This document shows positions 1 to 60,386 of a DNA stretch of 60,386 nt, one piece after another. Numbering within the stretch: the first letter of the stretch is position 1; each line of letters opens with the position of its first letter. Below the pieces are notes generated by a model. It saw only the letters and a list, made by a program, of their open reading frames with translations. It was not told where the DNA came from and made no database searches. The DNA is from a virus. The translations under genes were made by a program, and so were the position numbers. The stretch spans positions 1 to 60,386 of IMG/VR virus record IMGVR_UViG_3300048927_000480. One strand, written 5' to 3'.

Positions 1-127
1 CCGTACGTGGCGCCTCGTGTCCGCGGTGAGCGGCAACCGTTACCTGGTGGTCAACCTGCGGACGGGGCGTGTGCTGGTGCTGGAGCACCGGAGCTTGACC
101 AACCTGTACTGAGTCCACAGTGGACGC
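1..127. repeat. Terminal exact duplication, copy 1 (identical to 60260..60386)
   Basis: Read directly: nt 1-127 equal nt 60260-60386. It carries the 3' end and TGA (110-112) of the CDS starting at 59958. Implies circular closure or terminal redundancy. Confidence 0.95.
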
Positions 128-189
128 GCAACCCGGGGCCCGAACCGGCCGCCGGGTTCGCGTGCTGCCCGGGAAACCGTGACCTCGCT

Positions 190-221
190 GTGACCCAACC
201 ACGTTACCCAGGTGGTAACGT
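190..221 (+). promoter_or_regulatory. Putative early promoter/operator P1 (GTGACC..ACGTTA-N9-TAACGT)
   Basis: Member of the conserved motif family. TAACGT (-10-like, TAnnnT) at 216-221. Perfect 10-bp inverted repeat CCACGTTACC/GGTAACGTGG at 199-208/214-223. Lies 37 nt upstream of ATG 259. Confidence 0.55.
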
Positions 222-258
222 GGTCCTCAGCAAGCCACCAGGGAGCAGGGAGACCACG

Positions 259-645
259 ATGGACGCCAAGAGCCGCGAAACCCTCCGCAATGCCGCGCTC
301 GCCGCCTCGCAGGACGGCCACGCACGCTGGCAGCAGCGCGTCACCGGCGAGCTCCCCACCGACCCGCGGCCGCCGGTCACCCGCAAGCCCCGGGGCACGT
401 CTGCCGCGCAACAGGCGGAGGAACTCACCGGCCTGCTCACCGAGAAGGTGGACCGGCTGCGCGAGGCCACGGAGACGGAGCTGCGGCACTACCTCGGCAA
501 GGCCCTGGCCGACCTCGCCGCCGACACCGGCGCCCGGATCGCCGAGGTGCAGTACGACGGCGAGCGCAGCGAGGTCACCGACGCCTACCGCGCCGGCCTG
601 CTCCTGGCCGCGCGTCTGGTGGCCGACCCCACGTTCGACTACTGA
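259..645 (+). CDS. Hypothetical protein (128 aa)
   Basis: ATG 259 preceded by GGGAGCAGGGAG. In-frame portion of ORF 7..645 downstream of the stop at 110-112. Protein-like composition; follows P1. Confidence 0.65.
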   Translation: MDAKSRETLRNAALAASQDGHARWQQRVTGELPTDPRPPVTRKPRGTSAAQQAEELTGLLTEKVDRLREATETELRHYLGKALADLAADTGARIAEVQYDGERSEVTDAYRAGLLLAARLVADPTFDY

Positions 646-694
646 CCGGTACGCGGGTCCGTGGCTACGGCCTCGGGCCCTTCGTTATGTCCCT

Positions 695-726
695 GTCACC
701 CAACCACGTTACCCAGGTGGTAACGT
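695..726 (+). promoter_or_regulatory. Putative early promoter/operator P2
   Basis: 31 bp (698-728) identical to 193-223. TAACGT at 721-726; inverted repeat at 704-713/719-728. Lies 35 nt upstream of ATG 762. Confidence 0.55.
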
Positions 727-761
727 GGCTCGCAGCACGCCCCCCGATCACGGAGGTCACC

Positions 762-986
762 ATGATCCTGTTCGCCGTCCTCGCGTCGCTCATCGCGACC
801 ACCCTGTTCGAGCTCCCCGTTTCCCCGGCCTACCACGCTCACCGGCTGCTGGCCGGTACCCGGCGGCAGTACCGCGTGGCCTGCCTCGCCTGGTGGCTGC
901 GGTTCGCGGCTCCGGTTGGCCGGGTGCGCGACACACGCCTCGCCTGGGCCCGGGCCCGCTACGTCGTCGAGACAGCGACGCGATGA
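762..986 (+). CDS. Small membrane protein, hypothetical (74 aa)
   Basis: ATG 762 with GGAGG about 8 nt upstream. N-terminal hydrophobic helix ILFAVLASLIATTLF. Confidence 0.65.
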   Translation: MILFAVLASLIATTLFELPVSPAYHAHRLLAGTRRQYRVACLAWWLRFAAPVGRVRDTRLAWARARYVVETATR

Positions 987-1123
987 CGCTGGTGTGGATG
1001 GTCACCGGCTCCGGCACCTGGCTCACGGCCCGCCTCGGGTGGAACGTGGCCGGGTGGCTGTACCGGGTACGGACCGGAGCGGCAGCCGGGCGCCGCGAGG
1101 ACCGCCGGAGCGTGGCACCGTGA
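983..1123 (+). CDS. Hypothetical small protein (46 aa)
   Basis: ATGA start/stop overlap with the upstream CDS. Hydrophobic Trp/Gly-rich N-terminus. Confidence 0.5.
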   Translation: MTLVWMVTGSGTWLTARLGWNVAGWLYRVRTGAAAGRREDRRSVAP

Positions 1124-1305
1124 GCCCCTGGTTCCGCCGTAGCTCCGCGCCCGGCGAAGGTGACGACGAGCAGCAAGCCAACCTCGACCGCGCTGCGGAG
1201 GCGGCCGGCGAGGCACGCAAGCGCCGTGGGCAGGACTGGCGCCGCGGCGAGAACGAGCGCGCGGCCCGTGAGGAACCGCAACCACCGGACACGCCTCACC
1301 CATAA
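1120..1305 (+). CDS. Hypothetical small charged protein (61 aa)
   Basis: GTGA start/stop overlap with the upstream CDS. Followed by the hairpin at 1329-1363. Confidence 0.5.
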   Translation: MSPWFRRSSAPGEGDDEQQANLDRAAEAAGEARKRRGQDWRRGENERAAREEPQPPDTPHP

Positions 1306-1328
1306 CTCCGTTTCTGAACAGCGTTACC

Positions 1329-1363
1329 AAACCCCGTCACGGGCTCCCTGTGGCGGGGTTTCG
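1329..1363 (+). terminator. Putative intrinsic terminator ending the early arm
   Basis: AAACCCCGTCAC ... GTGGCGGGGTTT hairpin (one G-U pair) followed by TTTCG. Lies immediately after the last + strand CDS. Confidence 0.55.
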
Positions 1364-1365
1364 TC

Positions 1366-1790
1366 ATGCCCGGGGGAGGGCCGTGTCAAGCCCCCTGGGG
1401 CGCGTGTCCCCGGGCAGTACGCCCCGGTGGGGTGGCCAACGCCGACGCCGGGAGACACGGGCCCCCAGGGGCGCGCTCCGGGCGCGGGAGGCGGGGTGCC
1501 GGTGGCCTGCGTAGCGCGGGAGCGGAGGCGCACGGCGTGGGCCGGTGTGCGGTACGGGATGTACCCGCTACCCGAGGGCCCCTGGGAGGGGTGGTCACCA
1601 GGAGCAGGGGCTCTGTGACGGGTGCTCACTCTGGGTACACGGGGGCGCAGGGTAACGGGACGGTGTGCTCTTACCGAGGGGCGTGCTGCACAGGGCCGGT
1701 GGGACGGGGGTGTCCTGGTGGCGTGGTGCGTAGAGGCGTGGATATGGGGTGCTCAGGGGCGGGTTACGTTTTGCGGCGCCTCTTCTCTGC
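1366..1790 (+). other. G-tract-rich, strongly G-over-C skewed non-coding segment
   Basis: By eye, about 30 runs of 3 or more G versus about 8 runs of 3 or more C on the + strand. The ORFs here translate to Gly/Arg-rich non-protein-like strings. Confidence 0.7.
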
Positions 1791-2161
1791 CCTCTCCACG
1801 ACGGTCCATCTGTTCATGTGCGCAGGTATGCATATCACGCCACGTGCACCATGTATCTACGCACCGTGGCCCCTGGTGGCTACTCTACGCACACATATGC
1901 ATGTGCATATAGGCACGCACAGTGATCAAGGTGAGGCGTGCCTCAGCTCACGCTCCGTGCACGCGCCGGCCGCTAACCGGAGGGCCCCTCCCCCGTCGAA
2001 ATGTTCAAGATCGGGTGAGCTTTGGCCTGCTCAACTTTCCTGCGCGCCAAATTTCTCGATTTCTGGCTAGTTGATCTTGATCCAGGCGCCTGTTGACTCG
2101 TTTTCCGACCCGAATCCAGCGTAGTTTCGTCAGATTTCGGCTAGCAGCGCTAGCGTTCACC

Positions 2162-2226
2162 GGCGCACCGATGCGACCTGCGATGGCGCACGTTTTCAAG
2201 ATCATGGCGCACCGGGACGGCGCACC
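2162..2226 (+). repeat. Iteron cluster A: 4 direct copies of GGCGCAC(C)
   Basis: Copies at 2162-2169, 2185-2191, 2206-2213 and 2219-2226. Confidence 0.85.
2193..2213 (+). repeat. 21-bp repeat TTTTCAAGATCATGGCGCACC, copy 1
   Basis: Exact second copy at 2835-2855. Confidence 0.9.
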
Positions 2227-2775
2227 GTATTTCGTCACCAAATCGGGAGCGCTGAGTGGCTCGAGGAGCTCCGGAGCGCCGGCGCGGGTGTTCCGGGGCC
2301 CTCGGGTCGGGTTTCGCGGCTCTCCGTGACGCTGAACCCCGGGAATCGAGCTTCTGGAGTCAGGTAGCTCGGCCGGAGATGCTGATTCCCGGGGCTCATC
2401 TGCACGTGTAACTACGGAACCCGTCTCCGAGGGTCCTGATACCGGAGACGTAGTTCCAACGGCTCTCAGAGGCGCTGAAGCGGTTGCCTCTGATGCCCGG
2501 CCTGGATGGCGACAGCGGAACACGCACCGGCGTACCTCGCCCAGCCGTCGCTAGAGCCGGATCCCCGCGCCCAGCCGGCTCGCTGAACCGCCGAATCCAG
2601 CTCCGGATCTCGTCCCGGACCCGTGTCGCGTCGATTCGAGGCCCGAATCTGGTTGAACGTTTGATGAGCCTCGCGTGTGTACGCGTGACGCGCACGGCGC
2701 TTCGCGCTTCCTCACGCTCCGGGGAGTCGCTGACGCTCCTCCCCTACGGCGAGAGCGGTGATGAGGCCCATGATC

Positions 2776-2889
2776 GGCGCACCGTGTTTACTGCGCACTT
2801 CCGGCGCACCGCTACGACCTGGGGAATGTCCGATTTTTCAAGATCATGGCGCACCGTGGCGCACCGGCGGCGCACCCCCGGCGGCGCAC
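2776..2889 (+). repeat. Iteron cluster B: 7 direct copies of GGCGCAC(C) (one variant TGCGCAC)
   Basis: Copies at 2776-2783, 2792-2798 (variant), 2803-2810, 2848-2855, 2858-2865, 2869-2876 and 2883-2889. Confidence 0.85.
2835..2855 (+). repeat. 21-bp repeat TTTTCAAGATCATGGCGCACC, copy 2
   Basis: Identical to 2193-2213. Confidence 0.9.
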
Positions 2890-2890
2890 G

Positions 2891-2907
2891 GTCAACTTCA
2901 GGTTGAC
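2891..2907. promoter_or_regulatory. Central palindrome GTCAAC-N5-GTTGAC between the direct and inverted iteron blocks
   Basis: Arms at 2891-2896 and 2902-2907. Sits at the switch point of iteron orientation. Confidence 0.6.
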
Positions 2908-2942
2908 GATTCACTCTCTGCAGCCGGGCGATTACAAATCAC

Positions 2943-3052
2943 GGTGCGCCGCGAAAGTGCGCCGCCGGTGCGCCGCGTTTTCGGGCATTTCAGACATTCG
3001 CCAGGTCGCCACGCTGCGCCGCCCGTGCGCCGGAAGTGCGCCACGGTGCGCC
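2943..3052 (-). repeat. Iteron cluster C: 7 copies in inverted orientation ((G)GTGCGCC)
   Basis: Copies at 2943-2950, 2957-2963, 2967-2974, 3014-3020 (variant), 3025-3031, 3036-3042 and 3045-3052. Confidence 0.85.
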
Positions 3053-3139
3053 TCACCCATTCGGAGTAACGCGAAAACGGCCCTAGGTCTAGACCAATTT
3101 TCGGGTGATTTGTCCGAGTTCTAGGCCTAGGAAGGCATG

Positions 3140-3175
3140 AAAAAGGACCCGGGAACGTGCAGAACTCCCGGGTCC
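3140..3175 (-). terminator. Putative intrinsic terminator for the leftward replication operon
   Basis: On the - strand: GGACCCGGGA-loop-TCCCGGGTCC (10-bp perfect stem, 3145-3154/3166-3175) followed by TTTTT (complement of 3140-3144). Confidence 0.65.
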
Positions 3176-3290
3176 CTCGTAAACAAGCTGGCCCGACCAT
3201 GGACCGCAGACACGAGAAAGGGCCCTCGTCCCGGTACAGCACGAAGACCCTTCCCCCGAGGTGACTCGTGAAGAGTCTCCGCAGACCAGG

Positions 3291-3395
3291 TTACCGATGG
3301 CGCCGACGCCGCTGGAACCAGCCCCAGGCATACCCTCCGGCCAGCAGGATCACGCCGGCCACGGCAAGCAGGTCATGCGGCCAGGTGCCGCTCAC
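3291..3395 (-). CDS. Possible micro-protein (34 aa): one TM helix plus poly-Arg tail
   Basis: GTGA start/stop overlap with the CDS ending at 3392. Sequence VSGTWPHDLLAVAGVILLAGGYAWGWFQRRRRHR. Below the ORF-track size cutoff. Confidence 0.4.
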   Translation of the reverse strand: MSGTWPHDLLAVAGVILLAGGYAWGWFQRRRRHR

Positions 3396-3967
3396 AGGTC
3401 GACTCCGTCCAGCTCGTGCAGGGACCGCCCGGCCGGGGTCAGCTGGTACCGCCGGACCTCGCCCTCGGCCGCGGGAAGCGCCTCGATGAGTTTGCGTTCG
3501 TAGATCGCGGCGAATGCATCGCGCCAATGATCCCAGGCCTGTCGAGGTACCGGTGGCACCGGTTCTCCTGCAGCTACTTCCAGGACTTCGTTGAAGTACA
3601 ACGGATGGTTCGCGCCAGCGAAAACAGCCAGAATCCGCTTTTCGTACTCCGCAGACTTGACACCCGAGGTAAGCTCAGACGCGTCTGCGCTTACCTCGGC
3701 ACTTTTAGCCTGGTTTTCCCGGAACTTTTTCTTGAGCGATTCCCAGCGCATCAACGCACACTGCACCTCGTTCAGGAGCGCGGCGTCCGCCGGACTAATG
3801 ACGCGCTCTCCCGGCTGCATTCGCGTCCAGCCCTTGGTCACCAGGTTCTCGGCCGCGGTCCGGTAAGCATCGAATCCGCTGTGCAACAGGCGCTGTTTCT
3901 GGAGCCGGCAGAGATCCTCGACGAGTTCGTCGGCGTCCCGCTGCGCCCGGTCGATTGCCTCACCCAC
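3392..3967 (-). CDS. Hypothetical protein (191 aa)
   Basis: GTG 3967 preceded by GGAG; overlaps the upstream stop by 8 nt. An alternative ATG at 4030 lies inside the upstream CDS. Protein-like sequence. Confidence 0.7.
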   Translation of the reverse strand: MGEAIDRAQRDADELVEDLCRLQKQRLLHSGFDAYRTAAENLVTKGWTRMQPGERVISPADAALLNEVQCALMRWESLKKKFRENQAKSAEVSADASELTSGVKSAEYEKRILAVFAGANHPLYFNEVLEVAAGEPVPPVPRQAWDHWRDAFAAIYERKLIEALPAAEGEVRRYQLTPAGRSLHELDGVDL

Positions 3968-5231
3968 GGTGAACACTCCTCGCGTCGAATGAACACGGAC
4001 AGTGATTATCGGCGCCCAGACCCACGTCACGGATTGTGACGGAACAGCCTGATCCGTCCTCGTAGTGCGAGCTGGACAGGTGGTGGCAGCTTGGGCACCG
4101 CGCCGGTGGCGTGTACGCCTTGTCGGCGTCGTCCAGTGCGTCCGCGACGAGATGCTGCGCGCACCGTGGCCATCCGCGTTCCGACCGACCGACGGCGGGC
4201 TTGCTCACCGGCGGTTCGAGCGCGCTGCAGGTGCCGCACGGGACGATGTCGCCGGTCTCGTCGGTGACCACCACGGCGGTCAGGTCCGCGTCGAGGGTGT
4301 CGCCGAGGGTCCACAGGTGTTCGACCTCGGCGGCCAGGATTTGCGAGGCCTTGACCAGCGCCTCGAGAGGAACCGGATCGTTGGTCGTGTTCGTGCTCGT
4401 GATCAGCTCGAGCGCCCGCGTGACCTCGGACGTGTACTTCTCGCTGGCCGGCAGCGTACGCGGCATCCGGAGCCGGAGCGTCTGCTTCAGCGCCATGACG
4501 TCGTCCGGATCCGGGCCGATTGGCCGGGTCTTGGTGAAGAACTTGCCCAGCAGCTCAAGCGCTCGCTCGATTCGCTCGTCGCGCTCCCGGATCGTGCGGC
4601 AGGCTTGCTCGTACGCCCAGATCGTCGGGTACCGCGGCGCGACGTCCGGGATCTCGGCCAGCACCGCGCGCAGGTCTTCGTCGGTGATCCGGCGATCGCC
4701 ACCCCGGCCGTCGGCGATGTGCGTCGCCCAGTTCCGGGCTCCGGCCCCGGTGCGGCCGAGGTCGAGCAGCTGCACGAAGTGTATAACGTTATACACACCC
4801 TCGGGCAGCTTGCGCTCCGGAATCGGACCGGGCACTTGCCGCGTGACGTGGCCGGGGACCTCGCTCATCTGTGTCAGCACCGGCCGCAGACCGGCCTTTC
4901 GCCGGAGCCGGTGCAGCATCCGCGGCATCTCGGCGCGCGGGAACGTGGGAAACGGCTCGATGTCCGGGACGTCGATGGCCTCCATCACCAGCTCGTAGAC
5001 GCCGGTCTCGGTGATTTCGAAGCCCCGGATTTCCGGGTCCCAGGTGAACTGGATCAGCTCGTTGTCGCGGTATGGGGCGTGCAGCCGGCTCCGGACACCG
5101 CGCTCGTACAGCGCCTCGGCCAGCATCTCGAGGCCGGCGCGGGTATACGGCGCGGAGAGCCCGGATCTGCCGAGGTCGTGAACGAGCTGCATCAGCTCGA
5201 GCGCGCGGTAGGGATTGTCGGTAGGGGTCAT
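3960..5231 (-). CDS. Hypothetical protein with Cys-rich C-terminus (423 aa)
   Basis: ATG 5231 forms an ATGA overlap with the upstream stop. Upstream of that ATG the ORF translates to a Pro/Arg-rich, non-protein-like string. C-terminal CxxC and CPSC motifs. Confidence 0.75.
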   Translation of the reverse strand: MTPTDNPYRALELMQLVHDLGRSGLSAPYTRAGLEMLAEALYERGVRSRLHAPYRDNELIQFTWDPEIRGFEITETGVYELVMEAIDVPDIEPFPTFPRAEMPRMLHRLRRKAGLRPVLTQMSEVPGHVTRQVPGPIPERKLPEGVYNVIHFVQLLDLGRTGAGARNWATHIADGRGGDRRITDEDLRAVLAEIPDVAPRYPTIWAYEQACRTIRERDERIERALELLGKFFTKTRPIGPDPDDVMALKQTLRLRMPRTLPASEKYTSEVTRALELITSTNTTNDPVPLEALVKASQILAAEVEHLWTLGDTLDADLTAVVVTDETGDIVPCGTCSALEPPVSKPAVGRSERGWPRCAQHLVADALDDADKAYTPPARCPSCHHLSSSHYEDGSGCSVTIRDVGLGADNHCPCSFDARSVHRG

Positions 5232-5620
5232 GGTGTCCTCGTGACGGTGGTGAGTTTGCGGACCTGCAGCACGCCGTCGACGATCCGGCGACCGTACAGG
5301 TGGTCGGGGCAGTAGTAGAACCAGAACTCCCGTGGCGAGTGCTGGTTGGCGCGGTTGAGCTTGGCCACTGGTACGCCATCGCACTGCCGGTGCGCGGGCC
5401 GGCCGCCGCGGCAGGCGTATCCCGGGGTCGGCTGGTCCAGCAACACCCACCGCGGACTCGTCTCGGGCATCCAGACGTACTCCACGCCGGGCGGCGCGTT
5501 GCGGTAGTCCTTGTAGTCGGTCAACCAGGCTTCGGCGTCGGCCAGTTTCCGGCTCATTGTGGCGCCGCGCAGGATTTCCGCGGCCCGCCGGAGCAGGTCG
5601 TCGTGCACCGGCTCAGTCAC
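5228..5620 (-). CDS. Hypothetical protein (130 aa)
   Basis: GTG 5620 forms a GTGA overlap with the stop of 5613..6026. The N-terminal extension to 5932 overlaps a better ORF in another frame. Confidence 0.65.
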   Translation of the reverse strand: MTEPVHDDLLRRAAEILRGATMSRKLADAEAWLTDYKDYRNAPPGVEYVWMPETSPRWVLLDQPTPGYACRGGRPAHRQCDGVPVAKLNRANQHSPREFWFYYCPDHLYGRRIVDGVLQVRKLTTVTRTP

Positions 5621-6026
5621 CGGTCGCACACCCTCCGACCCAGTGCCGTCCTTCACGCTTCCAAAGGCACTGTGGTGCCTTTTTCGCGTCCTCGACGGTC
5701 CAGCGCCGGCCGTCGGCGAGCGTGCTGTTGAACGCCAGGGCCCCGAATGGTGACAGCGCCACCAGGCCCTTGCAATGGTGGCACTGGGCGCCCGTGAGTA
5801 ATCGTTTGCCCAGTTCTTCGAGCGCCTCGATCGGTCCGCGCTGACGCTCGACGATGATCCGGGCGCCCTTGTACTGGACGCTGGCGTACCAGTCGGCCTG
5901 GTCAGGAGGCACGTCGTCGTGCAGGTAGCCAATGTCCAGGCCGGTCGCGCCGGTCCGTCCGACGAGGTCGACGGTGGCGATCATCGCGTCTTCTTGTTCC
6001 GGGGTGAATGGGGCTTTACTCGCCAC
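5613..6026 (-). CDS. Hypothetical protein (137 aa)
   Basis: Full ORF with protein-like composition. Tightly packed with its neighbours. Confidence 0.7.
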   Translation of the reverse strand: MASKAPFTPEQEDAMIATVDLVGRTGATGLDIGYLHDDVPPDQADWYASVQYKGARIIVERQRGPIEALEELGKRLLTGAQCHHCKGLVALSPFGALAFNSTLADGRRWTVEDAKKAPQCLWKREGRHWVGGCATGD

Positions 6027-7368
6027 GGCGGGCCTCCTTGTCCTGCTCGAGCACCCAGCTGATCGCCTGGTTCCGGGCGTCCAGCGACCCGGGCTTGCCG
6101 CCGAAGAGCGGGTGCTGGTGCTTCGGCGCGGAACCGTGCACCGCGAGCCAGCGGCCGTCGCCGCCGGCGTGCTCCGGGTCCAGCCACACCCAGCCGATGA
6201 CCTCGCTCTTGAGTCCGAGCACCTTCTCCGCGTCGTACGGCACGGTCAGCGGGCGGCCGTCCCGCAGCGCGTTCGCGCGTACCCAGGCCTCGGCGCCGTC
6301 GCGTGAGCCGAACCGCGGCCGGTTCTGCTCGTTGTCGTCAACGGCCGCGACCCACTCGCGCTCGTGTTCCAGGCAGTGCCGCGACTGCAGCTCCCAGACG
6401 TGGCCGATCACCGCGCCATCGGCATCCTCGATCGGCTGTTCCTCGTACCGGTCGTCTTCAGAGATGATCTTGATCTGGGACGGGTCCGTGCCCTGGAGCC
6501 AGTCGCTCATGCTCCGCGGGCCGCCGACGTTCTCCCCGAGTCGAACCGGCACCTGCTCGGCGGCCCGTCGGCGCGCGCCCGGGACCCAGCCAGCGTCGAC
6601 GAAGGCATCGGCCAGTGCCACCACGTGCTCCGCGTGCAGTTTCGCCCCCGTCACCTGCGGAAGCAGACGCCGCAGGTCCGCGGCGAACGCGGCCCGCCAC
6701 GAATCCACGGTGGTCAGCGCCTCGAGCTGCCCGCCGAGCATGACGAGGCCTTCGCCGGCCGCCGGAATCGATTCGAGAGCCGTCCCGATGACCGGGCCGG
6801 CGGCGAAGGCCTTCAGCGCCTTGTCCGTCGTCTGCTTGCCAGCATCACGGCATTCCTGGCACCGGAGGTCATTCGGGTCCGTGGCCGCCCGGGTGCGGTC
6901 GTCCAGCTGGCACACGCGGCACGGCACCTGGCCCGGGGTGAGCGGCCCGGTCTCGGCGAGGTCGTCGAACTTCGCCGCGAGCCGGTCCTGTAGACCGGGG
7001 TACCGCTGCTCGAGCGGCGATTCGGCGAAGGCCTTCAGCTCCGCGGCCGCGCCGAAGTTGCCCTCGCCGACCTCATCGGCCGCCATCCGGCCCGCCAGCT
7101 CGCGCATCTCGGCGTTCGGTTGCCGGAAACGTGCTGCTCGTTCGAGGGCATCTTCAGGTCCGGGCGTGTTGTCGAACAGCTCCGGCACCACCCCGACTGG
7201 CCGCGGCACCTCGCCGGACCCGGCGCAGCGGCCGATGCCCGGGAGATCGTGCGCGACCAGCGTTCCGGCAACCAGTGGGTATGACCCGCCGCAGCCATGG
7301 CACGGGAAGACCGGTTCCGGTGTTTCTGCAGCCTTCCGGAAGGCATTTGTCGTGTTTTCGTCCATCAT
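6016..7368 (-). CDS. Hypothetical protein with CxxC pairs (450 aa)
   Basis: ATGA overlap with the PrimPol-helicase stop. Motifs CHGCGG and CRVC..CQEC suggest zinc ribbons. Confidence 0.75.
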   Translation of the reverse strand: MMDENTTNAFRKAAETPEPVFPCHGCGGSYPLVAGTLVAHDLPGIGRCAGSGEVPRPVGVVPELFDNTPGPEDALERAARFRQPNAEMRELAGRMAADEVGEGNFGAAAELKAFAESPLEQRYPGLQDRLAAKFDDLAETGPLTPGQVPCRVCQLDDRTRAATDPNDLRCQECRDAGKQTTDKALKAFAAGPVIGTALESIPAAGEGLVMLGGQLEALTTVDSWRAAFAADLRRLLPQVTGAKLHAEHVVALADAFVDAGWVPGARRRAAEQVPVRLGENVGGPRSMSDWLQGTDPSQIKIISEDDRYEEQPIEDADGAVIGHVWELQSRHCLEHEREWVAAVDDNEQNRPRFGSRDGAEAWVRANALRDGRPLTVPYDAEKVLGLKSEVIGWVWLDPEHAGGDGRWLAVHGSAPKHQHPLFGGKPGSLDARNQAISWVLEQDKEARRGE

Positions 7369-10253
7369 TTGTCCTGTTCAGGTGTGGTTTCGCTGGTAGC
7401 GGTCCCGTCGGGGCGGAACCCGGTGAAACGGGTGGTCGACACGGGCCCCCGAGCCCGCGACGCCGCGGACCGGGCGGCTTCGGCCCGGCCTGCGTCGGTG
7501 ATGGCGTACTTCACTCCAGGACTGGGCATCTGCTGACCATGTTCGCCGGTGACGATGAGCTCGCCGACGTCCTCGATCTGGCCGCCGCGGACCAGCTCGT
7601 CGAACGCCTCTTTCCAGGCCGCGATCGTCGAGCCGCCGGCCCGCTTACGGGTGTCGCGCGCGGTGCTGATCGCCTTCGTCTTGGACAGCCCCTCGGGCGT
7701 GGCCATGAACACGACCAGCAGCTTTTCGCGCTTGGACACCGTCGAGTCGCGCAGGACCTCCGAGTGCTCGGACTCCGGGTCCTCCTGCTCGCGGGCGGTG
7801 ACGAGGTACCGCATCGGCAGCTCAAGCCGCCGGGCGTCGTCGCGCCAGACCTCGCGGTGAACCCAGTAGCTGCCCGAGGTCTGGCCGGAGACGTCGACGC
7901 GCAGGTCCACCGTCGTCCGGCCGGTCGGGTCGTCGGCGTACGGCGCCGCCGGCGTCCACTTGTCGACACCGACGTTGATCAGCACCCGGCCCCACTCGGC
8001 CAGGCCCGAGCCCGACCAGCGCTCGACGCCCTTGCCCTCGCCGCTTTTGTTCCAGTGCGCCGTGATCAACAGCGCCGAGTCCAGCTCCTGCGCGATGCCC
8101 TGGAGGTTCGAGAGCACGGTGCCCATCTGCGCGAGGTTCTTGCCGTCGGCGCCTTCGCCGGCGCTCATGTACCAGGGGTCGATGTAGACCAGGTCCGGGT
8201 TGAACACGACCAGGTCCTCGTACAGCCGGTTGACCGCCTCGGGCTGGTCGAGCTTGCTCGCGCCCTCCTGCACGTGGATCCGGCTCATCAGCTCCTCGGT
8301 GAGCTCGACGTGCTTGGCCGCCGCGACCGCCTCGATGCGATCGATGAACTCGACCTTGTCGCCCTCGTTATGCATCGCCGCAACGCGGCCTTGCCTCACC
8401 GGGATCAGCCCGAGCCACGGCACGCCGGCCGCGATCGACACGGCCAGATCGCACATCAGGAACGTCTTGCCGGCCTTGTACTGCGCGCCGAGCACGCCGT
8501 AGCTGCCCGCGCGCAGCACGCGGTCGATCAGGAACTCGGCCGGCTTCTCCTTCGCCGCCTTCCGCAGCAGCGCCAGCGGCTCGAACCCGCGGGCGGCCAC
8601 CCGCGCCGCATACGGGTACCGGTGCTCGGTCCACCGCCGCTCGGCCTCCGCCCGGACGACAAGGTCCTGGAACCGTCCCCGGACGAGGTTTTCAAAAGGG
8701 CCGTACGGATCGACCACCCCGGGCCCGGCCGCCAGCGCCGGCGGCACCATCGGCGGGACTGGCCCGGCGCCAGGTGGTGCGCCGACCGGCGGTAGCCCCT
8801 GCAGTCCCGGCGGTCCGGCGCTGGCCGGCTCGTACCCGAGCGTCTGCAGCCCGGCGGCGTCGAGTTGGTCCTCGTGCTGTTCGGCCCAGGCCTCGTACTC
8901 GGGAATGGCTGAAGTTTCCTGAACCTGCGCCGGACCGTGCGCCGCCGGTGCGCCATGATCGTGACAGGGGACGTTTCCGCTGGTCGAGTCGGTGCGCCAC
9001 GGTGCGCTCATGTACGCGGCGGTATCGTCAGCGCCACCGCGGTCGTAGTACCAGGTGTCGCCGTTCACGGGCGCCGCGGCGAGCGGGCCGGCCAGCGCCG
9101 ACGGCACGCCGGGGAGCGCCACCAGCGGCGGCGCTTCCCGCGAGATCCCCTCCGCACGGCAGGCCAGCGCGACGTTGCCGCCGTGGTCCCGCAGCGCCAC
9201 GTACTGGATCTTGGTGAAGGTCTTCTCGCCGAACGGCGTGTTGATCAGGAACTCGGGCGGGTTGTCGGTCCAGATGTGCAGCGGGCAGTGCCCCGGCGCG
9301 TCGTCGTACTCGCTGCAGCCGACGTCGTGCGCGGTGGCCGACTTGAACGAGGCGTGCACGCCGGGCGCCGTCCAGATCCCGCAGCCGCAGGAGTCGACGA
9401 TCCCGGTGTCGAACCAGCCGTCCGGCTCGAGCAGCTCGGCCCAGGTGACCGCGACCGACCAGCCGTCGATGTGCGCTTCGCCGGTGAACCCGCTCCCGCC
9501 GGCCGCCCGACGGCTCTCCTGCGCCTTCGCGCGCGAGCGCCGCTCGACGATGTAGTTGACGATCTGCTGGAGCAGCCAGTCCGGCGCCGGGTGGATGTCA
9601 CCGGTGAGCAGGTACGGGCCTTCCTCGCGCACCGAGGGCGGCACCAGCACCTGCCGGTTCGCCCACATCGCGATCCACCCGGACGGGTGCTTCATCGCCC
9701 CCTCGTCCCCGGGCAGGACGAGACTCGGCGGGAGCGCGAACCAGTAGTGGCCGCCGTTCTTGTGCTTCCAGGCACCATCGGCCGCCATCACCCCGGGCGA
9801 GGCCACCGTCATCCCGTACGGCAGCGGCTCACCGGTCGCCGCGAGCCAGCTGGCGGCGAAGGCCTCCTTCTCCGCGTCGGTGTCGACGTCGACGACGATC
9901 ACCCGGCTGGCGCCCAGCTCGACGCCGAGGTTGATCCGGCCGTGGTCGCGCACCAGCCGGCGGATGATCCGGTCGGAGTCCTTCTCGTCGGTGATCGCGT
10001 GCTTGATCGCGCACTCGTGCCGGACCAGGTCCCACCGGCGTCGGCCGGCCGCCCGAGCGCGCTCCTGCGCCTCCTGGTCAGCGCGCTTGACGTCGCGCTG
10101 GGGCAGCGTGCACATCGGCCGCTTGGTCCCCGGCAAGCACGGCACGATCGCGAAACCGGCCCGGATCGCGTACCGCGCGAGGTTGACGAGCGGATCCTCC
10201 CCGCCGGGCACTGCTGCGCCGAACACCGCGGCGAAGCTCGATTCCGATATCAT
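7365..10253 (-). CDS. Bifunctional primase-polymerase (PrimPol) / P-loop helicase fusion (962 aa)
   Basis: N-terminus: FAIVPCLPGTKRP, VVDVDTD (DxD) and GGHYWF, typical of PrimPol. Middle: Walker A GAQYKAGKT with RepA/DnaB-like RecA-fold context. ATG 10253 has GAGGAGAGG upstream; the ORF-track start at 10274 is TTG. Confidence 0.85.
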   Translation of the reverse strand: MISESSFAAVFGAAVPGGEDPLVNLARYAIRAGFAIVPCLPGTKRPMCTLPQRDVKRADQEAQERARAAGRRRWDLVRHECAIKHAITDEKDSDRIIRRLVRDHGRINLGVELGASRVIVVDVDTDAEKEAFAASWLAATGEPLPYGMTVASPGVMAADGAWKHKNGGHYWFALPPSLVLPGDEGAMKHPSGWIAMWANRQVLVPPSVREEGPYLLTGDIHPAPDWLLQQIVNYIVERRSRAKAQESRRAAGGSGFTGEAHIDGWSVAVTWAELLEPDGWFDTGIVDSCGCGIWTAPGVHASFKSATAHDVGCSEYDDAPGHCPLHIWTDNPPEFLINTPFGEKTFTKIQYVALRDHGGNVALACRAEGISREAPPLVALPGVPSALAGPLAAAPVNGDTWYYDRGGADDTAAYMSAPWRTDSTSGNVPCHDHGAPAAHGPAQVQETSAIPEYEAWAEQHEDQLDAAGLQTLGYEPASAGPPGLQGLPPVGAPPGAGPVPPMVPPALAAGPGVVDPYGPFENLVRGRFQDLVVRAEAERRWTEHRYPYAARVAARGFEPLALLRKAAKEKPAEFLIDRVLRAGSYGVLGAQYKAGKTFLMCDLAVSIAAGVPWLGLIPVRQGRVAAMHNEGDKVEFIDRIEAVAAAKHVELTEELMSRIHVQEGASKLDQPEAVNRLYEDLVVFNPDLVYIDPWYMSAGEGADGKNLAQMGTVLSNLQGIAQELDSALLITAHWNKSGEGKGVERWSGSGLAEWGRVLINVGVDKWTPAAPYADDPTGRTTVDLRVDVSGQTSGSYWVHREVWRDDARRLELPMRYLVTAREQEDPESEHSEVLRDSTVSKREKLLVVFMATPEGLSKTKAISTARDTRKRAGGSTIAAWKEAFDELVRGGQIEDVGELIVTGEHGQQMPSPGVKYAITDAGRAEAARSAASRARGPVSTTRFTGFRPDGTATSETTPEQDK

Positions 10254-10378
10254 GCTGTCAGCCTCTCCTCGCAAGACGGGCGATCAGCGGAGACTCCGGG
10301 CCGAGTTGAGGCCGGCCCGGAGCTTCGCATCTCGATCACGATACGCGCCGATCGCGCTCCGACACGGTTTCGTCGACC

Positions 10379-10618
10379 TCACCCATCCTGCCGCGGCGCG
10401 GCGGGCCGGAGAACCTCGTGACTGAATCGGTACACATGGTGCCGACCGTCCTCTGTGGACTTCTCCGGCGCATGGACATAGACCAGAATTTTGCCAGGAT
10501 CCGTTCGGGACGGACGGAGAACAGCGAGACAGGCAAGAGCCGTCCGTCCGCGGTCACCGTCGAACTGCCCGCCGACAAGTTCGTATGTGCCAACGCCTTC
10601 CGGCATATTTTCCTCCAT
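10379..10618 (-). CDS. Hypothetical protein (79 aa)
   Basis: Positional GC pattern sampled by hand at 10441-10500 favours this frame (middle codon position lowest GC). Acidic, protein-like sequence. Start uncertain (10618 or 10606). Confidence 0.55.
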   Translation of the reverse strand: MEENMPEGVGTYELVGGQFDGDRGRTALACLAVLRPSRTDPGKILVYVHAPEKSTEDGRHHVYRFSHEVLRPAAPRQDG

Positions 10619-10700
10619 GCCCGTACATTTCGGATGATCTGAGTCAGTACGGCAACTCCAGATCCTGCTACGAAGAGCAAAGTCCCCCAAAAGTTGAAAC

Positions 10701-12545
10701 TCATGCCGCGGCCCACCTTTCACCTAGGTCCAGCATGTCTGTCTTCAAAACGGGCACCCTCCCCGAGTGCTTGATGAGTCGTTCCGGCGGTGTCTGCATG
10801 ATCCGCCGGATGTCGTGAGCAGCCTCAGTCGCGCAGATGACCTCGTCGTGCATCGGGAAGTACACCGCGTCCGAAAGCCCGGCCTCGATGATTCCGATGA
10901 GCGCCTCGGCGAGCACGTCATACGCTGATCCCTGGACGAAGTAGTTCACGCCCTTGTGCGCGGCTACGCTTTGCCGGCCTTCGTACCAGCCGAGCGGGAT
11001 CGGTATGATACGACCGGAAACCGTTGGCACCAAACGGTAAAGCTTCGCTATCTCCCGGAGCTTGAAAGTGAACTGCAGCACCTCGGGCATCGTGCCGAAG
11101 ACCGCGTCCTTGATCCGCATTGCCTCGGCGGTGCCAACGCCGAGCTTTGACGCGGTGAGGTCCAGACCCTGTCCGTACAGTGTGCCGAGGGTCTGTGTCT
11201 TCGCCGGTTTCCGGCCGATGTGCGCGACGTTTCCGACGATCAGGTACAGGTCGTCGGTGCTGTTTTCGTACATCGAGATGATGCCGTTGTCGCCGGCAAC
11301 GTAGGCAATGGTGACCGGTTCGATCTGGGACCAGTCGATAGAGGTTCCGTTGCCGTCGAACAAGATGACGCCACGAGCCCCGGGCGGGAACTGCTGCAGC
11401 GGCGGGTCGCCGACCGACATGCGGCCCGTGGTGGCGCCGAAGTAATTGATGGTCGGGTGCAGGCGCAGATCACCGTTGACGTCGTACTCGGCCAGATCGC
11501 GTGCTTTGACAAGGTAATCCCGATAGGTCTTCGTCTTCTCCTTGTGCCAGTTGAATTCCTGCGCAACAGGGTGGAGCAGCTTGGCGAGGTCCTCTTTTTT
11601 CCCGGACAGGAGATCGGTTTTCTTGGTACGTGGGTAGTTGGCCGGGATCACACCTTGCGGCTCGAGCCAGCGCAACAAGCTCTGTGCGTTGCCGGGGTCG
11701 ATGTTCAGCCGTTCGAGCCGGGTGGCCTTCCGGTCCAGCTCGGCGGCGAACTGGACGTTGTAGCGGTCGAGGTAGTCCAGGTCGACGCGGTAGCCCTTGA
11801 TCGCCTTGGCCAGGCTCATCCGGTTCAGGCGCTGTTCGCGCTCGATCAGCCGCCAGGCCTCGCCGCCGGTGACACCCCACTCCGGGTACGGGTGGTCGGT
11901 GAGCCGGTGGTACGCCGCCGCCCGGAACGGCGCGTCGAGACGCGCCGTGACGATCGCGTCCGCCGCCGCGCCGCGGAGGTAGACCGGGCGATCGAGGTCG
12001 AACTCCCGGTACATCTGCTCCTTGCCGCGCATCCCGACTGCCTTGGCCGAGGTGAGCATCCCGTCCTTGTCGGTCGAGTAGCCCAGGTACCGCTCAGCGC
12101 AGTGGGCCAGGTTCTTCGAGACCAGGTTGTCCGGCTCGGCGAGCCGCGCGGTGAGCACGCCGTCGCGGATCTTCGCCGCGTGGTGCGGACGGATGAGCCG
12201 GTTCATCGCGAGGTTCGGCACATCGAAGCAGGAGTAGTGGAACACCAGCTCCTGCGCCTCGTCGATCATCCACCGGATGTAGTCCCATTGCACCGCGTCG
12301 CGCGGGTCGAGGATGACCGCGCAGTCCCCGTGCGGCAGCGGCGAGAAGATCACACACTTGAGGTTCCGCCCGGCTGCCTGCAGACCTTCGGACTCGATGT
12401 CGCAGGCCAGCGGGACGCGGCGCCGGATCAGCTCGATGCCGGCGTTGCACGCCGCGTCGCGGCCGACGTAGACCCAGGCGCCGAGGCTCTCGAGCCACTG
12501 CTTCCCGGTCCACGCCGGCCGCACGGGCGGGCGGAACCCCCTCAT
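10701..12545 (-). CDS. DNA polymerase I, family A, with 3'-5' exonuclease domain (614 aa)
   Basis: Exo I LACDIESEG. Motif A DWSQIEP. Motif B RKPAKTQTLGTLYGQG. Motif C MHDEV. Confidence 0.9.
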   Translation of the reverse strand: MRGFRPPVRPAWTGKQWLESLGAWVYVGRDAACNAGIELIRRRVPLACDIESEGLQAAGRNLKCVIFSPLPHGDCAVILDPRDAVQWDYIRWMIDEAQELVFHYSCFDVPNLAMNRLIRPHHAAKIRDGVLTARLAEPDNLVSKNLAHCAERYLGYSTDKDGMLTSAKAVGMRGKEQMYREFDLDRPVYLRGAAADAIVTARLDAPFRAAAYHRLTDHPYPEWGVTGGEAWRLIEREQRLNRMSLAKAIKGYRVDLDYLDRYNVQFAAELDRKATRLERLNIDPGNAQSLLRWLEPQGVIPANYPRTKKTDLLSGKKEDLAKLLHPVAQEFNWHKEKTKTYRDYLVKARDLAEYDVNGDLRLHPTINYFGATTGRMSVGDPPLQQFPPGARGVILFDGNGTSIDWSQIEPVTIAYVAGDNGIISMYENSTDDLYLIVGNVAHIGRKPAKTQTLGTLYGQGLDLTASKLGVGTAEAMRIKDAVFGTMPEVLQFTFKLREIAKLYRLVPTVSGRIIPIPLGWYEGRQSVAAHKGVNYFVQGSAYDVLAEALIGIIEAGLSDAVYFPMHDEVICATEAAHDIRRIMQTPPERLIKHSGRVPVLKTDMLDLGERWAAA

Positions 12546-12691
12546 GACTCGTGCTCCGAGCTGTCCTCGACAACCGAGCCGTCGACGAAGGTCTTGCCGT
12601 CCACACCAGGAATACGGCCGCAGACGTACGCCACGTAGCCGTCGTAGTCACACGGCTCGTTGTCTTCGTCAGGCAGCTCGGGCGCGGTCAC
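12542..12691 (-). CDS. Hypothetical acidic micro-protein (49 aa)
   Basis: GTGA overlap at its start and ATGA overlap with the polymerase start. Very high third-position GC. Below the ORF-track cutoff. Confidence 0.5.
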   Translation of the reverse strand: MTAPELPDEDNEPCDYDGYVAYVCGRIPGVDGKTFVDGSVVEDSSEHES

Positions 12692-12933
12692 CTGACGAAC
12701 TCCGCGGAGTTGATCTCGTGAGTGTGTGCGCCGGTCAGCTTCGCGTCCTGGAAACCGTCCTCGCGCAGCCGGGCGCGGTTGCCGGCCTCGTAGACCGCTA
12801 CGGCGAGGTCGTCCATCGTTCGGGCGAAGTCAGGACGGACCTCTCGCAGCACTTCCTGCAGCTTCGGCTGAGAGTTCCACTCGGCGACGACGTCACGCGA
12901 GACACGAAGGATCTGGGATCGGGCGCTGCCCAT
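12688..12933 (-). CDS. Hypothetical protein (81 aa)
   Basis: Complete ORF, tightly packed in the operon. Confidence 0.65.
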   Translation of the reverse strand: MGSARSQILRVSRDVVAEWNSQPKLQEVLREVRPDFARTMDDLAVAVYEAGNRARLREDGFQDAKLTGAHTHEINSAEFVR

Positions 12934-12936
12934 GAG

Positions 12937-13161
12937 TCAGCCGATCCGGGCCAGCACGTACGGCTGAGCGTCGTCGGCCATGGCCGCGTGCGAGGTGTTC
13001 TTCAGCTCACGGCACCCGATCTGCTTCCGGTCGTCGATGCCCGGACTCCACTGACCGGTCGGCGAGAGGATCTGTTCGACCAGAACGGTGCGGGAGTCGC
13101 CGACGCCAGCCGCCGCGATGACGGCGGCAGTTTCCTTGTACCGGCAGAGAAAAAGCTTCAC
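12937..13161 (-). CDS. Hypothetical protein (74 aa)
   Basis: GTG 13161 forms a GTGA overlap with the stop of 13158..13505. The longer ORF start is non-protein-like. Confidence 0.55.
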   Translation of the reverse strand: MKLFLCRYKETAAVIAAAGVGDSRTVLVEQILSPTGQWSPGIDDRKQIGCRELKNTSHAAMADDAQPYVLARIG

Positions 13162-13505
13162 TTGCTGCTCTCCTTGAGCTTCTCGAGGCGGTCTTGGCGT
13201 GCCTTGAGCACGCTGCAGCCCCAGGGGGCCTGAGTCCGCTTGTCGTTGGGGTTGGGGAAAACCCGATGCACGTCGTTGCATTCATCGCACTCGTACCACG
13301 CGATCGGTTTCTCATCGGGGTCGATCTCCGGAGCCTCGGCGGCCCAGAAGACCTTGTACTCGCCCAGGTAGTCCGCGATGAACTTGCGGAGCCGGACGCT
13401 GCCGTTTGACTGCTCCACCAGCGGCACGAGCTGGAGGAACGGCTGCCAGAGCTCGTCGGGCGCGAGGAACGTTCGCGCCTTGTCGCCGGGAGATGCTGCT
13501 GTCAT
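13158..13505 (-). CDS. Hypothetical protein with CDEC motif (115 aa); first gene of the leftward operon
   Basis: ATG 13505 (MTAASPGDK...). Adjacent to the AT-richer divergent control region. Confidence 0.65.
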   Translation of the reverse strand: MTAASPGDKARTFLAPDELWQPFLQLVPLVEQSNGSVRLRKFIADYLGEYKVFWAAEAPEIDPDEKPIAWYECDECNDVHRVFPNPNDKRTQAPWGCSVLKARQDRLEKLKESSK

Positions 13506-13528
13506 AAGTACGTACGCTAGCACAGATA

Positions 13529-13557
13529 TTGAGGAAATCAGTATCAACTGCTATGGT
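13529..13557 (+). promoter_or_regulatory. Putative rightward promoter TTGAGG-17-TATGGT
   Basis: -35 at 13529-13534 and -10 at 13552-13557, in the low-GC divergent intergenic region 13506-13585. Confidence 0.5.
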
Positions 13558-13585
13558 CGTGTTCCCCGAGCTCAGGGAGGTCCTG

Positions 13586-13714
13586 ATGACCGAGAAGCAG
13601 CGCTTCTGCGGCGGGATGAAGCCGGTCCGGAGACCGGAGCATGAAGAGGAGCCTCACCAGGCCCCTCCGCTGCCCGTGCCGGATCCACTGAAGCGGGACA
13701 CGCGGCCGCTGTAG
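13586..13714 (+). CDS. Possible micro-protein (42 aa)
   Basis: ATG 13586 with GGGAGG 6 nt upstream. Pro/charged-rich. Confidence 0.45.
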   Translation: MTEKQRFCGGMKPVRRPEHEEEPHQAPPLPVPDPLKRDTRPL

Positions 13715-13743
13715 AAGGGCACCGGAGAGGAATCAGTGGAGTG

Positions 13744-13836
13744 ATGCTTTCCCTTATCTCGATGGTGGTTTCGATTTTGGCTGCCATTGTGTCGATCGTG
13801 TCAGCCGTCATCACGAGCCGGATCAATCGCCGATGA
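13744..13836 (+). CDS. Possible single-TM micro-protein (30 aa)
   Basis: MLSLISMVVSILAAIVSIVSAVITSRINRR. ATGA overlap with the helicase start. GGAG upstream. Confidence 0.45.
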   Translation: MLSLISMVVSILAAIVSIVSAVITSRINRR

Positions 13837-15704
13837 CCCTGCGCCCGTACCAGCACACTGCGCGGGACAACACCTTCCGCGACTGGGCCGCAGGCCGTCA
13901 CCGGCTCGCGCTCGTGCTGCCCACCGGCGCCGGGAAGACCGTCATCTTCTCCGAGATCATCCGCCAGCACCGGACGCTGCACCCCGAGCTTCCCGTGCTG
14001 GTGCTCGCCCACCGCGACGAGTTGCTGCAGCAGGCCAAGGAGAAGATCGAGCACTGGGTGCCCGGGATCCCGGTCGGTATCGTCAAGGCAGCCCAGAACC
14101 AGATCTACCACCCGATCATCGTCGCCAGTGTCCAGACCCTCGCCCGCGGTCGCACCGCGCGACTGCCGCCGGTCGGCCTGGTCATCGTCGACGAGTGCCA
14201 CCGCACCATGGGCCCGAGTTACCTGAAGGTCCTCGACGAGCTGGGCTGCCGCCGGCCCGACGGACCGCGCACCCTGGGCGTCACCGCCACCTTCACTCGC
14301 GAGGACACCAAACGGCTCACCGACTTCTACGAGGCCGTGCCCTTCGCCCTTGACCTCGTCGAGCTCATCCTGCCCGACCCCGTCACTGGCGAGTGCTACC
14401 TCTGCCCGCCGCGGTTCCGCCGCGTCCTCATCGAAGGCCTCGACCTCTCCGGCGTCCCGCTCAGCCGGCTCACCACCGGCCGCGACTTGGCCGCCACTGA
14501 GCTCGCCGACGCCATGGACCGCGCCGGCGCCCCTGGCGTCGTCGCCGCGGCTTACCACCGGCACGCCGCCGATCGCTCCGGCATGGTGTTCACCCCCACC
14601 GTCGCCAGCGCCCAGGACGTCGCCGACGCCTTCAACGAGATCGGCATCTCCGCCGCTATGCTCTCGGGCAAGACCTCGATGCGCGACCGCCGACGGATCA
14701 TGGAGGGCTACAACGCCGGCCGGATCCAGGTCGTCACCAACGCCGCGCTCCTCGGCGAAGGCGTCGACGCGCCGATTACCAGTTGCGTGGTCGTCGCCCG
14801 GCCGACGCTGAGCAAGACGTTGTTCCGGCAGATGGTCGGCCGCGGCCTGAGGCTCTACCCGGGCAAAACGGACTGCCTCGTCCTCGACGTTGTCGGCGCG
14901 ACCGGTCGTAACGACCTGAAGACACTGAATGACATCACCGATCTCGCCGTGGACATCCACGAAGACGAGGACCTTGCTTCCGCGGCTCGGCGTGTCCTGC
15001 CCGCTGAGCCGCGGATCTCCACTTTGGACGGTGAAGGGAAAGTCTCAGGAAGCCTGTTAGCGGTCGACGTCGACCCGTGGGCCTTGGAAAAGGCGCGTAA
15101 CCGGCCGAAGAACGCGGCCGGTGAACCGCTGACTGATGAAGAGCTCGCCGCGATCCAGGAAGCCAAGGACCTCGAGAGGATCCGCAAGGAAGAGGAGGCC
15201 GAGCTTCGCAAGAAGCGCCGGTACAAGCACATACCGATGCGAACCGGCTGGTTCCTCATCACCAACGCGGGGCATCACTTCATCCAGTTCGAGACGACGT
15301 CCGGCCAGAAGGGCTTTATCATCGTGGTAGCTCTGCCGGATGGGCAGTTCGCCGTGGCACTACACGTTGACAACGTGCCGGACTCGATTCTCACAGTCAA
15401 GCCGTACGCCGCGGACGCGATGTCTGCCGCTGTGACAGCAACGCTCACCCTGGTGCAGGAAGCTGTCGAACGACACAGGGTTGACCCGGATGCGTCGTGG
15501 CGGCGTACGCAGGCCGGCGAGAAGCAGATCGAGCTCGCGGAGCGACTTTCCCGTGGCTCTGTGGATTTTGAGGAGTACCACTACAAGGGACAGGTCAGTG
15601 ACTTCATCACATGGGGGATGTGGCACAGAAAAGTGGATAATTTTGCCAGCCAAGTAGTCCAGATGGTCACGTCGTCTGCTACGCTGGCAGCGACATCTAC
15701 ATGA
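13833..15704 (+). CDS. SF2 DEAD/DEAH-box DNA helicase (623 aa)
   Basis: Walker A LPTGAGKT, motif II VDECH, motif III TATFT. Confidence 0.85.
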   Translation: MTLRPYQHTARDNTFRDWAAGRHRLALVLPTGAGKTVIFSEIIRQHRTLHPELPVLVLAHRDELLQQAKEKIEHWVPGIPVGIVKAAQNQIYHPIIVASVQTLARGRTARLPPVGLVIVDECHRTMGPSYLKVLDELGCRRPDGPRTLGVTATFTREDTKRLTDFYEAVPFALDLVELILPDPVTGECYLCPPRFRRVLIEGLDLSGVPLSRLTTGRDLAATELADAMDRAGAPGVVAAAYHRHAADRSGMVFTPTVASAQDVADAFNEIGISAAMLSGKTSMRDRRRIMEGYNAGRIQVVTNAALLGEGVDAPITSCVVVARPTLSKTLFRQMVGRGLRLYPGKTDCLVLDVVGATGRNDLKTLNDITDLAVDIHEDEDLASAARRVLPAEPRISTLDGEGKVSGSLLAVDVDPWALEKARNRPKNAAGEPLTDEELAAIQEAKDLERIRKEEEAELRKKRRYKHIPMRTGWFLITNAGHHFIQFETTSGQKGFIIVVALPDGQFAVALHVDNVPDSILTVKPYAADAMSAAVTATLTLVQEAVERHRVDPDASWRRTQAGEKQIELAERLSRGSVDFEEYHYKGQVSDFITWGMWHRKVDNFASQVVQMVTSSATLAATST

Positions 15705-15757
15705 CATGGCATGACAGCTAGACACAGCAAACCCATACGAGTGACAGGAACTTCGCC

Positions 15758-16714
15758 ATGGGCGGAAAAAGGAAGCTGCTCACGCAGACACGCAGAAAAG
15801 CACTCGAGAAGGAGATGACGGACGCCCTCATCCGGGGAACGTTCACCACGAACGGCAGGCCGCTCGACGAGATCCTCGACGAAGTCAACACTGGCATCCA
15901 GGAAGGCCGCTACCCCATCGAGGTCGATCTCCAGACCTTGATCAGCATCTGGTCCGGCACGTCGGCGTCCACCGTGGCGCCGACTACCGAGCAGCCGCAG
16001 CCGACGAATCACGGCACGGTCGACCAGATCCAGCAGGCCGTCGCCCAGCAGAACGGGCAGCCGATCCCGGTCAACGTGCATCAGGGTGGTGCCGTCAACG
16101 GGATGCCCGCGGAACAGTGGCAGGCGCAGCAGGTGGCTCAGGGCTACGGACCGACGCCCGAACAGGCGGCGGAACTGGGACTGCCCGCATCCGCGCCAAC
16201 CGTGCAGACGGGAATGCTGGCGCAGGCCGTCGGCGTCGCACCGGGACAGGTGGTCCAGACGGCTCTCGGTCCCCAGGTAGTGCAGCAGCTCCCGCAGGAG
16301 CAGTACCCGGTGCCGCAGCAGCACATAGCACAGCCGATGAGCCTGCAGCAGGCACAGGCCGCGATGACCGCTGTCGAGTCGATGGAGGTCGGTGAGCCGC
16401 CGAAGGAGCCGCCGGTCGAGATCGACGCTTCGCCGGTGGCCGACTGGCTCGCCATCGCGCAACAGGCCAAGGCCAAGATCGACGCGTCCAAGGACATCCT
16501 CGAAGCGGCCAAGGCCAACGCCGCCGCGTATGCCGATCAGGTCGGTGGCCCGGACCGGTCCAAGGTTCTCGTGCTCAATGGTCACCCGGTCATGCGCCGT
16601 ACGTTCGTCAAAAAGAAGGTCTTCAAGAAAGAGAACCTCTTCGCGGCGCACCCTGAGCTCGACGAATCGGCCTTCACCGAGTACACGCCGTTCTACAAGA
16701 CCGAGCTCTTGTGA
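15758..16714 (+). CDS. Hypothetical protein with Gln/Pro-rich central low-complexity region (318 aa)
   Basis: Complete ORF directly upstream of, and coupled to, the exonuclease gene. A recombination accessory role is only a positional guess. Confidence 0.7.
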   Translation: MGGKRKLLTQTRRKALEKEMTDALIRGTFTTNGRPLDEILDEVNTGIQEGRYPIEVDLQTLISIWSGTSASTVAPTTEQPQPTNHGTVDQIQQAVAQQNGQPIPVNVHQGGAVNGMPAEQWQAQQVAQGYGPTPEQAAELGLPASAPTVQTGMLAQAVGVAPGQVVQTALGPQVVQQLPQEQYPVPQQHIAQPMSLQQAQAAMTAVESMEVGEPPKEPPVEIDASPVADWLAIAQQAKAKIDASKDILEAAKANAAAYADQVGGPDRSKVLVLNGHPVMRRTFVKKKVFKKENLFAAHPELDESAFTEYTPFYKTELL

Positions 16715-17544
16715 CCGCCGCGGGGCTGGGCACCTACGTCTCGCCCCGCGGCACGATGTCCGGTGGCGATACCCAGCTCCGGGATCTCTTGATCGATATC
16801 ATTCTCGATCAGGAGAACAACCGTCCGCGGTCGATGCAGACTGCGCTCGGTCCCTCGGAGATCGGAGATCCGTGCCCGAGGAAACTCGCGTACAAAATCT
16901 CCGGGATGCCCGAGCCGGAGTCCTATAAGGATGATCCGTGGTTCGCGATCATCGGTACCTCGGTCCACACCACCATCGGCTCCGCGCTGGAGCGGCAGAA
17001 CACGCTGGCGCTGGCCCGAGGTGAGATGGCGCCGTGGCTGATCGAGCAGCGGGTCAACATCCGGACAGGACTCGACGGGTCGCTGGAAGGCAGCCTCGAC
17101 GCGTACAACTGGCTCACGCAACGGGTGATCGACCACAAGCTGGTCGGTGTTACCTCGCACCGGAAGTACCGGCGCTACGGACCGTCCAAGGTGTACCACA
17201 CGCAGATCCAGGCCTACGGTGTCGGAGCTGTCCGATTAGGACTCAAGGTAGACAAGGTGAGCATCGCCTTCTACCCGCGGTTCGCCGGCATCACCGAAGC
17301 ACTGTACGTCTGGACCGGGCCGTTCAAGCCCGAGCTGGTCGAGAAAGCCTTGAAGCGACTGGACATCATCACCGAGCTCGTCCGGCAGCTCAACCCTCTC
17401 GGTGACCCGGGCAAGTTCCGGGACATCAAGGCCGTGCCGTCGGAGGACTGCAGGCTGTGCCCCTGGCTCCGGCCGGGAACCGACACCGGGGACACGTGCC
17501 CCGGCAATCTCGCAGGCATGACACGAAAGACAGGAACGACATGA
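16711..17544 (+). CDS. Cas4/RecB-family PD-(D/E)xK exonuclease with Fe-S cysteines (277 aa)
   Basis: D..IDHK nuclease core and QIQAY motif. One N-terminal Cys (DPCPRK) plus C-terminal CRLCPW...C. Confidence 0.8.
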   Translation: MTAAGLGTYVSPRGTMSGGDTQLRDLLIDIILDQENNRPRSMQTALGPSEIGDPCPRKLAYKISGMPEPESYKDDPWFAIIGTSVHTTIGSALERQNTLALARGEMAPWLIEQRVNIRTGLDGSLEGSLDAYNWLTQRVIDHKLVGVTSHRKYRRYGPSKVYHTQIQAYGVGAVRLGLKVDKVSIAFYPRFAGITEALYVWTGPFKPELVEKALKRLDIITELVRQLNPLGDPGKFRDIKAVPSEDCRLCPWLRPGTDTGDTCPGNLAGMTRKTGTT

Positions 17545-18506
17545 CAGCACCGACCGGCCTGGGGCAGTACGTTCCCCCCGCGGCCTCCCAGGGTGACCGC
17601 ATCCAGGCCCAGCAGATGGTCGACCGACCCATCCTCGTCTGGGTCCGTAGGACCCAGCACCTCGCCAAGACCAAGTTCTCCGCGACCGGTGGCGAAGCGG
17701 TCTACCTCGACTTTGTCGACCTCTCGAACAACCAGGTCTTCATCGAAGTGATGTGGATGGCCGGAGCGATCGTCGATGGACTCAAGCAGTACGCCGGCGA
17801 CGGCTGCGCGTACCCCGTCAAGGTTGTCCGCGTCGAGGGTGGCGCACACGGCTCCTACAACACCATCAAGTCGCTTTCCGACGACCCGCAGTGGATGAAC
17901 CACGTGCTGGCGAACCTGCCGACCTTCCAGCAGATGGTCGCCCAGACCCGCGCCCAGAAGGAAGCCGAGTGGGCGACCGCCATGGCCCAGGCCAACCAGC
18001 CCCCGGCGATGCCCGGAGCACCCAGCGGCCCGCCGCCTGCTCCCGCGCTCGCGCCCGCCGGCGCCGCCGCGCCGCAGTACCAGCAGCCGGGCCAGCCGGC
18101 GCAGTACGGAGCCCCGCCGGCTGCGGCACCGCCGCAGCAGTTCCAGCAGGCGCCACCGGTGCAGCAGCCCGGCCAGTACGGAGTCCCGCAGCAGCCCGTG
18201 GCGCCGCCGGCCCAGCCGGGCTACGCGCCCCAGCAGTACGCGCCGCCGGCCCAGCAGCAGCAGCCCGTGGCACCGCCGGCCGCGGTCGCGCCGCCGCAGT
18301 ACCAGCAGCCGATGCAGCAGGCCGTGCCTCCCGGGCCGCCGCCCGCGGCCGCCCCGGTCCAGCAGTACCAGCAGGCGGCACCGCAGCAGCAGTTCGCCCA
18401 GGCCGCGCCGCCTCCGCCCCAGCAATACGGGCCGCCGGCGGCGACCGGCGCCGTGACCGGCCAGACGGTGGAGCAGCTGCAGCAGGCCCTCAACCAGATC
18501 GGCTAA
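17541..18506 (+). CDS. Hypothetical protein: globular N-domain plus about 170 aa Pro/Gln/Ala low-complexity tail (321 aa); possible ssDNA-binding role
   Basis: ATGA overlap with the exonuclease stop. The SSB idea rests only on position and architecture. Confidence 0.65.
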   Translation: MTAPTGLGQYVPPAASQGDRIQAQQMVDRPILVWVRRTQHLAKTKFSATGGEAVYLDFVDLSNNQVFIEVMWMAGAIVDGLKQYAGDGCAYPVKVVRVEGGAHGSYNTIKSLSDDPQWMNHVLANLPTFQQMVAQTRAQKEAEWATAMAQANQPPAMPGAPSGPPPAPALAPAGAAAPQYQQPGQPAQYGAPPAAAPPQQFQQAPPVQQPGQYGVPQQPVAPPAQPGYAPQQYAPPAQQQQPVAPPAAVAPPQYQQPMQQAVPPGPPPAAAPVQQYQQAAPQQQFAQAAPPPPQQYGPPAATGAVTGQTVEQLQQALNQIG

Positions 18507-18682
18507 GCAAACGGCCGGTGGTCAAGTCGCAGGTAACACCGAGCATCACTCCGTTTCAGGGCCAGCTCCCGCGGAGCTGAGTGCCCAAGCAGAGAGCGAC
18601 TGGACGGACTCGGGACCACACTATCGGCTAAGCTGAGCACGTCCTGGTGGACATCGCGACGTAGAGCCCCGCTCCAGCCCGC

Positions 18683-18750
18683 ACGCAGGAGCGGGGCTCT
18701 CGTGCGTCCAGGCCGTACGCAGGAGCGGGGCTCTCGTGCGTCCAGGCCGT
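18683..18750 (+). repeat. 34-bp perfect tandem duplication (2 copies) spanning the TerL RBS and start
   Basis: ACGCAGGAGCGGGGCTCTCGTGCGTCCAGGCCGT at 18683-18716 and 18717-18750. GAGCCCCGCTCC (18664-18675) can pair with GGAGCGGGGCTC in either copy. Confidence 0.9.
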
Positions 18751-20484
18751 ACGATGATCTGCATGCGGGCGAAGAGCTACACACCGGACGAGCCGGACGA
18801 CGAGGAAGTCCTCGATCCGTTCGACTACGCCGCGAAGGCCTTCGAGCAGCAGTCCGTCCCGATCATCGCGTTCTACGACGATCCCGTGGGGTTCGTTGAC
18901 GAATTTGTCGACTTCACCGATTCGGTGTCCGGCGCCGAGAAGGGACTCACTGACTACCAGCGCGAGATGCTCGACGAAGTGCCGAAATTTGGCCGGGTCT
19001 GCACCCGCGGCCCACACGGTCTCGGCAAGACGACCACCAACGCGCTCACCGTGCTCTGGTTCGCCATCACCCGCGAAGCGGCCAAAAAGGACTGGAAGGT
19101 CGCCACCACCGCCGGCGCCTGGCGCCAGCTCGAGTGGTACCTCTGGCCCGAGATCAAGAAGTGGTCACGGAAACTGCGCTGGGACAAGCTCGGCATGTCC
19201 CCCTGGCGCGAAGGCACATCCGGTGAACTTCTCTCGCTCTCCCTGAACTTGACGTATGGCAGCGCCTTCGCCGTTGCCAGCTCCGACGAGAAGAAGATCG
19301 AGGGCGTGCACGCCGACAGCGTGCTCTACATCTTCGACGAATCCAAGGCGATCCGTCCGCAAGTCTTCGAAGCCGCGGAAGGTGCCTTTTCCGGCGCCAA
19401 GGCCAGCACCGGTGAGCGCCCGGCCTCCTCGCCGGCCGAGCGTGGACTCGAGGCCTACGCCGTGGCCACCTCGACCCCTGGCGAGCCCCAGGGCAAGTTC
19501 TACGACATCCACACCAACCGCGACAAGCACCCCGACTGGCACGTCAAGCACGTCACCCTCAAGCAGGTCATCCGCGCCGGCCGGATCTCCGACGACTGGG
19601 CCGCCGCCCGAAAGAACGAATGGGGCGAGGACAGCGCCCCGTACCAGACCCGCGTGCTCGGCAACTTCTACGCCAGCTCCGCCGACGCGGTCATCCCGCT
19701 CGCCTGGGTCGAGGACGCCATGGAGCGCTGGGACGTTTGGGTCCGCTCCGGTCGTCGCAAGTTTGCCCAGACCAAGGTCCTCGGCGTCGACGTTGCGCTC
19801 GGTGGTGCCGACTTCTGTGGCATCGCCCATCGCCGCGGTCACATCGTCGAGAAGATCGAAAAGCTCAAGCTCTCCGACACCGTCAAAGTCGCCGACTCCG
19901 TCGAAACCCGGATGGGCGGCGGCGACGAAGCGGTCATCGACTCCATCGGCGTCGGCGCCGGCGTGCTCGCCACCTTGCGCGAGCGCGGCCGCAACGCCCG
20001 CCCCTTCACCGCCAGCAAGAAGTCGTTCAAGAAGGACCAGTCGCGCGAGCACGGCTTCCTCAACCGCCGTGCCGAGATGTGGTGGGCGATGCGCGAGCTG
20101 CTCGACCCCGCCTTCGAGCCCGACGTCGCCATCCCCCGTGACGATCAGCTCATCGGCGAGCTCACCGCGCCGAAATGGGACGAGACCGCCAGCGGCAAGA
20201 TCAAGGTCGAGTCCAAAGAGGAGATCCGCAAGCGCCTCGACCGCTCCACCGACCTCGCCGACGCCGTGCTGCAGACCTTCGCCAGCCGCGAGAGCGAGAG
20301 CGAAGCGCACGCCGAAGCCGATGGGGCTGGCTCCGGCACCACCGCACTACTCACCGCGGTCCAGCAGTTCCAGCGACCCGAAAACCTCGAGGGATTCGAA
20401 CCAGGAGCCGTTGGATCCGGCGCGCTACCGTTCGGTAGCGAAGGCGAGGCCCTCATGTTCCAGCAGTGGGAAGGACAGTTCTGA
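18736..20484 (+). CDS. terL: Terminase large subunit
   Basis: Walker A GPHGLGKT, Walker B VLYIFDES, plus a C-terminal nuclease-sized domain. Start is ambiguous: GTG 18736 has AGGAG 10 nt upstream; alternatives are ATG 18754 and 18763. Confidence 0.85.
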   Translation: MRPGRTMICMRAKSYTPDEPDDEEVLDPFDYAAKAFEQQSVPIIAFYDDPVGFVDEFVDFTDSVSGAEKGLTDYQREMLDEVPKFGRVCTRGPHGLGKTTTNALTVLWFAITREAAKKDWKVATTAGAWRQLEWYLWPEIKKWSRKLRWDKLGMSPWREGTSGELLSLSLNLTYGSAFAVASSDEKKIEGVHADSVLYIFDESKAIRPQVFEAAEGAFSGAKASTGERPASSPAERGLEAYAVATSTPGEPQGKFYDIHTNRDKHPDWHVKHVTLKQVIRAGRISDDWAAARKNEWGEDSAPYQTRVLGNFYASSADAVIPLAWVEDAMERWDVWVRSGRRKFAQTKVLGVDVALGGADFCGIAHRRGHIVEKIEKLKLSDTVKVADSVETRMGGGDEAVIDSIGVGAGVLATLRERGRNARPFTASKKSFKKDQSREHGFLNRRAEMWWAMRELLDPAFEPDVAIPRDDQLIGELTAPKWDETASGKIKVESKEEIRKRLDRSTDLADAVLQTFASRESESEAHAEADGAGSGTTALLTAVQQFQRPENLEGFEPGAVGSGALPFGSEGEALMFQQWEGQF

Positions 20485-22112
20485 TGGCACGACGATCCGG
20501 CGGGGCCACCCGCGTCCGACCGGCCGACGTCGTCGAGCTGGCCACCCCGAGCGCTGTCCGTGAGCCGGTCGAGCCCACCAAGGAGCTCATCCGACGTGCC
20601 GTCGACGTCGAGCGCGGTACGCCGTTCGACGTCACGGGTATGGACGCGCAGCCCTGGACCCAGCTGGCGGACGACGAATTCCTCGTCACCACGATGTCCG
20701 AGCGCGAGTGGATCGAGGACGTCAACCGGATGCTGGCCAGTGGCGGCCAGCCGAGCGCCGTGTTCGCCGCACTCACGCTCCCGATGCGCTCGGCCAACCT
20801 CACCATCGAGAAGCCCGACGGCGACAAGGGCCAGACCGAGTTCGTCCGCGAGGTGCTCTACAGCTCCGGCCAGGGTGACGGTATGCGCCCGGACCTCGTC
20901 GGCATCGTCGCGCAACTGGCCGTCGCCACCGCGGTCCGGAAGACGTACCACGAGATCGAGTGGACCCGCCGCAAGGACGGCCGACTTGCCTACTCGAAAG
21001 TAGCTTGGCGGCCGCCGCAGACCTGCGAACCCATCCGCACCCTGGCCAACGGCGAGCTCATGGGGTTCCGCCAGTACATCGACAGCCGGGTCTGGAACGA
21101 CCCGCGCTTCCGCCGCGACGTGGTGCGGATCGGCAACGACCGCCAGGACCAGCTCGGCTACGTACGGATCCCCGCAGTCCGTGCGCTCGTGCACGTGCAC
21201 GGGCAGCACCGCGACCCCATCAACGGCGTCTCCGACCTCTCCGTCACCCACTGGGCCTGGACCCTGCAGCAGAAGATCCTGCTGATGTGGGCCACCTTCC
21301 TCGACGGCGCCAGCCTCCCCAAGGTCGCCGCATACGGCCGTGACAAGGGCGAAGCTCAGAAGAACGCCGCCACGATCGCCAGCTTGCGCGGCTCCGGCGT
21401 CGTCGGGCTCATCCGCGACGGCCTCGACCCCAATGAGCGGCTGTTCGACTTGATTGACAACTCCGGCGCAGGGGCCGCGCAGTTCATGGAGATGGTCACC
21501 TACCTCGAGCAGCAGATGACCAAGTCCGTGCTGGCCGGCTTCCTCGACCTCACCAGCAACGCGACCCGCGGCATCGGCTCCTATGCCCTCAGCGCGGACC
21601 AAAGTGGCCTGTTTCTGACCAGTCGCCAGGCCGCGGCCAAGGAGCTGGCCGCCACCGTCACCGACCAGCTCATCGCGCCCCTGGTCCGGGTCAACTTCGG
21701 TAGCCAGGCCGCGGTCCCCCGGCTCGTGTTCGAGCAGATGGGCCAGGAACAGAGCACGCTGGCCATGCAGATGCTCCAGCAACTGGGCAGCGCCCAGAAC
21801 ATGAGCGTCCCGCCCGGGTTCCTCGACCTGCTCATCGAGCGCGTGGCCCAGTTCCTCGACCTCCCCGACGACAAGGTCGAGAAGATCCTCAAGGAGCAGG
21901 CCGAGGTCCGGCGCACGCTCGCCGAGCAGATGGGCCGGACACCGGAACAGAGCGCGAGCCCCAACGGCCAGCTCACCGACCACGTCAACGCCGCCCAGGA
22001 CGCCATCAACGCGAAACAGGACGGGCGTCCTGTTACCCCTGATCAGCTCCGCAAGCAGGCCCTTACGCCAGCCCAGGAGTTGCTCAAGCGCGACCGCCAG
22101 GAGAAGCAGTGA
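20484..22112 (+). CDS. Portal protein (542 aa)
   Basis: Size and position immediately after TerL (TGATG overlap). Called by synteny. Confidence 0.75.
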   Translation: MARRSGGATRVRPADVVELATPSAVREPVEPTKELIRRAVDVERGTPFDVTGMDAQPWTQLADDEFLVTTMSEREWIEDVNRMLASGGQPSAVFAALTLPMRSANLTIEKPDGDKGQTEFVREVLYSSGQGDGMRPDLVGIVAQLAVATAVRKTYHEIEWTRRKDGRLAYSKVAWRPPQTCEPIRTLANGELMGFRQYIDSRVWNDPRFRRDVVRIGNDRQDQLGYVRIPAVRALVHVHGQHRDPINGVSDLSVTHWAWTLQQKILLMWATFLDGASLPKVAAYGRDKGEAQKNAATIASLRGSGVVGLIRDGLDPNERLFDLIDNSGAGAAQFMEMVTYLEQQMTKSVLAGFLDLTSNATRGIGSYALSADQSGLFLTSRQAAAKELAATVTDQLIAPLVRVNFGSQAAVPRLVFEQMGQEQSTLAMQMLQQLGSAQNMSVPPGFLDLLIERVAQFLDLPDDKVEKILKEQAEVRRTLAEQMGRTPEQSASPNGQLTDHVNAAQDAINAKQDGRPVTPDQLRKQALTPAQELLKRDRQEKQ

Positions 22113-22468
22113 CCACCGAGATCTGGCCAGGACCGGGCGACGCCAGCGCCCACGAACAGACCCCGCTGTTCCAGCAGGTCATCACGAAGGAGAGACCCGT
22201 GCCCGAGCACGCTCAGGAAGACACCGGCGACGAGAGGATCGACACCGGCAGCCACAACGTCACCGGCTATGTGAAGCACACCCAGCAGGAGATCGACGCC
22301 GTCAACTCGACGAAGGGCTTCGAGAACGACCTCGGCCGCTGGATCAAGCAGATGCAGACCGATCTCCCCAACCTCGATGGCCGGTGGGTCTCGATCGCGC
22401 GCACCCACTTCCAGCAGGGCTTCATGGCGCTCAACCGCGCCGTGTTCCAGCCGGAGAGCGAGCTGTAG
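22109..22468 (+). CDS. Hypothetical protein (119 aa)
   Basis: GTGA overlap with the portal stop. Protein-like. Confidence 0.65.
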   Translation: MTTEIWPGPGDASAHEQTPLFQQVITKERPVPEHAQEDTGDERIDTGSHNVTGYVKHTQQEIDAVNSTKGFENDLGRWIKQMQTDLPNLDGRWVSIARTHFQQGFMALNRAVFQPESEL

Positions 22469-22653
22469 TGCTGCCTCGGAGTAAGCACCTCGGCAGCCAC
22501 TGGCACCTCGTCAGAGGTCATCGGAAGCCGGGCCGACGCGGTCTCCGGATCAGCGTGGTCCGTGACGGCGGCCGAGGCATCGGTCTGTGCCTCGGGTGGA
22601 GTCGTAACTACGTGGCACTGTTCCGCGCTACCCGGCGGCCGGTCAGCACGTGA
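22468..22653 (+). CDS. Hypothetical basic protein (61 aa)
   Basis: GTG directly after the upstream TAG. GTGA overlap with the next CDS. Third-position GC about 75% by hand count. Confidence 0.45.
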   Translation: MLPRSKHLGSHWHLVRGHRKPGRRGLRISVVRDGGRGIGLCLGWSRNYVALFRATRRPVST

Positions 22654-23366
22654 CGACGCCGATCATCGCGCCCGCGGGCGCACCGCTGCCCGAGGAAGCC
22701 ACCGCCGTCCCGCCGCCCGGCGCGACCGCGCGGGAGATCCTCACGGCGCTCGTGGCCGCGATGATCGCCGGCGCCTCCGTCGAGCTCATCGCCCGCATCC
22801 TCGCCCGGTTCCCCGAGCTGACCCGCGCGCTCGTCGAGCGGATCCTCACCGGCCGGTCCTGGGGCGGGCTGCTCGGCGCGACCGCGGAGGAGCGCACGCT
22901 CATTCCGCGCACCGGCACGCCGCCAGCGCTGGTGCTCGAGCAGCTCGCCGCCCAGAACGCGTTCCGCCGCGCCGCGTACCTCGTCAACGCCGTCCGCCGG
23001 CTCGCGCCCGCGGTCGCCAGCGGCGACGTCGACCGGATCGTGCGCGCCGAACGCGCCGAGGACCGCTACTTCGCCGCCTTCCTCGAAGCCGAACGCCGCC
23101 GCGGTGTCGCCGCATCCGCCGTCGCGCTGATCGCCTCGCAGTACGGGATCAACGACCGCGGCGAAGTGCTGCTCGGCTGGCAGGCCGTGCTGGACAACCG
23201 CACCTCCGCCGACTGCCGATGGGCACACCGGCGCAACTTCAACGCCCTCGTCGTCCCCCGCATCGGTTACCCCGGCACCGTCCACCTCGACTGCCGGTGC
23301 CGTCCCCGCAGGCCCTGGAACACCGACCTGCGGGTTGAAGACGGAACGCCACCAGTACATCACTAG
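22650..23366 (+). CDS. MuF-like minor head / head morphogenesis protein (238 aa)
   Basis: C-terminal DNRTSADCRWAHRRNF resembles the MuF/SPP1 gp7 signature. Position after the portal. Confidence 0.65.
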   Translation: MTTPIIAPAGAPLPEEATAVPPPGATAREILTALVAAMIAGASVELIARILARFPELTRALVERILTGRSWGGLLGATAEERTLIPRTGTPPALVLEQLAAQNAFRRAAYLVNAVRRLAPAVASGDVDRIVRAERAEDRYFAAFLEAERRRGVAASAVALIASQYGINDRGEVLLGWQAVLDNRTSADCRWAHRRNFNALVVPRIGYPGTVHLDCRCRPRRPWNTDLRVEDGTPPVHH

Positions 23367-23373
23367 GAGTGAC

Positions 23374-23835
23374 ATGAGCTTCACCGACGAGCAGATCGCC
23401 CGAATCGCGCATGGAGCCGCTGTTGAGCTGGCCATTGCGCTGGGTCAGCCGGCCCTGGCGCCGTGGAGCTCGTATCCCGCTGACAAGCGCGCGGCCGATG
23501 CAACAGTAGTCAAGGTGGCGCGCTTCGGTGCCCCTCCCGCGGCCATCTACATGGCATATCGGCAACTGGATCCCGAAATGCCCGAATTCGATACCCTTTC
23601 GCCCGAGGAGCAGGCCGAGTATTACCTGTTCAGCGGCGTTTGTGTGGCGATGAACGCCGCCGCTGATGTCCGGACCCGGCACGAGAACGAGCTCCTCGCG
23701 CTCCGCGAAGCCGAGCAACTCGTCCAAAACGGTGGCGGGAACCAGCCGCTCCGGCCCGGCGCGGCCCCGTTCGGCGGCCTGCCTCCCGTTCTCGTCCAGG
23801 CTCCCCAGCCGCCAACTCGAGCCACGGAGGAGTGA
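23374..23835 (+). CDS. Hypothetical protein (153 aa)
   Basis: ATG 23374 with AGGAG upstream. Confidence 0.65.
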   Translation: MSFTDEQIARIAHGAAVELAIALGQPALAPWSSYPADKRAADATVVKVARFGAPPAAIYMAYRQLDPEMPEFDTLSPEEQAEYYLFSGVCVAMNAAADVRTRHENELLALREAEQLVQNGGGNQPLRPGAAPFGGLPPVLVQAPQPPTRATEE

Positions 23836-24605
23836 TGGTCAGCTCGCGCACGTACCCCGACCTCGACCGGTCGCCGAAGAAGAATTGGGTCGAGAAGGCC
23901 GGCGGTCTGCCGGACTACATCGAGCGGATCGCGAAGCACATCCACTACGAAGGCGGCAAGGAGATCGGCACCGCGATCTCGATGGCCATCTCCCAGGTCC
24001 GGAAGTGGGCTGCTGGCGGTGAGGGTGTCTCGGCGAAGACGCAGGCCCTGGCCTCGAAGGCGATCGCCGCGTGGGAGGCGCTCAAGGCCAAGAGCAAGGC
24101 TCGCACCGCTGTGCAGATGTCCGCGCGCCGGATCCAGGCCGAGGTCCTCGAGCTGAGCCGGAACACCCGCGGCCCGTACCGGCGTCACGTCGCTCACACC
24201 AAGCAGTTCGGCCGGGCGAAGGGCAACCTCCGCAAGCCGGCCAGCTGGCAGCATCCGTACGTGCCGAAGACGCAGGTCGCCGGCGCGATCAAGGCCAAGC
24301 ACATCGCCCGCGCCGACGTCGACGAGAGCGGTCACCCGAAGCGCGGCAAGTCTGACGAGGTGAAGAAGCCGCTGCCGGCCAGCGCCGCGATCGGCGGGGA
24401 AGGCCGCAAGGAGCAGCGTACCGGCGCCGAGACGAAGAGCAACCCGAAGACGAAGCAGCAGGCCAAGAAGCCACTAGCCGAGGCCAAGACGACGCTGCAG
24501 GACCGGCGCAACGCGCTCGAGCGCAAGAAGGCATCCGGCACGATCTCCCCTGACGAGCAGAAGGAGCTGAACAGGCTGGTCACGAAGCTGAAGAAGGCCT
24601 CTTGA
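23835..24605 (+). CDS. Hypothetical Lys-rich basic protein (256 aa)
   Basis: ATG 23835 after GGAGG (a GTG at 23832 is also possible). Basic, low-complexity C-terminus. Confidence 0.65.
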   Translation: MVSSRTYPDLDRSPKKNWVEKAGGLPDYIERIAKHIHYEGGKEIGTAISMAISQVRKWAAGGEGVSAKTQALASKAIAAWEALKAKSKARTAVQMSARRIQAEVLELSRNTRGPYRRHVAHTKQFGRAKGNLRKPASWQHPYVPKTQVAGAIKAKHIARADVDESGHPKRGKSDEVKKPLPASAAIGGEGRKEQRTGAETKSNPKTKQQAKKPLAEAKTTLQDRRNALERKKASGTISPDEQKELNRLVTKLKKAS

Positions 24606-24672
24606 CCAGCACCGGATATGTGGTACGGGCTGTTACTCTAACTTGGACCACCAGATCAACAAGGACGGCGCC

Positions 24673-25851
24673 ATGAGCATCGAGGTCCTCTCGCCGGTCA
24701 GCACGGCCAAGGCCGTCGAGCTCGCGCGCGGGAAGTACAAGAAGCAGATCCTCCCGCTCACCGAGATCGCGTACAACGGCAAGACGAAGAAATTCGACAT
24801 GCCGTATCTCCGCCGCGTTGTCGAGGCATTCAACAAGGGCGCTTATCCCTACGCGCCTGTGAAACTGGCGCCTGCGGACAACGCGCACACGCAGGATGTC
24901 CTGCGCACCGGCGGCCGGGTTGTCGGCTTGGAACTGTCCAAGACGGACGGTCTCGTGGCAACCCTCGAGCTCAACGACGACGGCACGAAAGCCGTCGAGC
25001 TGAGCGATGGCATGGTGCCGGTCTCCGTGCGAATGATCGAGAACCTCGAGCACTCCGACGGCGCCACATTCCCTGTCGCGCTGCACCACGTGCTGATCAC
25101 CGACGATCCTAACGTCCGGAACCAGGGTCCCTGGAAATCCATCGATTTGTCCGCCGACGCCGGCCGGGACGGCGTCACCGAAACCATCGACCTGAGCGCC
25201 GAGCGATTCGGCACGGAGGAGACCATGACCGACACGAAGGCCAAGGTCGAGCTGAAGCTCACCGAGGCACAGCAGACGGCGCTCATCGAGCTCGCCGCCG
25301 AGCACGAGGAGCTCAAGGAGCTCAACCTCAAGCCCGAGGACTTCGAGGCCCCCGGTGACGAGGAGGACGAGGACGCGGACGCGGAAGAAGACGACGAGGG
25401 TGACGGCACCGAGACCACTCCGGCGGCACCCGTCACCAAGGTCCCGGCCACCGTCGGCCTGAGCCGCGACGCGACCGCCGCCATCGAGCTGGCCCAGGCC
25501 GACGCCTCGGCCGCCCGCGCCGAGACCATCGAGCTCAGCCGCAGGCTCCGGGCCGCCGAAGTCCAGCGCGAGGTCGAGAGCTGGGAGAACAAGGGCCTCG
25601 CTCCCTCGCTGATCGCCCTGGCCCGGCCGGCTCTCGAAGCCCCCGCGGTCATCGAGCTGTCGAACGGCAAGAAGACCGACGCCGGCGCCGTTGTCCGCGG
25701 CCTGCTCACCGAGATGGTCGAGCTGGCCAAGCGCGGTGAGGACGTCATCGAGCTCGGGATGCTTTCGGGTGCGCTGCTGGCGGACCCGGAGATCCAGCAG
25801 TCCACAATGGACGCGCAGCTCGCGTCCCTGCGCCAGCAGTTCGACAGCTGA
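24673..25851 (+). CDS. Scaffolding protein, possibly with an N-terminal Mu gpI-like protease domain (392 aa)
   Basis: Acidic central stretch (EDEDADAEEDDEGD) and coiled-coil C-terminus. Position just upstream of the decoration and capsid genes. The protease assignment is tentative. Confidence 0.6.
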   Translation: MSIEVLSPVSTAKAVELARGKYKKQILPLTEIAYNGKTKKFDMPYLRRVVEAFNKGAYPYAPVKLAPADNAHTQDVLRTGGRVVGLELSKTDGLVATLELNDDGTKAVELSDGMVPVSVRMIENLEHSDGATFPVALHHVLITDDPNVRNQGPWKSIDLSADAGRDGVTETIDLSAERFGTEETMTDTKAKVELKLTEAQQTALIELAAEHEELKELNLKPEDFEAPGDEEDEDADAEEDDEGDGTETTPAAPVTKVPATVGLSRDATAAIELAQADASAARAETIELSRRLRAAEVQREVESWENKGLAPSLIALARPALEAPAVIELSNGKKTDAGAVVRGLLTEMVELAKRGEDVIELGMLSGALLADPEIQQSTMDAQLASLRQQFDS

Positions 25852-25867
25852 GACAAGGAGAAACTTC

Positions 25868-26326
25868 ATGCCGACCGTAGTCCAGGCGAAGATCCGGTTC
25901 GGTCCGGACACCTACCAAGTGTCCGATGCCGCCACGCCGGGCGCCAACGCCATCGACGGGGGTCTGCTCGTCGAGTTCGACGGCGTCACCGGTAAGATCA
26001 AGCAGGCCGTCGTCGACTCCACCAAGTGGCTCGGCGTCGCGCTCTACCCGGGAATGTCCGCCGCGAACCAGAGCACCAGCCTCACGGTGCCGTCCGGATA
26101 CCCGGGGTTCATCGTGGACCACTTGCCGGAGGAAGTCGCAGTTGCCTGGGTCGGCGAATATCCGCTCCTCGCAACGAACGCCGTACTGGCGCAGGGGGAC
26201 CTCGTCTACCCGGGTGCCAACGGAAAGATCCAGAAGGCCACCACCACAGGACGAGCCGTCGGCATCGTTCTCGAGCCTGGTGGCATCGCCGCAAACGGTC
26301 GCGGACTCGTCCGCCTTTTCCAGTAA
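25868..26326 (+). CDS. Head decoration protein, DUF2190-like (152 aa)
   Basis: ATG 25868 after AAGGAG. Gly/Val-rich beta-type sequence. Position between scaffold and major capsid. Confidence 0.55.
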   Translation: MPTVVQAKIRFGPDTYQVSDAATPGANAIDGGLLVEFDGVTGKIKQAVVDSTKWLGVALYPGMSAANQSTSLTVPSGYPGFIVDHLPEEVAVAWVGEYPLLATNAVLAQGDLVYPGANGKIQKATTTGRAVGIVLEPGGIAANGRGLVRLFQ

Positions 26327-26336
26327 GGAGGACGGG

Positions 26337-27275
26337 ATGCCCGCAGCTGTTTCCGCTGGCATGTACTCGCAGCAGGGTCTGCGTGTCGCGGTCAACGACT
26401 ACATCAAGAACCCGAAGCTCATCCAGGCGCGGATGCTGGACATCGCGCGCAACCAGTTCATCATGGAGGACATCCTCCGTGACGCTGGTGGCAACGACTC
26501 CGGTGTCATCCGGTACGAGCAGGACAGCCCGCTCTTCGCCGACAGCGACCCCTTGATCGTCGCCGAAGGCGCCGAGATCCCGCTGCTTACCGGTGGCGAC
26601 GGTCTTCCGAAGGCCGCGTTCACCGTCAAGTACGGTGCCGCGATCGAGATCACGCGCGAAGCGCGGTCCCGCAACAAGGTCGACCAGGTCGACAAGCGGA
26701 TGAAGCAGGTCCGCAACAGCTTCACCCGGCTCTACGAGAAGCTGCTCTTCAGCGCACTCTCCAACGCCGGCTGCCCGACGATGCCCGCCAGCGCGGCCTG
26801 GGACATTCCGACCACGAACATCCGCACCGACGTCATCACCGCAACGTCGGCGGTCCGGGAAGCGAACCAGAGCGGCGCAACCGCCGGGCCGGGCGTCGAG
26901 GACTACCTCGGGTTCGACCCGGACGCGCTCGTCATGTCGACGCGGACGAGGGATCTGTTCTTCGCGAACGACTCCGTCATCGACATCTACGGCAACGGCT
27001 TCACCTACGACACCAAGAACCCGGTCTACACCGGCACGCTCGAGAACGACTTCGTCGGGCTGCGCGTGCTCGTGAGCCGGTTCATGCCCGACAACGAGGT
27101 CTGGGTGATGGAGCGAAAGACCGTCGGCGGCTGGTCGGACGAATACCCGTTCGCCGTCGAGCCGCTCTACCCGGACAAGCCGCGACAGGTGTGGCGCACT
27201 GACGTCACCCGGCGCACGGCCATCTTCATCGATCAGCCGAAGGCCGCCATCAAGATCACGGGGGTGAACCCGTAA
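26337..27275 (+). CDS. Major capsid protein (312 aa)
   Basis: ATG 26337 after TAAGGAGG. Size and position fit; resembles Mu gpT / E-like capsid proteins by eye. Confidence 0.75.
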   Translation: MPAAVSAGMYSQQGLRVAVNDYIKNPKLIQARMLDIARNQFIMEDILRDAGGNDSGVIRYEQDSPLFADSDPLIVAEGAEIPLLTGGDGLPKAAFTVKYGAAIEITREARSRNKVDQVDKRMKQVRNSFTRLYEKLLFSALSNAGCPTMPASAAWDIPTTNIRTDVITATSAVREANQSGATAGPGVEDYLGFDPDALVMSTRTRDLFFANDSVIDIYGNGFTYDTKNPVYTGTLENDFVGLRVLVSRFMPDNEVWVMERKTVGGWSDEYPFAVEPLYPDKPRQVWRTDVTRRTAIFIDQPKAAIKITGVNP

Positions 27276-27706
27276 TGCCGCTTCCCACCACCACGCCCGC
27301 GGACATCGAAACGGATCCGCGTAAGGAGTACGTGGTCAAGTCCGCCGTGCTGCCGGTCATCGTGGGCGTCAATCCGCGTACCGGCATCGACCGGTGCCGG
27401 CGCTTCCGTCGGGGTGATCGTGCCCCCCTCACCGTCGAGCAGGCCGAGCGGTTCCTCGAGCTGGACGCGGTGTTCGACCCGGACGAGAAGACACCTGAGC
27501 AGGACGCCGCCGAGACCGAGCGGCACGAGGAGACCGAGCGGCTCACGCGCAAGCAGGCGCTGCTCAAGGAAGCCGGCGAGCTCGGGCTGGAAGTCAACGA
27601 CAAGATGACGATCCCGCAGCTCGAAGCTGTCGTCGAGGAGAAGAAGGCCACTCTCGCCGATGGCCCGGCCGACGGCACTGGCGGCCCGGACCCGGACGCG
27701 AAGTAG
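27275..27706 (+). CDS. Hypothetical protein (143 aa)
   Basis: TAATG overlap with the capsid gene. Acidic C-terminal half. Confidence 0.65.
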   Translation: MPLPTTTPADIETDPRKEYVVKSAVLPVIVGVNPRTGIDRCRRFRRGDRAPLTVEQAERFLELDAVFDPDEKTPEQDAAETERHEETERLTRKQALLKEAGELGLEVNDKMTIPQLEAVVEEKKATLADGPADGTGGPDPDAK

Positions 27707-27715
27707 GAGACGACG

Positions 27716-28225
27716 ATGCCCGGCTACTGCACGGCGGAGGACGTCATCGACGTGCTCACGCGTGACGCTGCGCAGGTCACGGGCAACGCCGCCTCGATCG
27801 ACAGGGAGGCCGTCGACAAGTCCATTCAGGACGCTCAGGCGGAAATCGACTCCAGGCTCGCTCGCAAGTACACGGTGCCGTTCAACCCGGTACCGCCACT
27901 TGTAGCCAGCCTCGCGCAGGACATCGCGGCCTACCTCGCGGATCTCATCTTCCGGGAGAATCGCGACTACTCCACCGAGCTGAGCCCGATCTACCTGCGT
28001 TACCAGCGCGCCCAGGCTCAGCTCGGCCGGCTGCAGACCGGCGAAGCCGTCATCCCGCCGGACAGCAGCGACCCGGAAAACCCCCCGGAAACGGGAACGG
28101 GGATCCGGGTCGCTGCCGCCTACAGCCGCGGCCCGCTCGTCACCGGGTGCGAGTTCGACATCCAGGTCGGCTGCCTGCCCACTCCGGCTCCATTTTGGAC
28201 TCCCGAGGGTTGGGGGATTCACTGA
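27716..28225 (+). CDS. Head-tail connector/adaptor, DUF1320 (Mu gp36)-like (169 aa)
   Basis: N-terminal YCTAEDV..L pattern and position after the capsid gene. Confidence 0.55.
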   Translation: MPGYCTAEDVIDVLTRDAAQVTGNAASIDREAVDKSIQDAQAEIDSRLARKYTVPFNPVPPLVASLAQDIAAYLADLIFRENRDYSTELSPIYLRYQRAQAQLGRLQTGEAVIPPDSSDPENPPETGTGIRVAAAYSRGPLVTGCEFDIQVGCLPTPAPFWTPEGWGIH

Positions 28226-28716
28226 TGGCCAACTACACCCGCCCCGGCATGGCCGGCAGCACGAGCCCCGGCAACTTCGAGAGTCGTATGCGCGAGCTGG
28301 GTCGGCTCGTTGGTAACGGGAAAATCACCACCGTTGTCCGGGGTGATCAGGCCTACATGCGGCGCCAGCACCAGAACCCGCTCTACGCGCACCCACGCGG
28401 CGGTGGACCCTTCTTCCTGCACAACCCATTCATGGCCTTGCACAGGGTTCACATCCAGCGAGTAGCGCAGGAACTGTTCCGCGGCAACACGCAAGTGCTC
28501 TACATCCGCTTCGGCGAGGACGTCGCCCAGCGTGCATCCCAGGAGGCCCCGACGGAGCTGGGCAACCTGCGCCGGTCGTTCTCTGTCGTCGTGAAGGTCG
28601 GCGGCCGCAGCATCTATCGCCGTGATGCTGCACAGCGTCGGCTCACCCGAGCCGAGCTGAACAGCCGCATCCGGTTGCGCCATATCGAAGCGCTCAAGAA
28701 GCGGTTCAACTCATGA
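28225..28716 (+). CDS. Head-tail joining protein, hypothetical (163 aa)
   Basis: TGATG overlap with the upstream CDS. Synteny only. Confidence 0.6.
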   Translation: MANYTRPGMAGSTSPGNFESRMRELGRLVGNGKITTVVRGDQAYMRRQHQNPLYAHPRGGGPFFLHNPFMALHRVHIQRVAQELFRGNTQVLYIRFGEDVAQRASQEAPTELGNLRRSFSVVVKVGGRSIYRRDAAQRRLTRAELNSRIRLRHIEALKKRFNS

Positions 28717-29111
28717 TCGCGACACAGGCGGTGGCGGACTGGCTCAACGTCCAGGACTTCGGGTTCCCGATGCACTGGCGACCTGGGCCGGAGCAGCTCG
28801 AGTTTGACGTCAACAACACCTCGGCAACGGTGACGCGTACCGGCGGAGACGGTTTGCTCGCAGAGGGAACTGAGGACGACTACACGCTCCTCCTGCTCGT
28901 GCGCAGTGGACGGGAGCGGCTTGGTGAGCTCGAAGCGGCAGCCGACCGTATCGACACGGCGCTGCTCAAGATCGGTAACGAGATGATCTGGGGCACGTAC
29001 GTGCAGTTCGTCGACCGGCTCGGCGCCCCGCCGTTGCCGGACTACGAGTCCCCCGAGCGCGTGCTCATGGGAGCCCAGTACCAAGTCAGAGAAGGACGTG
29101 AAAATGGCTGA
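28713..29111 (+). CDS. Head-tail joining / tail terminator-like protein, hypothetical (132 aa)
   Basis: ATGA overlap with the upstream CDS. Synteny only. Confidence 0.6.
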   Translation: MIATQAVADWLNVQDFGFPMHWRPGPEQLEFDVNNTSATVTRTGGDGLLAEGTEDDYTLLLLVRSGRERLGELEAAADRIDTALLKIGNEMIWGTYVQFVDRLGAPPLPDYESPERVLMGAQYQVREGRENG

Positions 29112-29436
29112 CGAAACGCGGCTCGTCCGCACCGCGGGGGTGGCGGGAGAGTTTCGGCTCCCGGGCCTCCTGAACACGCCGGAAGGTCCCGCCGACCTGG
29201 TCATCACACCGGAGGGTACCGAGGTCACGCAGGAGCAGTGGCTCGCCGTGGCCGAGGCAGCCACCGTGAACCACGTCATCGTGCGCCTCGACGAGGAGTT
29301 CCCCGTCGCGGTCGCCGAGACGCAGGCGCCGCCTCCGGGCGCTGGCGAAGAGAACAAGATCGAGGACACCGGGACCGCCGTCGATGGCGCCGAAACGCCG
29401 CCGTCGAGCACCGGGTCGACGCGAAAGGGCCGGTGA
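29104..29436 (+). CDS. Hypothetical structural-module protein (110 aa)
   Basis: ATG 29104 with GAAGGA 9 nt upstream. Overlaps the upstream stop by 8 nt. Confidence 0.6.
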   Translation: MADETRLVRTAGVAGEFRLPGLLNTPEGPADLVITPEGTEVTQEQWLAVAEAATVNHVIVRLDEEFPVAVAETQAPPPGAGEENKIEDTGTAVDGAETPPSSTGSTRKGR

Positions 29437-29439
29437 CCC

Positions 29440-30051
29440 ATGCCGAACCAGGTACAGCCCGCGTACACGCGGCAGAACGTGCTCGTCGGCCAGGCGCGCA
29501 TGTTCCTGCAGAAGATCGTCACTGGCAGCGTCCCGGCGCTCCCGGCCGACACGGTCGCGCTCGGCGGTGCGTGGCCGTCTGCCGGCGCGAACATCTGGGT
29601 CCCGGTAGGCGCGACCTCCGAAGGCCTCAACTTCCGGTTCCAGCGCTCGACCCAGGACGTCAATGTCGAGGAGCAGCTGACTCCGGTCCAGGTGAACACC
29701 ACTGGTCTGGACATCTCGATGGAGATGGTCCTCTCCGAAGACACCCTCGAGACCATGGTCACCGCATACGGCGGTGGCTCGATCGTCACCGTCGCCGCGG
29801 CCACAGGCATCATCGGCAAGAAGACGCTGACCATCGGCAGCGACTTGGACAACTACGCCTTCGGCTTCGAGACCCAGAACCAGTTCGGATTCTTCCGACG
29901 GGTGCTCGTCCCGAGTGTCGTGTCCGTCGGCCAGGCCGAGACGCTCTACCGCCGGGCGCAGGACGCACGCCGTTACGCGGTGAGCTTGCGTGTGCTCTGC
30001 GCGCCGGAGGAGATCATCACCCTCGACAAGACTGCCAACGCACTGCCGTGA
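29440..30051 (+). CDS. Major tail protein (203 aa)
   Basis: Size and position immediately upstream of the G/G-T chaperone pair and tape measure gene. Confidence 0.7.
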   Translation: MPNQVQPAYTRQNVLVGQARMFLQKIVTGSVPALPADTVALGGAWPSAGANIWVPVGATSEGLNFRFQRSTQDVNVEEQLTPVQVNTTGLDISMEMVLSEDTLETMVTAYGGGSIVTVAAATGIIGKKTLTIGSDLDNYAFGFETQNQFGFFRRVLVPSVVSVGQAETLYRRAQDARRYAVSLRVLCAPEEIITLDKTANALP

Positions 30052-30144
30052 TGAACGCAACCCGCGGTCGTGGCCCGACACCGCGGCCGCGGGTTTGCTT
30101 GGCCGCGTACTGAAGATCGCTACCAACGACACCAGGAGCACAAC

Positions 30145-30618
30145 ATGGCGTTCAACGTCACCGATGTCGTCGAACCGATGGACTGGGACTTCACCGATAC
30201 CACGGTGGTTCGTGATGCCACCGCGGACGACAAGGGCCGGATCCCCGAACCATCCACCGAGATGGTCGATCTCTTCCGCGCACGCTACTACGGGCTGTTC
30301 GAGCAGCTGAACAAGGCCGAGGTCAACACCGAGGTCCGTGACGCCGAGACCCGGCTGGAAGCAGCCGAGCGCATCCTCGAAGAGGCCCGCAAACCCCTGA
30401 GCGACCGGATCGAGAAGTGGGCTGCGGACACCGCGGAGCCCGACAAGAACGCGCAACTCATCGACGAAGAGATGATCCGTATCGTCGCCGATGTCTGCGG
30501 CGGCTGCCCCACCGAGGCTCAGTTGCGCAAGCTCCCGAGCCGGCACTTCCGCGCCTTTTGCAGGTGGCTGAACAACGAGCTCGAAGCCCCAAAATTCAAC
30601 TTCGCCGGGAGGCCCTGA
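30145..30618 (+). CDS. Tail assembly chaperone (gpG-like, 157 aa)
   Basis: ATG 30145 after AGGAG. Acidic. Contains the CCCAAAA slippery site near its 3' end. Confidence 0.8.
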   Translation: MAFNVTDVVEPMDWDFTDTTVVRDATADDKGRIPEPSTEMVDLFRARYYGLFEQLNKAEVNTEVRDAETRLEAAERILEEARKPLSDRIEKWAADTAEPDKNAQLIDEEMIRIVADVCGGCPTEAQLRKLPSRHFRAFCRWLNNELEAPKFNFAGRP

Positions 30619-30905
30619 CCGCGCTCTACGGACCGGAGCGCGACCGGCGCGTACTCTACATGGTCCGCAGACACTGCAACCTCGGCGTGGACGAGTTCCA
30701 GGCTCTTAGGTGGGAGGAGCAGGAACTCATCCGCGAGGGATTGCTCCAGGAGTTCAGCCCCGATCGCTGGAAGGAGGAGATGGCCCGGTTGGGAGTGGGC
30801 GAAGAGACCACGGCGGCGGATGAGGTGGATTACCGCGAGGACAACAGCCTCGATGCGTTGGCGGACATTCTGCCAGGGGTCGGTTTCACGGTGAGGACGG
30901 TGTAG
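30145..30905 (+). CDS. Tail assembly chaperone frameshift product (gpGT-like): join(30145..30594,30594..30905)
   Basis: A -1 slip on C_CCA_AAA (30588-30594) joins the G frame to the open frame that runs to 30905 (..APK/IQLRREALTALYGPE..). Confidence 0.75.
30588..30594 (+). promoter_or_regulatory. Programmed -1 ribosomal frameshift slippery heptamer CCCAAAA
   Basis: X_XXY_YYZ pattern in the correct register of the G frame (GCC CCA AAA TTC). Confidence 0.75.
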
Positions 30906-30908
30906 CGG

Positions 30909-33900
30909 ATGGCGACGTTCGACGCGGGCAAGATCGAGGCCACCGCAACACTCGACCGGACGCCGTTTCAGCGCAGCCTCGACGCCGCGATCCGCGAAGG
31001 AAAGGCGCTCGACGGCCGCACCTTCACCGCGATCGCTGACCTCGACTACCGCCAGTTGGGCAAGAAGCTTGGGATCGCTGAGGCCCAGCTGTCCGAGTTC
31101 GCCCGCAAGAAGTACACCGCCAAGATCGACGCTGACCGCTCCGGTGTCCGTGCGGCGGTCGACGCGGCGTCTCGGGATCTCGACCGGGTAGGAGGAGGCC
31201 GCGGTGTCCACCTGCGCGCTGACCTCGACAACGGTCCCGTGCTGCAGAAGCTGCAGCAGATCGAGCAGGCGGCGAACAGGACCGCGGACTCCATCGGGTC
31301 CGGGTTCACGAGCAAGTTCCAGAAGATCAAGTTCACGTCGATCTTCGCTGGCATCACCCTCGGTGCCGCGGCCGCGGGCCCGCTGCTCACCGGTCTCGCC
31401 GGCGGACTCGGCGCGGTCATCGTCTCCGCGCACGGGCTCGGAGACGCGCTCAAGGCCTACTCCAAGGATCAGAAGGACGCCGACAAGGTCGCCGCCCAGG
31501 GCGCGTCGACCGCGCGCTCCAACGCCACGGCACTACGCAATGCCAGCGAGGCCGTCGAGGACGCCCGGCGGGCGGCCGGTCGCGCCGCCGAGGACAGCGC
31601 TGAACGGGCATCTCAGGCCGCCAAGAACGAGGTCCGCGCCGCGCAGGACGTCGTCGATGCGCAGAAGGCGATCGCCGCGGCGCGGAAGGAAGCCACCCGG
31701 GCGCTCGAAGATGCCCAGGAAAAGGTCCGCGACTTCGCGCTCGACCTGAACGGCGCCATCATCGCCGAGAAGCGCGCCGAAGAAGACCGGAAGAAGGTCT
31801 TCGAGGACGGTACCAGCACCGACCTGGACAAGGCCGAAGCACAGCAGCGTGTCGCCGAAGCCATCGAGCGCGTCAACGATCTCACCGACGAGCACCGCCG
31901 GAACCTCGAAGACCTCAACGAGCTCCAGGCCAAAGGCGTCGAGGGCAGTGACCAGGTCAGCAATGCCAAGAGGCAGGAATCCGACGCCGAGCAACGTCTC
32001 GTCGAGGCGATCCACGAGTCCGACCTGGCCCGCCGTGACGCGCAGAGATCCCAGGAAGACGCGGCGCGCAACATCGCTCGGGCGCTCCAGAACCTGAAAG
32101 ATATTCAGGACCAGCAAGGCGAAGCCGCGGCCGCCGCAGCCGCGAAGAACGATGCTTTCGCCGACGCGATGGAGAAACTCTCGCCGGCCGGCCAGCGTGT
32201 AGTCAAGACGCTGCTCGCGCTGAAGGACAACTACGACCGGCTCACCGGTGAAACCCAGGCCGCTGTATTCCCAGGCCTCATGCGCATGCTCGACGCCCTG
32301 CCGGATATCGAATCCGAGGTCACTGGCGGGTTCAAGGCGATCGGCGGTGCGCTCTCCGACGTCGGCGACGACGCCACGGACCTGATCAAGAACCCGCTCT
32401 TCCAGGGTCAGCTGGAGCAGGCCTTCGAGAACGCCGCCCCCATCGTCCGCGGCGTCGGCGACACAGTGCTCGACCTGCTCGCCGACCTGGTCAAGTTCGG
32501 GTCCACCAGCCAGCCGATCGTCGAGGGCACCGTCGACGCCTTCGGCTCGCTTGAGGACGGCGTCGACCGCTTCTTCACCAACATCCAGCCCCAGAGCCGC
32601 GCAGCCGGGCAGACGATCTCCAGCTTCGGCCAGATCGTCGAGGACGTGCTCGGCGGTGCCGGCACGATCACCGCTCAGTTCTTCGACGAATGGGCCCAGG
32701 CCCGCAGCCACATCGAACCCGTGGTCCGCGAAGTCATCGACGTGCTCAGTGAATTCACTGGTGGTGGATTCGACGCGTTCGGCGACGACATGAAGATCGT
32801 CCTCGACGTGTTCAACGGCGCGCTGCACGTCATCGAACCCGTCGCCAAGATCCTTGGTGGGGTCGCTGGTGACGTGCTCGCAGCCAACCTTGCGTTCAAG
32901 CTCTTCGCTGGTCCCCTGGGCAAAGTCGTTGAGCTGTACGGGAAGCTCAAGCCGGCGAACATTGCTGCGTCACTTACCAGCTCGCTGCCTGCGTTCCTGC
33001 GTGCCGATACGACTATCGATTCGGTGACAGGCAAGATCACCAAAAACACCGACGGGCTGAGCAAAAACCAGATTGCGTGGAGCAAGGTAGGCTCCAAGGT
33101 CGCGGACGCAGGGAAGTACATCCCGCTCATCGGCCTTGCCATTGCCGGAGTTTCCGAGATCATCGACCAGTCGGTGCCGGATCTGGATGAGCTGGCTCAG
33201 GGCCTGCTCGACGGTGGCAAAGCCGCGGTCGACGCATCGAACCAGTTCCGCGATCTGCGCGAAGGCACAGCTGGCTTCTTTGACGTTTTCTTCGGTGACT
33301 CTGAAAAGGACGTTCGCGCCAAAGCCAAGCAGCTCTACGACGCAATGACTCCGCTGCAGCAGGCGCAGCAACGGAACACCAAGGCTGCCAACGACTACCA
33401 ATATGCGCTAAAAACCTTCGGCGATCAAAGCATCGTTACCCGAGAAGCGGCCGAGAAGTATCGGATCACCACGCAAGACGTGAAGCAGGCTCAGTACGAG
33501 GCTGAGCAGGCTACCAAGAGCCACACCGAAAAGATCCGCGACCAGCAGGACGCGATGCTGGCGTCGGCGGGCAGCCAGGTCTCTTATGAGCGCGCCCAGA
33601 TCCGTGTCAAAGAGGCCCAGGACAACCTCAACACCGCGATCAAGGAGCACGGCGCCAATAGCAAGGAAGCACAGGACGCAGAGCTGGAATACCGGCAAGC
33701 GCTCATTGACTCGGTCACGGCGGCGCAGTCCTTGGCCGACGCCAACAACTCGCTGCTCTCTCCCGCGGACCAGTTGAACGGTCGCATCAAGGCAGTCAAT
33801 GATCAGCTAGTTACTCTTGCCGTCCAGGCCGGCACCGCGCTGCCGGCCGAGCTCCAGTCGATGATTAACAAGATGACTGACTCCGGGCTCGCTGCTTACG

Positions 33901-34451
33901 GTGTCACGGTCAACGTTGACGAGATGGGCAACAAGATCCTCTCCCTCCCGCCGGGCAAAGAGCTGCACTTCCCCACCGATGCGAAGCAGGCCACCGACGC
34001 CATGTATGGGCTTGGTGACGCGATCGGTTACGTGGACCGTTCGTACCAGGGTTGGATGAACAGCTACATCAACTTGATCAAGACTATGATCAACAACCCG
34101 GTTCCTGATGCAGGCACTGGCCTCGGCACGCCGGCGGGGTTCGGGTTCCTCGGCCACCGTGCCGGTGGCGGACCCTTCGTCCCGAACCAGCCCACCGTTG
34201 TCGGCGAACAGGGCCCTGAGCTTGTGTTCCCGGACCGCGCCGCCTTCGTAGCCACGGCTGCGCAGAGCAAGGCCATCCTCAACGGTGTAGCGCTGGCTAG
34301 CAACGGCGCGACCCGGACCGACAACTCAGACGTCGTCGGTGCTATTTACGCGCTCATGGGGATGTTCGCCGCAGGCCTGCGCGCGGAGTTCGACTCGAGC
34401 AGTCTCGAGACCGGGCTCATCCGAGCCCAGCGGCGAAGGGACAGTCGCTGA
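30909..34451 (+). CDS. Tape measure protein (1180 aa)
   Basis: Longest ORF. Ala/Gln/Glu-rich coiled-coil character. Located directly after G/G-T. Confidence 0.9.
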   Translation: MATFDAGKIEATATLDRTPFQRSLDAAIREGKALDGRTFTAIADLDYRQLGKKLGIAEAQLSEFARKKYTAKIDADRSGVRAAVDAASRDLDRVGGGRGVHLRADLDNGPVLQKLQQIEQAANRTADSIGSGFTSKFQKIKFTSIFAGITLGAAAAGPLLTGLAGGLGAVIVSAHGLGDALKAYSKDQKDADKVAAQGASTARSNATALRNASEAVEDARRAAGRAAEDSAERASQAAKNEVRAAQDVVDAQKAIAAARKEATRALEDAQEKVRDFALDLNGAIIAEKRAEEDRKKVFEDGTSTDLDKAEAQQRVAEAIERVNDLTDEHRRNLEDLNELQAKGVEGSDQVSNAKRQESDAEQRLVEAIHESDLARRDAQRSQEDAARNIARALQNLKDIQDQQGEAAAAAAAKNDAFADAMEKLSPAGQRVVKTLLALKDNYDRLTGETQAAVFPGLMRMLDALPDIESEVTGGFKAIGGALSDVGDDATDLIKNPLFQGQLEQAFENAAPIVRGVGDTVLDLLADLVKFGSTSQPIVEGTVDAFGSLEDGVDRFFTNIQPQSRAAGQTISSFGQIVEDVLGGAGTITAQFFDEWAQARSHIEPVVREVIDVLSEFTGGGFDAFGDDMKIVLDVFNGALHVIEPVAKILGGVAGDVLAANLAFKLFAGPLGKVVELYGKLKPANIAASLTSSLPAFLRADTTIDSVTGKITKNTDGLSKNQIAWSKVGSKVADAGKYIPLIGLAIAGVSEIIDQSVPDLDELAQGLLDGGKAAVDASNQFRDLREGTAGFFDVFFGDSEKDVRAKAKQLYDAMTPLQQAQQRNTKAANDYQYALKTFGDQSIVTREAAEKYRITTQDVKQAQYEAEQATKSHTEKIRDQQDAMLASAGSQVSYERAQIRVKEAQDNLNTAIKEHGANSKEAQDAELEYRQALIDSVTAAQSLADANNSLLSPADQLNGRIKAVNDQLVTLAVQAGTALPAELQSMINKMTDSGLAAYGVTVNVDEMGNKILSLPPGKELHFPTDAKQATDAMYGLGDAIGYVDRSYQGWMNSYINLIKTMINNPVPDAGTGLGTPAGFGFLGHRAGGGPFVPNQPTVVGEQGPELVFPDRAAFVATAAQSKAILNGVALASNGATRTDNSDVVGAIYALMGMFAAGLRAEFDSSSLETGLIRAQRRRDSR

Positions 34452-35332
34452 TGGCGATCAAGAAGTACCGCTACTACTTCGGGCCATATGGCGACGTGCA
34501 GCTGCTCCCGTCGGTCACTCGGGATGCCGGTGTCGCTCCGGGACCCCAGTTCTTCGGAGCGATCAGCCGAAGCCTCACCGGTAGCCCGTCCATGCTCTTC
34601 TACGGAGCCCGGCGGCAGTGGAACCTTACCTGGCCCCAGAACATGACCGAGGACACCGCGCGGGCGATGCTCCGGATCGAAGCTTCGTATCGGCAGCGAA
34701 TCCTGCGTCCTTACTATCTTCTCGATGCCAAGAACACCAACTACCTTCCGCCTGACGTCAGTGTCGTGGGATCCGAGAACAACTTGATCGACATCTTCGA
34801 CTGGGGCAATGGCGTCACATCCCGAGTCAACACGGGAACCTTCCACACGGAGCTCGCCGGTGTATCCGACGGGTACCTGGTGCACACCGGCGTGACTGCG
34901 TCCACGTTCTCCACACGCTTCAAGCTGCCTGTGTTGGCCGGATCGCAATACCTGTTCTCCGGGTTCTTCGCCGGCAGCGGAACTATCAAGCTGGCGCTGA
35001 ACTTCTTCAACGCGGCCGGCGTCTATATCAGCTCTCTTGTGGGCAGCAACATCGTGCTCTCGGGCACGACGACAGGTACCGTTCAGTCCTTGAGCATCGC
35101 CTCGGGCAGCGTGCCTGCCGGCTCCGTCGCCTTCACAGTAGGGTACTTCGAACAGACCGCTGCATGTGTCTGCAACACCAACGGATGGATGGTGCAGTAC
35201 GACGAAACAGTACGCCCTACCAACGGATTCCTCCCCGGAGCAGGCGGGGCACAGGTGATCGTCGAGAAGATCGGGTGGACGTACACCACGCACAAACTTC
35301 GGCAGTACACGGCCTTGGTCAGCGAGGTGTGA
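34451..35332 (+). CDS. Minor tail protein (distal tail protein position, 293 aa)
   Basis: TGATG overlap with the tape measure gene. Synteny only. Confidence 0.7.
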   Translation: MAIKKYRYYFGPYGDVQLLPSVTRDAGVAPGPQFFGAISRSLTGSPSMLFYGARRQWNLTWPQNMTEDTARAMLRIEASYRQRILRPYYLLDAKNTNYLPPDVSVVGSENNLIDIFDWGNGVTSRVNTGTFHTELAGVSDGYLVHTGVTASTFSTRFKLPVLAGSQYLFSGFFAGSGTIKLALNFFNAAGVYISSLVGSNIVLSGTTTGTVQSLSIASGSVPAGSVAFTVGYFEQTAACVCNTNGWMVQYDETVRPTNGFLPGAGGAQVIVEKIGWTYTTHKLRQYTALVSEV

Positions 35333-35333
35333 C

Positions 35334-37895
35334 ATGCAGTTCGAGACTGACGTCGACCTCGAAGCCGCAATCAACGGTCCCGTGCTCTCGATCCGTCCGT
35401 TGCTCGAGTTCGACTTTGCCCGGGACAACACCTGGAGCGGAGCTTACGCCAACCAGTCCTCCGTGATGTCCAATGTGGACATAGACTTCGCTTCCATCCA
35501 CGGAGACCTTCCTAGCGAGATCAACTCCGTAGTCGGCAGCTCCTCAGGCCTGATGACCGTCAAGCTCTCCGGATACAGCACAGCGGCGGGGCTGGATGTC
35601 ACTCAGCTCTGGTCCAAGTACTACTCACCTTCGCCGCTGTTCTCGACCGACAAGGAAGGCACACCGGTCCGTTACTCGCGGATCGTATCAACCGCTGCAG
35701 GTCCGAGAACAATCCGCCAGTTCACGGGGTGGATCAGCGAGTACATCATCGACGAAGCTACTGGTGTCGTTACCTTGACGTGCTCCGATGTCTACGATCT
35801 ACAGACTGCGCTCGTGTCACTTCCGGTATGGGCCCATGGGCCAGATGTCAGCGACACCAACACTCCTGGCCCTTCGGGCAAGGTCTCCTCCATGGCCGTC
35901 ATCGATTCTTCCTGGGTCTACAGGGAAGTCTTCCGCCAGTCCGGCCGATCACTCTGGCCCAGCGTGCGATCCGACGCCGTAGGAATGGTCTCCGGGGATG
36001 GCTCCATGCTCCCGAGCGTGGGGGAAGTCGGGTGCGCGCTCAATGTTCCTGGGGTCCACTTTCTCAGTGTGCTTTACGAAGACTACAACGTTATTCCATT
36101 CCAGTTCGGCAAGTATGGGCTCACTCCCCTCTCGGTCAGCGGAACGCAGAGCGATGACATCACAGCTGTATTTTTGCGAGCCAGCCGAGCTTGCTCTGTT
36201 CCTGATCGTGGTTCTGGGGACCCGAATACCCTGTATGTTGGGTTCGCTGGATGGGTACAGTCGACGGGTTCTCCGGGTGCGACAGGTAGTCCAACCGATT
36301 TTCTATTTTCGCTGGGGGCCTCGGGAGCCGATGAAGGATATTTGCGGCTGCTGCTTTACGCGGGCGGCAGTTTCTCTCTCAACCTGTACGAGTCCAACTC
36401 ATCCGGGTCGTCTAACGCTGGCCAGACCCGCACATACAGCTACGTGAGCTCGGGCAATTCGATCCCTTTGGGATGGCATTACCTTGAGACGTTTGTGACG
36501 TTCACCCAGTCCTCGATCTCTGCTCTGTCCAAAATAGACGGGGTGACTGTAGCTGCCACCGCAGGACCTATTAGCACCGCTGGCTACAAATACCACGACA
36601 ATCTCACTTTTCAGGAGCAGACGAACCAGCTCTGGATCCAGGTACGGGACACCCCTTTCCAGCACGCCCAGTTCTGCCACGGGTTCGTGGCTCCGCCAGC
36701 GGGGCAGCGAGACCCGGCGTACATCACAGCGGGCAAGCCGGTCCCTGCACGCACATCATTCAGCACAAACTGGCTTACCCACATCCCGGACCGGTACAAC
36801 AAGTACGGCTGGGACATCCTCAAAGAAGCAGTCGACGGTGAGCTCGGCGTCATGATCACCAGAGAAGACGGGTCTGTGTGGTGCATGGGTCGTGAAGACG
36901 CTTACATGTACGGCTGGCTGGCGACCATGGGTGGGAACATCAACGACGTCATCAACCAAGCCGTCGAAGCTGGGCTGAGCCTCTCGTGGTTCGGGGCGAA
37001 CCCAGACCTACTCCCGAGCAAGGTCACGGACCTTTCCCGAGCGAAGATTTCCGGACTACAATATAACCCATCCGCCGATATATTCCGCAACGCTATCGCA
37101 TACCACGTCGACCAGACCAAACTGATCAACGCAATCGTGTGGTCCAGCAATGACCCGAAACAGTTCTACGCCGCCTCCGGCAGCACGAACCTTGAAAAGG
37201 TTATCGGATTGCCCAGTGGTACTGTGTCGATCTACAACAACACGGTAGACGTTGGGATCACTCCGAACGCCAACAAGCCGCCACTGGACCAGACCTCGAT
37301 CTCCGCGATCCAAGCAGCCTTTCCGACCTTCGCAGCGTCGGTCGGGTGGCTTGCTTCGGTGTTCTGGCTCAGTGGCCAACGAAGCTTTCGCTTCGGCTAC
37401 GGTGCAGGGATCCTCTCTCCCGGACCCGTATACGTCGGCGCATCGTCCGGCGGTGACCAAGCGAACTTCCAGATCGGTGGCTGGAAGTACGACAACTCTG
37501 ATCCGTTTGACGAGATCTGGTTCCGCGCGGTGGGCCCAGGCAGTGTCGCTGAACGGGGGTACGTGCTCCTGGACCTCGGCACCAACGACTGGCGCCAGCA
37601 CCCGCCCCGCCTGCGCAAGATATTCGACGGTCTCCTGCGAGACACGATCGCCGCCGTGCCAGTCATGCGGAACCTCTCCGTGCCCACTGACCCACGCCGG
37701 CAGCTCCTCGACGTCGTCAAGCTGCCTCCGTCCAAAATCGTCAGCGGTGACGTCTTCGCGCAGGTGGTCGGCAAGCGGATCTCGGACACGCAGGACAACG
37801 CCCAGGACTACATCGATGTCCGTGTGCTCTTCGGCCCTGTTGAATCGGCATACTGGGATGTGTCCAATTGGGATCAGGGGGCGTGGTCCCTGTGA
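35334..37895 (+). CDS. Minor tail protein (tail-tip/hub position, 853 aa)
   Basis: Large ORF after the Dit-position gene. Synteny only. Confidence 0.7.
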   Translation: MQFETDVDLEAAINGPVLSIRPLLEFDFARDNTWSGAYANQSSVMSNVDIDFASIHGDLPSEINSVVGSSSGLMTVKLSGYSTAAGLDVTQLWSKYYSPSPLFSTDKEGTPVRYSRIVSTAAGPRTIRQFTGWISEYIIDEATGVVTLTCSDVYDLQTALVSLPVWAHGPDVSDTNTPGPSGKVSSMAVIDSSWVYREVFRQSGRSLWPSVRSDAVGMVSGDGSMLPSVGEVGCALNVPGVHFLSVLYEDYNVIPFQFGKYGLTPLSVSGTQSDDITAVFLRASRACSVPDRGSGDPNTLYVGFAGWVQSTGSPGATGSPTDFLFSLGASGADEGYLRLLLYAGGSFSLNLYESNSSGSSNAGQTRTYSYVSSGNSIPLGWHYLETFVTFTQSSISALSKIDGVTVAATAGPISTAGYKYHDNLTFQEQTNQLWIQVRDTPFQHAQFCHGFVAPPAGQRDPAYITAGKPVPARTSFSTNWLTHIPDRYNKYGWDILKEAVDGELGVMITREDGSVWCMGREDAYMYGWLATMGGNINDVINQAVEAGLSLSWFGANPDLLPSKVTDLSRAKISGLQYNPSADIFRNAIAYHVDQTKLINAIVWSSNDPKQFYAASGSTNLEKVIGLPSGTVSIYNNTVDVGITPNANKPPLDQTSISAIQAAFPTFAASVGWLASVFWLSGQRSFRFGYGAGILSPGPVYVGASSGGDQANFQIGGWKYDNSDPFDEIWFRAVGPGSVAERGYVLLDLGTNDWRQHPPRLRKIFDGLLRDTIAAVPVMRNLSVPTDPRRQLLDVVKLPPSKIVSGDVFAQVVGKRISDTQDNAQDYIDVRVLFGPVESAYWDVSNWDQGAWSL

Positions 37896-37907
37896 AGGAG
37901 AGCTGAG

Positions 37908-38483
37908 ATGACGTACACGTCCCTGGCGACGCCAGTCCCGAACACCAAGATCTTGGTGTCCTCCTTCGGTAACCTGGTCAAGCAGGACCTAGACGACCAC
38001 GAGGGCCGGATGCTCTCGGCCGAGGCCCGGCTCACTGCCCTCGAGCTTCCGACTCGCGCCGACTGCGCCTACTACCTTGCGGGCGCGTCCGGTGCGAACC
38101 TGAAAAACACCCCCGCTGGCACCTACACGCTCATCGACGGCTGGACGCCGATCCCACCAGCCGTCTCCTACGCGGGGCTGATCACCCACTCCGCCGGCGT
38201 GTTCACCATCGCCAAGACCGGGTACTGGGCCTTCGGCCTGAACTTGCGGTTCAACTCGGGGGGCACTGATCTCTACGCGATGATCGGCGAGTCCAACACC
38301 AAGCTCTGGGCGCGCACACCGGTTACAGGGCCGCTGGATGTGGCTGCGAACGTACCGCCACGGCGGTACGTGGTGGGCCAGGAGGTGCGGACGTACGCCT
38401 ACTCCGGAGCCGCGCGGAACCTCACTCGCGACAGCACCAACGACCTCATCCCCGCCTTCTACGTCACTTACCTCGGCGCGTGA
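37908..38483 (+). CDS. Minor tail / fibre-like protein (191 aa)
   Basis: Short N-terminal coiled segment followed by a beta-rich C-domain. Synteny only. Confidence 0.6.
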   Translation: MTYTSLATPVPNTKILVSSFGNLVKQDLDDHEGRMLSAEARLTALELPTRADCAYYLAGASGANLKNTPAGTYTLIDGWTPIPPAVSYAGLITHSAGVFTIAKTGYWAFGLNLRFNSGGTDLYAMIGESNTKLWARTPVTGPLDVAANVPPRRYVVGQEVRTYAYSGAARNLTRDSTNDLIPAFYVTYLGA

Positions 38484-38559
38484 CGATCATGCCAGAAATG
38501 TCAGACCTCCCAGGTAGACTCAGGGCTGACCTGCACACACGCACGATCGGCAGAAGCCC

Positions 38560-38844
38560 ATGAACCAGGGAAACTGGATCGCCCTCCTGGGCATCGTGGT
38601 AGCGCTGCTGGGGATTTGCGTCCCCGTGCTGGTCACCCTCATCCTGAGAGGGAAGGACGCCCACAAGGCTGAGATAGCGCAGCGTGACGCGGTGATCGCA
38701 AAGCAAGAAGAGATCATCGAGCGCCAGCGTGAAACGATCTTCGACAACAAGATCTCGATCAGCCAACTTGCCGGCACCGCGGAAAGCGTGGACAGGCTCC
38801 TGCGGGCGTTCCCGATACCTCAGCAGGACAGGACCGGACAATGA
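38560..38844 (+). CDS. Membrane protein: N-terminal TM helix plus coiled coil (94 aa)
   Basis: WIALLGIVVALLGICVPVLVTLIL. First gene of the lysis-cassette-like cluster. Confidence 0.65.
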   Translation: MNQGNWIALLGIVVALLGICVPVLVTLILRGKDAHKAEIAQRDAVIAKQEEIIERQRETIFDNKISISQLAGTAESVDRLLRAFPIPQQDRTGQ

Positions 38845-39080
38845 ACAAGTTCGTCATGTGGCTATTGGGGCAGCAGTCAGAGATCGACACTTGCGTCGAT
38901 CCGAGACTGGCGGAGCTGGACGTGCAGCGTGAGGAAGCTGACGAGCAACGGGCCGAGGCTCGGGAGTTGCGTGCCCGAGCCGAGCACCTGGGGCCGCGGC
39001 AGCGGGCACGTCTGCGCCAGAACCACTTCGGCGAAGGAATGCGTGAAGCGTTACACCAGAGAGGCTGGACCCAGAGATGA
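38841..39080 (+). CDS. Hypothetical charged protein (79 aa)
   Basis: ATGA overlap with the upstream CDS. Confidence 0.6.
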   Translation: MNKFVMWLLGQQSEIDTCVDPRLAELDVQREEADEQRAEARELRARAEHLGPRQRARLRQNHFGEGMREALHQRGWTQR

Positions 39081-39415
39081 ACGTCTCCGCGACGATTGCT
39101 TTGGTGGTGGGATGGATCGGTAGTGCTGCCTTCCTGTTCCCGTACATGAAGTTGGTGCCGTTGTGGTGGAAAGAACCTCACCGAGTTCACGTCGTCGCGT
39201 TTTCCAGTGACGTATTTCTGTTCTTCACGCTGTACCTGCTGCGACCGCTCATTGAGCCGCACATCTTCCAGTACATTCGGCTGGTGTTATTGTGGGTTCT
39301 TGCACTACTGGCAGCATGGCGAGCCGTCATCTTCCTCGGAGGGCTGTTGCGGTCTCGCAAGAACAGACGCGGGCGCGGAGATATTCTACAGAGCCCTGGA
39401 AATGAGGAGAGCTGA
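39077..39415 (+). CDS. Multi-TM membrane protein, holin candidate (112 aa)
   Basis: About 3-4 hydrophobic helices and a basic C-terminus (RSRKNRRGRG). Directly upstream of the lysin. Confidence 0.6.
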   Translation: MNVSATIALVVGWIGSAAFLFPYMKLVPLWWKEPHRVHVVAFSSDVFLFFTLYLLRPLIEPHIFQYIRLVLLWVLALLAAWRAVIFLGGLLRSRKNRRGRGDILQSPGNEES

Positions 39416-40410
39416 TGGCCACCGCTCTTGACTATTCCGCCGCTAGGCTGGCAGCGGCCACGATCAAGGCCGCGGGCCATGCCGGCGTGATCCGCTACGT
39501 AGGCACTCCCGGCCGGACCAAGAACATCACCAAATCCGAGTACGAGGACCTGACCCGCAATGACGTTGGCGTGGCCCTGGTCTACGAGAACCGGGCTGGT
39601 GATGCCAACGGCGGGTTCTCGGCGGGTGCGAACGCTGCACGCGCAGCTCGTGCCGACGCTGACTCGATCGGTTGGCCACGTGACCGGCCGATCTACTTCG
39701 CGATCGACTCCGACCAGGTGACCAGTTTGGACTTCCAGGAGGTTTCGGGCTACCTGGACGGCGCTGCGTCAGTGCTGGGGGACGGCATTGAACGAACCGG
39801 CGTGTACGGCGAATACGACGTGATTGAACGCAACGTCGGCTCCCACGCCCGACACGGCTGGCAAACCGTCGCGTGGTCAGGCGGCCGCATCTCGAAGAAG
39901 GCGGCGCTGTACCAGCGCCTCGGGCAGATCCACATCGGCGGGATCCAGGTCGACGTGAACAGCATCCTGGCCGCCGACTGGGGCCAGCACAACGCACAGG
40001 AGGACGACATGCCGGACGAAGCAACGTTCAAGAGGTGGGTCGGAGAAGCCGTCGATTCGCGGATCAGTGCGATCGTCGCGCAGACGCGGGACGCCGTCCG
40101 CTACCAGGTGCTCGCCACCGACCACGACCCGAACAACCCGGCCACGTTCAACTTCGACGGCCGGAACATCATCGACATCCTGTTGCAGATCCTCGCCAAC
40201 ACCTTCGCTCTGCTCGCCAAGACCGACGGAGCATCGGCGGAGGAGATCGCGACGAAGCTGCTTCCCGCACTCACCACGGCCATGATCGACGAACTGCAGT
40301 CGCGGGATGCGATCAGCGACGAGGACGCAGAGCAGATCGCCAAGGCCGTCACCGACCGGGCCGGCACGCTGCTGCTCTCGGCCGGCCGTACCCAGGAGGT
40401 CTCCCAGTGA
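39415..40410 (+). CDS. Endolysin with a glycoside-hydrolase-like DUF1906 (Rv2525c-like) N-domain (331 aa)
   Basis: N-terminal pattern DYS..AA..IKAAG..GVIRYV...LT..E...L....V.VALVYE. Flanked by membrane proteins. Confidence 0.65.
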   Translation: MATALDYSAARLAAATIKAAGHAGVIRYVGTPGRTKNITKSEYEDLTRNDVGVALVYENRAGDANGGFSAGANAARAARADADSIGWPRDRPIYFAIDSDQVTSLDFQEVSGYLDGAASVLGDGIERTGVYGEYDVIERNVGSHARHGWQTVAWSGGRISKKAALYQRLGQIHIGGIQVDVNSILAADWGQHNAQEDDMPDEATFKRWVGEAVDSRISAIVAQTRDAVRYQVLATDHDPNNPATFNFDGRNIIDILLQILANTFALLAKTDGASAEEIATKLLPALTTAMIDELQSRDAISDEDAEQIAKAVTDRAGTLLLSAGRTQEVSQ

Positions 40411-40811
40411 TCACACCCACGAGCAAGCTCAAGACCTGGGCCTCGGCCCTGTTCACTGTGCTGGCCGTCGCCGTTCCGGCGATCTTCGCCGGACCGCTTA
40501 CCCCGACCGGCTGGACGAACGTCGGGCTGATGGTCCTCGGCACGCTGGCCGTACACATCGTGCCAAACATGGCCGGCTCCGTGGCGGAGTGGTCCAAGTC
40601 GATCATCGCCGGGTTCACGACGATCGGGACCCTGCTGGTGAGCTTCTTCGCCGACGGCTCCTACGCGCTCTCGACCCCGGAGATCATGCAGATCGCCGCA
40701 GCCGCGCTGGCGATCGTCGGTGTCTACCGGCTCGACGGCCCGTTGTGGACGGACAGGCTCATCGAAGGCACGGTGTCACGGAGTCGCGTCGAACCGATCG
40801 ACGAGCCGTAG
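40407..40811 (+). CDS. Four-TM membrane protein, holin candidate (134 aa)
   Basis: GTGA overlap with the lysin stop. About four hydrophobic helices. Confidence 0.6.
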   Translation: MITPTSKLKTWASALFTVLAVAVPAIFAGPLTPTGWTNVGLMVLGTLAVHIVPNMAGSVAEWSKSIIAGFTTIGTLLVSFFADGSYALSTPEIMQIAAAALAIVGVYRLDGPLWTDRLIEGTVSRSRVEPIDEP

Positions 40812-40850
40812 ACTCGGATCACCGGGAACGAGCCCAGGAGGACCGACACC

Positions 40851-41201
40851 ATGATGCGCATCTCGCAAGGCGCCGATTGGGCTCGTTTCTGGCCGCTGGC
40901 GAACCCCGACGGCACCCCGATCACAGACTGGACGAGCTGGGCTGCCCTCGCCCAGGTCCGCGAAACCCTCGACGCAGCCCAGCCGGTCTGGAGCTGGCAG
41001 ACCGCCCCGGACGACGACGCTTTCCCCGGCACCGCGTCGTTCGGCGATGGCGGTCTGACGCTCGCGCACGAGGCCGACGACACCCTCGCGTGGACCTGGC
41101 GCCTGGGCGTCTGGGACTTGCGCGTCACCAACCCCACCGGCAAGGTCGCGCTCGCCGCGCACGGCCGTGTCATGGTGATCCCTGTGGTCACCCGCACCTG
41201 A
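40851..41201 (+). CDS. Hypothetical protein (116 aa)
   Basis: Complete ORF, Trp-rich and beta-like. Confidence 0.6.
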   Translation: MMRISQGADWARFWPLANPDGTPITDWTSWAALAQVRETLDAAQPVWSWQTAPDDDAFPGTASFGDGGLTLAHEADDTLAWTWRLGVWDLRVTNPTGKVALAAHGRVMVIPVVTRT

Positions 41202-41211
41202 AGGAGAGACC

Positions 41212-41475
41212 ATGGCTCTGATCACCAGAACGTGTGTCGGATGTGGACAACACGACGACCACCCCAAGCACGTGATCGGCACCCACGACGGCAACGCGAT
41301 CGCCTGGCACATGGACTGCCACGCGGCCTCCGAGGAAGGATGCGCCAGCTGCTCAGCGCAGAAAGCCAACGCCGAGCATCTGCGCGGTGACGAGTTCCGC
41401 GACCACATCACCGGACTCGGGGACGGCTTCCACGCCGAGCTGATGGCCTCGGTCAACCCGCAGGGAGGCGAGTGA
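41212..41475 (+). CDS. Hypothetical Cys/His-rich protein (87 aa)
   Basis: CVGC...H...H..CH....C..C pattern suggests metal binding. Confidence 0.6.
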   Translation: MALITRTCVGCGQHDDHPKHVIGTHDGNAIAWHMDCHAASEEGCASCSAQKANAEHLRGDEFRDHITGLGDGFHAELMASVNPQGGE

Positions 41476-41476
41476 C

Positions 41477-41869
41477 ATGGCCGGTGGCCTGACCAACGGC
41501 GAGAGCGACCGGCTCGTCAACTGCTCCCTCGGCATCACCGCCTACACCGCGCCGACCGGCGCCATGAAGCTCGCCCTCGCGTCGACGGCCAGCTCCGCGT
41601 CCGCCGCCGGCACCGAGGTCACAGGCGGCAGCTACGCGCGCCAGGCCATCACCTTTGGCACCCCGGCATCCGGCGGAACCGGCGTCGCCAGCACGGCTGC
41701 GACGACGTTCACGAACATGCCGACCATCACCACGACCCACGGTGACATCTACGACTCCAACGGCTCACCGCGGCGCGCGTACTGGGCACCGCTCGGCTCG
41801 TCCAAGTCCACCAACCTCGGCGACACCCTGACCTTCCCCATTGGCTCCATCACCGTGGACCTGGACTGA
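41477..41869 (+). CDS. Minor tail-like protein (130 aa)
   Basis: Ala/Thr/Gly-rich. The EVTGGSYARQAITF segment resembles small phage fibre-associated proteins. Weak call. Confidence 0.5.
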   Translation: MAGGLTNGESDRLVNCSLGITAYTAPTGAMKLALASTASSASAAGTEVTGGSYARQAITFGTPASGGTGVASTAATTFTNMPTITTTHGDIYDSNGSPRRAYWAPLGSSKSTNLGDTLTFPIGSITVDLD

Positions 41870-41879
41870 GGGGCCGACA

Positions 41880-42413
41880 ATGCGCCAGTACTGGGTCGCC
41901 CCCGTCCCGCCGTTCCACGATGCCGACGGCACCGCGTACGCCAGCAGCACGGCGCTGACCGACGTCAGCCCGACACCGGCCAACGTCATCGCCGCCGGCC
42001 AGCTCGAGAAGTACACCGAACTGGAAGTCGAGGCCTTCGGCGAGTTCAGCAACACCGGCACCCCGACCCTCCTGATCGGCGTCTACTACGGCGGCGTCGC
42101 CGGCGTCGCGCTGGCCGCGTGCGCCGCTACGGCGACCGCCGCGGGCGTCACAGGCGTGCCCTGGAAGCTGACCTACCGCGGCCGTGTCCGGGCCATCGGC
42201 TCCGCCGGCTCGATCGTCGGCCAGGGCGTGCTCGAGCTGGGCACCTCGCTGACCGCGCTCACCCCGATCCCGATCCCCGCGACCAAGGCAGCTCGCACCG
42301 TCGCCATCGACACGACCACTGCCAAGGCGGTCACCATCGGCGCGCAGTGGGGAACTTCGAACGCGGCCAACACGCTCACCGTCAACGAGATCCTGGTGAA
42401 GCTGATCAACTAG
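41880..42413 (+). CDS. Hypothetical, probable tail-associated protein (177 aa)
   Basis: ATG 41880 (MRQYWVAP..). Ala/Thr/Gly-rich and beta-like. Confidence 0.55.
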   Translation: MRQYWVAPVPPFHDADGTAYASSTALTDVSPTPANVIAAGQLEKYTELEVEAFGEFSNTGTPTLLIGVYYGGVAGVALAACAATATAAGVTGVPWKLTYRGRVRAIGSAGSIVGQGVLELGTSLTALTPIPIPATKAARTVAIDTTTAKAVTIGAQWGTSNAANTLTVNEILVKLIN

Positions 42414-42422
42414 GAGTCCGCG

Positions 42423-44141
42423 ATGGGTCTGGAATTCGCGGCCTCGTTCAACGACGTCGGCGCGTCGCTGGTCATCGATCAGTCGGGCAAGGGCCGGCAC
42501 CTCGACCTGAGTTCGGCCAACGCCTCCCAGGTCGCAGGCGGGCACGACCGAGGCGCCCTGGGCAAGACCGGCGCCACCATGCCCGTCCTGCCGGCCGCTG
42601 TACTCGCCGCATCGCAAACCGACGACCGCTGCATCATGGTCGACTACCAGAGCGACCTGACCACCTGGATCGTCCGGTTCGACGACCCCACGTTCGGCTC
42701 CGGGATGTGGGGCCTGCTCAACCTCGGATCACCGAACTCCGTCCAGGGCCAGGCCCGGGACAACAGCGGTTCGCACAACCTGATGACCAGGCCGAGCGCC
42801 ACGGCCCCCGGAGCATCCTGGCACAACTACGCCCTGGTCTACGTCCGGGCGACCGGCGTCTGCTCGATCTACCGCGACGGCGTGTTCGTCACCAGCCAGA
42901 GCTTCACCGCCGGCACCCAGCTCTCCACCAGCGCGACCGCGATCAACATCGCCGAGTGGACGACGACCGGTCCAACCCTTGATAACCTGCGGATCTTCAG
43001 CCACGCGCCACGCGCCGACGAGATCCTCGCGCTGGCCAACAGCCCCGTCATGCCTGACTCGCCGATCGCGGTACTCACCTCCGGCGTGCTCGGCCCAGGT
43101 CTCTTCCAGCGCCCGTGGCGCGGGACCGGCAGCGATCTGGCCAGCACCAGCTCCCAGAACGGCACACTCGCCATCACCGGCACGTCGGCCGTCGGGCTCG
43201 CCGGCACCCTGGACCAGCCCGCGGCGATCGCGCCAGTGGGTACGGCGTCCGTGGGTCTGGCGGCGTTCGCCGATCGTCCCGCTGCCCTCGCCGCAACCGG
43301 CGTGGCCAGCGTCGGGCTCAGCGGTACCCGAGATCAGCCTGCCTCCCTGGCCGCCGTCGCGTTGGCCTTGGTGGGGCTCGCTGGCACCGTCACCCAGCCG
43401 GGCACGCTGCCAGTGACCGGAGCCGCCGCGGTCAGTCTCTCCGGCACCCGGGACCAGCCGGTGACGCTGCCGGTGACCGGTGCGGCGGCCGTGGCGCTCG
43501 CCGCCGTGCTCGACCAGCACGCCACACTGGCGGTCGGCGGGTCGGCGAACGTGGCCCTGGCCGCGGTCCGGGAGCAGTTCGCGGCCCTCGCCCCGCTGGG
43601 TCTGGCCGCGGTGGGACTGGCGGGTGTGCTTGAGCAACCGGCGACGCTGGCCGTGGTCAGTGCGAGCACCGTCGGGCTGCTGGCCACCCGCTCCACGGAC
43701 GGAGCGCTCGTGATCGCCGGAGTCACCACGGTCGGCTTGGACACGCTGGGCACGAAGACAGGCTCCCTGGATGTCACCGCGGCCGCGCTCGTGGCGCTGG
43801 CCGGCACCCTGGAGGTCCAGGCCGGGCTGCAGGTCACCGCGGCATCGAGCCTGCAGCTGCTCGCCGGCGTCGAGGTGAGCGGGACGCTGAGCCCTCGAGC
43901 CGCTGCCGCGGTGGGCCTGTTCGGCGGCGTCTCGGTGCCCGCGCTCCTGGCTGTCGTCGCAGCGGCGCGTGTGGGGCTGGTGCCGCTTGGGGAAGCAGGT
44001 GGCGCGCTCCTGCTCGACGTCGGCCAGCCCCACGACGTCGAGTGGCTGGCGGCCGGCACACCGGAGGAACGGCGCGCGCTGCTCGTCGAACGGGTCCGGC
44101 AGCAGCTCTGGCTCATCGCTGGTCCGAGCAAACCGGTGTGA
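42423..44141 (+). CDS. Tail fibre / receptor-binding candidate: LamG/ConA-like N-domain plus 14 x 20-aa repeats (572 aa)
   Basis: The N-terminal 230 aa resemble concanavalin-A-like lectin domains (..WHNYALVY..IYRDG..). C-terminal repeat array; last gene of the rightward late block. Confidence 0.65.
   Translation: MGLEFAASFNDVGASLVIDQSGKGRHLDLSSANASQVAGGHDRGALGKTGATMPVLPAAVLAASQTDDRCIMVDYQSDLTTWIVRFDDPTFGSGMWGLLNLGSPNSVQGQARDNSGSHNLMTRPSATAPGASWHNYALVYVRATGVCSIYRDGVFVTSQSFTAGTQLSTSATAINIAEWTTTGPTLDNLRIFSHAPRADEILALANSPVMPDSPIAVLTSGVLGPGLFQRPWRGTGSDLASTSSQNGTLAITGTSAVGLAGTLDQPAAIAPVGTASVGLAAFADRPAALAATGVASVGLSGTRDQPASLAAVALALVGLAGTVTQPGTLPVTGAAAVSLSGTRDQPVTLPVTGAAAVALAAVLDQHATLAVGGSANVALAAVREQFAALAPLGLAAVGLAGVLEQPATLAVVSASTVGLLATRSTDGALVIAGVTTVGLDTLGTKTGSLDVTAAALVALAGTLEVQAGLQVTAASSLQLLAGVEVSGTLSPRAAAAVGLFGGVSVPALLAVVAAARVGLVPLGEAGGALLLDVGQPHDVEWLAAGTPEERRALLVERVRQQLWLIAGPSKPV
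43179..44018 (+). repeat. 14 tandem in-frame degenerate 60-bp repeats
   Basis: Aligns with an exact 60-nt period from 43179 to 44018. Consensus peptide is roughly G-T/A-x-A-V-G-L-A-G-T-x-D-Q-P-A-x-L-A-x-x. Confidence 0.85.
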
Positions 44142-44201
44142 CACGGTAGGCTGATCACGCTCGGCCTGTGGATCGGGCATGTGTTAGCTGGTAGCGACAC
44201 A

Positions 44202-44240
44202 GAAGGCCCCGTCACCGGTTCTCGCCGGGACGGGGCCTTC
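44202..44240. terminator. Bidirectional hairpin terminator between convergent blocks
   Basis: GAAGGCCCCGTC (44202-44213) pairs perfectly with GACGGGGCCTTC (44229-44240). Lies between the stops at 44141 (+) and 44333 (-). Confidence 0.6.
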
Positions 44241-44332
44241 GTGCCGAGGCCACCGCGGGCAATTCCAGCTCGCGCACCCAACCAGCCCGGTGCGCTACCC
44301 GCGGTCGTTCTGCGGCTGTCCTCGCCTCGAGC

Positions 44333-44680
44333 TCAGCCGGCCACCCGGTGCTGGCCGGCCCAGCGCTTCCACAGGTGGTCGACTTCCCGCGGTGGCTCGG
44401 TGTGTGCGGGACACGTGGCCTGGTGCGTGCACACGGGCAGCGCGATGCCGACCCCCGGCTCGCTGCCCGGTTGGCCTTCCTGCACCTTCAGCCCGGTCAG
44501 CTCGGAGCCGATCAGGAGGCCGGGCCCGAGAGCCCCGGTCGGGATGAACCAGCACAGCTGGTCGCGCTTGAACCCCGCAGTCTCGAGCCGGGTGATCATG
44601 TCCAGTCCGTGCGCGAACCAGCCGGAGTCCTCGAGCCGCTTTCGGATCTCGAGCTGCCGCATACGTTCGAAGGCATCCAT
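44333..44680 (-). CDS. Hypothetical protein (115 aa)
   Basis: ATG 44680 (MDAFERMRQ..) lies 2 nt after the upstream stop. The longer N-terminal extension is non-protein-like. Confidence 0.6.
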   Translation of the reverse strand: MDAFERMRQLEIRKRLEDSGWFAHGLDMITRLETAGFKRDQLCWFIPTGALGPGLLIGSELTGLKVQEGQPGSEPGVGIALPVCTHQATCPAHTEPPREVDHLWKRWAGQHRVAG

Positions 44681-44682
44681 GA

Positions 44683-44973
44683 TCAGATGAACCTCGTCTC
44701 GGGAACCTCGGCCCAGGCGATCGAGTCCTGGTTGTACCGTTTCCGGAGCTCGGTCAGGATCGCTTCCAGGTCTTCCGCAGCGGCATGGCTTCCGAGCTTG
44801 AACGCGGCGCATGCGTTCTGGTACGGAGAACTGGATTCGGAATACCACACCCCGAAGATCTGTTCCGATTCTCGCGTGATCGCGTGGATGAATTCTTCCA
44901 CATAACCGGACCAGGCGATCTGGCTTAGCTTGTCGTCGCTGTTTCCGATCGACGCGTAGACGGTGACGCTCAC
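44683..44973 (-). CDS. Hypothetical protein (96 aa)
   Basis: Complete ORF with noticeably lower GC than its neighbours. Confidence 0.65.
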   Translation of the reverse strand: MSVTVYASIGNSDDKLSQIAWSGYVEEFIHAITRESEQIFGVWYSESSSPYQNACAAFKLGSHAAAEDLEAILTELRKRYNQDSIAWAEVPETRFI

Positions 44974-45194
44974 TCGATCACCAGCTCAGCTTGCAGCTGC
45001 AACCCGCAGTTCGAGCAGGCCAGCTCCGGAATCACGACGAGGCCGGGCGCGATCTCCTGCAGCTCGAGGGTGTAGGAGAGCCCGCGGGTCTCGCAGTCGT
45101 TGTCAGCCTGCCCGTGGCTGCTGACCTGCAGTGTGCGCATCACCACCCGGGTCAGCGGGCCAATGTTGCTGGTGGCGTGGACGATCGTGTTCAT
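44970..45194 (-). CDS. Hypothetical protein (74 aa)
   Basis: 4-nt overlaps with both neighbours. Confidence 0.6.
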   Translation of the reverse strand: MNTIVHATSNIGPLTRVVMRTLQVSSHGQADNDCETRGLSYTLELQEIAPGLVVIPELACSNCGLQLQAELVIE

Positions 45195-45805
45195 GCGTTT
45201 TCCCTTACCAGGTCTTGTTTCTTGCGGAGGTCATCGATGATCTTCTTGCGGTATTGCGTTTCGTCGAACGGCCACATCGACGGTGGAGTCACCAGAGCCA
45301 GGCCGATGGAGGCGAGGGCGAGAGCGTCGGCTTCGTCGTTGGCGTTCTTCCGCGTCGTCGGTTCCCATTGCGCCCAGACTTTCGAGGCGTACATCGCCAT
45401 CGCGCCCTTGTCCGCGTTGCCGGCGCTGGTGATGAACATCTTGCCCTGGCCGGGCGTGGCGTGGACAACGGGGATGTCCCAGGCGAGCAGCGAGCCGACG
45501 ATCCGCCACCAGAGCCCGGCTCGGTCGATGAGGCTGCCGGCGAACGTGGCCGAGTTGAACAAGGTCTCGATCACGACAAGGTCGGCAGACTCACTGTCGT
45601 GTGCGCCTTGACGAAGTTCACCAGGACCCAGGGCAAAGTCGAGGATGTGGTTGCTGATCATGCTCTGTCGGTTGAACCGTTGCTCCAGCGAATCAGCCTG
45701 CTCGCCTTTGCTCACAACAGCTTTCGTGGTAGGGACTCCGTCCACAATGGACGCGAGCCCTGTACCGGTGAGCGAGAGGTCGATCCCGACGATCTTCATA
45801 GCCAT
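45191..45805 (-). CDS. ruvC: RuvC-like Holliday junction resolvase (204 aa)
   Basis: IVGIDLSLTGTG (catalytic Asp), VVIE and NDEADALA motifs of the RuvC/RNase H fold. Confidence 0.8.
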   Translation of the reverse strand: MAMKIVGIDLSLTGTGLASIVDGVPTTKAVVSKGEQADSLEQRFNRQSMISNHILDFALGPGELRQGAHDSESADLVVIETLFNSATFAGSLIDRAGLWWRIVGSLLAWDIPVVHATPGQGKMFITSAGNADKGAMAMYASKVWAQWEPTTRKNANDEADALALASIGLALVTPPSMWPFDETQYRKKIIDDLRKKQDLVRENA

Positions 45806-45975
45806 CCTTTGCGGTTACTCGTGGTCCAGAACAGGACAGCCATCTCCGCGGCGAGAACATCCGAGCCTCGCAGACCCAGGATCAGCACCACGAGCAAGAC
45901 ACCAGCGAACGGTCCCGCACTGACCCAGGCATCGGCTGCTCGGCCGGGGATATCCCAGTCAGTGCGGGCACTCAT
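45796..45975 (-). CDS. Possible single-TM micro-protein (59 aa)
   Basis: ATGA overlap with the HTH gene stop. TM segment GPFAGVLLVVLILGL. Below the ORF-track cutoff. Confidence 0.5.
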   Translation of the reverse strand: MSARTDWDIPGRAADAWVSAGPFAGVLLVVLILGLRGSDVLAAEMAVLFWTTSNRKGWL

Positions 45976-46253
45976 GAACGTGGTCCGACGCGACCGGGCA
46001 TCGCCGGTGGGATGTTGAACTTTTTCTCGAGGAAGGCACGCAGCTGGGCGCCGTAGTCGGTGAGCGGTTTGCCGCGGGAGTTGGTGCCGTCGACGGGTGT
46101 GTTGAATGCCTTCATCTGTTTCGAAGCCGGCCAGCCCAGTTCCTCTTCGATCTTGAGCATCGACTCCTTACTCGGTGAGCGGTTTCCGCTCATCCAGTGG
46201 AAAAGCGTACCGCGGTGCACCCCCAACTTGTCCGCGATCTCCTGGATTTCCAT
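45972..46253 (-). CDS. XRE/Cro-type helix-turn-helix transcriptional regulator (93 aa)
   Basis: N-terminal IQEIADKLGVHRGTLFHWMSG is a classic HTH. First gene of the leftward block, next to divergent promoters. Apparently leaderless. Confidence 0.75.
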   Translation of the reverse strand: MEIQEIADKLGVHRGTLFHWMSGNRSPSKESMLKIEEELGWPASKQMKAFNTPVDGTNSRGKPLTDYGAQLRAFLEKKFNIPPAMPGRVGPRS

Positions 46254-46259
46254 ACGGGC

Positions 46260-46280
46260 ACCTTACCAGTTGGACGACGT
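46260..46280 (-). promoter_or_regulatory. Leftward promoter/operator motif (ACGTCG-TCCAACTGG-TAAGGT)
   Basis: Motif family member on the - strand. -10 TAAGGT (complement of 46260-46265) lies only 6 nt from ATG 46253. Confidence 0.5.
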
Positions 46281-46286
46281 CATGTG

Positions 46287-46316
46287 TTGTACTGCGTGTA
46301 GTCCAGAGGGTAAACT
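46287..46316 (+). promoter_or_regulatory. Rightward promoter TTGTAC-18-TAAACT with GTAGTCCAGAGGG spacer
   Basis: -35 at 46287-46292 and -10 at 46311-46316. The spacer matches the motif family. Lies 34 nt upstream of ATG 46351. Confidence 0.55.
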
Positions 46317-46350
46317 CCCGGGCTACGCGCCGACAAGAGACGAGGGGCAC

Positions 46351-46899
46351 ATGAGACTCAGGCCGATCAAGCCAAAACCGCCGGGCTACCGCACCGCTCA
46401 ACTGGTGCTGGTCCCGGTGATCGCCGCACTGCTTGCGCTCAACGGGCTGATCGTGGCGTGTAACGATAAGGAGAACTCGTGGAACAGCCCGCGGAACACC
46501 CCGAGCGAAGCGCCGGTGCTCCCGGCCCGTCGGCTGGCTTCGGAGATCCAGACCACACCGACGCCGGCGACCTTCACGCCAGATGCTGCAGCAACCCGGA
46601 CACCGGGTGCGGGTGCAGGGACTGGCTCCCCGAGCCAGGAGACCCTGCCTACCTCGGTTGGCTCACCGAGCTCGACGAAACCCTCTGACCAGCAAGAACA
46701 GCAAAATTTTTCGGCGCGTCCCACCGTGCTTCCTGAATCGATTCAGAACGACGGGCTGACCCCGTGCCAGCGGTCCGCGGCCGCGTGCTTCGGTGTCGGT
46801 GGCCTCGACTCGTTGCTGGACAACCTCGACGGGATCGGTACCCAGCGTGGGAACAGTCAGTTCTGCTTCGAGTTCCAGGATGGCTGTGAGCGTCGATGA
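46351..46899 (+). CDS. Putative lipoprotein / membrane-anchored secreted protein (182 aa)
   Basis: Signal-anchor LVLVPVIAALLALNGLIVAC with a lipobox-like LIVAC, then a Pro/Thr/Ser-rich linker and a Cys-containing C-domain. Confidence 0.6.
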   Translation: MRLRPIKPKPPGYRTAQLVLVPVIAALLALNGLIVACNDKENSWNSPRNTPSEAPVLPARRLASEIQTTPTPATFTPDAAATRTPGAGAGTGSPSQETLPTSVGSPSSTKPSDQQEQQNFSARPTVLPESIQNDGLTPCQRSAAACFGVGGLDSLLDNLDGIGTQRGNSQFCFEFQDGCERR

Positions 46900-47222
46900 G
46901 CACCGAGATGCCCAGTCCGCAGGAATGCAAGGCCAAGGCGATCATTCTGATCCGGGACTCCTCGAATCTGCACGACCTCACCGAGCAGAGCGTCATGGTC
47001 CAGGCCGCGCAGGTTTGGGCGACGCTGGCCACCGTGCCCGAGCCGCTCGAGGAGCTCACCGCGGTCGCGCCGACGTGGGTCGGGGGCCCCACGATCGAGC
47101 AGCCGCCGGTGCTCGTCTGCCCGCACGGGTACCAGGCCCGGATCGACACCATCGAGGCCGAGGGCCGGCCGGTCCAGCTCCGCTACACCTGGCACGACTG
47201 CCCCAGCCCGAGCTGTCCATGA
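46896..47222 (+). CDS. Hypothetical protein (108 aa)
   Basis: ATGA overlap with the upstream CDS. Confidence 0.6.
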   Translation: MSTEMPSPQECKAKAIILIRDSSNLHDLTEQSVMVQAAQVWATLATVPEPLEELTAVAPTWVGGPTIEQPPVLVCPHGYQARIDTIEAEGRPVQLRYTWHDCPSPSCP

Positions 47223-47662
47223 GTGTGACCAAGGGCTACCCGGTCCGGCTCAAGCCGCGGTCGCCCTCGCAGCTGCGGGACGTCCCGTGCGGCCGCGCGC
47301 CGGCGGGCCTGTTCGACATTCCACCGCGGCCCGCCCGCGGCGCCAGGCTCCGGGCTCGACAGTTGCAGGTCGCCATGGCCCAGGCGGTGTGCCGCGGCGT
47401 CCCGGGCCGGCCCGGGTGCCCGTTCCGGCTCGAGTGCCTGGCATGGGCGCTGCAGGCCCGTGAGATCGGCGTCTACGGTGGAGTCGAGGTGACCTCAACA
47501 ATCTTGCGGAATGAGCAAAGCCGGCGGGAGATGATGGATCGTGCCACCGAGGAAGCGGCAGCACCGGCGAACCAACGGGGAAAGCTGGCAGAACGATCCG
47601 GACAAGCCGGCGGAGGTGAACCGGCACGACCGCAAGCCGAAGGGCCAGCCCGAGTATCTTGA
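47219..47662 (+). CDS. whiB: WhiB-family Fe-S transcription factor-like protein (147 aa)
   Basis: Four Cys in a WhiB arrangement (..PCG.., AVCRG, GCPFRLEC) followed by GVYGG (the GxWGG turn). The 3' 122 nt overlap the next CDS. Confidence 0.7.
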   Translation: MSVTKGYPVRLKPRSPSQLRDVPCGRAPAGLFDIPPRPARGARLRARQLQVAMAQAVCRGVPGRPGCPFRLECLAWALQAREIGVYGGVEVTSTILRNEQSRREMMDRATEEAAAPANQRGKLAERSGQAGGGEPARPQAEGPARVS

Positions 47663-48284
47663 TCACCCGAAGAACGCCAAGGGCGAGAACATCTGCGGTG
47701 GCCGCAAGAGCAACGGGAAGATCTGCGAACTCACCGCGGGGCTGTACACCGACCACATCGGCTGGGGAAAGTGCAGCTTCCACGGAGGCAACACTCCGAC
47801 GTTGCGGACGAGCGCAGCGCGGTACATGGGCGGAGAGGTGATCGACCGGATGACGAATGCGTACGGGCTCGGCGGGCCGGTCGAAATCACCCCGCAAGAG
47901 GCACTACTGCAAGAGGTTCGCCGCTCAGCTGGGCACGTCGGGTTCCTGAAGGACCGGCTGAACATGTTCGACTTGAAACTTGGCGAGGAGGTTCTTTCCG
48001 AAGCCAAGCGCGAACTGGTGGAGCTGTACCAGAAGGAACGGCTCATGCTTGTCAAGGTGGCCAAGGCCGCGGTCGACGCGGGCATCGCACAGGAACGTGT
48101 GCAACTGGAGCGGGAGAAGGGTGTCAAGCTAGTAGAGGTCCTGCGCAAGGTCTTCGACGGGCTGAGCTTGAGCATCGAGCAGCAGCGCCTGCTTCCTATC
48201 CTCGTGCCGGCGGCGCTACGCGAGCTCACTGAGCCGAAGACCGTGATGCAGCTGGAGCAACCTCCGCAGTTGAGCGGCGGGTAG
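47541..48284 (+). CDS. Zinc-ribbon DNA-binding-like protein (CGG..GKIC...GWGKCSFHGG motif, 247 aa); small-terminase role only speculative
   Basis: Third-position GC is very high from GTG 47541 onward by hand count. Cys4/HGG motif followed by a helical C-terminus. Confidence 0.7.
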   Translation: MPPRKRQHRRTNGESWQNDPDKPAEVNRHDRKPKGQPEYLDHPKNAKGENICGGRKSNGKICELTAGLYTDHIGWGKCSFHGGNTPTLRTSAARYMGGEVIDRMTNAYGLGGPVEITPQEALLQEVRRSAGHVGFLKDRLNMFDLKLGEEVLSEAKRELVELYQKERLMLVKVAKAAVDAGIAQERVQLEREKGVKLVEVLRKVFDGLSLSIEQQRLLPILVPAALRELTEPKTVMQLEQPPQLSGG

Positions 48285-48299
48285 TCCGTATGCTAACGT
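48270..48299 (+). promoter_or_regulatory. Promoter TTGAGC-18-TAACGT (motif family)
   Basis: -35 at 48270-48275 and -10 at 48294-48299. Drives the ORF-less structured segment. Confidence 0.55.
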
Positions 48300-48305
48300 C
48301 GAAAA

Positions 48306-48430
48306 GACGCTGCGTGGCGCAGCGGGCCGCCGGGTTTCCCGATTCAACTCCCCCTCGTCCCGGCGGTCGGAAACCCCTTGCCTGGTCTGCTTGGACCCCA
48401 CTAGACCGACTGGGCGAGGGGTTTCTTCTT
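48306..48430 (+). ncRNA. Candidate phage small RNA (about 125 nt)
   Basis: No ATG-initiated ORF. Hairpins at 48309-48323 and 48325-48334/48359-48368. Long terminal stem 48370-48382/48412-48425 followed by TTTCTTCTT. Confidence 0.35.
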
Positions 48431-48457
48431 GTCCACGAGTCATCCAACTGGTAACGT
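48429..48457 (+). promoter_or_regulatory. Promoter TTGTCC-17-TAACGT (motif family)
   Basis: -35 at 48429-48434 and -10 at 48452-48457. Lies 32 nt upstream of ATG 48490. Confidence 0.55.
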
Positions 48458-48489
48458 CAATCCTCTACCAGCGAACAAGGAGATCCCCG

Positions 48490-48696
48490 ATGGGAGCGAT
48501 CATCGTGCAGGAGCAGCCCGAGGTCAACATGACCACCGAGGCCGCCGAACAGGCGCTCGACCAGAAGATCACCACCCCGGACAACTGCATCTGCGACTAC
48601 GCCACAGTCCTGCCGTACCACCTGCTCCAGCGGGTGATCAATCCGGCGTGCACCGTGGAGCACGGCGTGGAGCTGGAGCGGGAGCGCGACAAGTGA
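48490..48696 (+). CDS. Hypothetical protein (68 aa)
   Basis: ATG 48490 after AAGGAG. Confidence 0.6.
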   Translation: MGAIIVQEQPEVNMTTEAAEQALDQKITTPDNCICDYATVLPYHLLQRVINPACTVEHGVELERERDK

Positions 48697-48878
48697 GTAA
48701 CCCTGTGGTCATCAGGGTCTCCGTTGAAACACCTACGGAGTCCTATACCACTGACTTTGAAATTCCGCGGGAAGAGTGGAATGCCATGACGCCCGACGAG
48801 CGGGTCAAGTATGCGGAAGACACTGCTTCCACGGAGTTCTTCAGCTCTTGTAACTACGGATACTCGGTGCAGGAATGA
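48693..48878 (+). CDS. Hypothetical protein (61 aa)
   Basis: GTGA overlap with the upstream CDS. Confidence 0.55.
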   Translation: MSNPVVIRVSVETPTESYTTDFEIPREEWNAMTPDERVKYAEDTASTEFFSSCNYGYSVQE

Positions 48879-49060
48879 ACGATCTCCGGTTCGATGTCTG
48901 GGAGCAACAGGGCCGCGGCCGTGAAACGACCGGCTGGTCCAACGTCCTTCGCAACGTCTCGTTCGACGAGGCCGAGCAGTATGAGCTCGCGGCAGAAAAC
49001 CGGGTGCATGTCGAGATCCATGTTCCTCCGCACTTGCGGCTGACGTCATCCACTGGGTAA
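48875..49060 (+). CDS. Hypothetical protein (61 aa)
   Basis: ATGA overlap with the upstream CDS. Confidence 0.55.
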   Translation: MNDLRFDVWEQQGRGRETTGWSNVLRNVSFDEAEQYELAAENRVHVEIHVPPHLRLTSSTG

Positions 49061-49063
49061 CGT
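49034..49063 (+). promoter_or_regulatory. Promoter TTGCGG-18-TAACGT (motif family), internal to the 3' end of the upstream CDS
   Basis: -10 at 49058-49063 lies only 6 nt before ATG 49070, so a leaderless start is predicted. Confidence 0.5.
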
Positions 49064-49069
49064 AAGGGC

Positions 49070-49261
49070 ATGGCGAACACGAACCCGAGACGCGATGAAA
49101 TCGCGAAGAAGACCAACGATGCCACCCGGGCCAGGATCGCAGCACGGCACAAGATCCTGGGCGACCGCAGTGTGGGTAAGGATCCGGATCACCCGGTTCC
49201 TGGTTCGCAGAGATGGGCCGAGCAACAGGGGCTCGCCGAGAAGAAGGAAGACCCGAAGTGA
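49070..49261 (+). CDS. Hypothetical basic protein (63 aa), apparently leaderless
   Basis: ATG 49070 has no room for an RBS after the -10. Confidence 0.55.
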   Translation: MANTNPRRDEIAKKTNDATRARIAARHKILGDRSVGKDPDHPVPGSQRWAEQQGLAEKKEDPK

Positions 49262-50586
49262 GCGAGACGTTCAAGGCCGCACTCGACGCGGCGCTGCAGT
49301 TTCACAACAGCCACACCGGGGACGCGTCCAAGGGCGATATCCTTGACACGGCTAAGATTTTCTACCGGGAGCTCGCCGTGGCGGCTCCGAGCGGTGTCGA
49401 CAACTTCACCGAGGACTGGGATCGTCAGGTCTGGACCTGGCTTCGCGTGCTCAACGGCGACCAGCTCGGCTGCGTCTCGACCGCCGTACAGCGGATCTCC
49501 GCCGAGCGGAACCCGTCCGTGGCACCACTACTTGCGCAGCCTCCGGGCCCGTACGCATCGGTGCCGCCCGTGCACCAGGAGGCCTGGGCCCTGCTCGACA
49601 AGCTGAACGGTCCGCAGCTGTACCCGGGCACCGCGGCGCCGATCGGCCCGCTCGTGACCCGTGACGAGCTGGAGCAGCGTCTCGCCGAGCTCGGCGGTGA
49701 CCGGAACAACGCCGGCGAAGTCGCGACGGCCGCCGGATCATGGCGTGACCGCACCCTGGCACCGGAGCCCGCTGCAATCAGCGAGGCTCTCGGGCGACAA
49801 GACGGGGAGACGCTGCTCGCCACCGCCGAGCGGGTCGCTACCGAACTCGCGGCTGCCAAAGACAAGATCCGACAGCTCGAGGGCAACTCGCTCGTGCTCC
49901 CGTACCCGCAGATCCTCGCCGCGATCAACGAGACCCTGGGCCGCCGGTCCAGCGAGGCACCGACCGCGGCCGCCGAGCGCGTGATGTCGGAGCTCGCGGG
50001 ATGGAAAATCCGAGCCGAGCACGCCGAGGCGCGGGTCACCGCAGCCAGGCCCGTCGCGCCGCCTCTGGCCGAGGCCGGTAACCAGATCCGGATCCGCACC
50101 CGCGGCGCCGACGTCTACACCTCGACCACCGTGGCCACGGAGCTGGAGTACAGCCCGACCGAGGGGTTCTTCGCCCTTGTCCCGCCGGGCGCGTTCGCCG
50201 AGGGCCGCCGGGACGAGATCGCGACCGAGAGCATCGACGCGCTGCTCAAGGCCCTCGCGCCGGCCAAGCTCAGCGGGACGATCCTGCAGCAGGTGAAGGT
50301 ACTCGTCGGTACCGTGTCTGGTCTGCGCAACCGGATCAAAGAGCTGGAGACAGGGCGGGAAACCTTCGAGAGCGAGATCCGGACTCTTCTGGGCGCCCAG
50401 GACGAGCAGGAGAGCGATGATCACTGGTGCCCCCGGCAACCGACCCTCGATGCAGTACAACGGGTAATGCGCAGGTTGCTCGAAATCGACCGCCACGCCG
50501 ATGGTGCGAAGAAGACAAAGCACGAGGTCATCGACGCACTCCAGAACACGTGGCACTACGACGGGCACAAGGAGCTGAAAGCCTGA
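49258..50586 (+). CDS. Hypothetical coiled-coil-rich protein (442 aa)
   Basis: GTGA overlap with the upstream CDS. Long helical segments. Confidence 0.7.
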   Translation: MSETFKAALDAALQFHNSHTGDASKGDILDTAKIFYRELAVAAPSGVDNFTEDWDRQVWTWLRVLNGDQLGCVSTAVQRISAERNPSVAPLLAQPPGPYASVPPVHQEAWALLDKLNGPQLYPGTAAPIGPLVTRDELEQRLAELGGDRNNAGEVATAAGSWRDRTLAPEPAAISEALGRQDGETLLATAERVATELAAAKDKIRQLEGNSLVLPYPQILAAINETLGRRSSEAPTAAAERVMSELAGWKIRAEHAEARVTAARPVAPPLAEAGNQIRIRTRGADVYTSTTVATELEYSPTEGFFALVPPGAFAEGRRDEIATESIDALLKALAPAKLSGTILQQVKVLVGTVSGLRNRIKELETGRETFESEIRTLLGAQDEQESDDHWCPRQPTLDAVQRVMRRLLEIDRHADGAKKTKHEVIDALQNTWHYDGHKELKA

Positions 50587-50885
50587 TGGCGATCACACGG
50601 TTCATCAGCTCCTGGCGGAAGCCCGAGGGCCTCGACATCGGGGAAATGCGGCGGCATCACGACATGCTGCTGGCGCTGCGATATCTTGCCGACCACCCTG
50701 ATGAGGAGATCTGGATCCCCGGAACATCCATTGCCCTCGTCGAGGAGCTCACACGACTCGTCGAGGCCTGTGGCGGCAATGGGAACGTCATGGTGATCGA
50801 TAGGCTCAAGGAAGCCGCCACCCCCGACCAACCAGCGGGGCGAACCTGGTCCCTCGTTGACCCCACGAAAGCGGAAAAGGCATGA
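50586..50885 (+). CDS. Hypothetical protein (99 aa)
   Basis: TGATG overlap with the upstream CDS. Confidence 0.6.
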   Translation: MAITRFISSWRKPEGLDIGEMRRHHDMLLALRYLADHPDEEIWIPGTSIALVEELTRLVEACGGNGNVMVIDRLKEAATPDQPAGRTWSLVDPTKAEKA

Positions 50886-51487
50886 CCACCAGAGACCGGA
50901 TCTTCGCCGAGATCACCGCGGAACGGCAACGGCAAGACGAGAAGTGGGGAGAGCAGAACCACCCGCTCACTTTCCCCGGAAGTTATCGGACGCCCGAGTT
51001 CTGGCACACCGAGGCTGAGTCCTGGAAGCAGACCAACGATCACCGCGCCGGGGTCCGGAACGCTGATGGATACCCCGCGGACCGCAACCGCGCCTGGGAC
51101 GGGATCCTCGAAGAAGAGGTCGCCGAGGCCTTTGGCTCCGGACGCGTGGGCCTGCAGTACGCGGAGTTCGTCCAGGCTGCCGGCGTCACCGTGGCGATCC
51201 TTGAGCTGCTCAATCGCCAGTGCTTCGAGCAGACTGGCCACCTCGCCTCGTGTTCGGCGCTCGACGTCGACTGGGTCGTCACTGCGCCGGAGGCCTGCGA
51301 CTGCGAGCCGAAGCTGCGGTACGAGCCCAAGCGGCTGGACACCCTGTTCGATACCTGGGGGATCTGGGATAACCGCGAAGAGGACTTCTGGCCAGGCGAC
51401 GTCGGCAACTCCGAGGGAGACTGCCGGTCGCGGGCGAGGGCCCTGAACGAGGAGTGGGCGATGAAGCGGTCCAAGGAGGACGTGTGA
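50882..51487 (+). CDS. MazG-like nucleotide pyrophosphohydrolase domain protein (201 aa)
   Basis: N-terminal ERQRQDEKWGEQNH ... WDGILEEEVAEA resembles the all-alpha NTP-PPase signature. Read by eye only. Confidence 0.55.
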   Translation: MTTRDRIFAEITAERQRQDEKWGEQNHPLTFPGSYRTPEFWHTEAESWKQTNDHRAGVRNADGYPADRNRAWDGILEEEVAEAFGSGRVGLQYAEFVQAAGVTVAILELLNRQCFEQTGHLASCSALDVDWVVTAPEACDCEPKLRYEPKRLDTLFDTWGIWDNREEDFWPGDVGNSEGDCRSRARALNEEWAMKRSKEDV

Positions 51488-52452
51488 GCGACGAGTTCTG
51501 GACACCGGAAGAAGACGCCGAGTTCGCCCAGGCTGAGCTGGACGACGCTGCAGCGAGTCAGGCGGCCGAAGACCAGTTCCCGACCGGCTGGACCGACGTC
51601 GGTGTGACGACGGAGCCGATCCAGCTCGGCCGGAGCATCGTGATCGGGCCAGCGGAGCTCTACACGCAGCCGGTGACGAGCCCGATCTTCGAGGCGATCG
51701 ACCGGGCCAGCCAGGACCGGACACCTGTCGTCGAATCCACTACTGACATAGGCTCATTCGCCCGGATCCTGGAGTCGCTGACCGAGAGTCTCACCAGCTT
51801 CACCAAGACCGTCCAGGGCGCCGCGAAGACGGCCAGCTCCGCCGGAGACAAGCTCGACGCCCTCGAGCAGATCTACGGCCCGCTGACCCACCACCGGCGC
51901 CAGGTGGCGCTCATCGGCACCGGGAAGCGTCGGCATCGTGCGACCCGAGGCACGCGGACCGAGCTCGGCCTGAACCGCGCTGAGCACGCGCGTCGACGGC
52001 GGCTGTACTCCGAGCGGCTCCGGCGCGACCGGCGGCGGATCCGGAAGGGCCGGGCGCCCATCCTCCGCTCGAGCACCTTCGAGGCGGTCATCCCGAACGC
52101 CCAGATCAACGTCACGAAGGCCGGCCCCGAGTACTGGGGCATGGAGATCGTCGCAGCTCCCTGGGTGCCCGAGGACCAGGCCTACATCATCGACCCGAGC
52201 ACCCTCGACGGCTATCGGTTCACCGAGCCGAAGGACCTCGACGTGGACCTCGCCACGTGGCGAGCGAGTTGGCGCGGCCGGTTGATGAGCACCCTCGGGC
52301 TGTACAGCGGCCTCACGGGCCGGACGCATCGGGTGACGAACTTCCTGATCCAGGCCGACACGGGGCGACGCCGTGGATACCGGCCCAGCCGGGTCTGGGT
52401 CGATAACGTCGAGGTGGACGTTGACCGCTGGCTGGACGACGGGGGCGCGTGA
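51484..52452 (+). CDS. Hypothetical protein (322 aa)
   Basis: GTG 51484 overlaps the upstream stop. Confidence 0.65.
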   Translation: MSDEFWTPEEDAEFAQAELDDAAASQAAEDQFPTGWTDVGVTTEPIQLGRSIVIGPAELYTQPVTSPIFEAIDRASQDRTPVVESTTDIGSFARILESLTESLTSFTKTVQGAAKTASSAGDKLDALEQIYGPLTHHRRQVALIGTGKRRHRATRGTRTELGLNRAEHARRRRLYSERLRRDRRRIRKGRAPILRSSTFEAVIPNAQINVTKAGPEYWGMEIVAAPWVPEDQAYIIDPSTLDGYRFTEPKDLDVDLATWRASWRGRLMSTLGLYSGLTGRTHRVTNFLIQADTGRRRGYRPSRVWVDNVEVDVDRWLDDGGA

Positions 52453-53051
52453 TCATGCAGATCTGGGACTCCATCCTCGACCGCCTGCTCCAATTCGGTG
52501 GCACCGTGCGCAATGGCCGCCGAACCCCGGAGACCGTCTACGCCTCGTTCGACGACAACCTGGACGACCGGACCACGAACTTCCCGCTCTTCCTCGTGCC
52601 GGAGGAGCCGTTGGCCCGGTTCGTTGTCGAGGCCGTGCAGGAGAAGCTCGCCCGGGCGCGGCGTCCCGCGGACCCCGAGGCCTGGCTCGCTGACCAGCTA
52701 GCCCAGCTGCCGGTCGGCGCGGCGATGGACTCTCGTCGTGATGCCTGCCTCGAGCCCGGTCCGAACTACGGCCGATGGACCACCACCCTCATCGCAGGCA
52801 GTCCCACTTTTACGGCCATCGAGAAGCTCGCGCAGGAGTACGGCGAGATGTGCGCGGCCCGTGCACTCTCCGAGTACGAAGACCTGACCATCGTCACGAA
52901 GGATGAGGGCGGTCTACACGTGCTCGTCGGCGGCGTCGAAGTCCGACCGCTCGCTGACGTATTCCCGGACGGCGGTGTCGCGCTTCGGGAAATGGGCGCC
53001 GGTCCGCTCGCCGTGGTGCACGGCCTCGATGAAGGCGAAGTCGTCCGGTGA
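52449..53051 (+). CDS. Hypothetical protein (about 200 aa)
   Basis: GTGA overlap with the upstream CDS. ATG 52455 is an alternative start. Confidence 0.65.
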   Translation: MIMQIWDSILDRLLQFGGTVRNGRRTPETVYASFDDNLDDRTTNFPLFLVPEEPLARFVVEAVQEKLARARRPADPEAWLADQLAQLPVGAAMDSRRDACLEPGPNYGRWTTTLIAGSPTFTAIEKLAQEYGEMCAARALSEYEDLTIVTKDEGGLHVLVGGVEVRPLADVFPDGGVALREMGAGPLAVVHGLDEGEVVR

Positions 53052-53182
53052 CCGCGTTGCCGGCTCCGTCGCTCCCGCGCTGCCAGTGGTGCGAAGACAT
53101 GTTCCTGACCGAGCAGGCACGCGACTGGCACGAACCGAAGTGCAAAGACAACCCAAACTACACACCGCCAGCAGAGGATTGA
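53048..53182 (+). CDS. Possible zinc-finger micro-protein (44 aa)
   Basis: GTGA overlap with the upstream CDS. CQWC...H...C pattern. Below the ORF-track cutoff. Confidence 0.45.
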   Translation: MTALPAPSLPRCQWCEDMFLTEQARDWHEPKCKDNPNYTPPAED

Positions 53183-53185
53183 ACC

Positions 53186-53317
53186 ATGGATGACGGGGAC
53201 ATGGCACGGGCAGAGCGACTCGCGAGGCAGCTTGCTGACGCAAAGCACGATCGGGACAGGCCTACGCCGGAACAGGGCAACCAAGGAGATTCTCAAGACA
53301 ACGAGGAATCCTCGTGA
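53186..53317 (+). CDS. Possible acidic micro-protein (43 aa)
   Basis: ATG 53186. Its stop overlaps GTG 53314 of the next CDS (GTGA). Confidence 0.4.
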   Translation: MDDGDMARAERLARQLADAKHDRDRPTPEQGNQGDSQDNEESS

Positions 53318-53706
53318 TCGCCGTTACCCTTCCACATAGACTGCTCGTCACCGGTAGCCGGCACTACGATGACCGGGCCAAAGTCCACAAAGCACTGTGG
53401 CCATGGAGCATCGTGTCCTCGTGCATGCTCATGCCCTTGACGCTGGTGCACGGAGCGTGCCCGTACGGTGGTCTGGACATGATCGCCGCGGAGACCTGGT
53501 CCGAGTGGGGTTTGCCGGTGTACGCCGTCCCGGCGGAGAACGAGGCCCACACCAGCCGGTTCATGGGTCCGGAGCGCAACCAGAAGATGGTCGACCTCGG
53601 CGGGTACGCGGCGTGCCTGGCCTTCCCCATCGACCAGAGCTTCGGCACCCGGGACTGTATGCGCCGGGCTCAGGCCGCCGGCATCCTCACCTTGGAGGTG
53701 AAGTGA
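53314..53706 (+). CDS. DUF2493 / SLOG-superfamily (YspA-like) protein (130 aa)
   Basis: LLVTGSR...LVHGACPYGGLD..A...A.....V...PA......R..GP.RN..M pattern typical of DUF2493. Confidence 0.6.
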   Translation: MIAVTLPHRLLVTGSRHYDDRAKVHKALWPWSIVSSCMLMPLTLVHGACPYGGLDMIAAETWSEWGLPVYAVPAENEAHTSRFMGPERNQKMVDLGGYAACLAFPIDQSFGTRDCMRRAQAAGILTLEVK

Positions 53707-53708
53707 GT

Positions 53709-54104
53709 ATGACTGCTCCCTCGGTTCGACTTTGGGAAGTTGAGCACCCCTATTACTGCGCCGAAGGCAACTACTTCAGCAACGAGTGCCATCAGGAATA
53801 CGGTTCATGGCAAGCTTTCCTTCGTACAGAAGGTGATGCGGACATGGACTACAACCTGGTGTACCGATGGGACTGGGAGTGCGATGACGACGAAACGGAC
53901 ACCGTCGATGGTCGCAAGGAGTATGCTTCCAGGTTCGGAATGCGGGATCATGCCTGGACCTTGAAGCTCTTTTTCATGGGTCAGCGCAAGGCACTCGCTC
54001 GAAGCGTTCACGTGAGCGTGTGCAAGGACGATGAGCCATCCGTGCGCGTATGGCTTAGCGAACGAGCTGAGTATCTCCGTAAAATTTGGGAGCCGTTGCT
54101 GTGA
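53709..54104 (+). CDS. Hypothetical protein (131 aa)
   Basis: ATG 53709. Trp/acidic-rich. Confidence 0.65.
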   Translation: MTAPSVRLWEVEHPYYCAEGNYFSNECHQEYGSWQAFLRTEGDADMDYNLVYRWDWECDDDETDTVDGRKEYASRFGMRDHAWTLKLFFMGQRKALARSVHVSVCKDDEPSVRVWLSERAEYLRKIWEPLL

Positions 54105-54547
54105 CTGTTCCGAACCATGACTGGGCCAAGGTACTCGCTGAGCCGACAACCGAGACGATCGACTTCGAACTCCGGCAGGACGTTCGGATCCCGGTCAGTG
54201 ACATCGCCAAGTACCGGTTCAACGGCGCCGGCTTCATGCTCAAGCTCAGTCCGATGCAGACTGCCGCTTTGCATATCATGGTCCGTCGTGCAATCGCCGC
54301 AGAGATGCAGAAGCTGGTGCACAGCTACAACACCCGCCCTGGTGGCCTGGTGTCTCCGTCCAATGTGGCCTATCACATCGCGGAAACAGCAGAGAAGATC
54401 CGCACATGGCTGCCGTCCTGGTGCGTGATCACCACTTACGCTGACGGCGCTCCGGACGAAGAACAACCCTTTCCGTATCTGGACGATGCGGTACTCGACG
54501 CCGGGCTTGAGATGCCCGGGATGACCAAGAAAGTTCGGATGCGATGA
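54101..54547 (+). CDS. Hypothetical protein (148 aa)
   Basis: GTGA overlap with the upstream CDS. Confidence 0.6.
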   Translation: MTVPNHDWAKVLAEPTTETIDFELRQDVRIPVSDIAKYRFNGAGFMLKLSPMQTAALHIMVRRAIAAEMQKLVHSYNTRPGGLVSPSNVAYHIAETAEKIRTWLPSWCVITTYADGAPDEEQPFPYLDDAVLDAGLEMPGMTKKVRMR

Positions 54548-55203
54548 CTGAGCCGAAGACGACGTACACCCGCGCCGAGATCCGAACGGTCCGTGAAGCG
54601 TTTCGGGACTGGAAGTTCGGACCTCGGTCCATCGAGCCGGATGGTCGGGTCACTGTGCTCTATGACCAGCGACCCACGGAACAGTCGATCGGGTTCGTGT
54701 GCCAGCACGAGCACGGTTGGTTGTTGGTCAAGGACGCGGACGACCTCCGGAGCCAGGCGAAGCGGGGAGTCCCGGGGGCGTGGCGTGTGCTCGTACACAG
54801 CCTCGACGGTTCCGAAGTTCTGGTCGTGCCGACGGAATGGGAACTGGAGAGGGGCGGGTTCCGGGTGACCGTGGACGACGAACCGGCCGAGGAGGAAGGG
54901 CTGAAGGACGGCGAGTACGAGGCCACGGAAGCCGACGAACAGATCGACCGAGGCATCGACTCTCTCCACCGCCCTACCGTCGACGGGCTGAGCGCTGCTC
55001 GAGCACAGGCGCATTTCACGGCGTCGATAGCGATCTCGTTACGGGAGCTTCTGGCCTTGTACCGGAAGTACGAGCCGGAGAACATGGAGGTCATCGTCGA
55101 TCCGGGGCCGGACGAGGACCAGGAGAAACGGGCCGCAGCGGATGTGCCGGTGGATCGGCTCGATGGTCCGGTTGCCGACGAAGTGTTTCCCTGGGCGAGA
55201 TGA
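54544..55203 (+). CDS. Hypothetical protein (219 aa)
   Basis: ATGA overlap with the upstream CDS. Confidence 0.65.
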   Translation: MTEPKTTYTRAEIRTVREAFRDWKFGPRSIEPDGRVTVLYDQRPTEQSIGFVCQHEHGWLLVKDADDLRSQAKRGVPGAWRVLVHSLDGSEVLVVPTEWELERGGFRVTVDDEPAEEEGLKDGEYEATEADEQIDRGIDSLHRPTVDGLSAARAQAHFTASIAISLRELLALYRKYEPENMEVIVDPGPDEDQEKRAAADVPVDRLDGPVADEVFPWAR

Positions 55204-55222
55204 CCGTGTCGATTTGCGCGGG

Positions 55223-55278
55223 ATCCGCCCACCGTTCACCGATGCCCGTGTCCTTTTTGGACAAATCCGCCCACCGTT
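55223..55278 (+). promoter_or_regulatory. Two direct copies of ATCCGCCCACCGTT (55223-55236, 55265-55278), putative operator pair
   Basis: Exact 14-mers 42 bp apart. The second lies in the spacer of the TTGGAC-16-TAGATA promoter. A third near-copy is at 59277-59289. Confidence 0.5.
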
Positions 55279-55284
55279 TAGATA
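55257..55284 (+). promoter_or_regulatory. Promoter TTGGAC-16-TAGATA
   Basis: -35 at 55257-55262 and -10 at 55279-55284, upstream of the GAGGAGG RBS and ATG 55311. Confidence 0.5.
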
Positions 55285-55310
55285 CACCTCTCATCGAGGA
55301 GGCGAGACAC

Positions 55311-55595
55311 ATGTCGCCCTCGCCGTGGCCTCGCGAGCTCGGAATCCGAGAGACGCAGTCGGTGCCGGTTCTCGCGATTGCGCCCCGTTGGGTGCGGACG
55401 GAGCGGAGATGGTGGGATCCGCGTCCGCGGATCACTGTGACGGTGCGCGCGAGACTGATGGGCGGGGTCCGGGTGTACCGGTTCTGGACTGCTGCCTCCG
55501 CCGAGCAGCGGGTGCAGAGGTTCCTCGACGCTCACCGGCGGATCTACCGCATGTACGCGCAACCCGCTGCGCCGGCTCGAAGTGGAGCCGTGTAG
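55311..55595 (+). CDS. Hypothetical Arg/Trp-rich basic protein (94 aa)
   Basis: ATG 55311 with GAGGAGG upstream. Confidence 0.6.
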   Translation: MSPSPWPRELGIRETQSVPVLAIAPRWVRTERRWWDPRPRITVTVRARLMGGVRVYRFWTAASAEQRVQRFLDAHRRIYRMYAQPAAPARSGAV

Positions 55596-55845
55596 GCTAT
55601 TCTCTCGAAGTGGGGAGATGCCACTTCACCGGCCCCATGGCCTGCTCTCGGCGAATTTCATCATCCGCGGCCACCCCCGCCGGCGCCCAGAGTGGAGCCA
55701 TGGGGCTCTTTGCGCGTTCATGATCCACTAGTCCAGTTTGATCATGGTCTAGTGTTGATCTCACTTTCCGATGATCTTGGTGACTGTCCACTGTGGACTT
55801 GATCATCGGACTCCCTTCCTACGGACAGGGTTGACAGACTTCGGG

Positions 55846-55878
55846 ACCCGGGTGTATCTGCGCACCCGGGTTCTTCTC
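55846..55878 (+). terminator. Putative intrinsic terminator
   Basis: ACCCGGGTG (55846-55854) pairs with CACCCGGGT (55863-55871), followed by TCTTCTC. Placed just upstream of the next motif-family promoter. Confidence 0.5.
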
Positions 55879-55922
55879 ATGCTCCGGGGTCGCCGGCGCT
55901 ACCACAAGGATGAGACCGTTCT

Positions 55923-55954
55923 GTTACCCAACGACGTGATCCAGGTGCTAACGT
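55923..55954 (+). promoter_or_regulatory. Putative early promoter/operator P3 (GTTACC..ACGTGA-N9-TAACGT)
   Basis: Same architecture and spacing as P1, P2 and P4. TAACGT at 55949-55954, 36 nt upstream of ATG 55991. Confidence 0.55.
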
Positions 55955-55990
55955 GGTCGTCAACAGCCCAGAGAGCACAGGGAGAACGCA

Positions 55991-56473
55991 ATGACTTGGA
56001 TGACGGTCCAGATTGACGGCGACACTGCGGCTACCCGTATCAGCGAGGGCTACCCGCCGGTTCTCGCGCCGGAGTACTACGCGGAGGACCTCGAAACGGT
56101 TCGCGTGGTCCACGCGACGTCGGGGGACTTCTCGTGCAAGCACTGCGGTGAGCGCTGGAGCACGCAGGACGAGGACCGTGACGAGGTGGCTGCGCAGGTG
56201 TGCCCGCAGAACGTGTGCGAGGACCCGCAGTGCGAGTGCGGAGAGCACACTCACGAACTCGAAGACGCGCCGATGACGTGGTTCGAAGAGGCCACGATCA
56301 AGGTGGACCAGCGACGGGAAGAGGTGTCCGTGTCGTTCGAGGTCAACGGCAAGCGCTTCCGGATGGGCGTGCACTACGCCGCGAACGTCGACGAGGGTGG
56401 CTCCCTGGTCCTGAGCTTCCCGGGCACCTCCGGCACACGGGAACTCGCCGGCCGCACTGTCGTCGCGGACTGA
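55991..56473 (+). CDS. Hypothetical Cys-rich protein (160 aa)
   Basis: ATG after GGGAGAA. CKHC...C....C...C.C pattern. Confidence 0.65.
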   Translation: MTWMTVQIDGDTAATRISEGYPPVLAPEYYAEDLETVRVVHATSGDFSCKHCGERWSTQDEDRDEVAAQVCPQNVCEDPQCECGEHTHELEDAPMTWFEEATIKVDQRREEVSVSFEVNGKRFRMGVHYAANVDEGGSLVLSFPGTSGTRELAGRTVVAD

Positions 56474-56567
56474 CACCGGCCCCTGGCACCACGGTAGGTT
56501 CCCCGCCACGGCGGGGCGCCCTCCGCGGCTCCATGGACCACAGTGGACACGACGAAAGGACCTCGCC

Positions 56568-57671
56568 ATGCCGCACACCAACCCGTTCGCTCCGGACCCT
56601 GCCAACCCGTACACGTCGTGGTCCTCACAGGAGCTGGAAAACGCCAGGGGCACGTGGGCCACCCCGCAGGCGGAACAGTTCGACCGTCCGGATGCTGTCC
56701 GTAAAGCCAGTCATGTTGGGGAGGAACTCAGCCGGCGCGCGGACGTTGATCGTGCCGTCGAGCTCTGGGAGCGACTGTGCGCTGTCCCGTTCGTGACCGG
56801 CGAGACGCAAGGCGAGTACCTTTACTCCACGCGGCACCTGAGTCCCGAGGGCCGCGGCCGGACCGTCGGCGCTGTTTCACGGATGCCGAGCCGCGAGGAA
56901 CTCGAAGCGCTGGTCCTGAGCGACGGTGAGGAGACCACCTACCCCACCCACGACGTCACGGAGCCCAGCGGCTACCACTGGACTCAGGACACGTCGCCGT
57001 GGTCCGGCGGGCTCCGCCTGTACCCCATCACCCTCACGCTGATTTCCTGCGGTGACTACCACGGGTCCGACGTCGATGCGGCCAACAACCGCACCCTTGC
57101 CAGGTACGCGGGAGTGACCGTACGCGAGCCGAACACCGGAGGCATGAGCAGTGTGTTCAACGTGTCCACCACCGTCGTCGGTGAGATGTCCACCTTCGCA
57201 GACGATCCCGAGACGCGTGACCCGCGCGACGTGCGTACCGAGGCATTGGACGCGTTGGAGTTTCTCGTAAAGACCATGGAAGGCCTGATCGACTACGCGT
57301 TGATCGACGAACAGGCTCATTCCGAGTACCTGGTAGAACTTGCCGAAGGGGCCTGGTCCGATCACCTCGAATCGGACACCCGCGACGCGCTCGCGGACAT
57401 TGCCCGAGACACTCTCGACTTTCCCCACGGTGTTACCGGTTTGGGCGTGTTCGACGACGCTGAGGACCTGATCGATGCGCTCTACGCTGCGTCGGGGAAC
57501 CGGCTTCCCGTGCCGACGTCGTTGGACGGTGACGACGCGGTTCGTGTGGCCTATTTCGAATTCGACGAAAACGAGTGGAACGCGGAGACGGCTACTAGCG
57601 TCGTGAACGACCGGCACGAGGACGCCGTGAAGCACGTCGCGCGGACCGTGTTCGGCTGGAACGTCCCGTGA
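56568..57671 (+). CDS. Hypothetical acidic protein (367 aa)
   Basis: ATG 56568 after AAAGGA. Asp/Glu-rich. Confidence 0.7.
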   Translation: MPHTNPFAPDPANPYTSWSSQELENARGTWATPQAEQFDRPDAVRKASHVGEELSRRADVDRAVELWERLCAVPFVTGETQGEYLYSTRHLSPEGRGRTVGAVSRMPSREELEALVLSDGEETTYPTHDVTEPSGYHWTQDTSPWSGGLRLYPITLTLISCGDYHGSDVDAANNRTLARYAGVTVREPNTGGMSSVFNVSTTVVGEMSTFADDPETRDPRDVRTEALDALEFLVKTMEGLIDYALIDEQAHSEYLVELAEGAWSDHLESDTRDALADIARDTLDFPHGVTGLGVFDDAEDLIDALYAASGNRLPVPTSLDGDDAVRVAYFEFDENEWNAETATSVVNDRHEDAVKHVARTVFGWNVP

Positions 57672-57868
57672 TACGCGCGGTGACCCGGTACGCAGACCGT
57701 ACCGGGTACCCTGCCCTGTTCGATGTCCTGGCCGTGCGTGGCGGGCAACTGCGAGTGCAGTTCGTCGGACACGCCGGCCCGGAGGGCGAACCCGTCCCCG
57801 CGGCCCCTCCGCTCCCTGGTCCTCAGTGGCTTTCTGCCCGACGCTTCCGACTGTCCGAAGAGGAGTAG
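57668..57868 (+). CDS. Hypothetical protein (66 aa)
   Basis: GTGA overlap with the upstream CDS. Confidence 0.5.
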   Translation: MIRAVTRYADRTGYPALFDVLAVRGGQLRVQFVGHAGPEGEPVPAAPPLPGPQWLSARRFRLSEEE

Positions 57869-57870
57869 CT

Positions 57871-58239
57871 GTGTTCACCGTAGCCTCTGCGCCTTCGTCG
57901 CTTTCCTCGCGTGTCCGGGCCGGCGTCGCTGCACTGGACAGCGTGGAACCGTTCTGGCCCGTGGCCATGAACGAGCACACCCTTGACGTGGGTTCCGACA
58001 CGCGGTGTCCCCTCGGGCAGCTCTGGGGACAGTTCTCGCGCGGCCTGAAAGCACTGGGCGTACCCGAGGACGACGCGGCTCTTTACGGGTTCGACTCGCC
58101 GACAGCGTTGGATGAGTCCGTTTCGGAGGATGACGACAGTTTCGCGGATACGGTCGAACAGGAGTACGCCACCCTGTCCCGCATGTGGCGCTACGTGGTG
58201 CGCAATCGCACTGAGGGCCGTATTGTCATCGCCACGTGA
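57871..58239 (+). CDS. Hypothetical protein (122 aa)
   Basis: GTG 57871 with GAGGAG 5 nt upstream. Confidence 0.6.
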   Translation: MFTVASAPSSLSSRVRAGVAALDSVEPFWPVAMNEHTLDVGSDTRCPLGQLWGQFSRGLKALGVPEDDAALYGFDSPTALDESVSEDDDSFADTVEQEYATLSRMWRYVVRNRTEGRIVIAT

Positions 58240-58267
58240 CCTTCACACGTAGTCCATAGGCTAACGT
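58236..58267 (+). promoter_or_regulatory. Promoter/operator (GTGACC..ACGTAG-TCCATAGGC-TAACGT)
   Basis: TAACGT at 58262-58267. ATG 58275 follows after 7 nt, so the transcript may be leaderless. Confidence 0.5.
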
Positions 58268-58274
58268 CAGTGCC

Positions 58275-58496
58275 ATGGCCAGAAAGGTAGGCAACACGAT
58301 GCCCGTACCCACCCCCGTCATCACGAAGATGACCTATCACGCGAACAGCGACACGGGATGCGAAGTCCACGTGTGGACGGAGAAACACGGCGAGATGGAC
58401 ATCACCCTGACCGTGGACCAGTACCACCGGATCCACACTCAGCTCGCCGACACAGGTCGGGCGACGGTGCCGACGTACGGGACGGCGGCAGCATGA
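58275..58496 (+). CDS. Hypothetical protein (73 aa)
   Basis: ATG 58275 would be leaderless. The alternative ATG 58299 is preceded by AAAGGTAGG. Confidence 0.55.
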   Translation: MARKVGNTMPVPTPVITKMTYHANSDTGCEVHVWTEKHGEMDITLTVDQYHRIHTQLADTGRATVPTYGTAAA

Positions 58497-58801
58497 AGAC
58501 AAACACCCGTCACCGCACGCACGTCGTGTCCGTGTCCATTCAGGACTCGCCGATCCTGCCTGTTCCGTTCGCGCAGGAAGGGACCGTGATGTCCCTGACC
58601 CGTGCAGAAGTCGACTGGCGACGGCTGGGCCCCGAGCCCTGGCGCCTGTACGTCGTCACGGTCTGGGGCGCCGCGAACAACGGCTCCGGCGTGCGCGTCG
58701 ATTACTTCCCCGACAACCCGATTAAACAGCCGCCCCCGGAGCTGTCCGAGTGGATCGCGTCCACGCATCCGGGCCGAGTCAGTGAGGAGAGCACGGCATG
58801 A
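58493..58801 (+). CDS. Hypothetical protein (102 aa)
   Basis: ATGA overlap with the upstream CDS. Confidence 0.6.
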   Translation: MKTNTRHRTHVVSVSIQDSPILPVPFAQEGTVMSLTRAEVDWRRLGPEPWRLYVVTVWGAANNGSGVRVDYFPDNPIKQPPPELSEWIASTHPGRVSEESTA

Positions 58802-59262
58802 GCGAGGAAAACCGCACCCGCGTGTGGCTGGTCAAGACGCCTGAATACTTCGACGCCGTGATCGTGGCGTTCGCGGAGCCGGACAGCGACGAGTGCGCTG
58901 GCATCTTCCTGTACGAACCGGGCACGGACCCGGTCGAGTTAGTGACCGTGGGCATTGACGGCGTGGCAACGGAATTCGAACACGCCTCCGTCACGGCCAC
59001 ATTCGACCGCGGTTGCGAGGACGAGGAGGCAGACGTCTCCTATCCCGGCGACGAGATGATCACTCTCGCCCAGCGTGATGCAGACGTGGCGGCCGCGGTG
59101 GAGGCGCACGAAACCCTGGCGGGCAACCACGAGAAGCTCACGGAGCAGGCGCGGGCACTAGTCGCCGCTGTGCAGGAGGAACACCGGGCCACACACGAAC
59201 CTGGACCGATCGAACTGTGCGGGTACGCGACGTGTCAGACTGCACGTGAGGTGGACCTGTGA
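58798..59262 (+). CDS. Hypothetical strongly acidic protein (154 aa)
   Basis: ATGA overlap with the upstream CDS. Asp/Glu-rich. Confidence 0.65.
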   Translation: MSEENRTRVWLVKTPEYFDAVIVAFAEPDSDECAGIFLYEPGTDPVELVTVGIDGVATEFEHASVTATFDRGCEDEEADVSYPGDEMITLAQRDADVAAAVEAHETLAGNHEKLTEQARALVAAVQEEHRATHEPGPIELCGYATCQTAREVDL

Positions 59263-59336
59263 CCGCCGGGGCGCATTCCGCCCACCGTTCGCGGTTTCCT
59301 CGGCGAAGACACACCCGACGTGCTCTGTGCCGAGCC

Positions 59337-59591
59337 ATGATGCTCACGGAGATGGAAGCTTTGCGGTTCCGGGCAGAGTGGGCTGTGTTCGTGGCACGGG
59401 TGGCCGATCAGCGGTACGACACGACCCGTGCGGCCATGTACCGGCAGATGGCCGAAGACTGCGCACGGGGCGCGAAAGAGCTCTACGTCCGGGCGGAGAA
59501 GTGCCGGCCCTGGCGAGAACGCGCGTGGCTCGCCCTGGTGAAGTGGAGCCGCGCACTCCGGCGGTCACTGGGTGCCGGAGCGGAGCCGTGA
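59337..59591 (+). CDS. Hypothetical helical protein (84 aa)
   Basis: ATG 59337. Arg/Ala/Glu-rich helices. Confidence 0.55.
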   Translation: MMLTEMEALRFRAEWAVFVARVADQRYDTTRAAMYRQMAEDCARGAKELYVRAEKCRPWRERAWLALVKWSRALRRSLGAGAEP

Positions 59592-59848
59592 TGCCGGCAG
59601 GGATCTGGGCCGACGTAGTGGACTCGCTGTCCGGTCGGCGCTACGGCGGAATGGAGTGCACCCACGGGATCCCTGACCGAGGTGACTTTCTGCTCACCCG
59701 AGAACCCCGGGGAAGGGGTGTCACGGAACCGGTGACGTGGGTGGTGGTCGTAGAAGTGGCCTGGATACCGGAGCAACATCGTGTGGTGCTTGGTGTCCGG
59801 AAAGCCATCCTGCCGACGTACCTCAGTCAGGCCGTCGACGGTACGTGA
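59588..59848 (+). CDS. Hypothetical protein (86 aa)
   Basis: GTGA overlap with the upstream CDS. Confidence 0.55.
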   Translation: MMPAGIWADVVDSLSGRRYGGMECTHGIPDRGDFLLTREPRGRGVTEPVTWVVVVEVAWIPEQHRVVLGVRKAILPTYLSQAVDGT

Positions 59849-59888
59849 GCCGGTGGACATCGGCAAGGTCAACAACCGAGACCTTGCC

Positions 59889-59920
59889 GTGACCCATAGA
59901 CGTTAGCCATGGGGTAACGT
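59889..59920 (+). promoter_or_regulatory. Putative early promoter/operator P4 (GTGACC..ACGTTA-N9-TAACGT)
   Basis: TAACGT at 59915-59920. The leader TGGCTC..CAGCACGCC..CGGAGGTCACC parallels that of P2. Lies 37 nt upstream of GTG 59958. Confidence 0.55.
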
Positions 59921-59957
59921 GGCTCCTGTCAGCACGCCGCTACCAACGGAGGTCACC

Positions 59958-60371
59958 GTGACCAGCACCCTTAACAACGTCACCACGCTCCCAGTCCGCC
60001 GCGGTGCCCGCGTGCTGTCCGAGCTCGGGCACATGCGGGGCGTGGGCTACGTGGAAGGCTTCTCGTACAACCCCGAGCACGCCCCGGGCGGTGTGCGGCC
60101 GGTGCCGGTGGTGCGCTGGGCCAGTGGCGTGGTGAGCTGGCACGAGCCGAGCGAACTCGTGGCCGTGGAGCTGGGCACTGTGCTCACCGAAGACGTGCAC
60201 AACAACGTGGGCCGGTTGTGCATGGTGCCGCTCTACCTCGTCGGCGCCGGCGAGGAGGGCCGTACGTGGCGCCTCGTGTCCGCGGTGAGCGGCAACCGTT
60301 ACCTGGTGGTCAACCTGCGGACGGGGCGTGTGCTGGTGCTGGAGCACCGGAGCTTGACCAACCTGTACTGA
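59958..60371 (+). CDS. Hypothetical protein (137 aa)
   Basis: GTG 59958 sits behind the same CGGAGGTCACC RBS context as ATG 762. Its 3' end is duplicated at nt 1-112. Confidence 0.6.
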   Translation: MTSTLNNVTTLPVRRGARVLSELGHMRGVGYVEGFSYNPEHAPGGVRPVPVVRWASGVVSWHEPSELVAVELGTVLTEDVHNNVGRLCMVPLYLVGAGEEGRTWRLVSAVSGNRYLVVNLRTGRVLVLEHRSLTNLY

Positions 60372-60386
60372 GTCCACAGTGGACGC
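60260..60386. repeat. Terminal exact duplication, copy 2 (identical to 1..127)
   Basis: Direct comparison of both window ends. Confidence 0.95.

Follow-up and report, generated by a model that had tools for sequence, protein, structure and literature searches.

A conserved modular non-coding control region with opposed iteron arrays, a candidate replication origin, in an uncultivated soil phage

The largest gap in the genome of an uncultivated soil phage (positions 1306-3290 of the window, the whole stretch of 60,386 nucleotides that was analysed) is, judged from comparison with its relatives, a conserved modular control region that is under selection without coding, rather than junk DNA or a missed gene. 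As to its function, we give about an even chance to an iteron-type replication origin and control locus, which would be bound by a winged-helix protein and would include an RNA or single-stranded-DNA element.

Bases 1-127 are identical to 60260-60386, which indicates a circular assembly with a unit of 60,259 bp (65.9% GC). Tailed-phage genes found were those for the terminase large subunit, portal, major head protein and tape measure; RuvC, a Prim-Pol/AAA_25 helicase, DNA polymerase A and a DEAD helicase were also recognised. Similarity to GenBank phages was not detected at the DNA level, and the GC skew of the genome carries no replication signal. Comparisons were performed with eleven related metagenomic phage genomes from three lineages, using alignments of eight members for the clade and three loci (L019, L020, L021) for the sister lineages. 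In every relative, the locus lies immediately 3' of an operon containing DNA polymerase A, the Prim-Pol/helicase and four conserved unknown genes. Coordinates are given in Table 1.

Non-coding character, conservation and modules of the region

The original prediction, made from this DNA alone, had described about 2 kb without a credible gene between two convergent terminators, and the description held. The GC frame plot is flat across 1300-3300 (spread 0.3-0.55 in the flanking genes), and the ten longest ORFs of the region gave no Pfam or PHROG match at E <= 0.1. Relative to the closest relative, mismatches in the region are neutral with respect to phase (143/153/160, p = 0.62), compared with 134/91/252 (p = 1e-19) in the Prim-Pol gene, and the indels (1, 12, 44, 22, 11, 11, 8, 11 and 10 nt) are mostly not multiples of three. 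Decayed copies of any window protein were searched for in the region and none were found, and the gene callers' ORFs are inconsistent between relatives, with different ORFs called on different strands. Against these observations, open ORFs reaching 234 aa in the window carry little weight, and we attach almost no credence to an unrecognised or decayed protein-coding gene.

Comparative genomics, suggested with the prediction as a check, shows the region kept in all eleven related genomes, as a gap of 1.6-2.2 kb at the same convergent junction and with the same module order. Its conserved blocks reach 86-94% column conservation across the eight genomes, and 2692-2791 is 97% identical to the IMG/VR relative in pairwise comparison; with the replication genes at ~67-83% nucleotide identity, some blocks exceed the neighbouring genes. 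Prim-Pol identity to the sister lineages is 55-63%. The modules retained there comprise the G block, the conserved blocks and the core stem-loop, opposed arrays, an AT-rich centre, the GGTCTAGACC palindrome and the terminators.

Both terminators were recovered close to where they had been predicted (1329-1363 on the + strand, 3140-3175 on the - strand). The segment 1322-1372 folds at -28.3 kcal/mol (z = -4.9), the stem being followed by UUUCGUC; across eight aligned clade members the stem AACCCCGTCACGG / CCGTGGCGGGGTT is conserved, with a variable loop and with stem changes, and the flanking A-run and T-run could allow bidirectional action. On the - strand, 3136-3186 folds at -24.3 kcal/mol (z = -4.6), with the stem followed by UUUUUCAUG and maintained in the relatives via compensatory changes. 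The further modules of the prediction, namely a G-tract block, a lower-GC palindromic block (~1800-1935), an inverted repeat, a nested hairpin and the iteron arrays, are likewise all present.

The G-skew maximum of the genome (0.278) falls in the 425-nt window from 1349. In 8/8 clade members as well as in L019 and L020, the skew runs at +0.3 to +0.5 and then turns abruptly into C-skew, and canonical G-quadruplex motifs in the G-skewed block are not conserved. With 45% GC, 2049-2108 is among the lowest-GC windows of the genome, and the conserved block at 2036-2083 is possibly an unwinding element or a host-factor site. The low-GC block at 3084-3133 is a candidate operator or host-factor site; most clade members have its palindrome, some with a single base changed, as do L019, L020 and L021.

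Table 1. Features of the locus and of associated genes, in coordinates of the window
Feature	Position	Strand	Remarks
Intrinsic terminator ending the + strand small-gene operon	1326-1366	+	Fold and conservation
G-skewed block	1366-1790	+	46% G, 28% C; composition conserved, sequence poorly so
C-skewed, lower-GC block	1796-1935		Short palindromes CATATG, ATGCAT, TGCATGTGCA; begins with invariant CCACGACG
Small conserved hairpin AACCGGAGGGCCCCTCCCCC	1975-1995		Conserved blocks 1975-1983, 1985-1994; also in L019, L020, L021
Strongly conserved low-GC block CTGCGCGCCAAATTTCTCGATTTCTGGCTAGTTGATCTTGA	2036-2083		Recognisable in all three sister-lineage loci
Array A	2160-2232	+	Four GGCGCAC (2162, 2185, 2206, 2219), all +
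Hairpin H1	2262-2305	+	Conserved apex CCGGCGCGGGTGTTCCGG; pairs well on + strand only
Multi-helix element	2318-2395	+	Conserved G-U pairs; includes inverted repeat 2338-2347 / 2384-2393
Nested hairpin	2408-2458	+	Conserved loop GAGGGTC...TACC; covarying stems; recognisable in L019, L020
Conserved blocks	2495-2585		GCCCGGCCTG, GCACCGGCG, CTCGCCCAGCCG, GAGCCGGA, CCAGCCGGCTC
Near-invariant core	2696-2770		Small hairpin 2697-2707 and long stem-loop with invariant CGCTCCGGGGAGTCGCTGACGCTCCTCCCCT; adjoins array B
Array B	2772-2892	+	GGCGCAC at 2776, 2803, 2848, 2858, 2869, 2883, all +
Central spacer between B and C	2890-2943		52-54 nt in 8/8 clade members
Array C	2942-3054	-	GGCGCAC at 2944, 2957, 2968, 3025, 3036, 3046; inverted relative to B
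Low-GC block	3084-3133		45% GC; palindrome GGTCTAGACC (3086-3095), conserved GATTTGTCCG
Intrinsic terminator of the - strand replication operon	3143-3180	-	Fold and U-run
34-aa membrane peptide, last - strand gene	3291-3395	-	Sequence reading; conserved in relatives
212-aa protein beside the locus (gp3392-4030)	3392-4030	-	C-terminal PadR/MarR-like winged helix
Prim-Pol/helicase gene	7365-10274	-	969 aa; PF09250, PF13481
C-terminal winged-helix domain of Prim-Pol/helicase	7500-7733	-	~aa 848-925; AlphaFold2 model
Array D, inside the Prim-Pol/helicase gene	8937-8998	-	Gene's sense orientation; primase-helicase linker
Family-A polymerase gene	10701-12545		
Large terminase gene	18736-20484		15 kb from the locus

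Iteron arrays, folded elements and candidate reading proteins

The iteron, GGCGCAC(C/G), is concentrated at the locus: of the 33 GGCGCAC copies in the window, 17 fall inside the region or at its immediate border, and 2162-3052 (~900 bp) alone accounts for 16. The commonest spacing is 10-11 bp, about one helical turn (39 of 98 intervals). Arrays B (+) and C (-) stand head-to-head with six or seven sites each and are conserved in all eight clade members; B additionally contains the degenerate TGCGCAC from ~2792 and the unit TTTTCAAGATCATGGCGCACCG, and C a degenerate copy at ~3014. Array A, ~640 bp to the left of the opposed arrays, is partly a direct repeat of B (2160-2219 versus 2801-2861) and occurs in 6/8 clade members, being missing from L004 and L013. 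Iteron sequences differ between the sister lineages, with GGAAGCA(A) in L020 and L021 and GGGAAC/GGTAC in L019, at a constant array layout.

The central spacer (50-57% GC versus 66% for the genome) contains the palindrome GGTCAAC-N5-GTTGACG, whose loop varies, as well as a conserved ACTCTCTGCAGCCGGGCGATTACAAATCAC. L019 and L020 share its motif ACTCTCYGYA and an AT-rich centre, AAAAAAGAGACTCTCCGTAG; in L021 a close variant, GAGACTGTCGGTAG, is present. Clear AT-richness of the centre is confined to the sister lineages, and in the phage's own clade it is moderately AT-enriched. We consider the spacer a candidate melting and loading site.

Array D consists of three exact copies, a one-mismatch fourth ahead of them and a CAAGATCATGG unit, and is translated as ...GAPxAH...QDHGAPxAH. 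The repeated 'GAP' tripeptides are, as the prediction explained, the iteron read in frame, and those of the Prim-Pol linker are genuinely translated. Array D was found in four genomes, with conservation in IMG/VR, L007 and L009; the L020 lineage lacks it. The array orientation, array D and the link to the replication proteins go beyond the original prediction.

Between array A and the core, predicted structure covaries and prefers the + strand. H1 folds at -36.7 kcal/mol (z = -5.0) on the + strand compared with -22.7 (z = -2.2) on the - strand, with compensatory changes in 6 of 16 pairs and 19 G-U against 2 A-C cells; for the multi-helix element, the corresponding cells number 26 and 5. The consensus structure of 2262-2500 contains 12 compensatory pairs, compared with 5.6 +/- 1.6 in shuffles (0/500), and 90.5% of its cells are paired, compared with 35-50% when partners are slid. 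A covariance model of 2262-2382 scored all clade members at 114-132 bits on the + strand; opposite-strand scores did not exceed 41 bits, and the model did not reach the sister lineages. Column conservation is highest in the near-invariant core (0.94), where the outer stem covaries (pair 25-77 is UA in five sequences and CG in three) and pair 10-16 is GC in six sequences and CG in two; the loop motif GGGAG(T/C)CGCTGACGCTC recurs in L019, L020 and L021, where the outer stems differ. Rfam gave 0 matches at gathering score over the whole window, and at E <= 10 nothing beyond sub-threshold hairpin-like matches. No sigma-70-type promoter was found in a consensus scan of 1-6000, a scan that actinobacterial or phage promoters may escape.

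The two possibilities voiced in the prediction, cis-acting function and non-coding RNA, each gain support: the former from iterons mostly 10-11 bp apart, opposed arrays, a fixed spacer and a layout constant across lineages, the latter from the covarying structure of 2262-2500.

Two phage proteins are candidate readers of the iterons. In its AlphaFold2 model, the C-terminal domain of the Prim-Pol/helicase has an H-H-H-strand-strand topology (pLDDT 77-90), with RTP, PadR/LmrR and linker-histone winged helices as its best PDB matches (E ~0.01-0.1, probability 1.0). Within the clade having one iteron its identity is 80-86%; where lineages have other iterons, the wing and the loop preceding helix 3 are changed. 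L009 has an altered wing (QLLSVP for QQMPSP) together with a variant iteron, GGCGCACGG. The domain is a candidate iteron-binding domain. The second candidate iteron-binding protein, likewise with a winged-helix fold, is gp3392-4030, which has syntenic homologues in every relative including the sister lineages (31-33% identity).

Origin reading and competing explanations

The origin reading draws on several findings together: the region is non-coding yet selected; iterons are clustered mostly 10-11 bp apart around a spacer of fixed length; the locus is directly 3' of the replication operon in every relative; an extra array lies in the replication protein's own gene, at an inter-domain linker; the iteron swaps between lineages while the layout stays; two winged-helix candidate readers are encoded; 2262-2500 covaries, with the + strand preferred; and the outer stem of the core also covaries. 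We infer that a phage winged-helix protein, either the Prim-Pol/helicase C-terminus or gp3392-4030, would read the iterons, and that head-to-head occupancy of B and C would distort and open the spacer. The helicase part could then be loaded both ways at the opened spacer, with first primers made by the Prim-Pol and extended by the phage family-A polymerase. Arrays A and D would serve as auxiliary sites for looping or handcuffing, initiation control or fork pausing, the last of which has been proposed for SPP1 oriR (PMC6316719). The hairpins at 2262-2452 and the stem-loop at 2696-2770 would act single-stranded, either in a + strand transcript that enters the arrays and activates or primes the origin, like ColE1 RNA II or at the RNA-based origins found in cluster A mycobacteriophages, or as hairpins extruded from the unwound + strand that act as Prim-Pol assembly or priming signals, as proposed for the pRN1 stem-loop. 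A + strand transcript of the G-skewed block, if made, would promote a stable RNA-DNA hybrid; on the - strand the block would read as C-rich and could form a Rho-type termination zone.

Several observations count against an origin. The locus lies at a convergence of transcription, which in cellular replicons marks the terminus and not the origin, and the spacer is AT-enriched only moderately in the clade; the true origin could instead be the divergent intergenic region at ~13.5 kb, where the GC content of the genome is lowest. Known phage origins measure ~0.1-0.5 kb, and the origin model leaves most of the 2 kb unexplained, including the G block and 1800-2260. Array D is lacking in one lineage, and the hairpin covariance model fails in the sister lineages. 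The lack of a replication signal in the GC skew, and of a sigma-70-type promoter for a + strand RNA in the consensus scan, were also counted against an origin. A host DnaA-dependent origin finds no support, as DnaA boxes are not enriched in the window (TTGTCCACA with <=2 mismatches, 124 matches compared with 110 expected, one of them in the region).

Among the other explanations, the locus might hold one or more stand-alone structured non-coding RNA genes with a role outside replication (host takeover, anti-defence or translational control), the arrays being operators through which the neighbouring winged-helix protein regulates the RNA or the convergent operons; we hold this to be unlikely. 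It would account for the covariation and + strand-specific pairing at 2262-2452, for the terminators that bracket the locus as an independent unit, and for a core stem-loop that exposes or sequesters CUCCUCCCC (+ strand, anti-Shine-Dalgarno-like) and GGGGAGGAG (- strand, Shine-Dalgarno-like), and the PadR/MarR-like folds found in the candidate proteins are typical of transcription regulators. The promoter scan and the Rfam search both argue against it, however, and 12-17 sites split between two opposed arrays at a constant distance, plus a further array in the Prim-Pol gene, would be unusual for small-RNA operators. Nor do B and C form one long RNA hairpin, since their spacers show no mutual covariation between IMG/VR and the window. 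A packaging or genome-end region (pac, cos or a terminal-repeat boundary), with iterons binding the small terminase or an end-binding protein, seems less probable again. Terminase sites of the cosB or pac type consist of short repeated sites around a bendable centre, which the arrays resemble; a small-terminase gene was not recognised anywhere in the genome, and many relatives' contigs terminate inside the locus (three in the G-skewed block, six within arrays B or C). These breaks, however, are spread over various points of the repeats or the G block, with a poly-C artefact at one of them, and point to repeat- and coverage-driven assembly failure rather than to a fixed end; the assemblies of the window and of two or three relatives run through the locus. 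Terminase genes do not adjoin it, and the contig breaks mark no defined end; the large terminase is distant, replication genes adjoin, and one array lies in the Prim-Pol gene.

Somewhat below packaging in our estimate comes a replication terminus or fork trap combined with a transcription insulator, in which opposed arrays bound by a winged-helix protein would arrest forks polarly, like Bacillus Ter/RTP. The two opposed site groups and the position at the convergence point, with the lowest GC of the genome at the divergence point, would suit such a function, and in the structural comparison the Prim-Pol winged helix resembled the replication terminator protein RTP (1f4k) most closely. This match is weak (E = 0.013) and common to generic PadR-type winged helices, and the intragenic array, the folded elements and the fixed spacer would be left unexplained; we know of no fork traps in phages. 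The stalling of forks by oriR-bound gp38 that is assumed for SPP1 (PMC6316719) was counted in favour of a trap. Still more improbable is a centromere-like partition site (parS) or a plasmid-prophage maintenance locus. Arrays of 7-9-bp repeats flank a unit here as do parS-L and parS-R of parABS mycobacteriophages, in which an RNA-based ori adjoins the repeats (PMC7157519), but ParA, ParB, integrase and repressor domains were not found in the ~60 scanned proteins, nor ParA or ParB in the flanking genes, the core motif has no exact match in 185,579 reference genomes, and signs of lysogeny were not seen.

Beside the preferred reading as an origin and control locus, we tentatively entertain, at clearly lower probability than the reading itself, that ~1600-2790 is a large (0.5-1.2 kb) multi-domain structured + strand RNA, group-specific to these uncultivated actinobacteriophages and absent from Rfam, which would be transcribed into the opposed arrays and work with the Prim-Pol/helicase/winged-helix replicase as a protein-plus-RNA origin.

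Comparison with known systems

SPP1 carries oriL inside gene 38, paired with an intergenic oriR (PMC6316719). The present phage is similar in having at least two repeat arrays that one phage protein would read, one in the gene of the replication protein and one intergenic between transcriptional signals (PMC6316719), with the repeats adjoining a lower-GC, putative unwinding element and an intergenic copy that may act on passing forks. In contrast to SPP1, which uses a separate origin-binding protein, a loader, a DnaB-type helicase and the host replisome, the present phage joins its helicase to a Prim-Pol and a winged helix in one protein and encodes a polymerase A of its own; its arrays are opposed and not direct alone, and its locus, which contains covarying folded elements, is larger by a factor of four to ten. 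In PICI/SaPI elements, two iteron sets flank a melting region, as B and C would here, the origin is 3' of the primase and replication-helicase genes, and iterons co-vary with replication-protein alleles between elements (PMC6092414). The PICI pri-rep-ori arrangement, however, has its ori in the module of the rep gene and a pronounced AT-rich centre, whereas here four genes intervene, the centre still has 50-57% GC in the phage's clade, and additional arrays and 1.4 kb of non-coding DNA on the left are present.

The lambda ori lies in gene O (cited in PMC7157519). Like array D, its iterons lie where the initiator gene codes for a linker between domains. In lambda this intragenic site is the sole origin, whereas the larger arrays of the present phage are intergenic and the L020 lineage has no intragenic copy. 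The alpha protein of satellite phage P4 combines primase, helicase and a C-terminal winged-helix origin-binding domain in one polypeptide, and the octamer iteron of P4 occurs in two separate clusters (ori, crr) several kb apart; both the domain combination and the distance between clusters have their counterparts here. The P4 primase and helicase belong to other families, sequence similarity to P4 alpha was not detected, and the fold search with the Prim-Pol winged helix does not have the structure of the P4 origin-binding domain among its top 50 matches.

For replicases with Prim-Pol, helicase and winged-helix domains, a stem-loop origin 3' of their gene has been proposed (PMC4234260). As with pRN1 ORF904, this domain combination is found in the present phage, together with a conserved stem-loop 3' of the replication operon and near a terminator, with covarying stems and conserved flanks. 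The helicase of pRN1 is of superfamily 3, whereas that of the phage is AAA_25 (RecA/RepA-like); moreover, pRN1 has no iteron arrays, and here the stem-loop sequence is the most conserved part. A likeness to ColE1 RNA II and to the non-RepA parABS mycobacteriophages lies in an ORF-free actinobacteriophage region beside arrays of short repeats (PMC7157519). The conserved one-strand secondary structure of such RNA-based origins is found at 2262-2500, where strand-specific pairing is compatible with a transcript, and the family-A polymerase could extend an RNA primer. Those systems have shown transcription and need no initiator protein, whereas the present phage has a predicted structure only and encodes a primase-helicase; if it were true, the protein-plus-RNA origin would be an undescribed hybrid of the iteron type and the ColE1/mycobacteriophage RNA type.

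Genome setting and coding content of the locus

Bases 1-127 of the window recur without change as bases 60260-60386, an overlap of 127 nt left by circular assembly with k = 127; the true unit is therefore a circle of 60,259 bp (65.9% GC), in which the genes at both ends are continuous. The replication operon runs on the - strand from ~13.5 kb down to 3.3 kb. All remaining genes, with those for the large terminase subunit, portal, major head protein, tape measure, RuvC resolvase and lysin among them, lie on the + strand from ~13.8 kb round the circle to 1305, so that the locus, the gene-free stretch at ~1306-3290, sits exactly where both transcription directions converge. Coordinates are collected in the table.

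Features of the locus and of its genomic surroundings
Feature	Position	Strand	Remark
Module 1, terminator	1326-1366	+
Module 2, G-skewed block (G block)	1366-1790
Module 3, C-skewed block			begins with CCACGACG
Module 4, small hairpin			AACCGGAGGGCCCCTCCCCC
Module 5, low-GC block			CTGCGCGCCAAATTTCTCGATTTCTGG.AAGTTGATCTTGA
Modules 6-8, iteron array A, then folded elements, then conserved blocks	2160-2232 (array A)	+ (array A)
Modules 9-12, core stem-loop, array B, spacer, array C	2696-2770, 2772-2892, 2890-2943, 2942-3054	array B +, array C -
Module 13, low-GC block			palindrome GGTCTAGACC
Module 14, terminator	3143-3180	-
Membrane peptide, 34 aa	3291-3395	-	replication operon side; read from the sequence by us
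Four genes without known family (Pfam/PHROG)	3392-4030 (212-aa protein), ~3960-5240, 5613-6026, 6016-7368	-
Near-perfect palindrome, 36 bp	3664-3699		CCGAGGTAAGCTCAGACGCGTCTGCGCTTACCTCGG, within gene 3392-4030
Prim-Pol + AAA_25 helicase, 969 aa	7365-10274	-	replication operon
Iteron array D	8937-8998	-	within Prim-Pol gene
DNA polymerase A	10701-12545	-	replication operon
Divergent intergenic region	~13400-13830		AT-skew minimum at 13414
Degenerate ~63-69 nt repeats	18040-18396		within gene 17457-18506
Direct repeats, 2 x 38 nt, 42 nt apart	55199-55278		GATG.CCGTGTC...ATCCGCCCACCGTT
62-nt motif, four copies	178-239, 683-744, 55911-55972, 59877-59938

Both terminators predicted to bracket the region fold far better than shuffles (z = -4.9 and -4.6), each with a U-run on the expected strand, and the original prediction that no credible gene lies between them was borne out. 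Two of the checks suggested along with it, a GC frame plot and a test for codon-like substitution, were run. The plot was flat over 1300-3300, whereas in the flanking genes the codon positions stand 0.3-0.55 apart; mismatches to the nearest relative fell evenly on the three phases in the region (143/153/160, p = 0.62) and unevenly in the Prim-Pol gene (134/91/252, p = 1e-19), with indels in the region of 1, 12, 44, 22, 11, 11, 8, 11 and 10 nt. Neither the ten longest ORFs of the region nor the flanking genes had a match in Pfam or PHROG. A pseudogene reading was rejected, as a tblastn search of the region with every protein of the window matched only the iteron-encoded stretch of Prim-Pol and thus no decayed copy; on these data a missed gene is scarcely credible. 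The next largest gaps in the genome measure ~0.65 kb or less by our gene list. The predicted G-tract block (46% G) is the most G-skewed part of the genome, and the inverted repeats (2338-2347 with 2384-2393) and the nested hairpin (about 2408-2458) were found where predicted. Searches for tRNA/tmRNA and Rfam families gave no match at gathering score, and an E-value-level Rfam scan yielded nothing beyond noise resembling terminators or hairpins.

Among cultured phages, Prim-Pol finds its best matches (38-41% identical) in those of Nocardia, Gordonia, Rhodococcus and Mycobacterium, for which reason the host is probably an actinobacterium. Two chromosomal Prim-Pol/AAA_25 proteins, P0073 and P0074, from Micromonospora sp. 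NBC_00362 and Plantactinospora solaniradicis, are 47% identical over the N-terminal 38%, a weak clue that the hosts of the phage group may be Micromonosporaceae-like actinobacteria. The distant Prim-Pol relatives Gordonia phage CloverMinnie and Mycobacterium phage Phlyer have no comparable gap, and the region had no DNA match among GenBank phages in near or distant mode.

Several repeats were recorded outside the locus. The 62-nt motif lies upstream of + strand small genes, is also present in relatives L003 and L013, and contains a palindrome CCACGTTACC-N5-GGTAACGTGG that is perfect in two of the four copies and degenerate in the other two; its appearance is that of a recurring promoter or operator serving the gene block that leads into the non-coding locus. 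Segment 1611-1655 was likened to this motif and dropped, since its spacing is different and its -10-like T is not kept. The 38-nt direct repeats occupy a gap preceding the first 62-nt motif. The degenerate repeats at 18040-18396 encode a Pro/Gln/Ala-rich C-terminal tail of PQQY type in the gene that immediately precedes the one for the large terminase; its only family hit is to a PHROG without known function.

Conservation and single-strand folding

Relatives were reached in three ways, by an IMG/VR scan, through homologues of the neighbouring 212-aa gene, and through Prim-Pol homologues. The first gave one 59.2-kb relative, the contig ends of which overlap by 14 nt inside the G block; the second gave contigs of 59.2, 59.8, 47.5, 22.1 and 11.4 kb with the whole locus, together with short contigs stopping in it. 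The third, for which the C-terminus alone returned nothing and the full-length query worked, gave three genomes of sister lineages (L019, L020, L021) with Prim-Pol 55-63% identical. A metagenome pattern scan added one further full copy of the locus, and the exact core motif was absent from 185,579 reference bacterial and archaeal genomes, with no prophage copy. Synteny is the same in every relative: replication operon, 212-aa homologue, usually a small ORF, then 1.6-2.2 kb without consistent genes, and convergent small genes; the order of the 14 modules is constant. In the alignment of the clade, the eight genomes with the iteron GGCGCAC, column conservation is 0.65-0.94 across 1600-3150 with a peak at 2700-2950, and 2692-2791 is 97% identical to the IMG/VR relative, against 67-83% at nucleotide level for neighbouring genes. 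G-quadruplex motifs in the G block are not conserved; the skew alone is.

Nine independent relative assemblies (L010, L011, L012, L016, L017, L018; L005, the IMG/VR contig, L021) break inside the locus, six of them within arrays B and C, all at different points, and three in the G block, where one ends in a run of 26 C. The locus is thus a systematic assembly breakpoint, which is worth knowing when closing such genomes. Physical genome ends were set aside as an explanation, since the breaks fall at differing positions within repeats or end in a poly-C artefact, as expected of assemblers faced with repeats and poor coverage; they give no evidence of fixed ends.

RNAalifold on 2262-2500 gave 58 pairs, with 90.5% of alignment cells paired (35-50% with partners slid) and 12 pairs showing changes in both partners (shuffles: 5.6 +/- 1.6, 0 of 500); drawn from eight related sequences only, the evidence for covariation is good but not definitive. 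Strand choice by consensus folding energies along the region was set aside, since these follow local G/C skew, and strand was judged instead from G-U versus A-C cells in covarying helices. The covarying helices fit the + strand far better, with 19 versus 2 such cells for the hairpin 2262-2305 (-36.7 kcal/mol on the + strand, -22.7 on the -) and 26 versus 5 for 2318-2382. In all clade members a covariance model of 2262-2382 reached 114-132 bits on the + strand and no more than 41 bits on the - strand; it did not pick up the sister lineages. In the core stem-loop the inner stem and loop are invariant and the outer stem covaries (UA in five, CG in three), the outer stems of the sister lineages being entirely different; here no strand preference was found. 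A consensus promoter scan of 1-6000 found no sigma-70-type site. The folded elements may act as RNA or as unwound + strand DNA. Strand-specific, covarying and more conserved than the proteins of the phage, they could represent either a novel structured RNA or a single-strand initiation signal of a new kind.

Iteron arrays and candidate readers

Of 33 copies of GGCGCAC in the window, 17 lie in or just beside the region: one in the G block (at 1527), and sixteen within 2162-3052, namely four + copies in array A, six + in array B and six - in array C, with one extra degenerate copy each in B and C. Across the eight genomes copies are most often spaced 10-11 bp apart, and the innermost opposed copies are 52-54 nt apart in every one. 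The spacer between them (50-57% GC) carries a palindrome GGTCAAC-N5-GTTGACG with a variable loop. On a larger scale, arrays B and C repeat a unit of ~120 bp in inverted orientation (repeats I1, I2, I8), within which the sequences between iterons change independently, as in the IMG/VR relative with AAAACATGCC in B and GAGATGTCTGA opposite in C. A long RNA hairpin between B and C was therefore rejected, and the iterons appear to act at the DNA level. Array D has the sense orientation, includes the whole CAAGATCATGG unit, and maps to the linker joining the primase and helicase domains of Prim-Pol; it is translated as GAPxAH...QDHGAPxAH, and is kept in the IMG/VR relative, L007 and L009.

In the sister lineages the loci all keep the G-skew block, opposed arrays, both terminators and palindrome GGTCTAGACC, as well as a block TTTTCTGCGCGC(A/C)...TTT, a hairpin with a GAGGGTC...TACC-type loop, and the core loop GGGAG(T/C)CGCTGACGCTC. 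At the centre of their arrays lies AT-rich sequence with ACTCTCYGYA in common with the window (in L021 the close variant ACTGTCGGTA), and their repeated units are GGAAGCA(A) (L020, L021) and GGGAAC/GGTAC (L019). From this combination of one architecture with different repeat units we infer that the iteron would be a lineage-specific address read by a lineage-specific protein. The dependence of iteron type on lineage offers a ready-made specificity experiment with cognate and non-cognate arrays and winged-helix domains.

Two candidate readers have predicted winged-helix DNA-binding folds, the Prim-Pol C-terminus and the 212-aa protein. The last 224 residues of Prim-Pol are 80-86% identical in seven phages with GGCGCAC; the AlphaFold2 model is a three-helix, two-strand winged helix (pLDDT 77-90) with RTP, PadR/LmrR and linker histones as best PDB matches, weak in E-value, and PDB sequence searches gave no match. 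In lineages with other iterons, differences in this domain cluster in the wing and in the loop ahead of helix 3. L009 has a variant iteron, GGCGCACGG, together with an altered Prim-Pol wing, a single case that is only suggestive. The 212-aa protein has a predicted C-terminal PadR/MarR-like winged helix, is always syntenic with the locus, and is 43-59% identical (over the alignment) within the clade sharing one iteron. The Prim-Pol winged helix is slightly favoured as the candidate reader. A 347-aa member of the 212-aa family (P0004, L006 6001-7044) has two tandem C-terminal winged-helix modules. The palindrome at 3664-3699 encodes AEVSADASELTSGVK, a highly conserved peptide of this family, with 94% conservation of the DNA in two relatives; it may represent an additional cis site concealed within the gene, or follow from the peptide alone.

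The origin reading, its rivals and known systems

We give an even chance to the locus being a replication origin or replication-control locus, because the opposed, helically phased iterons, fixed lower-GC spacer, position at the operon end, linker array, lineage-specific iterons and winged-helix replicase match iteron-type phage and satellite origins. Against this reading stand the convergent position, a centre only mildly AT-enriched in the window's clade, DnaA boxes that are not enriched, and ~1.3 kb (the G block and 1800-2260) that have no role in the model. The lowest-GC point of the genome also lies elsewhere, at ~13.5 kb, in the divergent intergenic region (40% in the 60-nt window at 13504), which probably carries divergent promoters and is the main alternative place for the origin. 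Cumulative GC and AT skew track transcription and give no replication signal.

The most novel form of this reading, a large structured origin RNA, is conceivable but doubtful. Of the rivals, an independent non-coding RNA gene with the arrays as its operators is unlikely. A packaging site is quite unlikely; a fork trap or insulator, at a point where transcription converges, distinctly improbable; and a partition site, in a genome with no integrase, repressor, ParA or ParB domain in ~60 proteins scanned, very improbable. For an entire group of soil phages of ~58-60 kb, recorded from metagenomes alone, the locus offers an origin candidate that is concrete and testable. It would tie a replicase with fused Prim-Pol, helicase and winged-helix parts to specific DNA sites, and could yield a minimal replicon as a plasmid tool for high-GC Actinobacteria.

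Among the precedents, the alpha protein of P4 reportedly recognises an octamer that recurs in both ori and crr. SPP1 combines oriL inside gene 38 with an intergenic oriR between transcription signals, both bound by gp38 (PMC6316719), and resembles the locus in its intragenic and intergenic arrays. PICI origins have two iteron sets around an AT-rich centre, beside pri-rep (PMC6092414), and share the flanking of a centre by two sets, while lambda ori, which lies within gene O according to work cited in PMC7157519, recalls array D inside the gene of the replication protein. In the pRN1 family, the proposal is that a replicase with Prim-Pol, helicase and winged-helix domains assembles on a stem-loop that follows its operon (PMC4234260), as the conserved stem-loop adjoining the arrays lies downstream of the replication operon here. 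Replication origins of actinobacteriophages are almost unmapped, and RNA-based ones exist among them (PMC7157519), which the + strand folded elements recall. Iteron, intragenic and RNA-linked origins are thus already known, and the locus belongs with them in kind; new are the composite conserved 2-kb unit of opposed, auxiliary and intragenic arrays, strand-specific covarying hairpins, near-invariant stem-loop and compositional G block, the pairing of this unit with a protein that fuses Prim-Pol, RecA-type helicase and winged helix, and the phage group itself, which is without a cultured member.

Follow-up and report, generated by a model that had tools for sequence, protein, structure and literature searches.

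Which protein reads the eighteen copies of a short word, GGCGCAC(C), that are gathered within 891 bp of an actinophage-like genome, and what purpose do they serve? The window, meaning the whole 60,386-nt stretch of DNA that was analysed, is a complete circular genome of this type, whose 127-bp terminal repeat is an assembly overlap. To our knowledge, the lytic replication origins of actinobacteriophages are almost unmapped. The mycobacteriophage-origin paper treats prophage RepA- and RNA-based origins, a different system (PMC7157519).

In this study, we examine the array, its flanks, the genes around it and the corresponding regions of other actinobacterial elements. Sequence comparisons lead us to a rough probability of 0.7 that the array is an iteron replication origin at which a primase-helicase would load itself, as at SaPI Rep/ori or with the P4 alpha protein.

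The GGCGCAC array

A preliminary description had counted 4, 7 and 7 copies, and this holds: the array (2162-3052) contains 16 exact and 2 one-mismatch copies, laid out as 4 direct, 7 direct and 7 inverted repeats, with the extended consensus YGGCGCACCG.

2162-2225, + strand: iteron block A, four direct exact copies starting at 2162, 2185, 2206 and 2219
2776-2889, + strand: iteron block B, left arm, seven direct copies, exact at 2776, 2803, 2848, 2858, 2869 and 2883, with an in-register one-mismatch variant at 2792 (TGCGCAC)
2890-2943: block B centre, G+C about 0.5 against 0.66 for the genome
2944-3052, - strand: iteron block B, right arm, seven inverted copies, exact at 2944, 2957, 2968, 3025, 3036 and 3046, with an in-register one-mismatch variant at 3014 (GGCGCAG)

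Both variants are perfect GGCGCAC in the relative L010. The spacing of about 10-11 bp that had been noticed is likewise present, as steps of 10, 11 and 14 bp (2848-2883) and of 11, 11 and 10 bp (3014-3046). The genome as a whole holds 33 exact copies as compared to 27 +/- 5 in shuffles, so that there is no genome-wide excess; 16 of the 33 lie within the 891 bp (binomial P = 4.6e-21), a density not matched elsewhere. Beyond the array there are 17 copies, against a chance expectation of about 27 for the whole genome, and the word is there at most as frequent as chance and probably rarer, which leaves no dispersed operator system. Stoperators of Cluster A mycobacteriophages, by comparison, are many dispersed asymmetric sites oriented with transcription, and the GGCGCAC copies are clustered. 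An unbiased scan of all 7-mers over the whole genome ranked the array first, with 12 copies in 400 bp versus 7 for the next cluster.

The region is gene-free, as had been proposed: none of its ORFs has coding codon usage, indels relative to L010 have lengths that are not multiples of three, and tRNA and Rfam searches of the array gap gave only sub-threshold chance hits. A sigma-70 promoter scan found nothing. Selective conservation is evident from L010, the closest relative, in which iteron bases are 92% and spacer bases 72% identical (Fisher P = 2.9e-6) and one iteron copy is deleted. The repeats exist, cluster, are non-coding and are selectively conserved, and the repeated words are real, conserved, putative protein-binding sites.

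Genome setting

The array lies at the end of the leftward replication operon, where rightward and leftward gene blocks converge, and is 4.3 kb downstream of the primase-helicase gene with 5-6 genes between.

7365-10274, - strand: Prim-Pol + AAA_25 (RepA-like) primase-helicase, 969 residues
10701-12545: phage family-A DNA polymerase
18754-20484: large terminase gene, 15.7 kb from the array, across an opposite-strand operon
45972-46253: HTH_3 protein, another encoded DNA binder

Cumulative GC skew reaches its maximum at 1776, which the bacterial rule would make a terminus, not an origin; the skew gives no usable signal of either. Cultured phages gave no nucleotide match to 1700-3400 in either the near or the distant search mode, and a protein-based search found no relatives of the neighbouring 423-aa gene. 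The adjacent 194-aa protein was tried as the binder because its C-terminus resembles a winged helix by eye. It was rejected as a conserved partner, since relatives that retain the candidate origin either lack it or conserve it poorly: L330 has the gene at 55% identity, L332 shows no more than a weak partial match, and L331 is without it. The protein has no Pfam, PHROG or PDB match and no similarity to AAA_25 proteins, and its single-sequence AF2 model (pLDDT 42) is unusable.

Anatomy of the candidate origin region

Around the iteron blocks, the segment 2000-3140 and its border contain the following parts.

2000-2140: left lower-G+C flank, 40-bp windows with G+C 0.42-0.53 against a genome mean of 0.66
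2071-2081: TTGATCTTGAT, which reads TCTTGATA in L010
2175-2182: GACCTGCG box inside block A
2193-2205: TTTTCAAGATCAT box in block A, fused to the third iteron
2233-2679: inter-block spacer, non-coding, about 71% identical to L010, with non-triplet indels
2680-2770: nearly invariant 91-bp block, 2-3 differences from L010 in surroundings that are 71% identical
2721-2744: hairpin GGGGAGTCGCTGACGCTCCTCCCC within the 91-bp block
2816-2823: GACCTGGG box in the left arm of block B
2835-2847: TTTTCAAGATCAT box in the left arm of block B, fused to the iteron at 2848
3001-3007: GACCTGG box, reversed, in the right arm of block B
3053-3140: right lower-G+C flank, G+C 0.42-0.55, with the small palindromes CCTAGG and TCTAGA
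3146-3176, - strand: likely intrinsic terminator of the leftward replication operon (GGACCCGGGA, 11-nt loop, TCCCGGGTCC, TTTTTC), read directly from the sequence
Within 2000-3140: CAAGATCAT boxes

Each flank contains one of the 25 lowest-G+C windows in the genome (at 2049 and at 3084), and the left flank is a candidate unwinding region. Part of it, the 42 bp at 2040-2081 (CTGCGCGCCAAATTTCTCGATTTCTGGCTAGTTGATCTTGAT), matches L010 at all positions except one, and a homologous stretch is found in L332 and L331. Block A repeats the left half of block B in compact form (repeat families D3, D4 and D9); compared to L010, its iteron bases are identical at 28/28 positions and its spacer bases at 56%. 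A spacer of similar length separates the blocks in L331 and L332 as well. The 91-bp block has folding z-scores of -2.5 on one strand and -3.1 on the other, and a 22-mer from it is seen again in L326, within the origin gap (21/22 identical, E = 1.6e-4), and in L329/L332 and L331, despite their differing iterons. Two GATCTTGA boxes, at 2193-2205 and 2835-2847, each run into an iteron, and the second occupies an internal-loop position in the predicted fold.

At the centre of block B, the palindrome GTCAAC-N5-GTTGAC (2891-2907) has conserved arms and a loop that differs in L010 (ttcag vs cacga), and the sequence that follows it (2908-2943) differs from L010 at one position. The palindrome had been named as the point at which iteron orientation switches; it is there, but the symmetry centre of the inverted array is at about 2916 rather than at the palindrome centre, 2899. 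As single-stranded DNA, 2770-3060 is predicted to fold into one long imperfect hairpin of -108 kcal/mol, compared to -67.8 +/- 4.0 in shuffles (z = -9.95), with the block B centre forming its tip. The anatomy is origin-like, with opposed iteron sets around a lower-G+C centre, lower-G+C flanks and strong cruciform potential. At a G+C of about 0.5 versus 0.66, the centre is moderately AT-rich and is not a classical AT-rich unwinding element. The terminator at 3146-3176, which the scan tool missed because its loop exceeds 8 nt, separates the region from the last gene, and L010, L331 and L332 have a matching hairpin at the corresponding position.

The primase-helicase as proposed initiator

The preliminary description saw no nearby gene for the binder, a view that we revise, since a likely binder is encoded in the same operon. 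The primase-helicase matches Pfam Prim-Pol (6e-16) and AAA_25 (3e-23) and the PHROG DNA polymerase/primase (2e-109). Its best structural match in Foldseek is RSF1010 RepA (1g8y, target TM-score 0.66, E = 1e-8), and the further top matches of the helicase core are RecA-type: 1olo, RadA/Rad51 and DnaB/gp4. In the AF2 model (pLDDT 75), the RecA-type core is followed by a helix-helix-helix-strand-strand topology, a predicted C-terminal winged helix at residues 848-925 (nucleotides 7500-7733), and through this domain the Prim-Pol/AAA_25 helicase is likely to bind the array.

Among cultured phages, the Prim-Pol domain finds matches of at most 41% identity, in Nocardia, Gordonia, Rhodococcus and Mycobacterium phages, and a plasmid collection yielded one distant AAA_25 relative only, which was of no help. 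An HTH_17 gene upstream of the primase-helicase is present in L321, L322 and L147 and absent here. The gene itself carries a copy of an origin box in its linker region.

8937-9008, - strand: origin-box copy inside the primase-helicase gene, in gene sense GGCGCAC ... CACGATCATGGCGCACCGGCGGCGCAC, coding for ...CHDHGAPAAHGP...

This internal box is kept in the closest relative as CAAGATCATGGCGCACCGTCGGCGCAC (L186/L330) and is missing at the homologous position of L331 and L332, which use other iterons.

Iteron exchange in syntenic relatives

Syntenic relatives share one scaffold and carry three iterons: GGCGCAC in L330, GGAATCACGA in L331 and GGAAC in L332. The scaffold is conserved among relatives whose helicase regions are 61-84% identical, and the array is displaced from the helicase gene in these genomes too, by 4 kb in L330, 1.6 kb in L331 and 2.8 kb in L332. 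Identities to the protein of this genome, for helicase core and winged helix in turn, are 0.88 and 0.88 in L330, which has the same iteron, 0.73 and 0.53 in L331, 0.69 and 0.48 in L332, 0.63 and 0.19 in L333, and 0.60 and 0.17 in L334. Where the iteron differs, divergence is greater in the winged helix than in the helicase core, a pattern that is suggestive rather than proof, as C-terminal domains often evolve fast for other reasons. Compared with L147 and L100, which use the same 7-mer, the winged helix of this genome has no detectable sequence similarity. Searches for the exact 17-mers GGCGCACCGTGGCGCAC and TCAAGATCATGGCGCAC in large collections returned mostly chance hits, and a metagenome scan with TCAAGATCATGGCGCAC gave no relative among the matches listed.

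Arrays beside AAA_25 genes in other loci

In most of about 40 unrelated phages and prophages of Actinobacteria, a comparable array is located close to or at the 3' end of a homologous AAA_25 helicase gene. Scanning viral contigs for the motif turned up non-coding, mixed-orientation GGCGCAC arrays in L147, L100, L097 and L129, each adjoining a Prim-Pol and/or AAA_25 gene. In a protein-only genome scan of 32 actinobacterial loci, 31 of them usable, 7-mer clusters were ranked within each locus of about 11 kb, and the top cluster overlapped the 3' end of the AAA_25 gene in 21 of the 31 (null 0.136, binomial P = 6.6e-12). Genuine arrays were present in five further loci, at the 3' end in L155, overlapping the end of the maximal ORF in L177 and 0.9-2 kb away in three. 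Arrays also overlap the ORF end at the AAA_25 loci L100, L172, L174 and L175.

The repeat word varies with the protein (GGCGCAC, CGCGCAC, GCGCACT, GGACACT, ACGCACT, CCGCACT, GACAGAT, AACGAAC). In helicase homologues that are 45-52% identical, the arrays occupy a 280-370-bp gap directly 3' of the gene and use unrelated iterons (CGAGGGT, GGACGAC, GGGGTCT, GGCGGGA), with layout and boxes shared; the 50-52% relatives L321, L322, L333 and L334 have the array immediately downstream of the rep ORF. Some of what was found counts against reading the array as an origin. It is not adjacent to the helicase gene, being 4.3 kb away. The accessory boxes are enriched only 2.5-3-fold across loci. Arrays directly after AAA_25 genes have, among their sub-blocks, a core hairpin 5'-GTGCGCC-stem-TATA-stem-GGCGCAC-3', and the large palindrome of this genome has the opposite polarity only, GGCGCAC then GTGCGCC. 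Neither CloverMinnie nor NTR1, both cultured phages with Prim-Pol, has such an array near its Prim-Pol gene, and the skew maximum at 1776 is counted on the same side.

Alternative explanations

The preliminary description had left origin, centromere or packaging site, and regulatory sink side by side; comparative evidence supports the origin well, and the centromere finds no support, with no ParA motif and, among the proteins scanned, no ParB. In more general form, the array could be bound by some other protein in a role apart from initiation, as a fork trap or terminus, in partition, or as a sink for regulation or titration. Its two sets of sites, facing opposite ways, are reminiscent of Ter/RTP fork traps, the array stands where rightward and leftward gene blocks converge, the skew maximum is near, and other DNA binders such as the HTH_3 protein are encoded. 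We consider this unlikely: small prophage-like elements, for which convergent transcription is of no concern, have same-design arrays directly 3' of their AAA_25 genes, the iteron changes together with the helicase winged helix, copies outside the array are at or below chance, and the KGGxGK[ST] Walker motif of ParA is absent from all predicted proteins, with no ParB among the neighbouring genes scanned. That the small terminase subunit binds the array as a cos or pac site for packaging is improbable. Known sites such as P1 pac and lambda cosB have repeated subunit-binding words on both sides of the cut, the array falls between helicase and HNH/terminase genes in the small phiRv-like elements L147, L326 and L321, and the terminal repeat, being an assembly overlap, does not give the physical genome ends, which is counted in favour of packaging. 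Yet the large terminase gene is 15.7 kb off across an opposite-strand operon, the array-terminase distance in relatives ranges from 0.4 to more than 3 kb while the array abuts the helicase stop codon, and the gene after the L129 array is a VRR-NUC gene, not a terminase.

Rolling-circle initiation, in which a repeat-bound initiator nicks a pC194-like site (TCTTGA/TCTTGAT) exposed in a hairpin, as proposed for RepAM, also appears improbable to us. The nick site is the reverse complement of CAAGATC boxes; the GATCTTGA boxes fused to iterons and the TTGATCTTGAT sequence at 2071-2081 speak for such a site, as do the recurrence of boxes beside iterons in L321, L322, L177, L100 and L332, the hairpin potential of the array (z = -9.95) and, as reported in a review, a RepAM CTTGAT-like site within a hairpin with 8-bp inverted repeats around it (PMC2440964). 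Against this, the proteins scanned include no HUH or Rep_1/Rep_2-type nuclease, the protein associated with the array pairs a primase with a hexameric helicase, the toolkit of primed theta-type initiation, about 60 kb is a large genome size for the rolling-circle mode, and the box enrichment is modest; RepAM, moreover, belongs to a different family, DUF3631 (PMC3218068), which 0 of 14 scanned AAA_25-family proteins match. That the array is a non-functional repeat expansion or recombination scar is strongly disfavoured and barely credible. In its favour, the intergenic stretch is non-coding and of unusual length, L010 lacks one copy, and block A has the look of a partly duplicated block B. Against it stand the selective conservation of the cores over the spacers, the retention of the scaffold across relatives with 61-84% identical helicase regions, and the occurrence of the same design in dozens of unrelated loci.

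Proposed mechanism and significance

For an iteron origin served by the primase-helicase, we infer the identity of the binder, the melting site and the start of replication at the array as follows. The predicted C-terminal winged helix of the primase-helicase would recognise the YGGCGCACCG iterons, binding copies on one helix face, as the 10-11 bp spacing suggests, along the opposed arms of block B (2776-2889 and 2944-3052). The bound copies would nucleate two helicase rings face to face, and the lower-G+C centre (2890-2943), the putative melting and loading zone, would be melted, possibly after extrusion as a cruciform tip. The rings would then load themselves, the fused Prim-Pol domain would make the first primers, and the family-A DNA polymerase would extend them. 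Block A (2162-2225), a shortened half of block B, is probably an auxiliary or control site, like P4 crr or the extra iterons of plasmids. The conserved elements that do not depend on the iteron, namely the GGGGAGTCGCTGACGCTCC hairpin, the CAAGATCATGG box fused to an iteron and the GACCTGSG box, may be read as priming or loading signals by the conserved machinery, or by a host factor.

It is possible, though we hold the idea tentatively, that actinobacterial phages, prophage-like and integrative elements share an undescribed modular origin design in which a conserved scaffold is combined with exchangeable iterons. The scaffold may comprise the GC-rich hairpin (GGGGAGTCGCTGRCGCTCC), the iteron-fused CAAGATCATGG box, the GACCTGSG box and the central palindrome, which a conserved Prim-Pol/RepA-like motor or a host factor may read as priming and loading signals; the iterons may be freely exchangeable and read by the fast-evolving C-terminal winged helix. 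In this lineage, the origin may have moved kilobases from the gene, doubled into two blocks and left a box copy within the gene, which hints at autoregulation or origin-mediated recombination. If such a design is real, replicon specificity would be predictable from sequence, with natural switching among close relatives (GGCGCAC, GGAAC, GGAATCACGA).

If the array is an origin as proposed, it would provide a sequence-level rule for finding origins beside AAA_25 primase-helicase genes in actinobacterial phages, prophages and integrative elements, and the natural specificity swaps would make initiator-iteron recognition directly testable. Origin plus one gene would be candidate minimal replicons for use in vectors of Streptomyces, Mycobacterium and relatives.

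Comparison with known systems

Partition and packaging loci offer poor parallels, since ParABS sites lie beside parA and parB genes, whereas no ParA-type Walker motif is found in the predicted proteins and no ParB in the scanned neighbours, and cos/pac sites contain the DNA cut and lie beside terminase genes, the large terminase gene being 15.7 kb away here. Satellite phage P4 is closer. Its alpha protein is a single primase-helicase polypeptide with a C-terminal iteron-binding domain, and its octamer iterons, direct and inverted, occupy two separated cis sites, ori and crr, to which blocks B and A may be analogous. The proteins differ, the primase of P4 alpha being DnaG/Toprim-type and its helicase SF3 in place of Prim-Pol and AAA_25, and the blocks are 550 bp apart here compared to about 4.5 kb in P4.

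RepA of the IncQ plasmid RSF1010 (1g8y, 1olo) is the closest structural relative of the helicase core and belongs to the same Pfam family, AAA_25. The RSF1010 oriV has iterons and the conserved hairpin priming signals ssiA and ssiB, and by analogy the invariant GGGGAGTCGCTGACGCTCC hairpin could have a similar role. In that system the 20-bp iterons are read by a protein of their own, RepC, and priming and unwinding fall to distinct proteins, RepB' and RepA. No gene of the RepC or RepB' kind was noticed near the array, and in the present genome one polypeptide seems to unite these functions, with a predicted winged helix on the helicase itself. ORF904 of the archaeal plasmid pRN1 joins a Prim-Pol-helicase to a winged-helix DNA-binding domain and has a cis-essential sequence downstream of its gene (PMC4234260, PMC2777425), but its helicase is of the SF3 type and its origin is a stem-loop with no large iteron field.

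The layout had been thought unlike any described origin, but two precedents exist, the pMEA300 RepAM and SaPI Rep/ori systems. For pMEA300, an actinomycete integrative conjugative element, purified RepAM is reported to bind multiple identical 8-bp repeats in direct and inverted orientation, which lie where the rep gene ends (3') and can fold into a stable hairpin, with a CTTGAT-like motif flanked by repeats (PMC2440964). The likeness lies in the actinobacterial setting and in direct and inverted repeats able to form a stable hairpin (-108 kcal/mol here). Membership of the family, which is defined by DUF3631, PF12307 (PMC3218068), was rejected: in Pfam scans with E-value limits of 0.01 or 0.1, AAA_25, alone or together with Prim-Pol or Toprim, was matched by this protein and by 13 relatives, and DUF3631 by none of them.

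The SaPI Rep protein, at once replicative helicase and initiator, binds 6-12 iterons via a C-terminal winged helix, and the SaPI ori, just downstream of rep, has two opposed iteron sets about a central AT-rich region where two hexamers self-load; in SaPI5 a primase is fused to Rep (PMC9371898). Here, 7 + 7 opposed iterons flank a centre, and a fused primase-helicase has a predicted C-terminal winged helix. The short (5-8 bp) multiple repeats of SaPI origins have their counterpart in 18 GGCGCAC(C) copies, and the arrangement of at least two opposed iterons on each side of an AT-rich centre in the arms around 2890-2943, which is moderately AT-rich; the SaPI ori immediately follows the rep ORF, as opposed to the 4.3 kb found here. 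An extra iteron block, together with a GC-rich hairpin and boxes that are both conserved, sets the present locus apart, and its helicase is RecA-type AAA_25, RSF1010 RepA-like, in contrast to the AAA+ pre-sensor-II-insert clade of SaPI Rep. If our reading is right, the array would in these respects be a familiar kind of origin in a little-studied family and would represent a RecA-type counterpart of the self-loading AAA+ helicases of SaPIs, the same origin architecture on a different motor.

RESULTS

Genome layout

The first 127 bases of the window (1-127) are the same as its last 127 (60260-60386), which is the overlap of a circular assembly (127 being a common maximum k-mer), and the window is therefore a complete genome of about 60.26 kb (about 60,259 bp), with a G+C content of 66%. 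Codon-usage gene calling gave two gene blocks that converge on the largest non-coding gap of the genome (about 1305-3290). The principal features are:

2162-2225, non-coding, block A of the GGCGCAC repeats (iterons)
2776-2889 and 2944-3052, non-coding, left and right arms of block B
3291-13523, minus strand, leftward gene block
7365-10274, minus strand, in the leftward block, Prim-Pol and AAA_25 primase-helicase of 969 residues
10701-12545, in the leftward block, family-A DNA polymerase
13833, past the window end, to about 1305, plus strand, rightward gene block with a DEAD-box helicase, large terminase (18754-20484), portal, capsid, tape measure and lysis genes

A nucleotide search found no match to the array-region DNA among cultured phages, and for the Prim-Pol domain identity to proteins of Nocardia, Gordonia, Rhodococcus and Mycobacterium phages does not exceed 41%. 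From the primase-helicase gene to the array (3392-7368, minus strand) lie genes for products of 450, 137, 142, 423 and 194 residues, all without family matches; most share only about 50% identity with their counterparts in a relative that has 80% identity in the polymerase, and L331 and L332 (compared loci, named by L and a number) lack most of them. By these comparisons, the stretch appears to be a fast-turnover cargo slot separating the putative initiator and origin. The leftward operon ends with a gene (3291-3392, minus strand) for a roughly 33-residue membrane peptide (…LLAVAGVILLAGGYAWGWFQRRRRHR); this gene overlaps the stop codon before it, carries a 24-nt tandem duplication (3338-3383), and is kept in L010, L331 and L332. 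The 447-bp gap between the polymerase and primase-helicase genes (10254-10700) is lower in G+C and has no convincing ORF; in L321, L322 and L147 the corresponding place upstream of the helicase gene is taken by a small HTH_17 gene.

Just beyond the last rightward gene, 1350-1800 is G-rich (GC skew up to +0.28, G+C about 0.75), which accounts for the cumulative GC-skew maximum at 1776; GC skew is uninformative on the origin. A sub-threshold Rfam match to the Streptomyces sRNA Scr3202 falls at 1327-1420 (38 bits, gathering score 52). An alternating purine-pyrimidine tract at 1815-1925, rich in nested palindromes (ATGCAT, CATATG, TGCATGTGCATAT), is partly kept in L010 and L332 and could be prone to form Z-DNA.

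The repeat array

Sixteen exact copies of GGCGCAC and two in-register copies with one mismatch lie within 2162-3052, in the pattern given by the preliminary description: four direct (2162-2225), seven direct (2776-2889) and seven inverted (2944-3052), with the 10-11 bp spacing that it noted found between many neighbouring copies. The extended consensus is YGGCGCACCG. The other 59.5 kb hold 17 copies (binomial P = 4.6e-21 for the local clustering). Counted over the whole genome, the 33 copies lie within the expectation from shuffled sequence (27 +/- 5), so that the signal is purely local; outside the array the word is no commoner than chance and probably rarer. An unbiased scan of all 7-mers ranked the array as the top cluster in the genome. 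Two copies in a structural gene (27193 and 27211, 18 bp apart) are probably a chance pair.

Block A is a compact version of the left half of block B, and both contain CCGGCGCACCG-N-CGACCTG and TTTTCAAGATCATGGCGCACCG. As single-stranded DNA, 2770-3060 forms one long imperfect hairpin of -108 kcal/mol, as compared to -67.8 +/- 4 kcal/mol for shuffles (z = -9.95). The symmetry centre of the array is near 2916, and the palindrome GTCAAC-N5-GTTGAC (2891-2907) lies just to its left. G+C is about 0.5 in the centre (2890-2943) and 0.42-0.55 in the flanks (2000-2140 and 3053-3140).

Conservation in the closest relative

The homologous gap is present in the closest relative, viral contig IMGVR_UViG_3300003320_000767 (loci L010, L151 and L330), whose polymerase and primase-helicase are about 80% identical to those of the window. 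The array is conserved there, with 92% of iteron bases identical and 72% of spacer bases (Fisher P = 2.9e-6); both variant copies of the window are perfect GGCGCAC in L010, and one copy is deleted. Indels between the two gaps are not multiples of three. The palindrome keeps its arms with a changed loop, and 2908-2943 differs at one position. A 91-bp block (2680-2770) is near-invariant, as compared to about 71% identity in the rest of the gap, and its hairpin core, GGGGAGTCGCTGACGCTCC, recurs in the putative origins of L326, L331 and L332 despite quite different iterons. This block could serve as a signal for priming or loading, or could encode a small RNA.

The primase-helicase gene itself contains a copy of the origin box, CACGATCATGGCGCACCGGCGGCGCAC (8937-8975), in the linker between the two domains; the site reads GATCATGGCGCACCG-N-GGCGCAC, with two additional iterons up to 9008. 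The copy reads CAAGATCATGGCGCACCGTCGGCGCAC in L330; L331 and L332, whose iterons are different, lack it. It could act in autoregulation or as a secondary site, or could be left over from recombination with the origin.

One scaffold, exchangeable iterons

A protein search with helicase residues 520-969 returned homologues at 34-80% identity. In the contigs looked up for P0002-P0005 (homologues 45-52% identical), a gap of 280-370 bp follows the helicase gene, and in four of five loci this gap contains the strongest 7-mer cluster of the locus (CGAGGGT, GGACGAC, GGGGTCT, GGCGGGA); in the fifth, L325, the array is the GGGGTCT one found in L324. The window's box CAAGATCATGG is fused to an iteron in the L321 and L322 gaps, GACCTGCGG is present in that of L321, and a 22-mer in the L326 gap, GGGGAGTCGCTGGCGCTCCTCC, matches window 2721-2742 at 21 of 22 positions (E = 1.6e-4). 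The L324 and L325 contigs (JGI 3300072492 and 3300072490) carry in tandem a whole element of about 12 kb with integrase, recombinase, Prim-Pol-helicase and origin; this arrangement is due either to tandem insertion or to a circular element assembled as a concatemer.

Table. Graded relatives of the window protein from a further scan: locus; identity over residues 520-969; iteron; array position relative to the helicase stop; identity in helicase core; identity in predicted winged helix
L330; 84%; GGCGCAC; 4 kb downstream; 0.88; 0.88 (putative recognition helix 0.95)
L331; 64%; GGAATCACGA; 1.6 kb downstream; 0.73; 0.53
L332; 61%; GGAAC(A); 2.8 kb downstream; 0.69; 0.48
L333; 52%; GGACGAC; abutting; 0.63; 0.19
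L334; 50%; CGAGGGT; abutting; 0.60; 0.17

The window, L331 and L332 have a single ordered scaffold in common: a low-G+C stretch with TTGATC, a left block with GACCTGCG, a spacer of about 500 bp, the hairpin GGGAGTCGCTGACGCTCC, direct iterons, TTTTCA(A/T)GATCA(T/G)GG fused to an iteron, a centre, inverted iterons, a terminator and the small membrane-protein gene. Since the iterons differ, the repeated word is exchangeable and the surrounding frame is not. The putative origin of the window is displaced from the helicase gene and doubled.

Arrays at other AAA_25 loci

When viral contigs were scanned for GGCGCAC in three close copies, most of the matches were tandem repeats in coding sequence. Four unrelated loci (L147, L100, L097 and L129) gave non-coding, mixed-orientation arrays, and all four arrays adjoin an AAA_25 gene, with or without Prim-Pol. 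A protein-only genome search, which avoids motif bias, used the aligned L147 and L100 proteins as query and yielded 32 actinobacterial loci, 31 of them usable. For 21 of the 31, each a locus of roughly 11 kb, the top 7-mer cluster overlaps the AAA_25 gene at its 3' end (null probability 0.136, binomial P = 6.6e-12). Inspection added five loci with genuine arrays, at the AAA_25 3' end (L155), overlapping the end of the maximal ORF (L177), or 0.9-2 kb from the AAA_25 gene (L171, L176, L183). The words are locus-specific (GGCGCAC, CGCGCAC, GCGCACT, GGACACT, ACGCACT, CCGCACT, GACAGAT, AACGAAC and others).

The recurring layout combines direct and inverted copies with a core hairpin in which inverted repeats surround a GC stem with a TATA-like centre. 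The form seen in many members, GTGCGCC-stem-TATA-stem-GGCGCAC, is absent from the window's large palindrome, which has GGCGCAC-to-GTGCGCC polarity only. Across loci, enrichment of the accessory boxes is only 2.5-3-fold (P = 1e-3 to 2e-4). All ten proteins scanned from these loci match AAA_25, their N-terminal primase modules being Prim-Pol, Zn-ribbon/Toprim or none; one of the ten has weak winged-helix matches near its C-terminus. The cultured Prim-Pol phages CloverMinnie and NTR1 are without such arrays.

Iteron fields also lie upstream or about 2 kb downstream of the AAA_25 gene (L133 1-170, L171 3170-3480, L183 8160-8420), with the words CACGAAC and AACGAAC; L133 begins with a field of 20-bp repeats and has TTGAAATCATTAGCAGC as a second repeat set. 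An AT-rich phage contig (L052 311-523, IMGVR_UViG_3300007863_000018) has 23 head-to-tail copies of GTGCGCC(TG/TGC), spaced 8-10 bp, beside a very AT-rich region and a terminator; unlike the window array, all its copies are direct, and it is possibly another kind of origin.

A candidate binding protein

The preliminary description saw no obvious binder in an adjacent gene; a candidate can now be named in the primase-helicase, by way of a predicted winged helix. The AF2 model of residues 520-969 (12-sequence alignment, pLDDT 75) has a RecA-type core whose top target by TM-score is RSF1010 RepA (1g8y, 0.66). Beyond the core, residues 848-925 are predicted as helix-helix-helix-strand-strand, a winged-helix topology. 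The identities in the Table are as expected if this predicted domain sets iteron specificity; fast C-terminal evolution alone could contribute to the divergence. The window's winged helix has no sequence similarity to those of L147 and L100, which share its 7-mer, so the same words can arise independently.

The array-adjacent 194-aa protein, with a winged-helix-like C-terminus by eye, is not the conserved partner: its identity in L330 is only 55%, L332 gives only a weak partial match, L331 lacks the protein, and no structure match was obtained.

DISCUSSION

That the array is an iteron field of a replication origin, one of the options first put forward, is well supported by sequence comparison, in that arrays track AAA_25 helicase genes and are selectively conserved. 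An array of this kind could also be a packaging, fork-trap or regulatory site, or an origin used by rolling-circle initiation. These readings are possible and of low probability, and array position follows the helicase gene, not the terminase.

For an origin served by the primase-helicase, we infer a mechanism by analogy with SaPI Rep (PMC9371898), in which the protein would bind the two opposed iteron sets via its winged helix and assemble two rings on them. The lower-G+C centre (2890-2943) would be opened, the primase-helicase would load itself, and the Prim-Pol domain would then make primers for the phage polymerase to extend. Block A might serve in an auxiliary or control capacity. The hairpin and boxes do not vary when the iteron is exchanged, and they are candidate signals for conserved enzyme parts or the host, for which the RSF1010 ssi hairpins offer a comparison.

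Within the limited literature covered by full-text search, no account links iteron origins to AAA_25 primase-helicases in actinophages, and the mycobacteriophage prophage origins of Wetzel et al. (PMC7157519) belong to another system. The layout, which the preliminary description did not recognise from any described phage ori or par site, has clear precedents in SaPI Rep/ori and pMEA300 RepAM. Purified RepAM, from Actinobacteria, binds direct and inverted 8-bp repeats; these form a hairpin where its own gene ends (3' end) and adjoin a CTTGAT-like motif (PMC2440964). RepAM is a DUF3631 protein (PMC3218068), a family matched by none of 14 proteins scanned (the window protein and relatives); the window thus resembles the RepAM system but is not a member of it. 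The design is also reminiscent of P4 alpha with ori and crr. SaPI Rep/ori has opposed iterons, a C-terminal winged helix (predicted in the window protein) and a primase fusion, whereas its ATPase family is not that of the window protein, whose helicase core groups with RSF1010 RepA.

Follow-up and report, generated by a model that had tools for sequence, protein, structure and literature searches.

A 21-bp dyad motif at predicted early promoters of an uncultured phage and the helix-turn-helix protein that may read it

Introduction

How could a single phage protein control a whole set of early genes at once, and what would it recognize at their promoters? These questions are raised by a 21-bp motif which recurs in the genome of an uncultured high-GC soil phage, probably with an actinobacterial host and, probably, a lytic lifestyle. 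The window, the whole stretch of 60,386 nucleotides analysed here, holds the complete phage genome (60.26 kb) with its ends repeated, the repeat being either a terminal repeat or the overlap of a circular assembly. Since positions 1-127 equal 60260-60386, the motif copies at 201 and 706 are not a place apart but continue the rightward early arm, which runs from 46.3 kb past the window end into 128-1305 (15.2 kb, 25% of the genome).

We consider it about 60% probable that the 21-bp element unites a promoter core for the host polymerase with a built-in dyad operator for a phage-encoded dimeric regulator. Through the motif, a single DNA-binding protein of the phage most likely turns off about ten early promoters together.

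Distribution of the motif

All ten 21-mers previously listed are present in their places and on their strands (Table 1). A search of both strands with the consensus ACGTNRYCCANNNGSTAACGT, allowing three mismatches or fewer, returned 18 matches versus 0.69 +/- 0.99 expected from dinucleotide-preserving shuffles (shuffle maximum 5); several of the 18 are near-palindromic sites read in reverse. Scored with a weight matrix derived from these sites, the ten themselves reach 23-32 bits (11-30 bits when each is left out in turn), and the best match in Markov-shuffled genomes reaches 9-12 bits. Among the 29 upstream regions defined by our own gene calls, the most enriched hexamer is TAACGT, which occurs in 7 of them compared with 0.45 expected.

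Of the 11 copies, an atypical eleventh included, nine fall entirely between genes (P ~1e-7, given 11% intergenic DNA), ten lie in the early arm (P ~9e-6, given its share of the genome), and every one is co-oriented with the local genes. The same bias is seen in three relatives, in which about 20 kb each (two of them) and 12.6 kb (the third) of replication and structural DNA hold no motif other than a copy at the helicase end. The earlier claims of restriction to the early arm and of absence from the late and replication blocks are thus borne out except for the copy at 15652, which lies in the replication/recombination block, where it overlaps the final codons of the gene for a DEAD/ResIII helicase, and carries TCACGT in place of the -10 box TAACGT. 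It is kept in L135, L136 and L137; because the surrounding 210 nt are 92% conserved, the constraint on it cannot be assigned to the motif alone. Lacking a -10 box, this copy counts against the promoter model, which does not explain it.

Table 1. Motif copies and associated features, in window coordinates; distances to ATG are counted from the predicted -10 box.
Feature	Position	Strand	Motif and upstream elements	Downstream or further features	Kept in relatives
End repeat	60260..60386 (= 1-127, identical)	.		Repeat family D3	
Leftward operon	46253-44333	-		HTH gene first; RuvC-like resolvase at 45191-45799	
XRE-type helix-turn-helix gene	45972..46253	-		93 aa; candidate motif binder; Pfam HTH_3, E 1.8e-7	
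Class A, HTH-gene promoter copy	46260..46280	-	ACGTCGTCCAACTGGTAAGGT; TGG extended -10, TAAGGT	Leaderless, ATG at 46253 (6 nt)	L109, L110, L111, L114, L115, L117, L118, same 6-nt distance
Class A, first rightward early promoter copy	46296..46316	+	GTGTAGTCCAGAGGGTAAACT; -35-like TTGTAC at 46287-46292, 18-nt spacer	Gene 46351-46899	Seven relatives
Class A	48279..48299	+	GGGTAGTCCGTATGCTAACGT; TTGAGC at 48270-48275, 18-nt spacer	Overlaps final 6 nt of gene 47541-48284; next ~130 nt without ORF	L046, L110, L111, L114
Class A	48437..48457	+	GAGTCATCCAACTGGTAACGT; TTGTCC at 48429-48434, 17-nt spacer	Gene 48490-48696, ribosome-binding site AAGGAG	L046, L109, L110, L111, L114
Class A	49043..49063	+	ACGTCATCCACTGGGTAACGT; TTGCGG at 49034-49039, 18-nt spacer	Leaderless, ATG at 49070 (6 nt)	L046, L109, L111, distance 6-7 nt
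Class B	55912..55954	+	GAGACC-N5-GTTACC-N5, then ACGTGATCCAGGTGCTAACGT at 55934-55954; family D2	Gene 55991/56000-56473	L046, L109, L110 (entire 43 nt)
Class B	58225..58267	+	GTCATC-N5-GTGACC-N5, then ACGTAGTCCATAGGCTAACGT at 58247-58267	Leaderless, ATG at 58275 (7 nt)	Decayed in L046 to ATGCTATCCACAGGCCACTGT, -10 box gone
Class B	59878..59920	+	GAGACC-N5-GTGACC-N5, then ACGTTAGCCATGGGGTAACGT at 59900-59920	Gene 59958-60371	L046, L139, L140
Class B	179..221	+	GTGACC-N5-GTGACC-N5, then ACGTTACCCAGGTGGTAACGT at 201-221	Gene 259-645	L046, L139, L140
Class B	684..726	+	GTTATG-N5-GTCACC-N5, then motif at 706-726, identical to 201-221	Gene 762-986	
Eleventh, atypical copy	15652..15672	+	AAGTAGTCCAGATGGTCACGT, 25 bits; TTGCCA 18 nt upstream	In helicase gene 13833-15704; gene 15758-16714 begins 85 nt on	

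Two classes of predicted promoters

The right half of the motif fits a TAnnnT box at positions 16-21 in ten of the 11 copies, as had been proposed. This hexamer (TAACGT, TAAGGT or TAAACT) would serve as the -10 box, often with TG at positions 13-14 as a putative extended -10 element, and positions 1-8 (ACGTnrTC), between the predicted -35 and -10 elements, would mirror positions 14-21 (GsTAACGT). Promoters which combine TAnnnT with TGn or a weak -35 element are usual in Actinobacteria, and the 21-bp sites look, by sequence, like host-type promoters. Against this, none of them was called by an E. coli-style consensus promoter scan. Three arrangements are predicted to be leaderless, with the ATG 6-7 nt past the -10 box (46253, 49070 and 58275); this spacing is kept in relatives for the two of the three which have orthologs, and the bases between differ. 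The remaining promoters have leaders of 26-31 nt with ribosome-binding sites.

The copies fall into two classes. The sequence-only reading had placed a TTGnnn or GTGACC element 17-19 nt upstream of the -10 box; this holds for TTGnnn, found at 17-18 nt in four of the five class A promoters, whereas the GTGACC-like element of the five class B promoters lies at 20 nt and the leftward copy at 46260-46280 has neither, its TGn extended -10 box standing alone. Class A promoters have dissimilar flanks and nevertheless keep the left half of the motif (positions 1-8). Class B motifs are near-perfect palindromes, found in the early arm's distal half and preceded by two direct copies of a hexamer resembling a half-site (GTnAyC-N5-GTnACC). 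These repeats and the 20-nt spacing are exclusive to class B, where all five promoters have them, and both are conserved in L046, L109, L110, L139 and L140. The class B copies have 62 nt of similarity in common, including the first transcribed bases (repeat family D2), so that their conservation is partly a matter of simple duplication.

The class B hexamers may provide additional sites for binding or a second input for regulation, which would define a delayed-early class. Alternatively, the dyad could bind an activator, at least at class B, in which case one and the same helix-turn-helix (HTH) protein might act as a repressor at class A and as an activator at class B. A 20-nt gap between -35 and -10 elements normally needs a helper, either a MerR-like protein that untwists the DNA or one resembling a response regulator, and the conserved repeats, spaced by 11 bp and peculiar to class B, as well as the distal location of this class, would suit such a protein. 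However, the dyad covers the -10 box with its centre near -17, where a MerR-type site would sit midway between -35 and -10; domain scans of the ORFs found neither a MerR-family nor a response-regulator domain; and a TGn extended -10 box, which can dispense with a -35 element, is present at three of the five class B promoters. We therefore regard activation as quite unlikely.

Conservation and symmetry in related phages

The motif occurs at the same promoters in at least ten related metagenomic contigs. When orthologous promoters are compared pairwise within six groups, they differ on average by 0-0.1 at positions 1, 3, 4, 7, 8, 14 and 16-21, and by 0.4-0.6 in the flanks and in the centre (positions 9-13, specifically 9, 11 and 12). 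The left half (ACGTnrTC) and G14 of the spacer are as invariant as the -10 box, which upholds the earlier suggestion of conservation beyond what a housekeeping sigma factor needs. G3, T4, C8, G14, T16, A18 and T21 show no variation among 34 sites of five genomes, and in all 41 unique 21-mers T4, C8, G14 and A18 are invariant. Within the -10 box, A18, C19 and G20 are conserved although TAnnnT requires none of them, and they mirror C2, G3 and T4.

Could the 21 bp be a promoter family and nothing else, read by polymerase with a phage or unusual host sigma factor or an appropriator, or inherited as a duplicated cassette, with no operator protein involved? The 62 nt common to the class B copies, first transcribed bases included, are what duplicated cassettes would leave, and the right half coincides with the -10 box in every promoter copy. 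Furthermore, since about 87% of early proteins have no recognizable domain, a polymerase-binding factor could have gone unrecognized among them. Class A, by contrast, shares no flanking similarity, and cassette descent therefore cannot explain its left half. This half occupies -27 to -20, in the spacer between -35 and -10, a stretch free of base-specific contacts by group 1 sigma factors; because it is fixed in orthologs, while adjacent bases drift, it is constrained beyond the needs of polymerase. The motif is also unlike an ECF or SigB/F promoter in shape, and a Pfam scan of about 57 ORFs found no integrase, sigma, WhiB or MerR domain. A dedicated sigma factor or appropriator, as envisaged in the sequence-only reading, thus finds no counterpart in that scan, nor does the WhiB-like protein named there, since the WhiB-type signature CxxCxxxxxC occurs in no real gene. 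In sum, we hold a promoter family without an operator to be unlikely.

The dyad itself is partial. Its outer ACGT and C8/G14 are symmetric, whereas T7, C9 and A10 have no symmetric partner despite their conservation, and in the orthologs of the 49043 copy in L111 and L114 the TCCA block is displaced by 3 nt; given this imperfect symmetry and the shift, there may be a second contact, or another protein may read the site. Measured between their centres, the ACGT blocks are separated by 17 bp, an unusual distance for a small HTH dimer.

An inverted repeat might also act as an RNA or single-stranded DNA hairpin that serves in termination, in processing or as a signal for replication. At 201 and 706, where the two 8-bp arms match perfectly across the central 5 nt, the copies can indeed fold into an 8-bp stem with a 5-nt loop. 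Most copies, however, would pair at just 5-7 of the 8 positions. Among the 41 unique sites, positions 4-18 and 8-14 are complementary in all 41, 1-21 in 30 and 3-19 in 27, and no pair shows a compensatory change: position 5 varies against a near-fixed A17, and position 19 changes without change at G3. Because compensatory changes are absent, we conclude that the motif is not a hairpin, a possibility of which very little is left; an Rfam search gave no match, and at a promoter the greater part of the motif would lie upstream of the transcript.

The candidate regulator and its proposed action

Which protein would bind the operator? The prime suspect, assigned by position, is the small protein encoded at 45972-46253, whose XRE-type HTH domain had been recognized in the sequence-only reading and is confirmed by Pfam. 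It matches PHROG repressor and regulator families. In its AlphaFold2 model (pLDDT 84), the HTH core can be superposed at 1-2 A on those of C.BclI, CylR2 and ImmR, with Foldseek E-values that are not significant. Helix 1 of the canonical XRE fold is missing, which speaks against the assignment. In every relative examined (the seven listed for the HTH-gene promoter in Table 1), the gene adjoins a back-to-back pair of motifs, one of them in its own promoter, and the most distant homolog (L138, 52% identity) adjoins a recognizably altered site.

A host transcription factor could instead read the dyad; the early genes would then be coupled to a regulon of the host or to some physiological signal. 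In favour of this, phages that share the motif have HTH proteins of just 61-98% identity; yet the HTH region itself, residues 1-45, is nearly invariant across 14 homologs, and the gene is physically tied to the motif pair in every relative. The motif is also not known to match actinobacterial operator consensuses such as those of LexA, IdeR, DasR, GlxR and HrcA, which we count against a host factor, and we consider this reading very unlikely.

For the phage-encoded regulator, the following course of events can be proposed. Upon entry, host RNA polymerase with the housekeeping sigma factor would fire all copies, one of which would drive the leaderless HTH gene. As it accumulates, the HTH protein would bind the operators and thereby turn off the early operons together with its own promoter; a putative dimer on the dyad would span -27 to -7 and block polymerase. 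The motif-free replication and structural blocks would continue during this shut-off.

Comparison with known systems

The closest parallels concern phage repressors with repeated operators. The repressor gp33 of the temperate mycobacteriophage BPs, which has integration-dependent immunity, was demonstrated to bind copies of a 12-bp palindrome, CGACATATGTCG, in several small intergenic regions, by which it controls four promoters (PMC4557955). In both phages, a phage-encoded regulator (putative here) is matched with one palindromic site in several small intergenic regions, the regulator gene and an early lytic operon diverge from one short operator-bearing intergenic region, and full sites consist of two half-sites about 5 bp apart, one of which is often degenerate. 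In contrast to BPs, the present phage has no recognizable integrase and no prophage relative, its motif is unrelated in sequence to CGACATATGTCG, its right half-site is the predicted -10 box in every promoter copy, and binding is deduced rather than demonstrated.

Other actinobacteriophages carry short inverted repeats whose function, like that of the present motif, is putative. The Cluster O repeat TGTTCGGNNNCCGAACA occurs in more than 30 copies genome-wide, without orientation and separate from predicted SigA promoters (PMC4351075), and the Microbacterium Cluster EG repeat GATCAACCNNGGTTGATC lies 14-22 bp before start codons (PMC7302621). Like the present motif, both are numerous per genome, conserved across a cluster despite diverged surroundings and often found in short intergenic regions upstream of non-structural genes; here, by contrast, the motif forms the predicted promoter core, is oriented, and has about 11 copies nearly confined to one arm.

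In the temperate Streptomyces phage phiC31, the c repressor acts at conserved inverted repeats, and the early promoters are not SigA-like. The operator was first noticed at the repressor gene and, much like the present motif, is repeated in highly conserved form by early promoters in intergenic DNA; the phiC31 repeat differs in length (17 bp) and sequence. Sites of the mycobacteriophage L5 type are referred to as 'stoperators' (PMC4557955). They resemble our motif, a putative repressor site, in occurring as numerous oriented copies within short intergenic regions; one L5 copy likewise overlaps the early promoter. The L5 gp71 stoperators differ in being asymmetric 13-mers, about 30 over both arms and mostly outside promoters, which block elongation.

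The C proteins of restriction-modification systems, whose transcripts are often leaderless, offer a further comparison: they too are small XRE-type HTH proteins, and they autoregulate through dyad boxes that overlap their own promoter, as proposed here. The phage HTH core superposes on one of them, C.BclI, at 1.8 A over 46 columns (Foldseek E 0.4, not significant), whereas the C-terminal beta-hairpin and helix of the phage protein have no counterpart, and C proteins control one or two promoters versus about ten here. Taken together, the proposed arrangement would represent a phage circuit of a familiar type, here in a new group of phages.

Genome organization and relationships of the phage

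The window comprises 60,386 bases at 65.9% G+C, and bases 1-127 recur exactly at 60260-60386. Whether this 127-bp repeat is a direct terminal repeat or the overlap of a circular assembly, its exact presence at both ends indicates a complete phage genome with a unique length of 60,259 bp. The gene layout, which was derived from codon-bias gene calls combined with Pfam and PHROG scans, consists of a few long, uniformly oriented blocks (see table). Approximately 87% of the early proteins carry no recognisable domain, and integrase, partition (ParA/B), sigma, WhiB and MerR domains were all absent from the ~57 ORFs scanned; likewise, searches for tRNA genes and Rfam families returned none. Near-identity DNA searches of the phage collection gave no match, and the sole similarity in a distant DNA search was a weak one to the polymerase genes of Mycobacterium and Gordonia phages, which extends over the genes for Prim-Pol and DNA polymerase I. 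Together with a terminase that shares ~45% identity with its counterparts in Actinoplanes phage phiAsp2 and Streptomyces phage TurkishDelight, this match is all that the nearest cultured phages have in common with the genome.

Several elements outside the early arm merit description. The stretch without coding signal contains no ORF with the codon bias of the genome and gives no Rfam match; it holds 11 copies of GGCGCACC(G) and several long imperfect inverted repeats, and looks like an iteron array or origin. The two tandem 34-nt units 5' of the large terminase gene are 94% identical, each containing a GC-rich inverted repeat (GCAGGAGCGGGGCTCTCGTGC), and could act as a packaging signal or as paired terminators. 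The gene directly after portal encodes an Acb2/Tad1 hairpin domain (Pfam PF24729, E 2.5e-16), a family that includes sponges for cyclic-nucleotide defence signals, and the corresponding position in two related contigs (L135 and L136) also gives this domain. Short gaps 5' of structural genes have GCGTACTCTAC or GCGTACTGAAG-like strings in common, which could serve as a late-gene signal; the hexamers enriched upstream of genes include TACTGA and TACTCT.

Coordinates of genome blocks, motif copies (named by start) and other elements
Feature	Position	Direction or strand	Remarks
Early arm	46351 through window end to 1305	rightward	small, mostly unrecognisable genes
Stretch without coding signal	1306-3391		~2 kb, between the ends of the early and replication arms
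Replication block	3392-13505	leftward	includes Prim-Pol/AAA_25 and family A DNA polymerase genes
Helicase-to-structural block	13553-44141	rightward	DEAD/ResIII helicase and PD-(D/E)XK nuclease first; later terminase, portal, capsid, tail, lysis
Short operon	46253-44333	leftward	XRE-type HTH gene first; includes RuvC-like resolvase
Class A motif copies	46280(-), 46296, 48279, 48437, 49043	+ unless marked	ordinary -35 elements or extended -10 box
Class B motif copies	55934, 58247, 59900, 201, 706	+	start GTnAyC-N5-GTnACC-N5-ACGT
Eleventh motif copy	15652-15672		in the last codons of the helicase gene
GGCGCACC(G) repeats	2162-2869	+	eight copies
GGCGCACC(G) repeats	2950-3052	-	three copies
Conserved segment	15560-15770		helicase 3' end and next intergenic DNA
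Tandem 34-nt units	18673-18740		directly 5' of the large terminase gene
Acb2/Tad1 domain gene	22109-22468		directly after portal
Gaps with common strings	24606-24642, 30052-30144, 30619-30659		5' of structural genes
ORF-free segment	48300-48436		~130 nt, from copy 48279 to the next promoter
(a)TCCGCCCACCGTT pair	55225-55236, 55267-55278		42 bp apart, in the 55204-55457 gap
Third (a)TCCGCCCACCGTT copy	59278-59289		in the 59263-59336 gap
Low-GC patch	55700-55800		in the 404-nt gap 5' of the 55934 promoter

A recurrent 21-bp motif of the early arm

A 21-bp dyad, ACGTnr-yCCAnnnGs-TAACGT (motif positions 1-21), had been proposed in a sequence-only reading as an operator superimposed on every early promoter and confined to the early arm. 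All ten copies listed there lie where they had been placed, and the motif itself is real, with strong statistical support and evolutionary conservation. The earlier consensus, with three mismatches allowed at most, has 18 matches versus 0.69 expected; a weight matrix scores the sites at 23-32 bits versus 9-12 bits for the best matches in shuffled genomes; and TAACGT emerges, without prior assumption, as the top enriched hexamer upstream of genes. The matrix scan additionally uncovered an eleventh copy at the end of the helicase gene. Furthermore, sites 201 and 706 are part of the same early arm as the others, since the terminal repeat joins the window ends. The number and location of copies thus needed correction, and the claim of confinement holds for 10 of the 11, lying in a quarter (25%) of the genome, whereas the helicase-end copy falls outside. 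Nine of the 11 are wholly intergenic, and every one has the orientation of the local genes. A restriction site was considered and rejected, as ACGT is not avoided (259 observed vs 252 expected), and a literature search for the motif sequence itself retrieved nothing relevant.

The motif recurs among uncultured relatives. A generic pattern scan of viral contigs yielded 108 stretches, among which L046, a syntenic 59.2-kb contig from a root metagenome with ~70% DNA identity to the window, was the sole locus with three separate copies and the only related one of those examined; a scan with GTAGTCNANNGGGTAAACT matched solely unrelated low-GC contigs. Further relatives (L109-L118 and L135-L140), all from soil and rhizosphere assemblies, were found via homologs of the HTH protein, of the 318-aa protein encoded at 15758-16714 and of 59958-60371, the last of these searches giving two short contigs, both with class B promoters. 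In all relatives found, the motif occupies orthologous promoters, and within their replication and structural DNA (~20 kb each in two relatives, 12.6 kb in a third) the sole copy is again the one at the helicase end, so that the regional bias, for which a check in relatives had been proposed, is replicated. In phiAsp2, a weight-matrix scan detected no copy, the top scores being 12 bits and within genes. Some promoter turnover within the clade is indicated by the decayed 58247 ortholog of L046 (11215-11300, corresponding to window 58215-58300), in which the -10 box is lost (ATGCTATCCACAGGCCACTGT) and the GTCAT-N-GTAAC repeats upstream of it remain. Around the eleventh copy, identity across four genomes reaches 92% in the conserved segment, compared with ~70% elsewhere, and a regulatory region probably overlaps the coding sequence there.

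Promoter-like features and two probable promoter classes

Motif positions 16-21 form a TAnnnT -10 box (TAACGT, TAAGGT or TAAACT) in 10 of the 11 window copies and in all promoter orthologs; at 15652, TCACGT replaces TAACGT and the box is not formed. Positions 13-14 are TG in most copies, as in an extended -10 box. Class A copies are preceded by TTGTAC, TTGAGC, TTGTCC or TTGCGG at 17-18 nt, the HTH promoter having TGn only, and class B copies by a -35-like GTGACC at 20 nt, with TGn in three of the five. A -35 element at 17-19 nt had been described for both kinds, which stands for TTGnnn in four copies and not for GTGACC.

At three copies a start codon lies 6-7 nt past the -10 box (ATG at 46253, 49070 and 58275), and for the two of these with orthologs the distance is kept in relatives while the bases between change. 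Such spacing is the geometry of leaderless transcripts, and it is indirect evidence for the predicted start site 6-8 nt past the -10 box. Leaderless transcripts are common in Actinobacteria. For phages, leaderless promoters have been described in Cluster O (PMC4351075). Most remaining copies are followed by 26-31-nt leaders with ribosome-binding sites, the exception being 48279, downstream of which ~130 nt are free of ORFs; directly past its predicted start lies a 7-bp GC-rich hairpin (CGCTGCG..CGCAGCG), and the segment may be a small RNA or an attenuator. An E. coli-type promoter and terminator scan was uninformative for this genome. On these features, the sites are very probably promoters, and the combination of TAnnnT, TGn and leaderless-style starts supports an actinobacterial host for this uncultured clade.

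The left half of class A copies is, for example, ACGTCATC or ACGTAGTC. The extended class B arrangement (see table) occurs five times genome-wide, exclusively at class B promoters, and is retained in five relatives (L046, L109, L110, L139 and L140). Class B copies are for the most part near-perfect palindromes, ACGTTAsC-N5-GsTAACGT, and a stretch of ~62 nt is common to four of them, the first transcribed bases included. Their upstream hexamers are similar to motif positions 3-8 and could be extra half-sites for the same protein, the site of another factor, or a displaced -35 element. The position of class B promoters in the distal half of the early arm suggests a delayed-early class.

The distal half also contains a second conserved motif, (a)TCCGCCCACCGTT, the pair of which is found at the same place in L046, L109, L110, L111 and L114, with the third copy present in L046 too; the second copy lies between TTGGAC and TAGATA and may thus mark another type of promoter or operator. 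The low-GC patch 5' of the 55934 promoter contains repeated TGATCA/GATCAT and CCACT..GTGGAC.

Sequence constraint beyond a promoter

Across 34 sites from five genomes, G3, T4, C8, G14, T16, A18 and T21 are invariant, and T4, C8, G14 and A18 remain so in all 41 unique 21-mers collected later. Pairwise differences computed within six groups of orthologous promoters average 0-0.1 at positions 1, 3, 4, 7, 8, 14 and 16-21, ~0.1-0.2 at the TTG of the -35 element, and 0.4-0.6 at positions 9, 11 and 12 and in both flanks. The motif, spanning ~-27 to -7, overlaps the core promoter, and its positions 1-8 (~-27 to -20) fall within the -35/-10 spacer, where orthologs differ at positions 1, 3, 4, 7 and 8 as little as they do in the -10 box. 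A housekeeping sigma factor does not recognise individual bases in this spacer. Within the -10 box, A18, C19 and G20 are conserved beyond TAnnnT and mirror C2, G3 and T4. The class A promoters have no flanking similarity, and an inherited duplicated cassette therefore cannot explain the left half.

The dyad symmetry is real but partial. Among the 41 unique sites, complementarity is complete at pairs 4-18 and 8-14 (41 of 41) and frequent at 1-21 (30), 3-19 (27) and 2-20 (24), whereas 5-17, 7-15, 9-13 and 10-12 are non-symmetric, and T7, C9 and A10 are without symmetric partners. No pair shows a compensatory change, which argues against a hairpin; an RNA stem-loop or terminator was rejected on this lack of covariation, the absence of a T tract after the repeat and the absence of an Rfam match. 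With the corrections to copy number, location and -35 geometry, early promoters with a superimposed operator remain the best supported reading, and we assign a probability of roughly 0.6 to the dyad being a protein operator.

A dedicated sigma factor or WhiB-type appropriator, offered as the alternative in the sequence-only reading, was set aside, as Pfam scans of the ~57 ORFs detected neither sigma-70 regions 2/4 nor a WhiB domain. The WhiB-like protein proposed there was not borne out: it gave no Pfam match, and CxxCxxxxxC is absent from all real genes. For the basic product of 55311-55595, Pfam and PHROG likewise gave no family match. Since most early proteins are without a detectable domain, an unrecognised sigma-type or appropriator factor could be encoded among them. 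A MerR-type promoter, defined by a 19-20-bp spacer, a dyad centred midway along it and a MerR-family regulator, was rejected: the 20-nt spacing is limited to class B, the dyad is centred at ~-17 and includes the -10 box, and no MerR domain was detected. L5-type stoperators, which are asymmetric, scattered through both early and late arms and largely located away from promoters, do not fit a site that is a dyad, lies in one arm in 10 of 11 copies and forms a -10 box in 10 of 11.

A candidate helix-turn-helix regulator

The candidate binder of this putative operator is the 93-aa XRE-type helix-turn-helix (HTH) protein encoded at 45972-46253 (-), which matches Pfam HTH_3 from profile position 12, and thus is without helix 1, as well as PHROG repressor/regulator families. 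Its AlphaFold2 model is confident (pLDDT 84), and residues 1-45, near-invariant in 14 homologs with a variable tail, superpose at 1-2 A on C.BclI, CylR2, ImmR and TP901-1 CI, the Foldseek E-values being non-significant for a domain this short. The gene adjoins the divergent copies 46260-46280 (-) and 46296-46316 (+), one of which is its own leaderless promoter, and the same layout is found in seven relatives. Moreover, a 52%-identical homolog on a MAG contig adjoins a recognisably altered site, CAGTTAGC-N6-GGTAAGGT. This placement is circumstantial evidence, in the classic layout of an autoregulated phage regulator, and the assignment of the HTH protein to the dyad is tentative, at odds slightly short of even.

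A search for the HTH family in 185,579 species genomes gave a single match, on a 3.2-kb MAG contig. Given this and the lack of an integrase (and of ParA/B) among the ~57 ORFs, the protein is more likely to regulate the early genes of a lytic phage, in shut-off or in a Cro-like role, than to be a lysogeny repressor. In the most likely course, host polymerase would fire all copies upon phage entry; the HTH protein would then build up, bind the dyads across the -10 boxes, and turn off its own gene along with the early operons. The replication and structural blocks, being free of the motif, would go on. Repression and activation are evenly balanced in our estimate.

In a more elaborate scheme, one XRE-type protein would run a two-step early programme of a lytic actinophage by repressing class A and activating or retiming class B. 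Immediate-early class A promoters would be repressed by protein on the dyad across the -10 box, and class B, with its two extra direct half-site-like hexamers (11-/13-bp spacing) and 20-nt -35/-10 gap, would need a higher-order complex of the same protein for transcription; in every copy, the -10 box would be both the sigma target and half of the regulator site. We consider this scheme improbable.

Significance and comparison with known systems

The motif provides a near-complete map of early transcription units, and names one testable regulator, for a phage group whose sole source so far is metagenomes of soil and rhizosphere. The predicted design is compact, the -10 box doubling as half an operator in every early promoter, and such overlap would permit coordinated shut-off in a phage that shows no sign of lysogeny. 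Should binding be confirmed, the 93-aa protein and its 21-mer would provide high-GC Actinobacteria with a small promoter-repressor pair that is orthogonal. The system is useful as a regulon map and a testable regulator-operator pair, but in principle it holds no surprise.

Among tested systems, mycobacteriophage BPs is the closest analogue. The BPs repressor recognises one palindrome at five loci, mostly small intergenic regions, and controls four promoters, including a divergent pair by its own gene, with ~5 bp between the two half-sites of a full site (PMC4557955). Actinophage clusters commonly have repeated dyads to which no function is assigned, for instance TGTTCGGNNNCCGAACA in Cluster O (PMC4351075) and, upstream of right-arm genes, GATCAACCNNGGTTGATC in Cluster EG (PMC7302621). 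The motif described here is set apart by its sequence, by the apparent absence of lysogeny, by its confinement to one arm, by a right half-site that is strictly fused with the -10 box, and by the multi-repeat form of class B.
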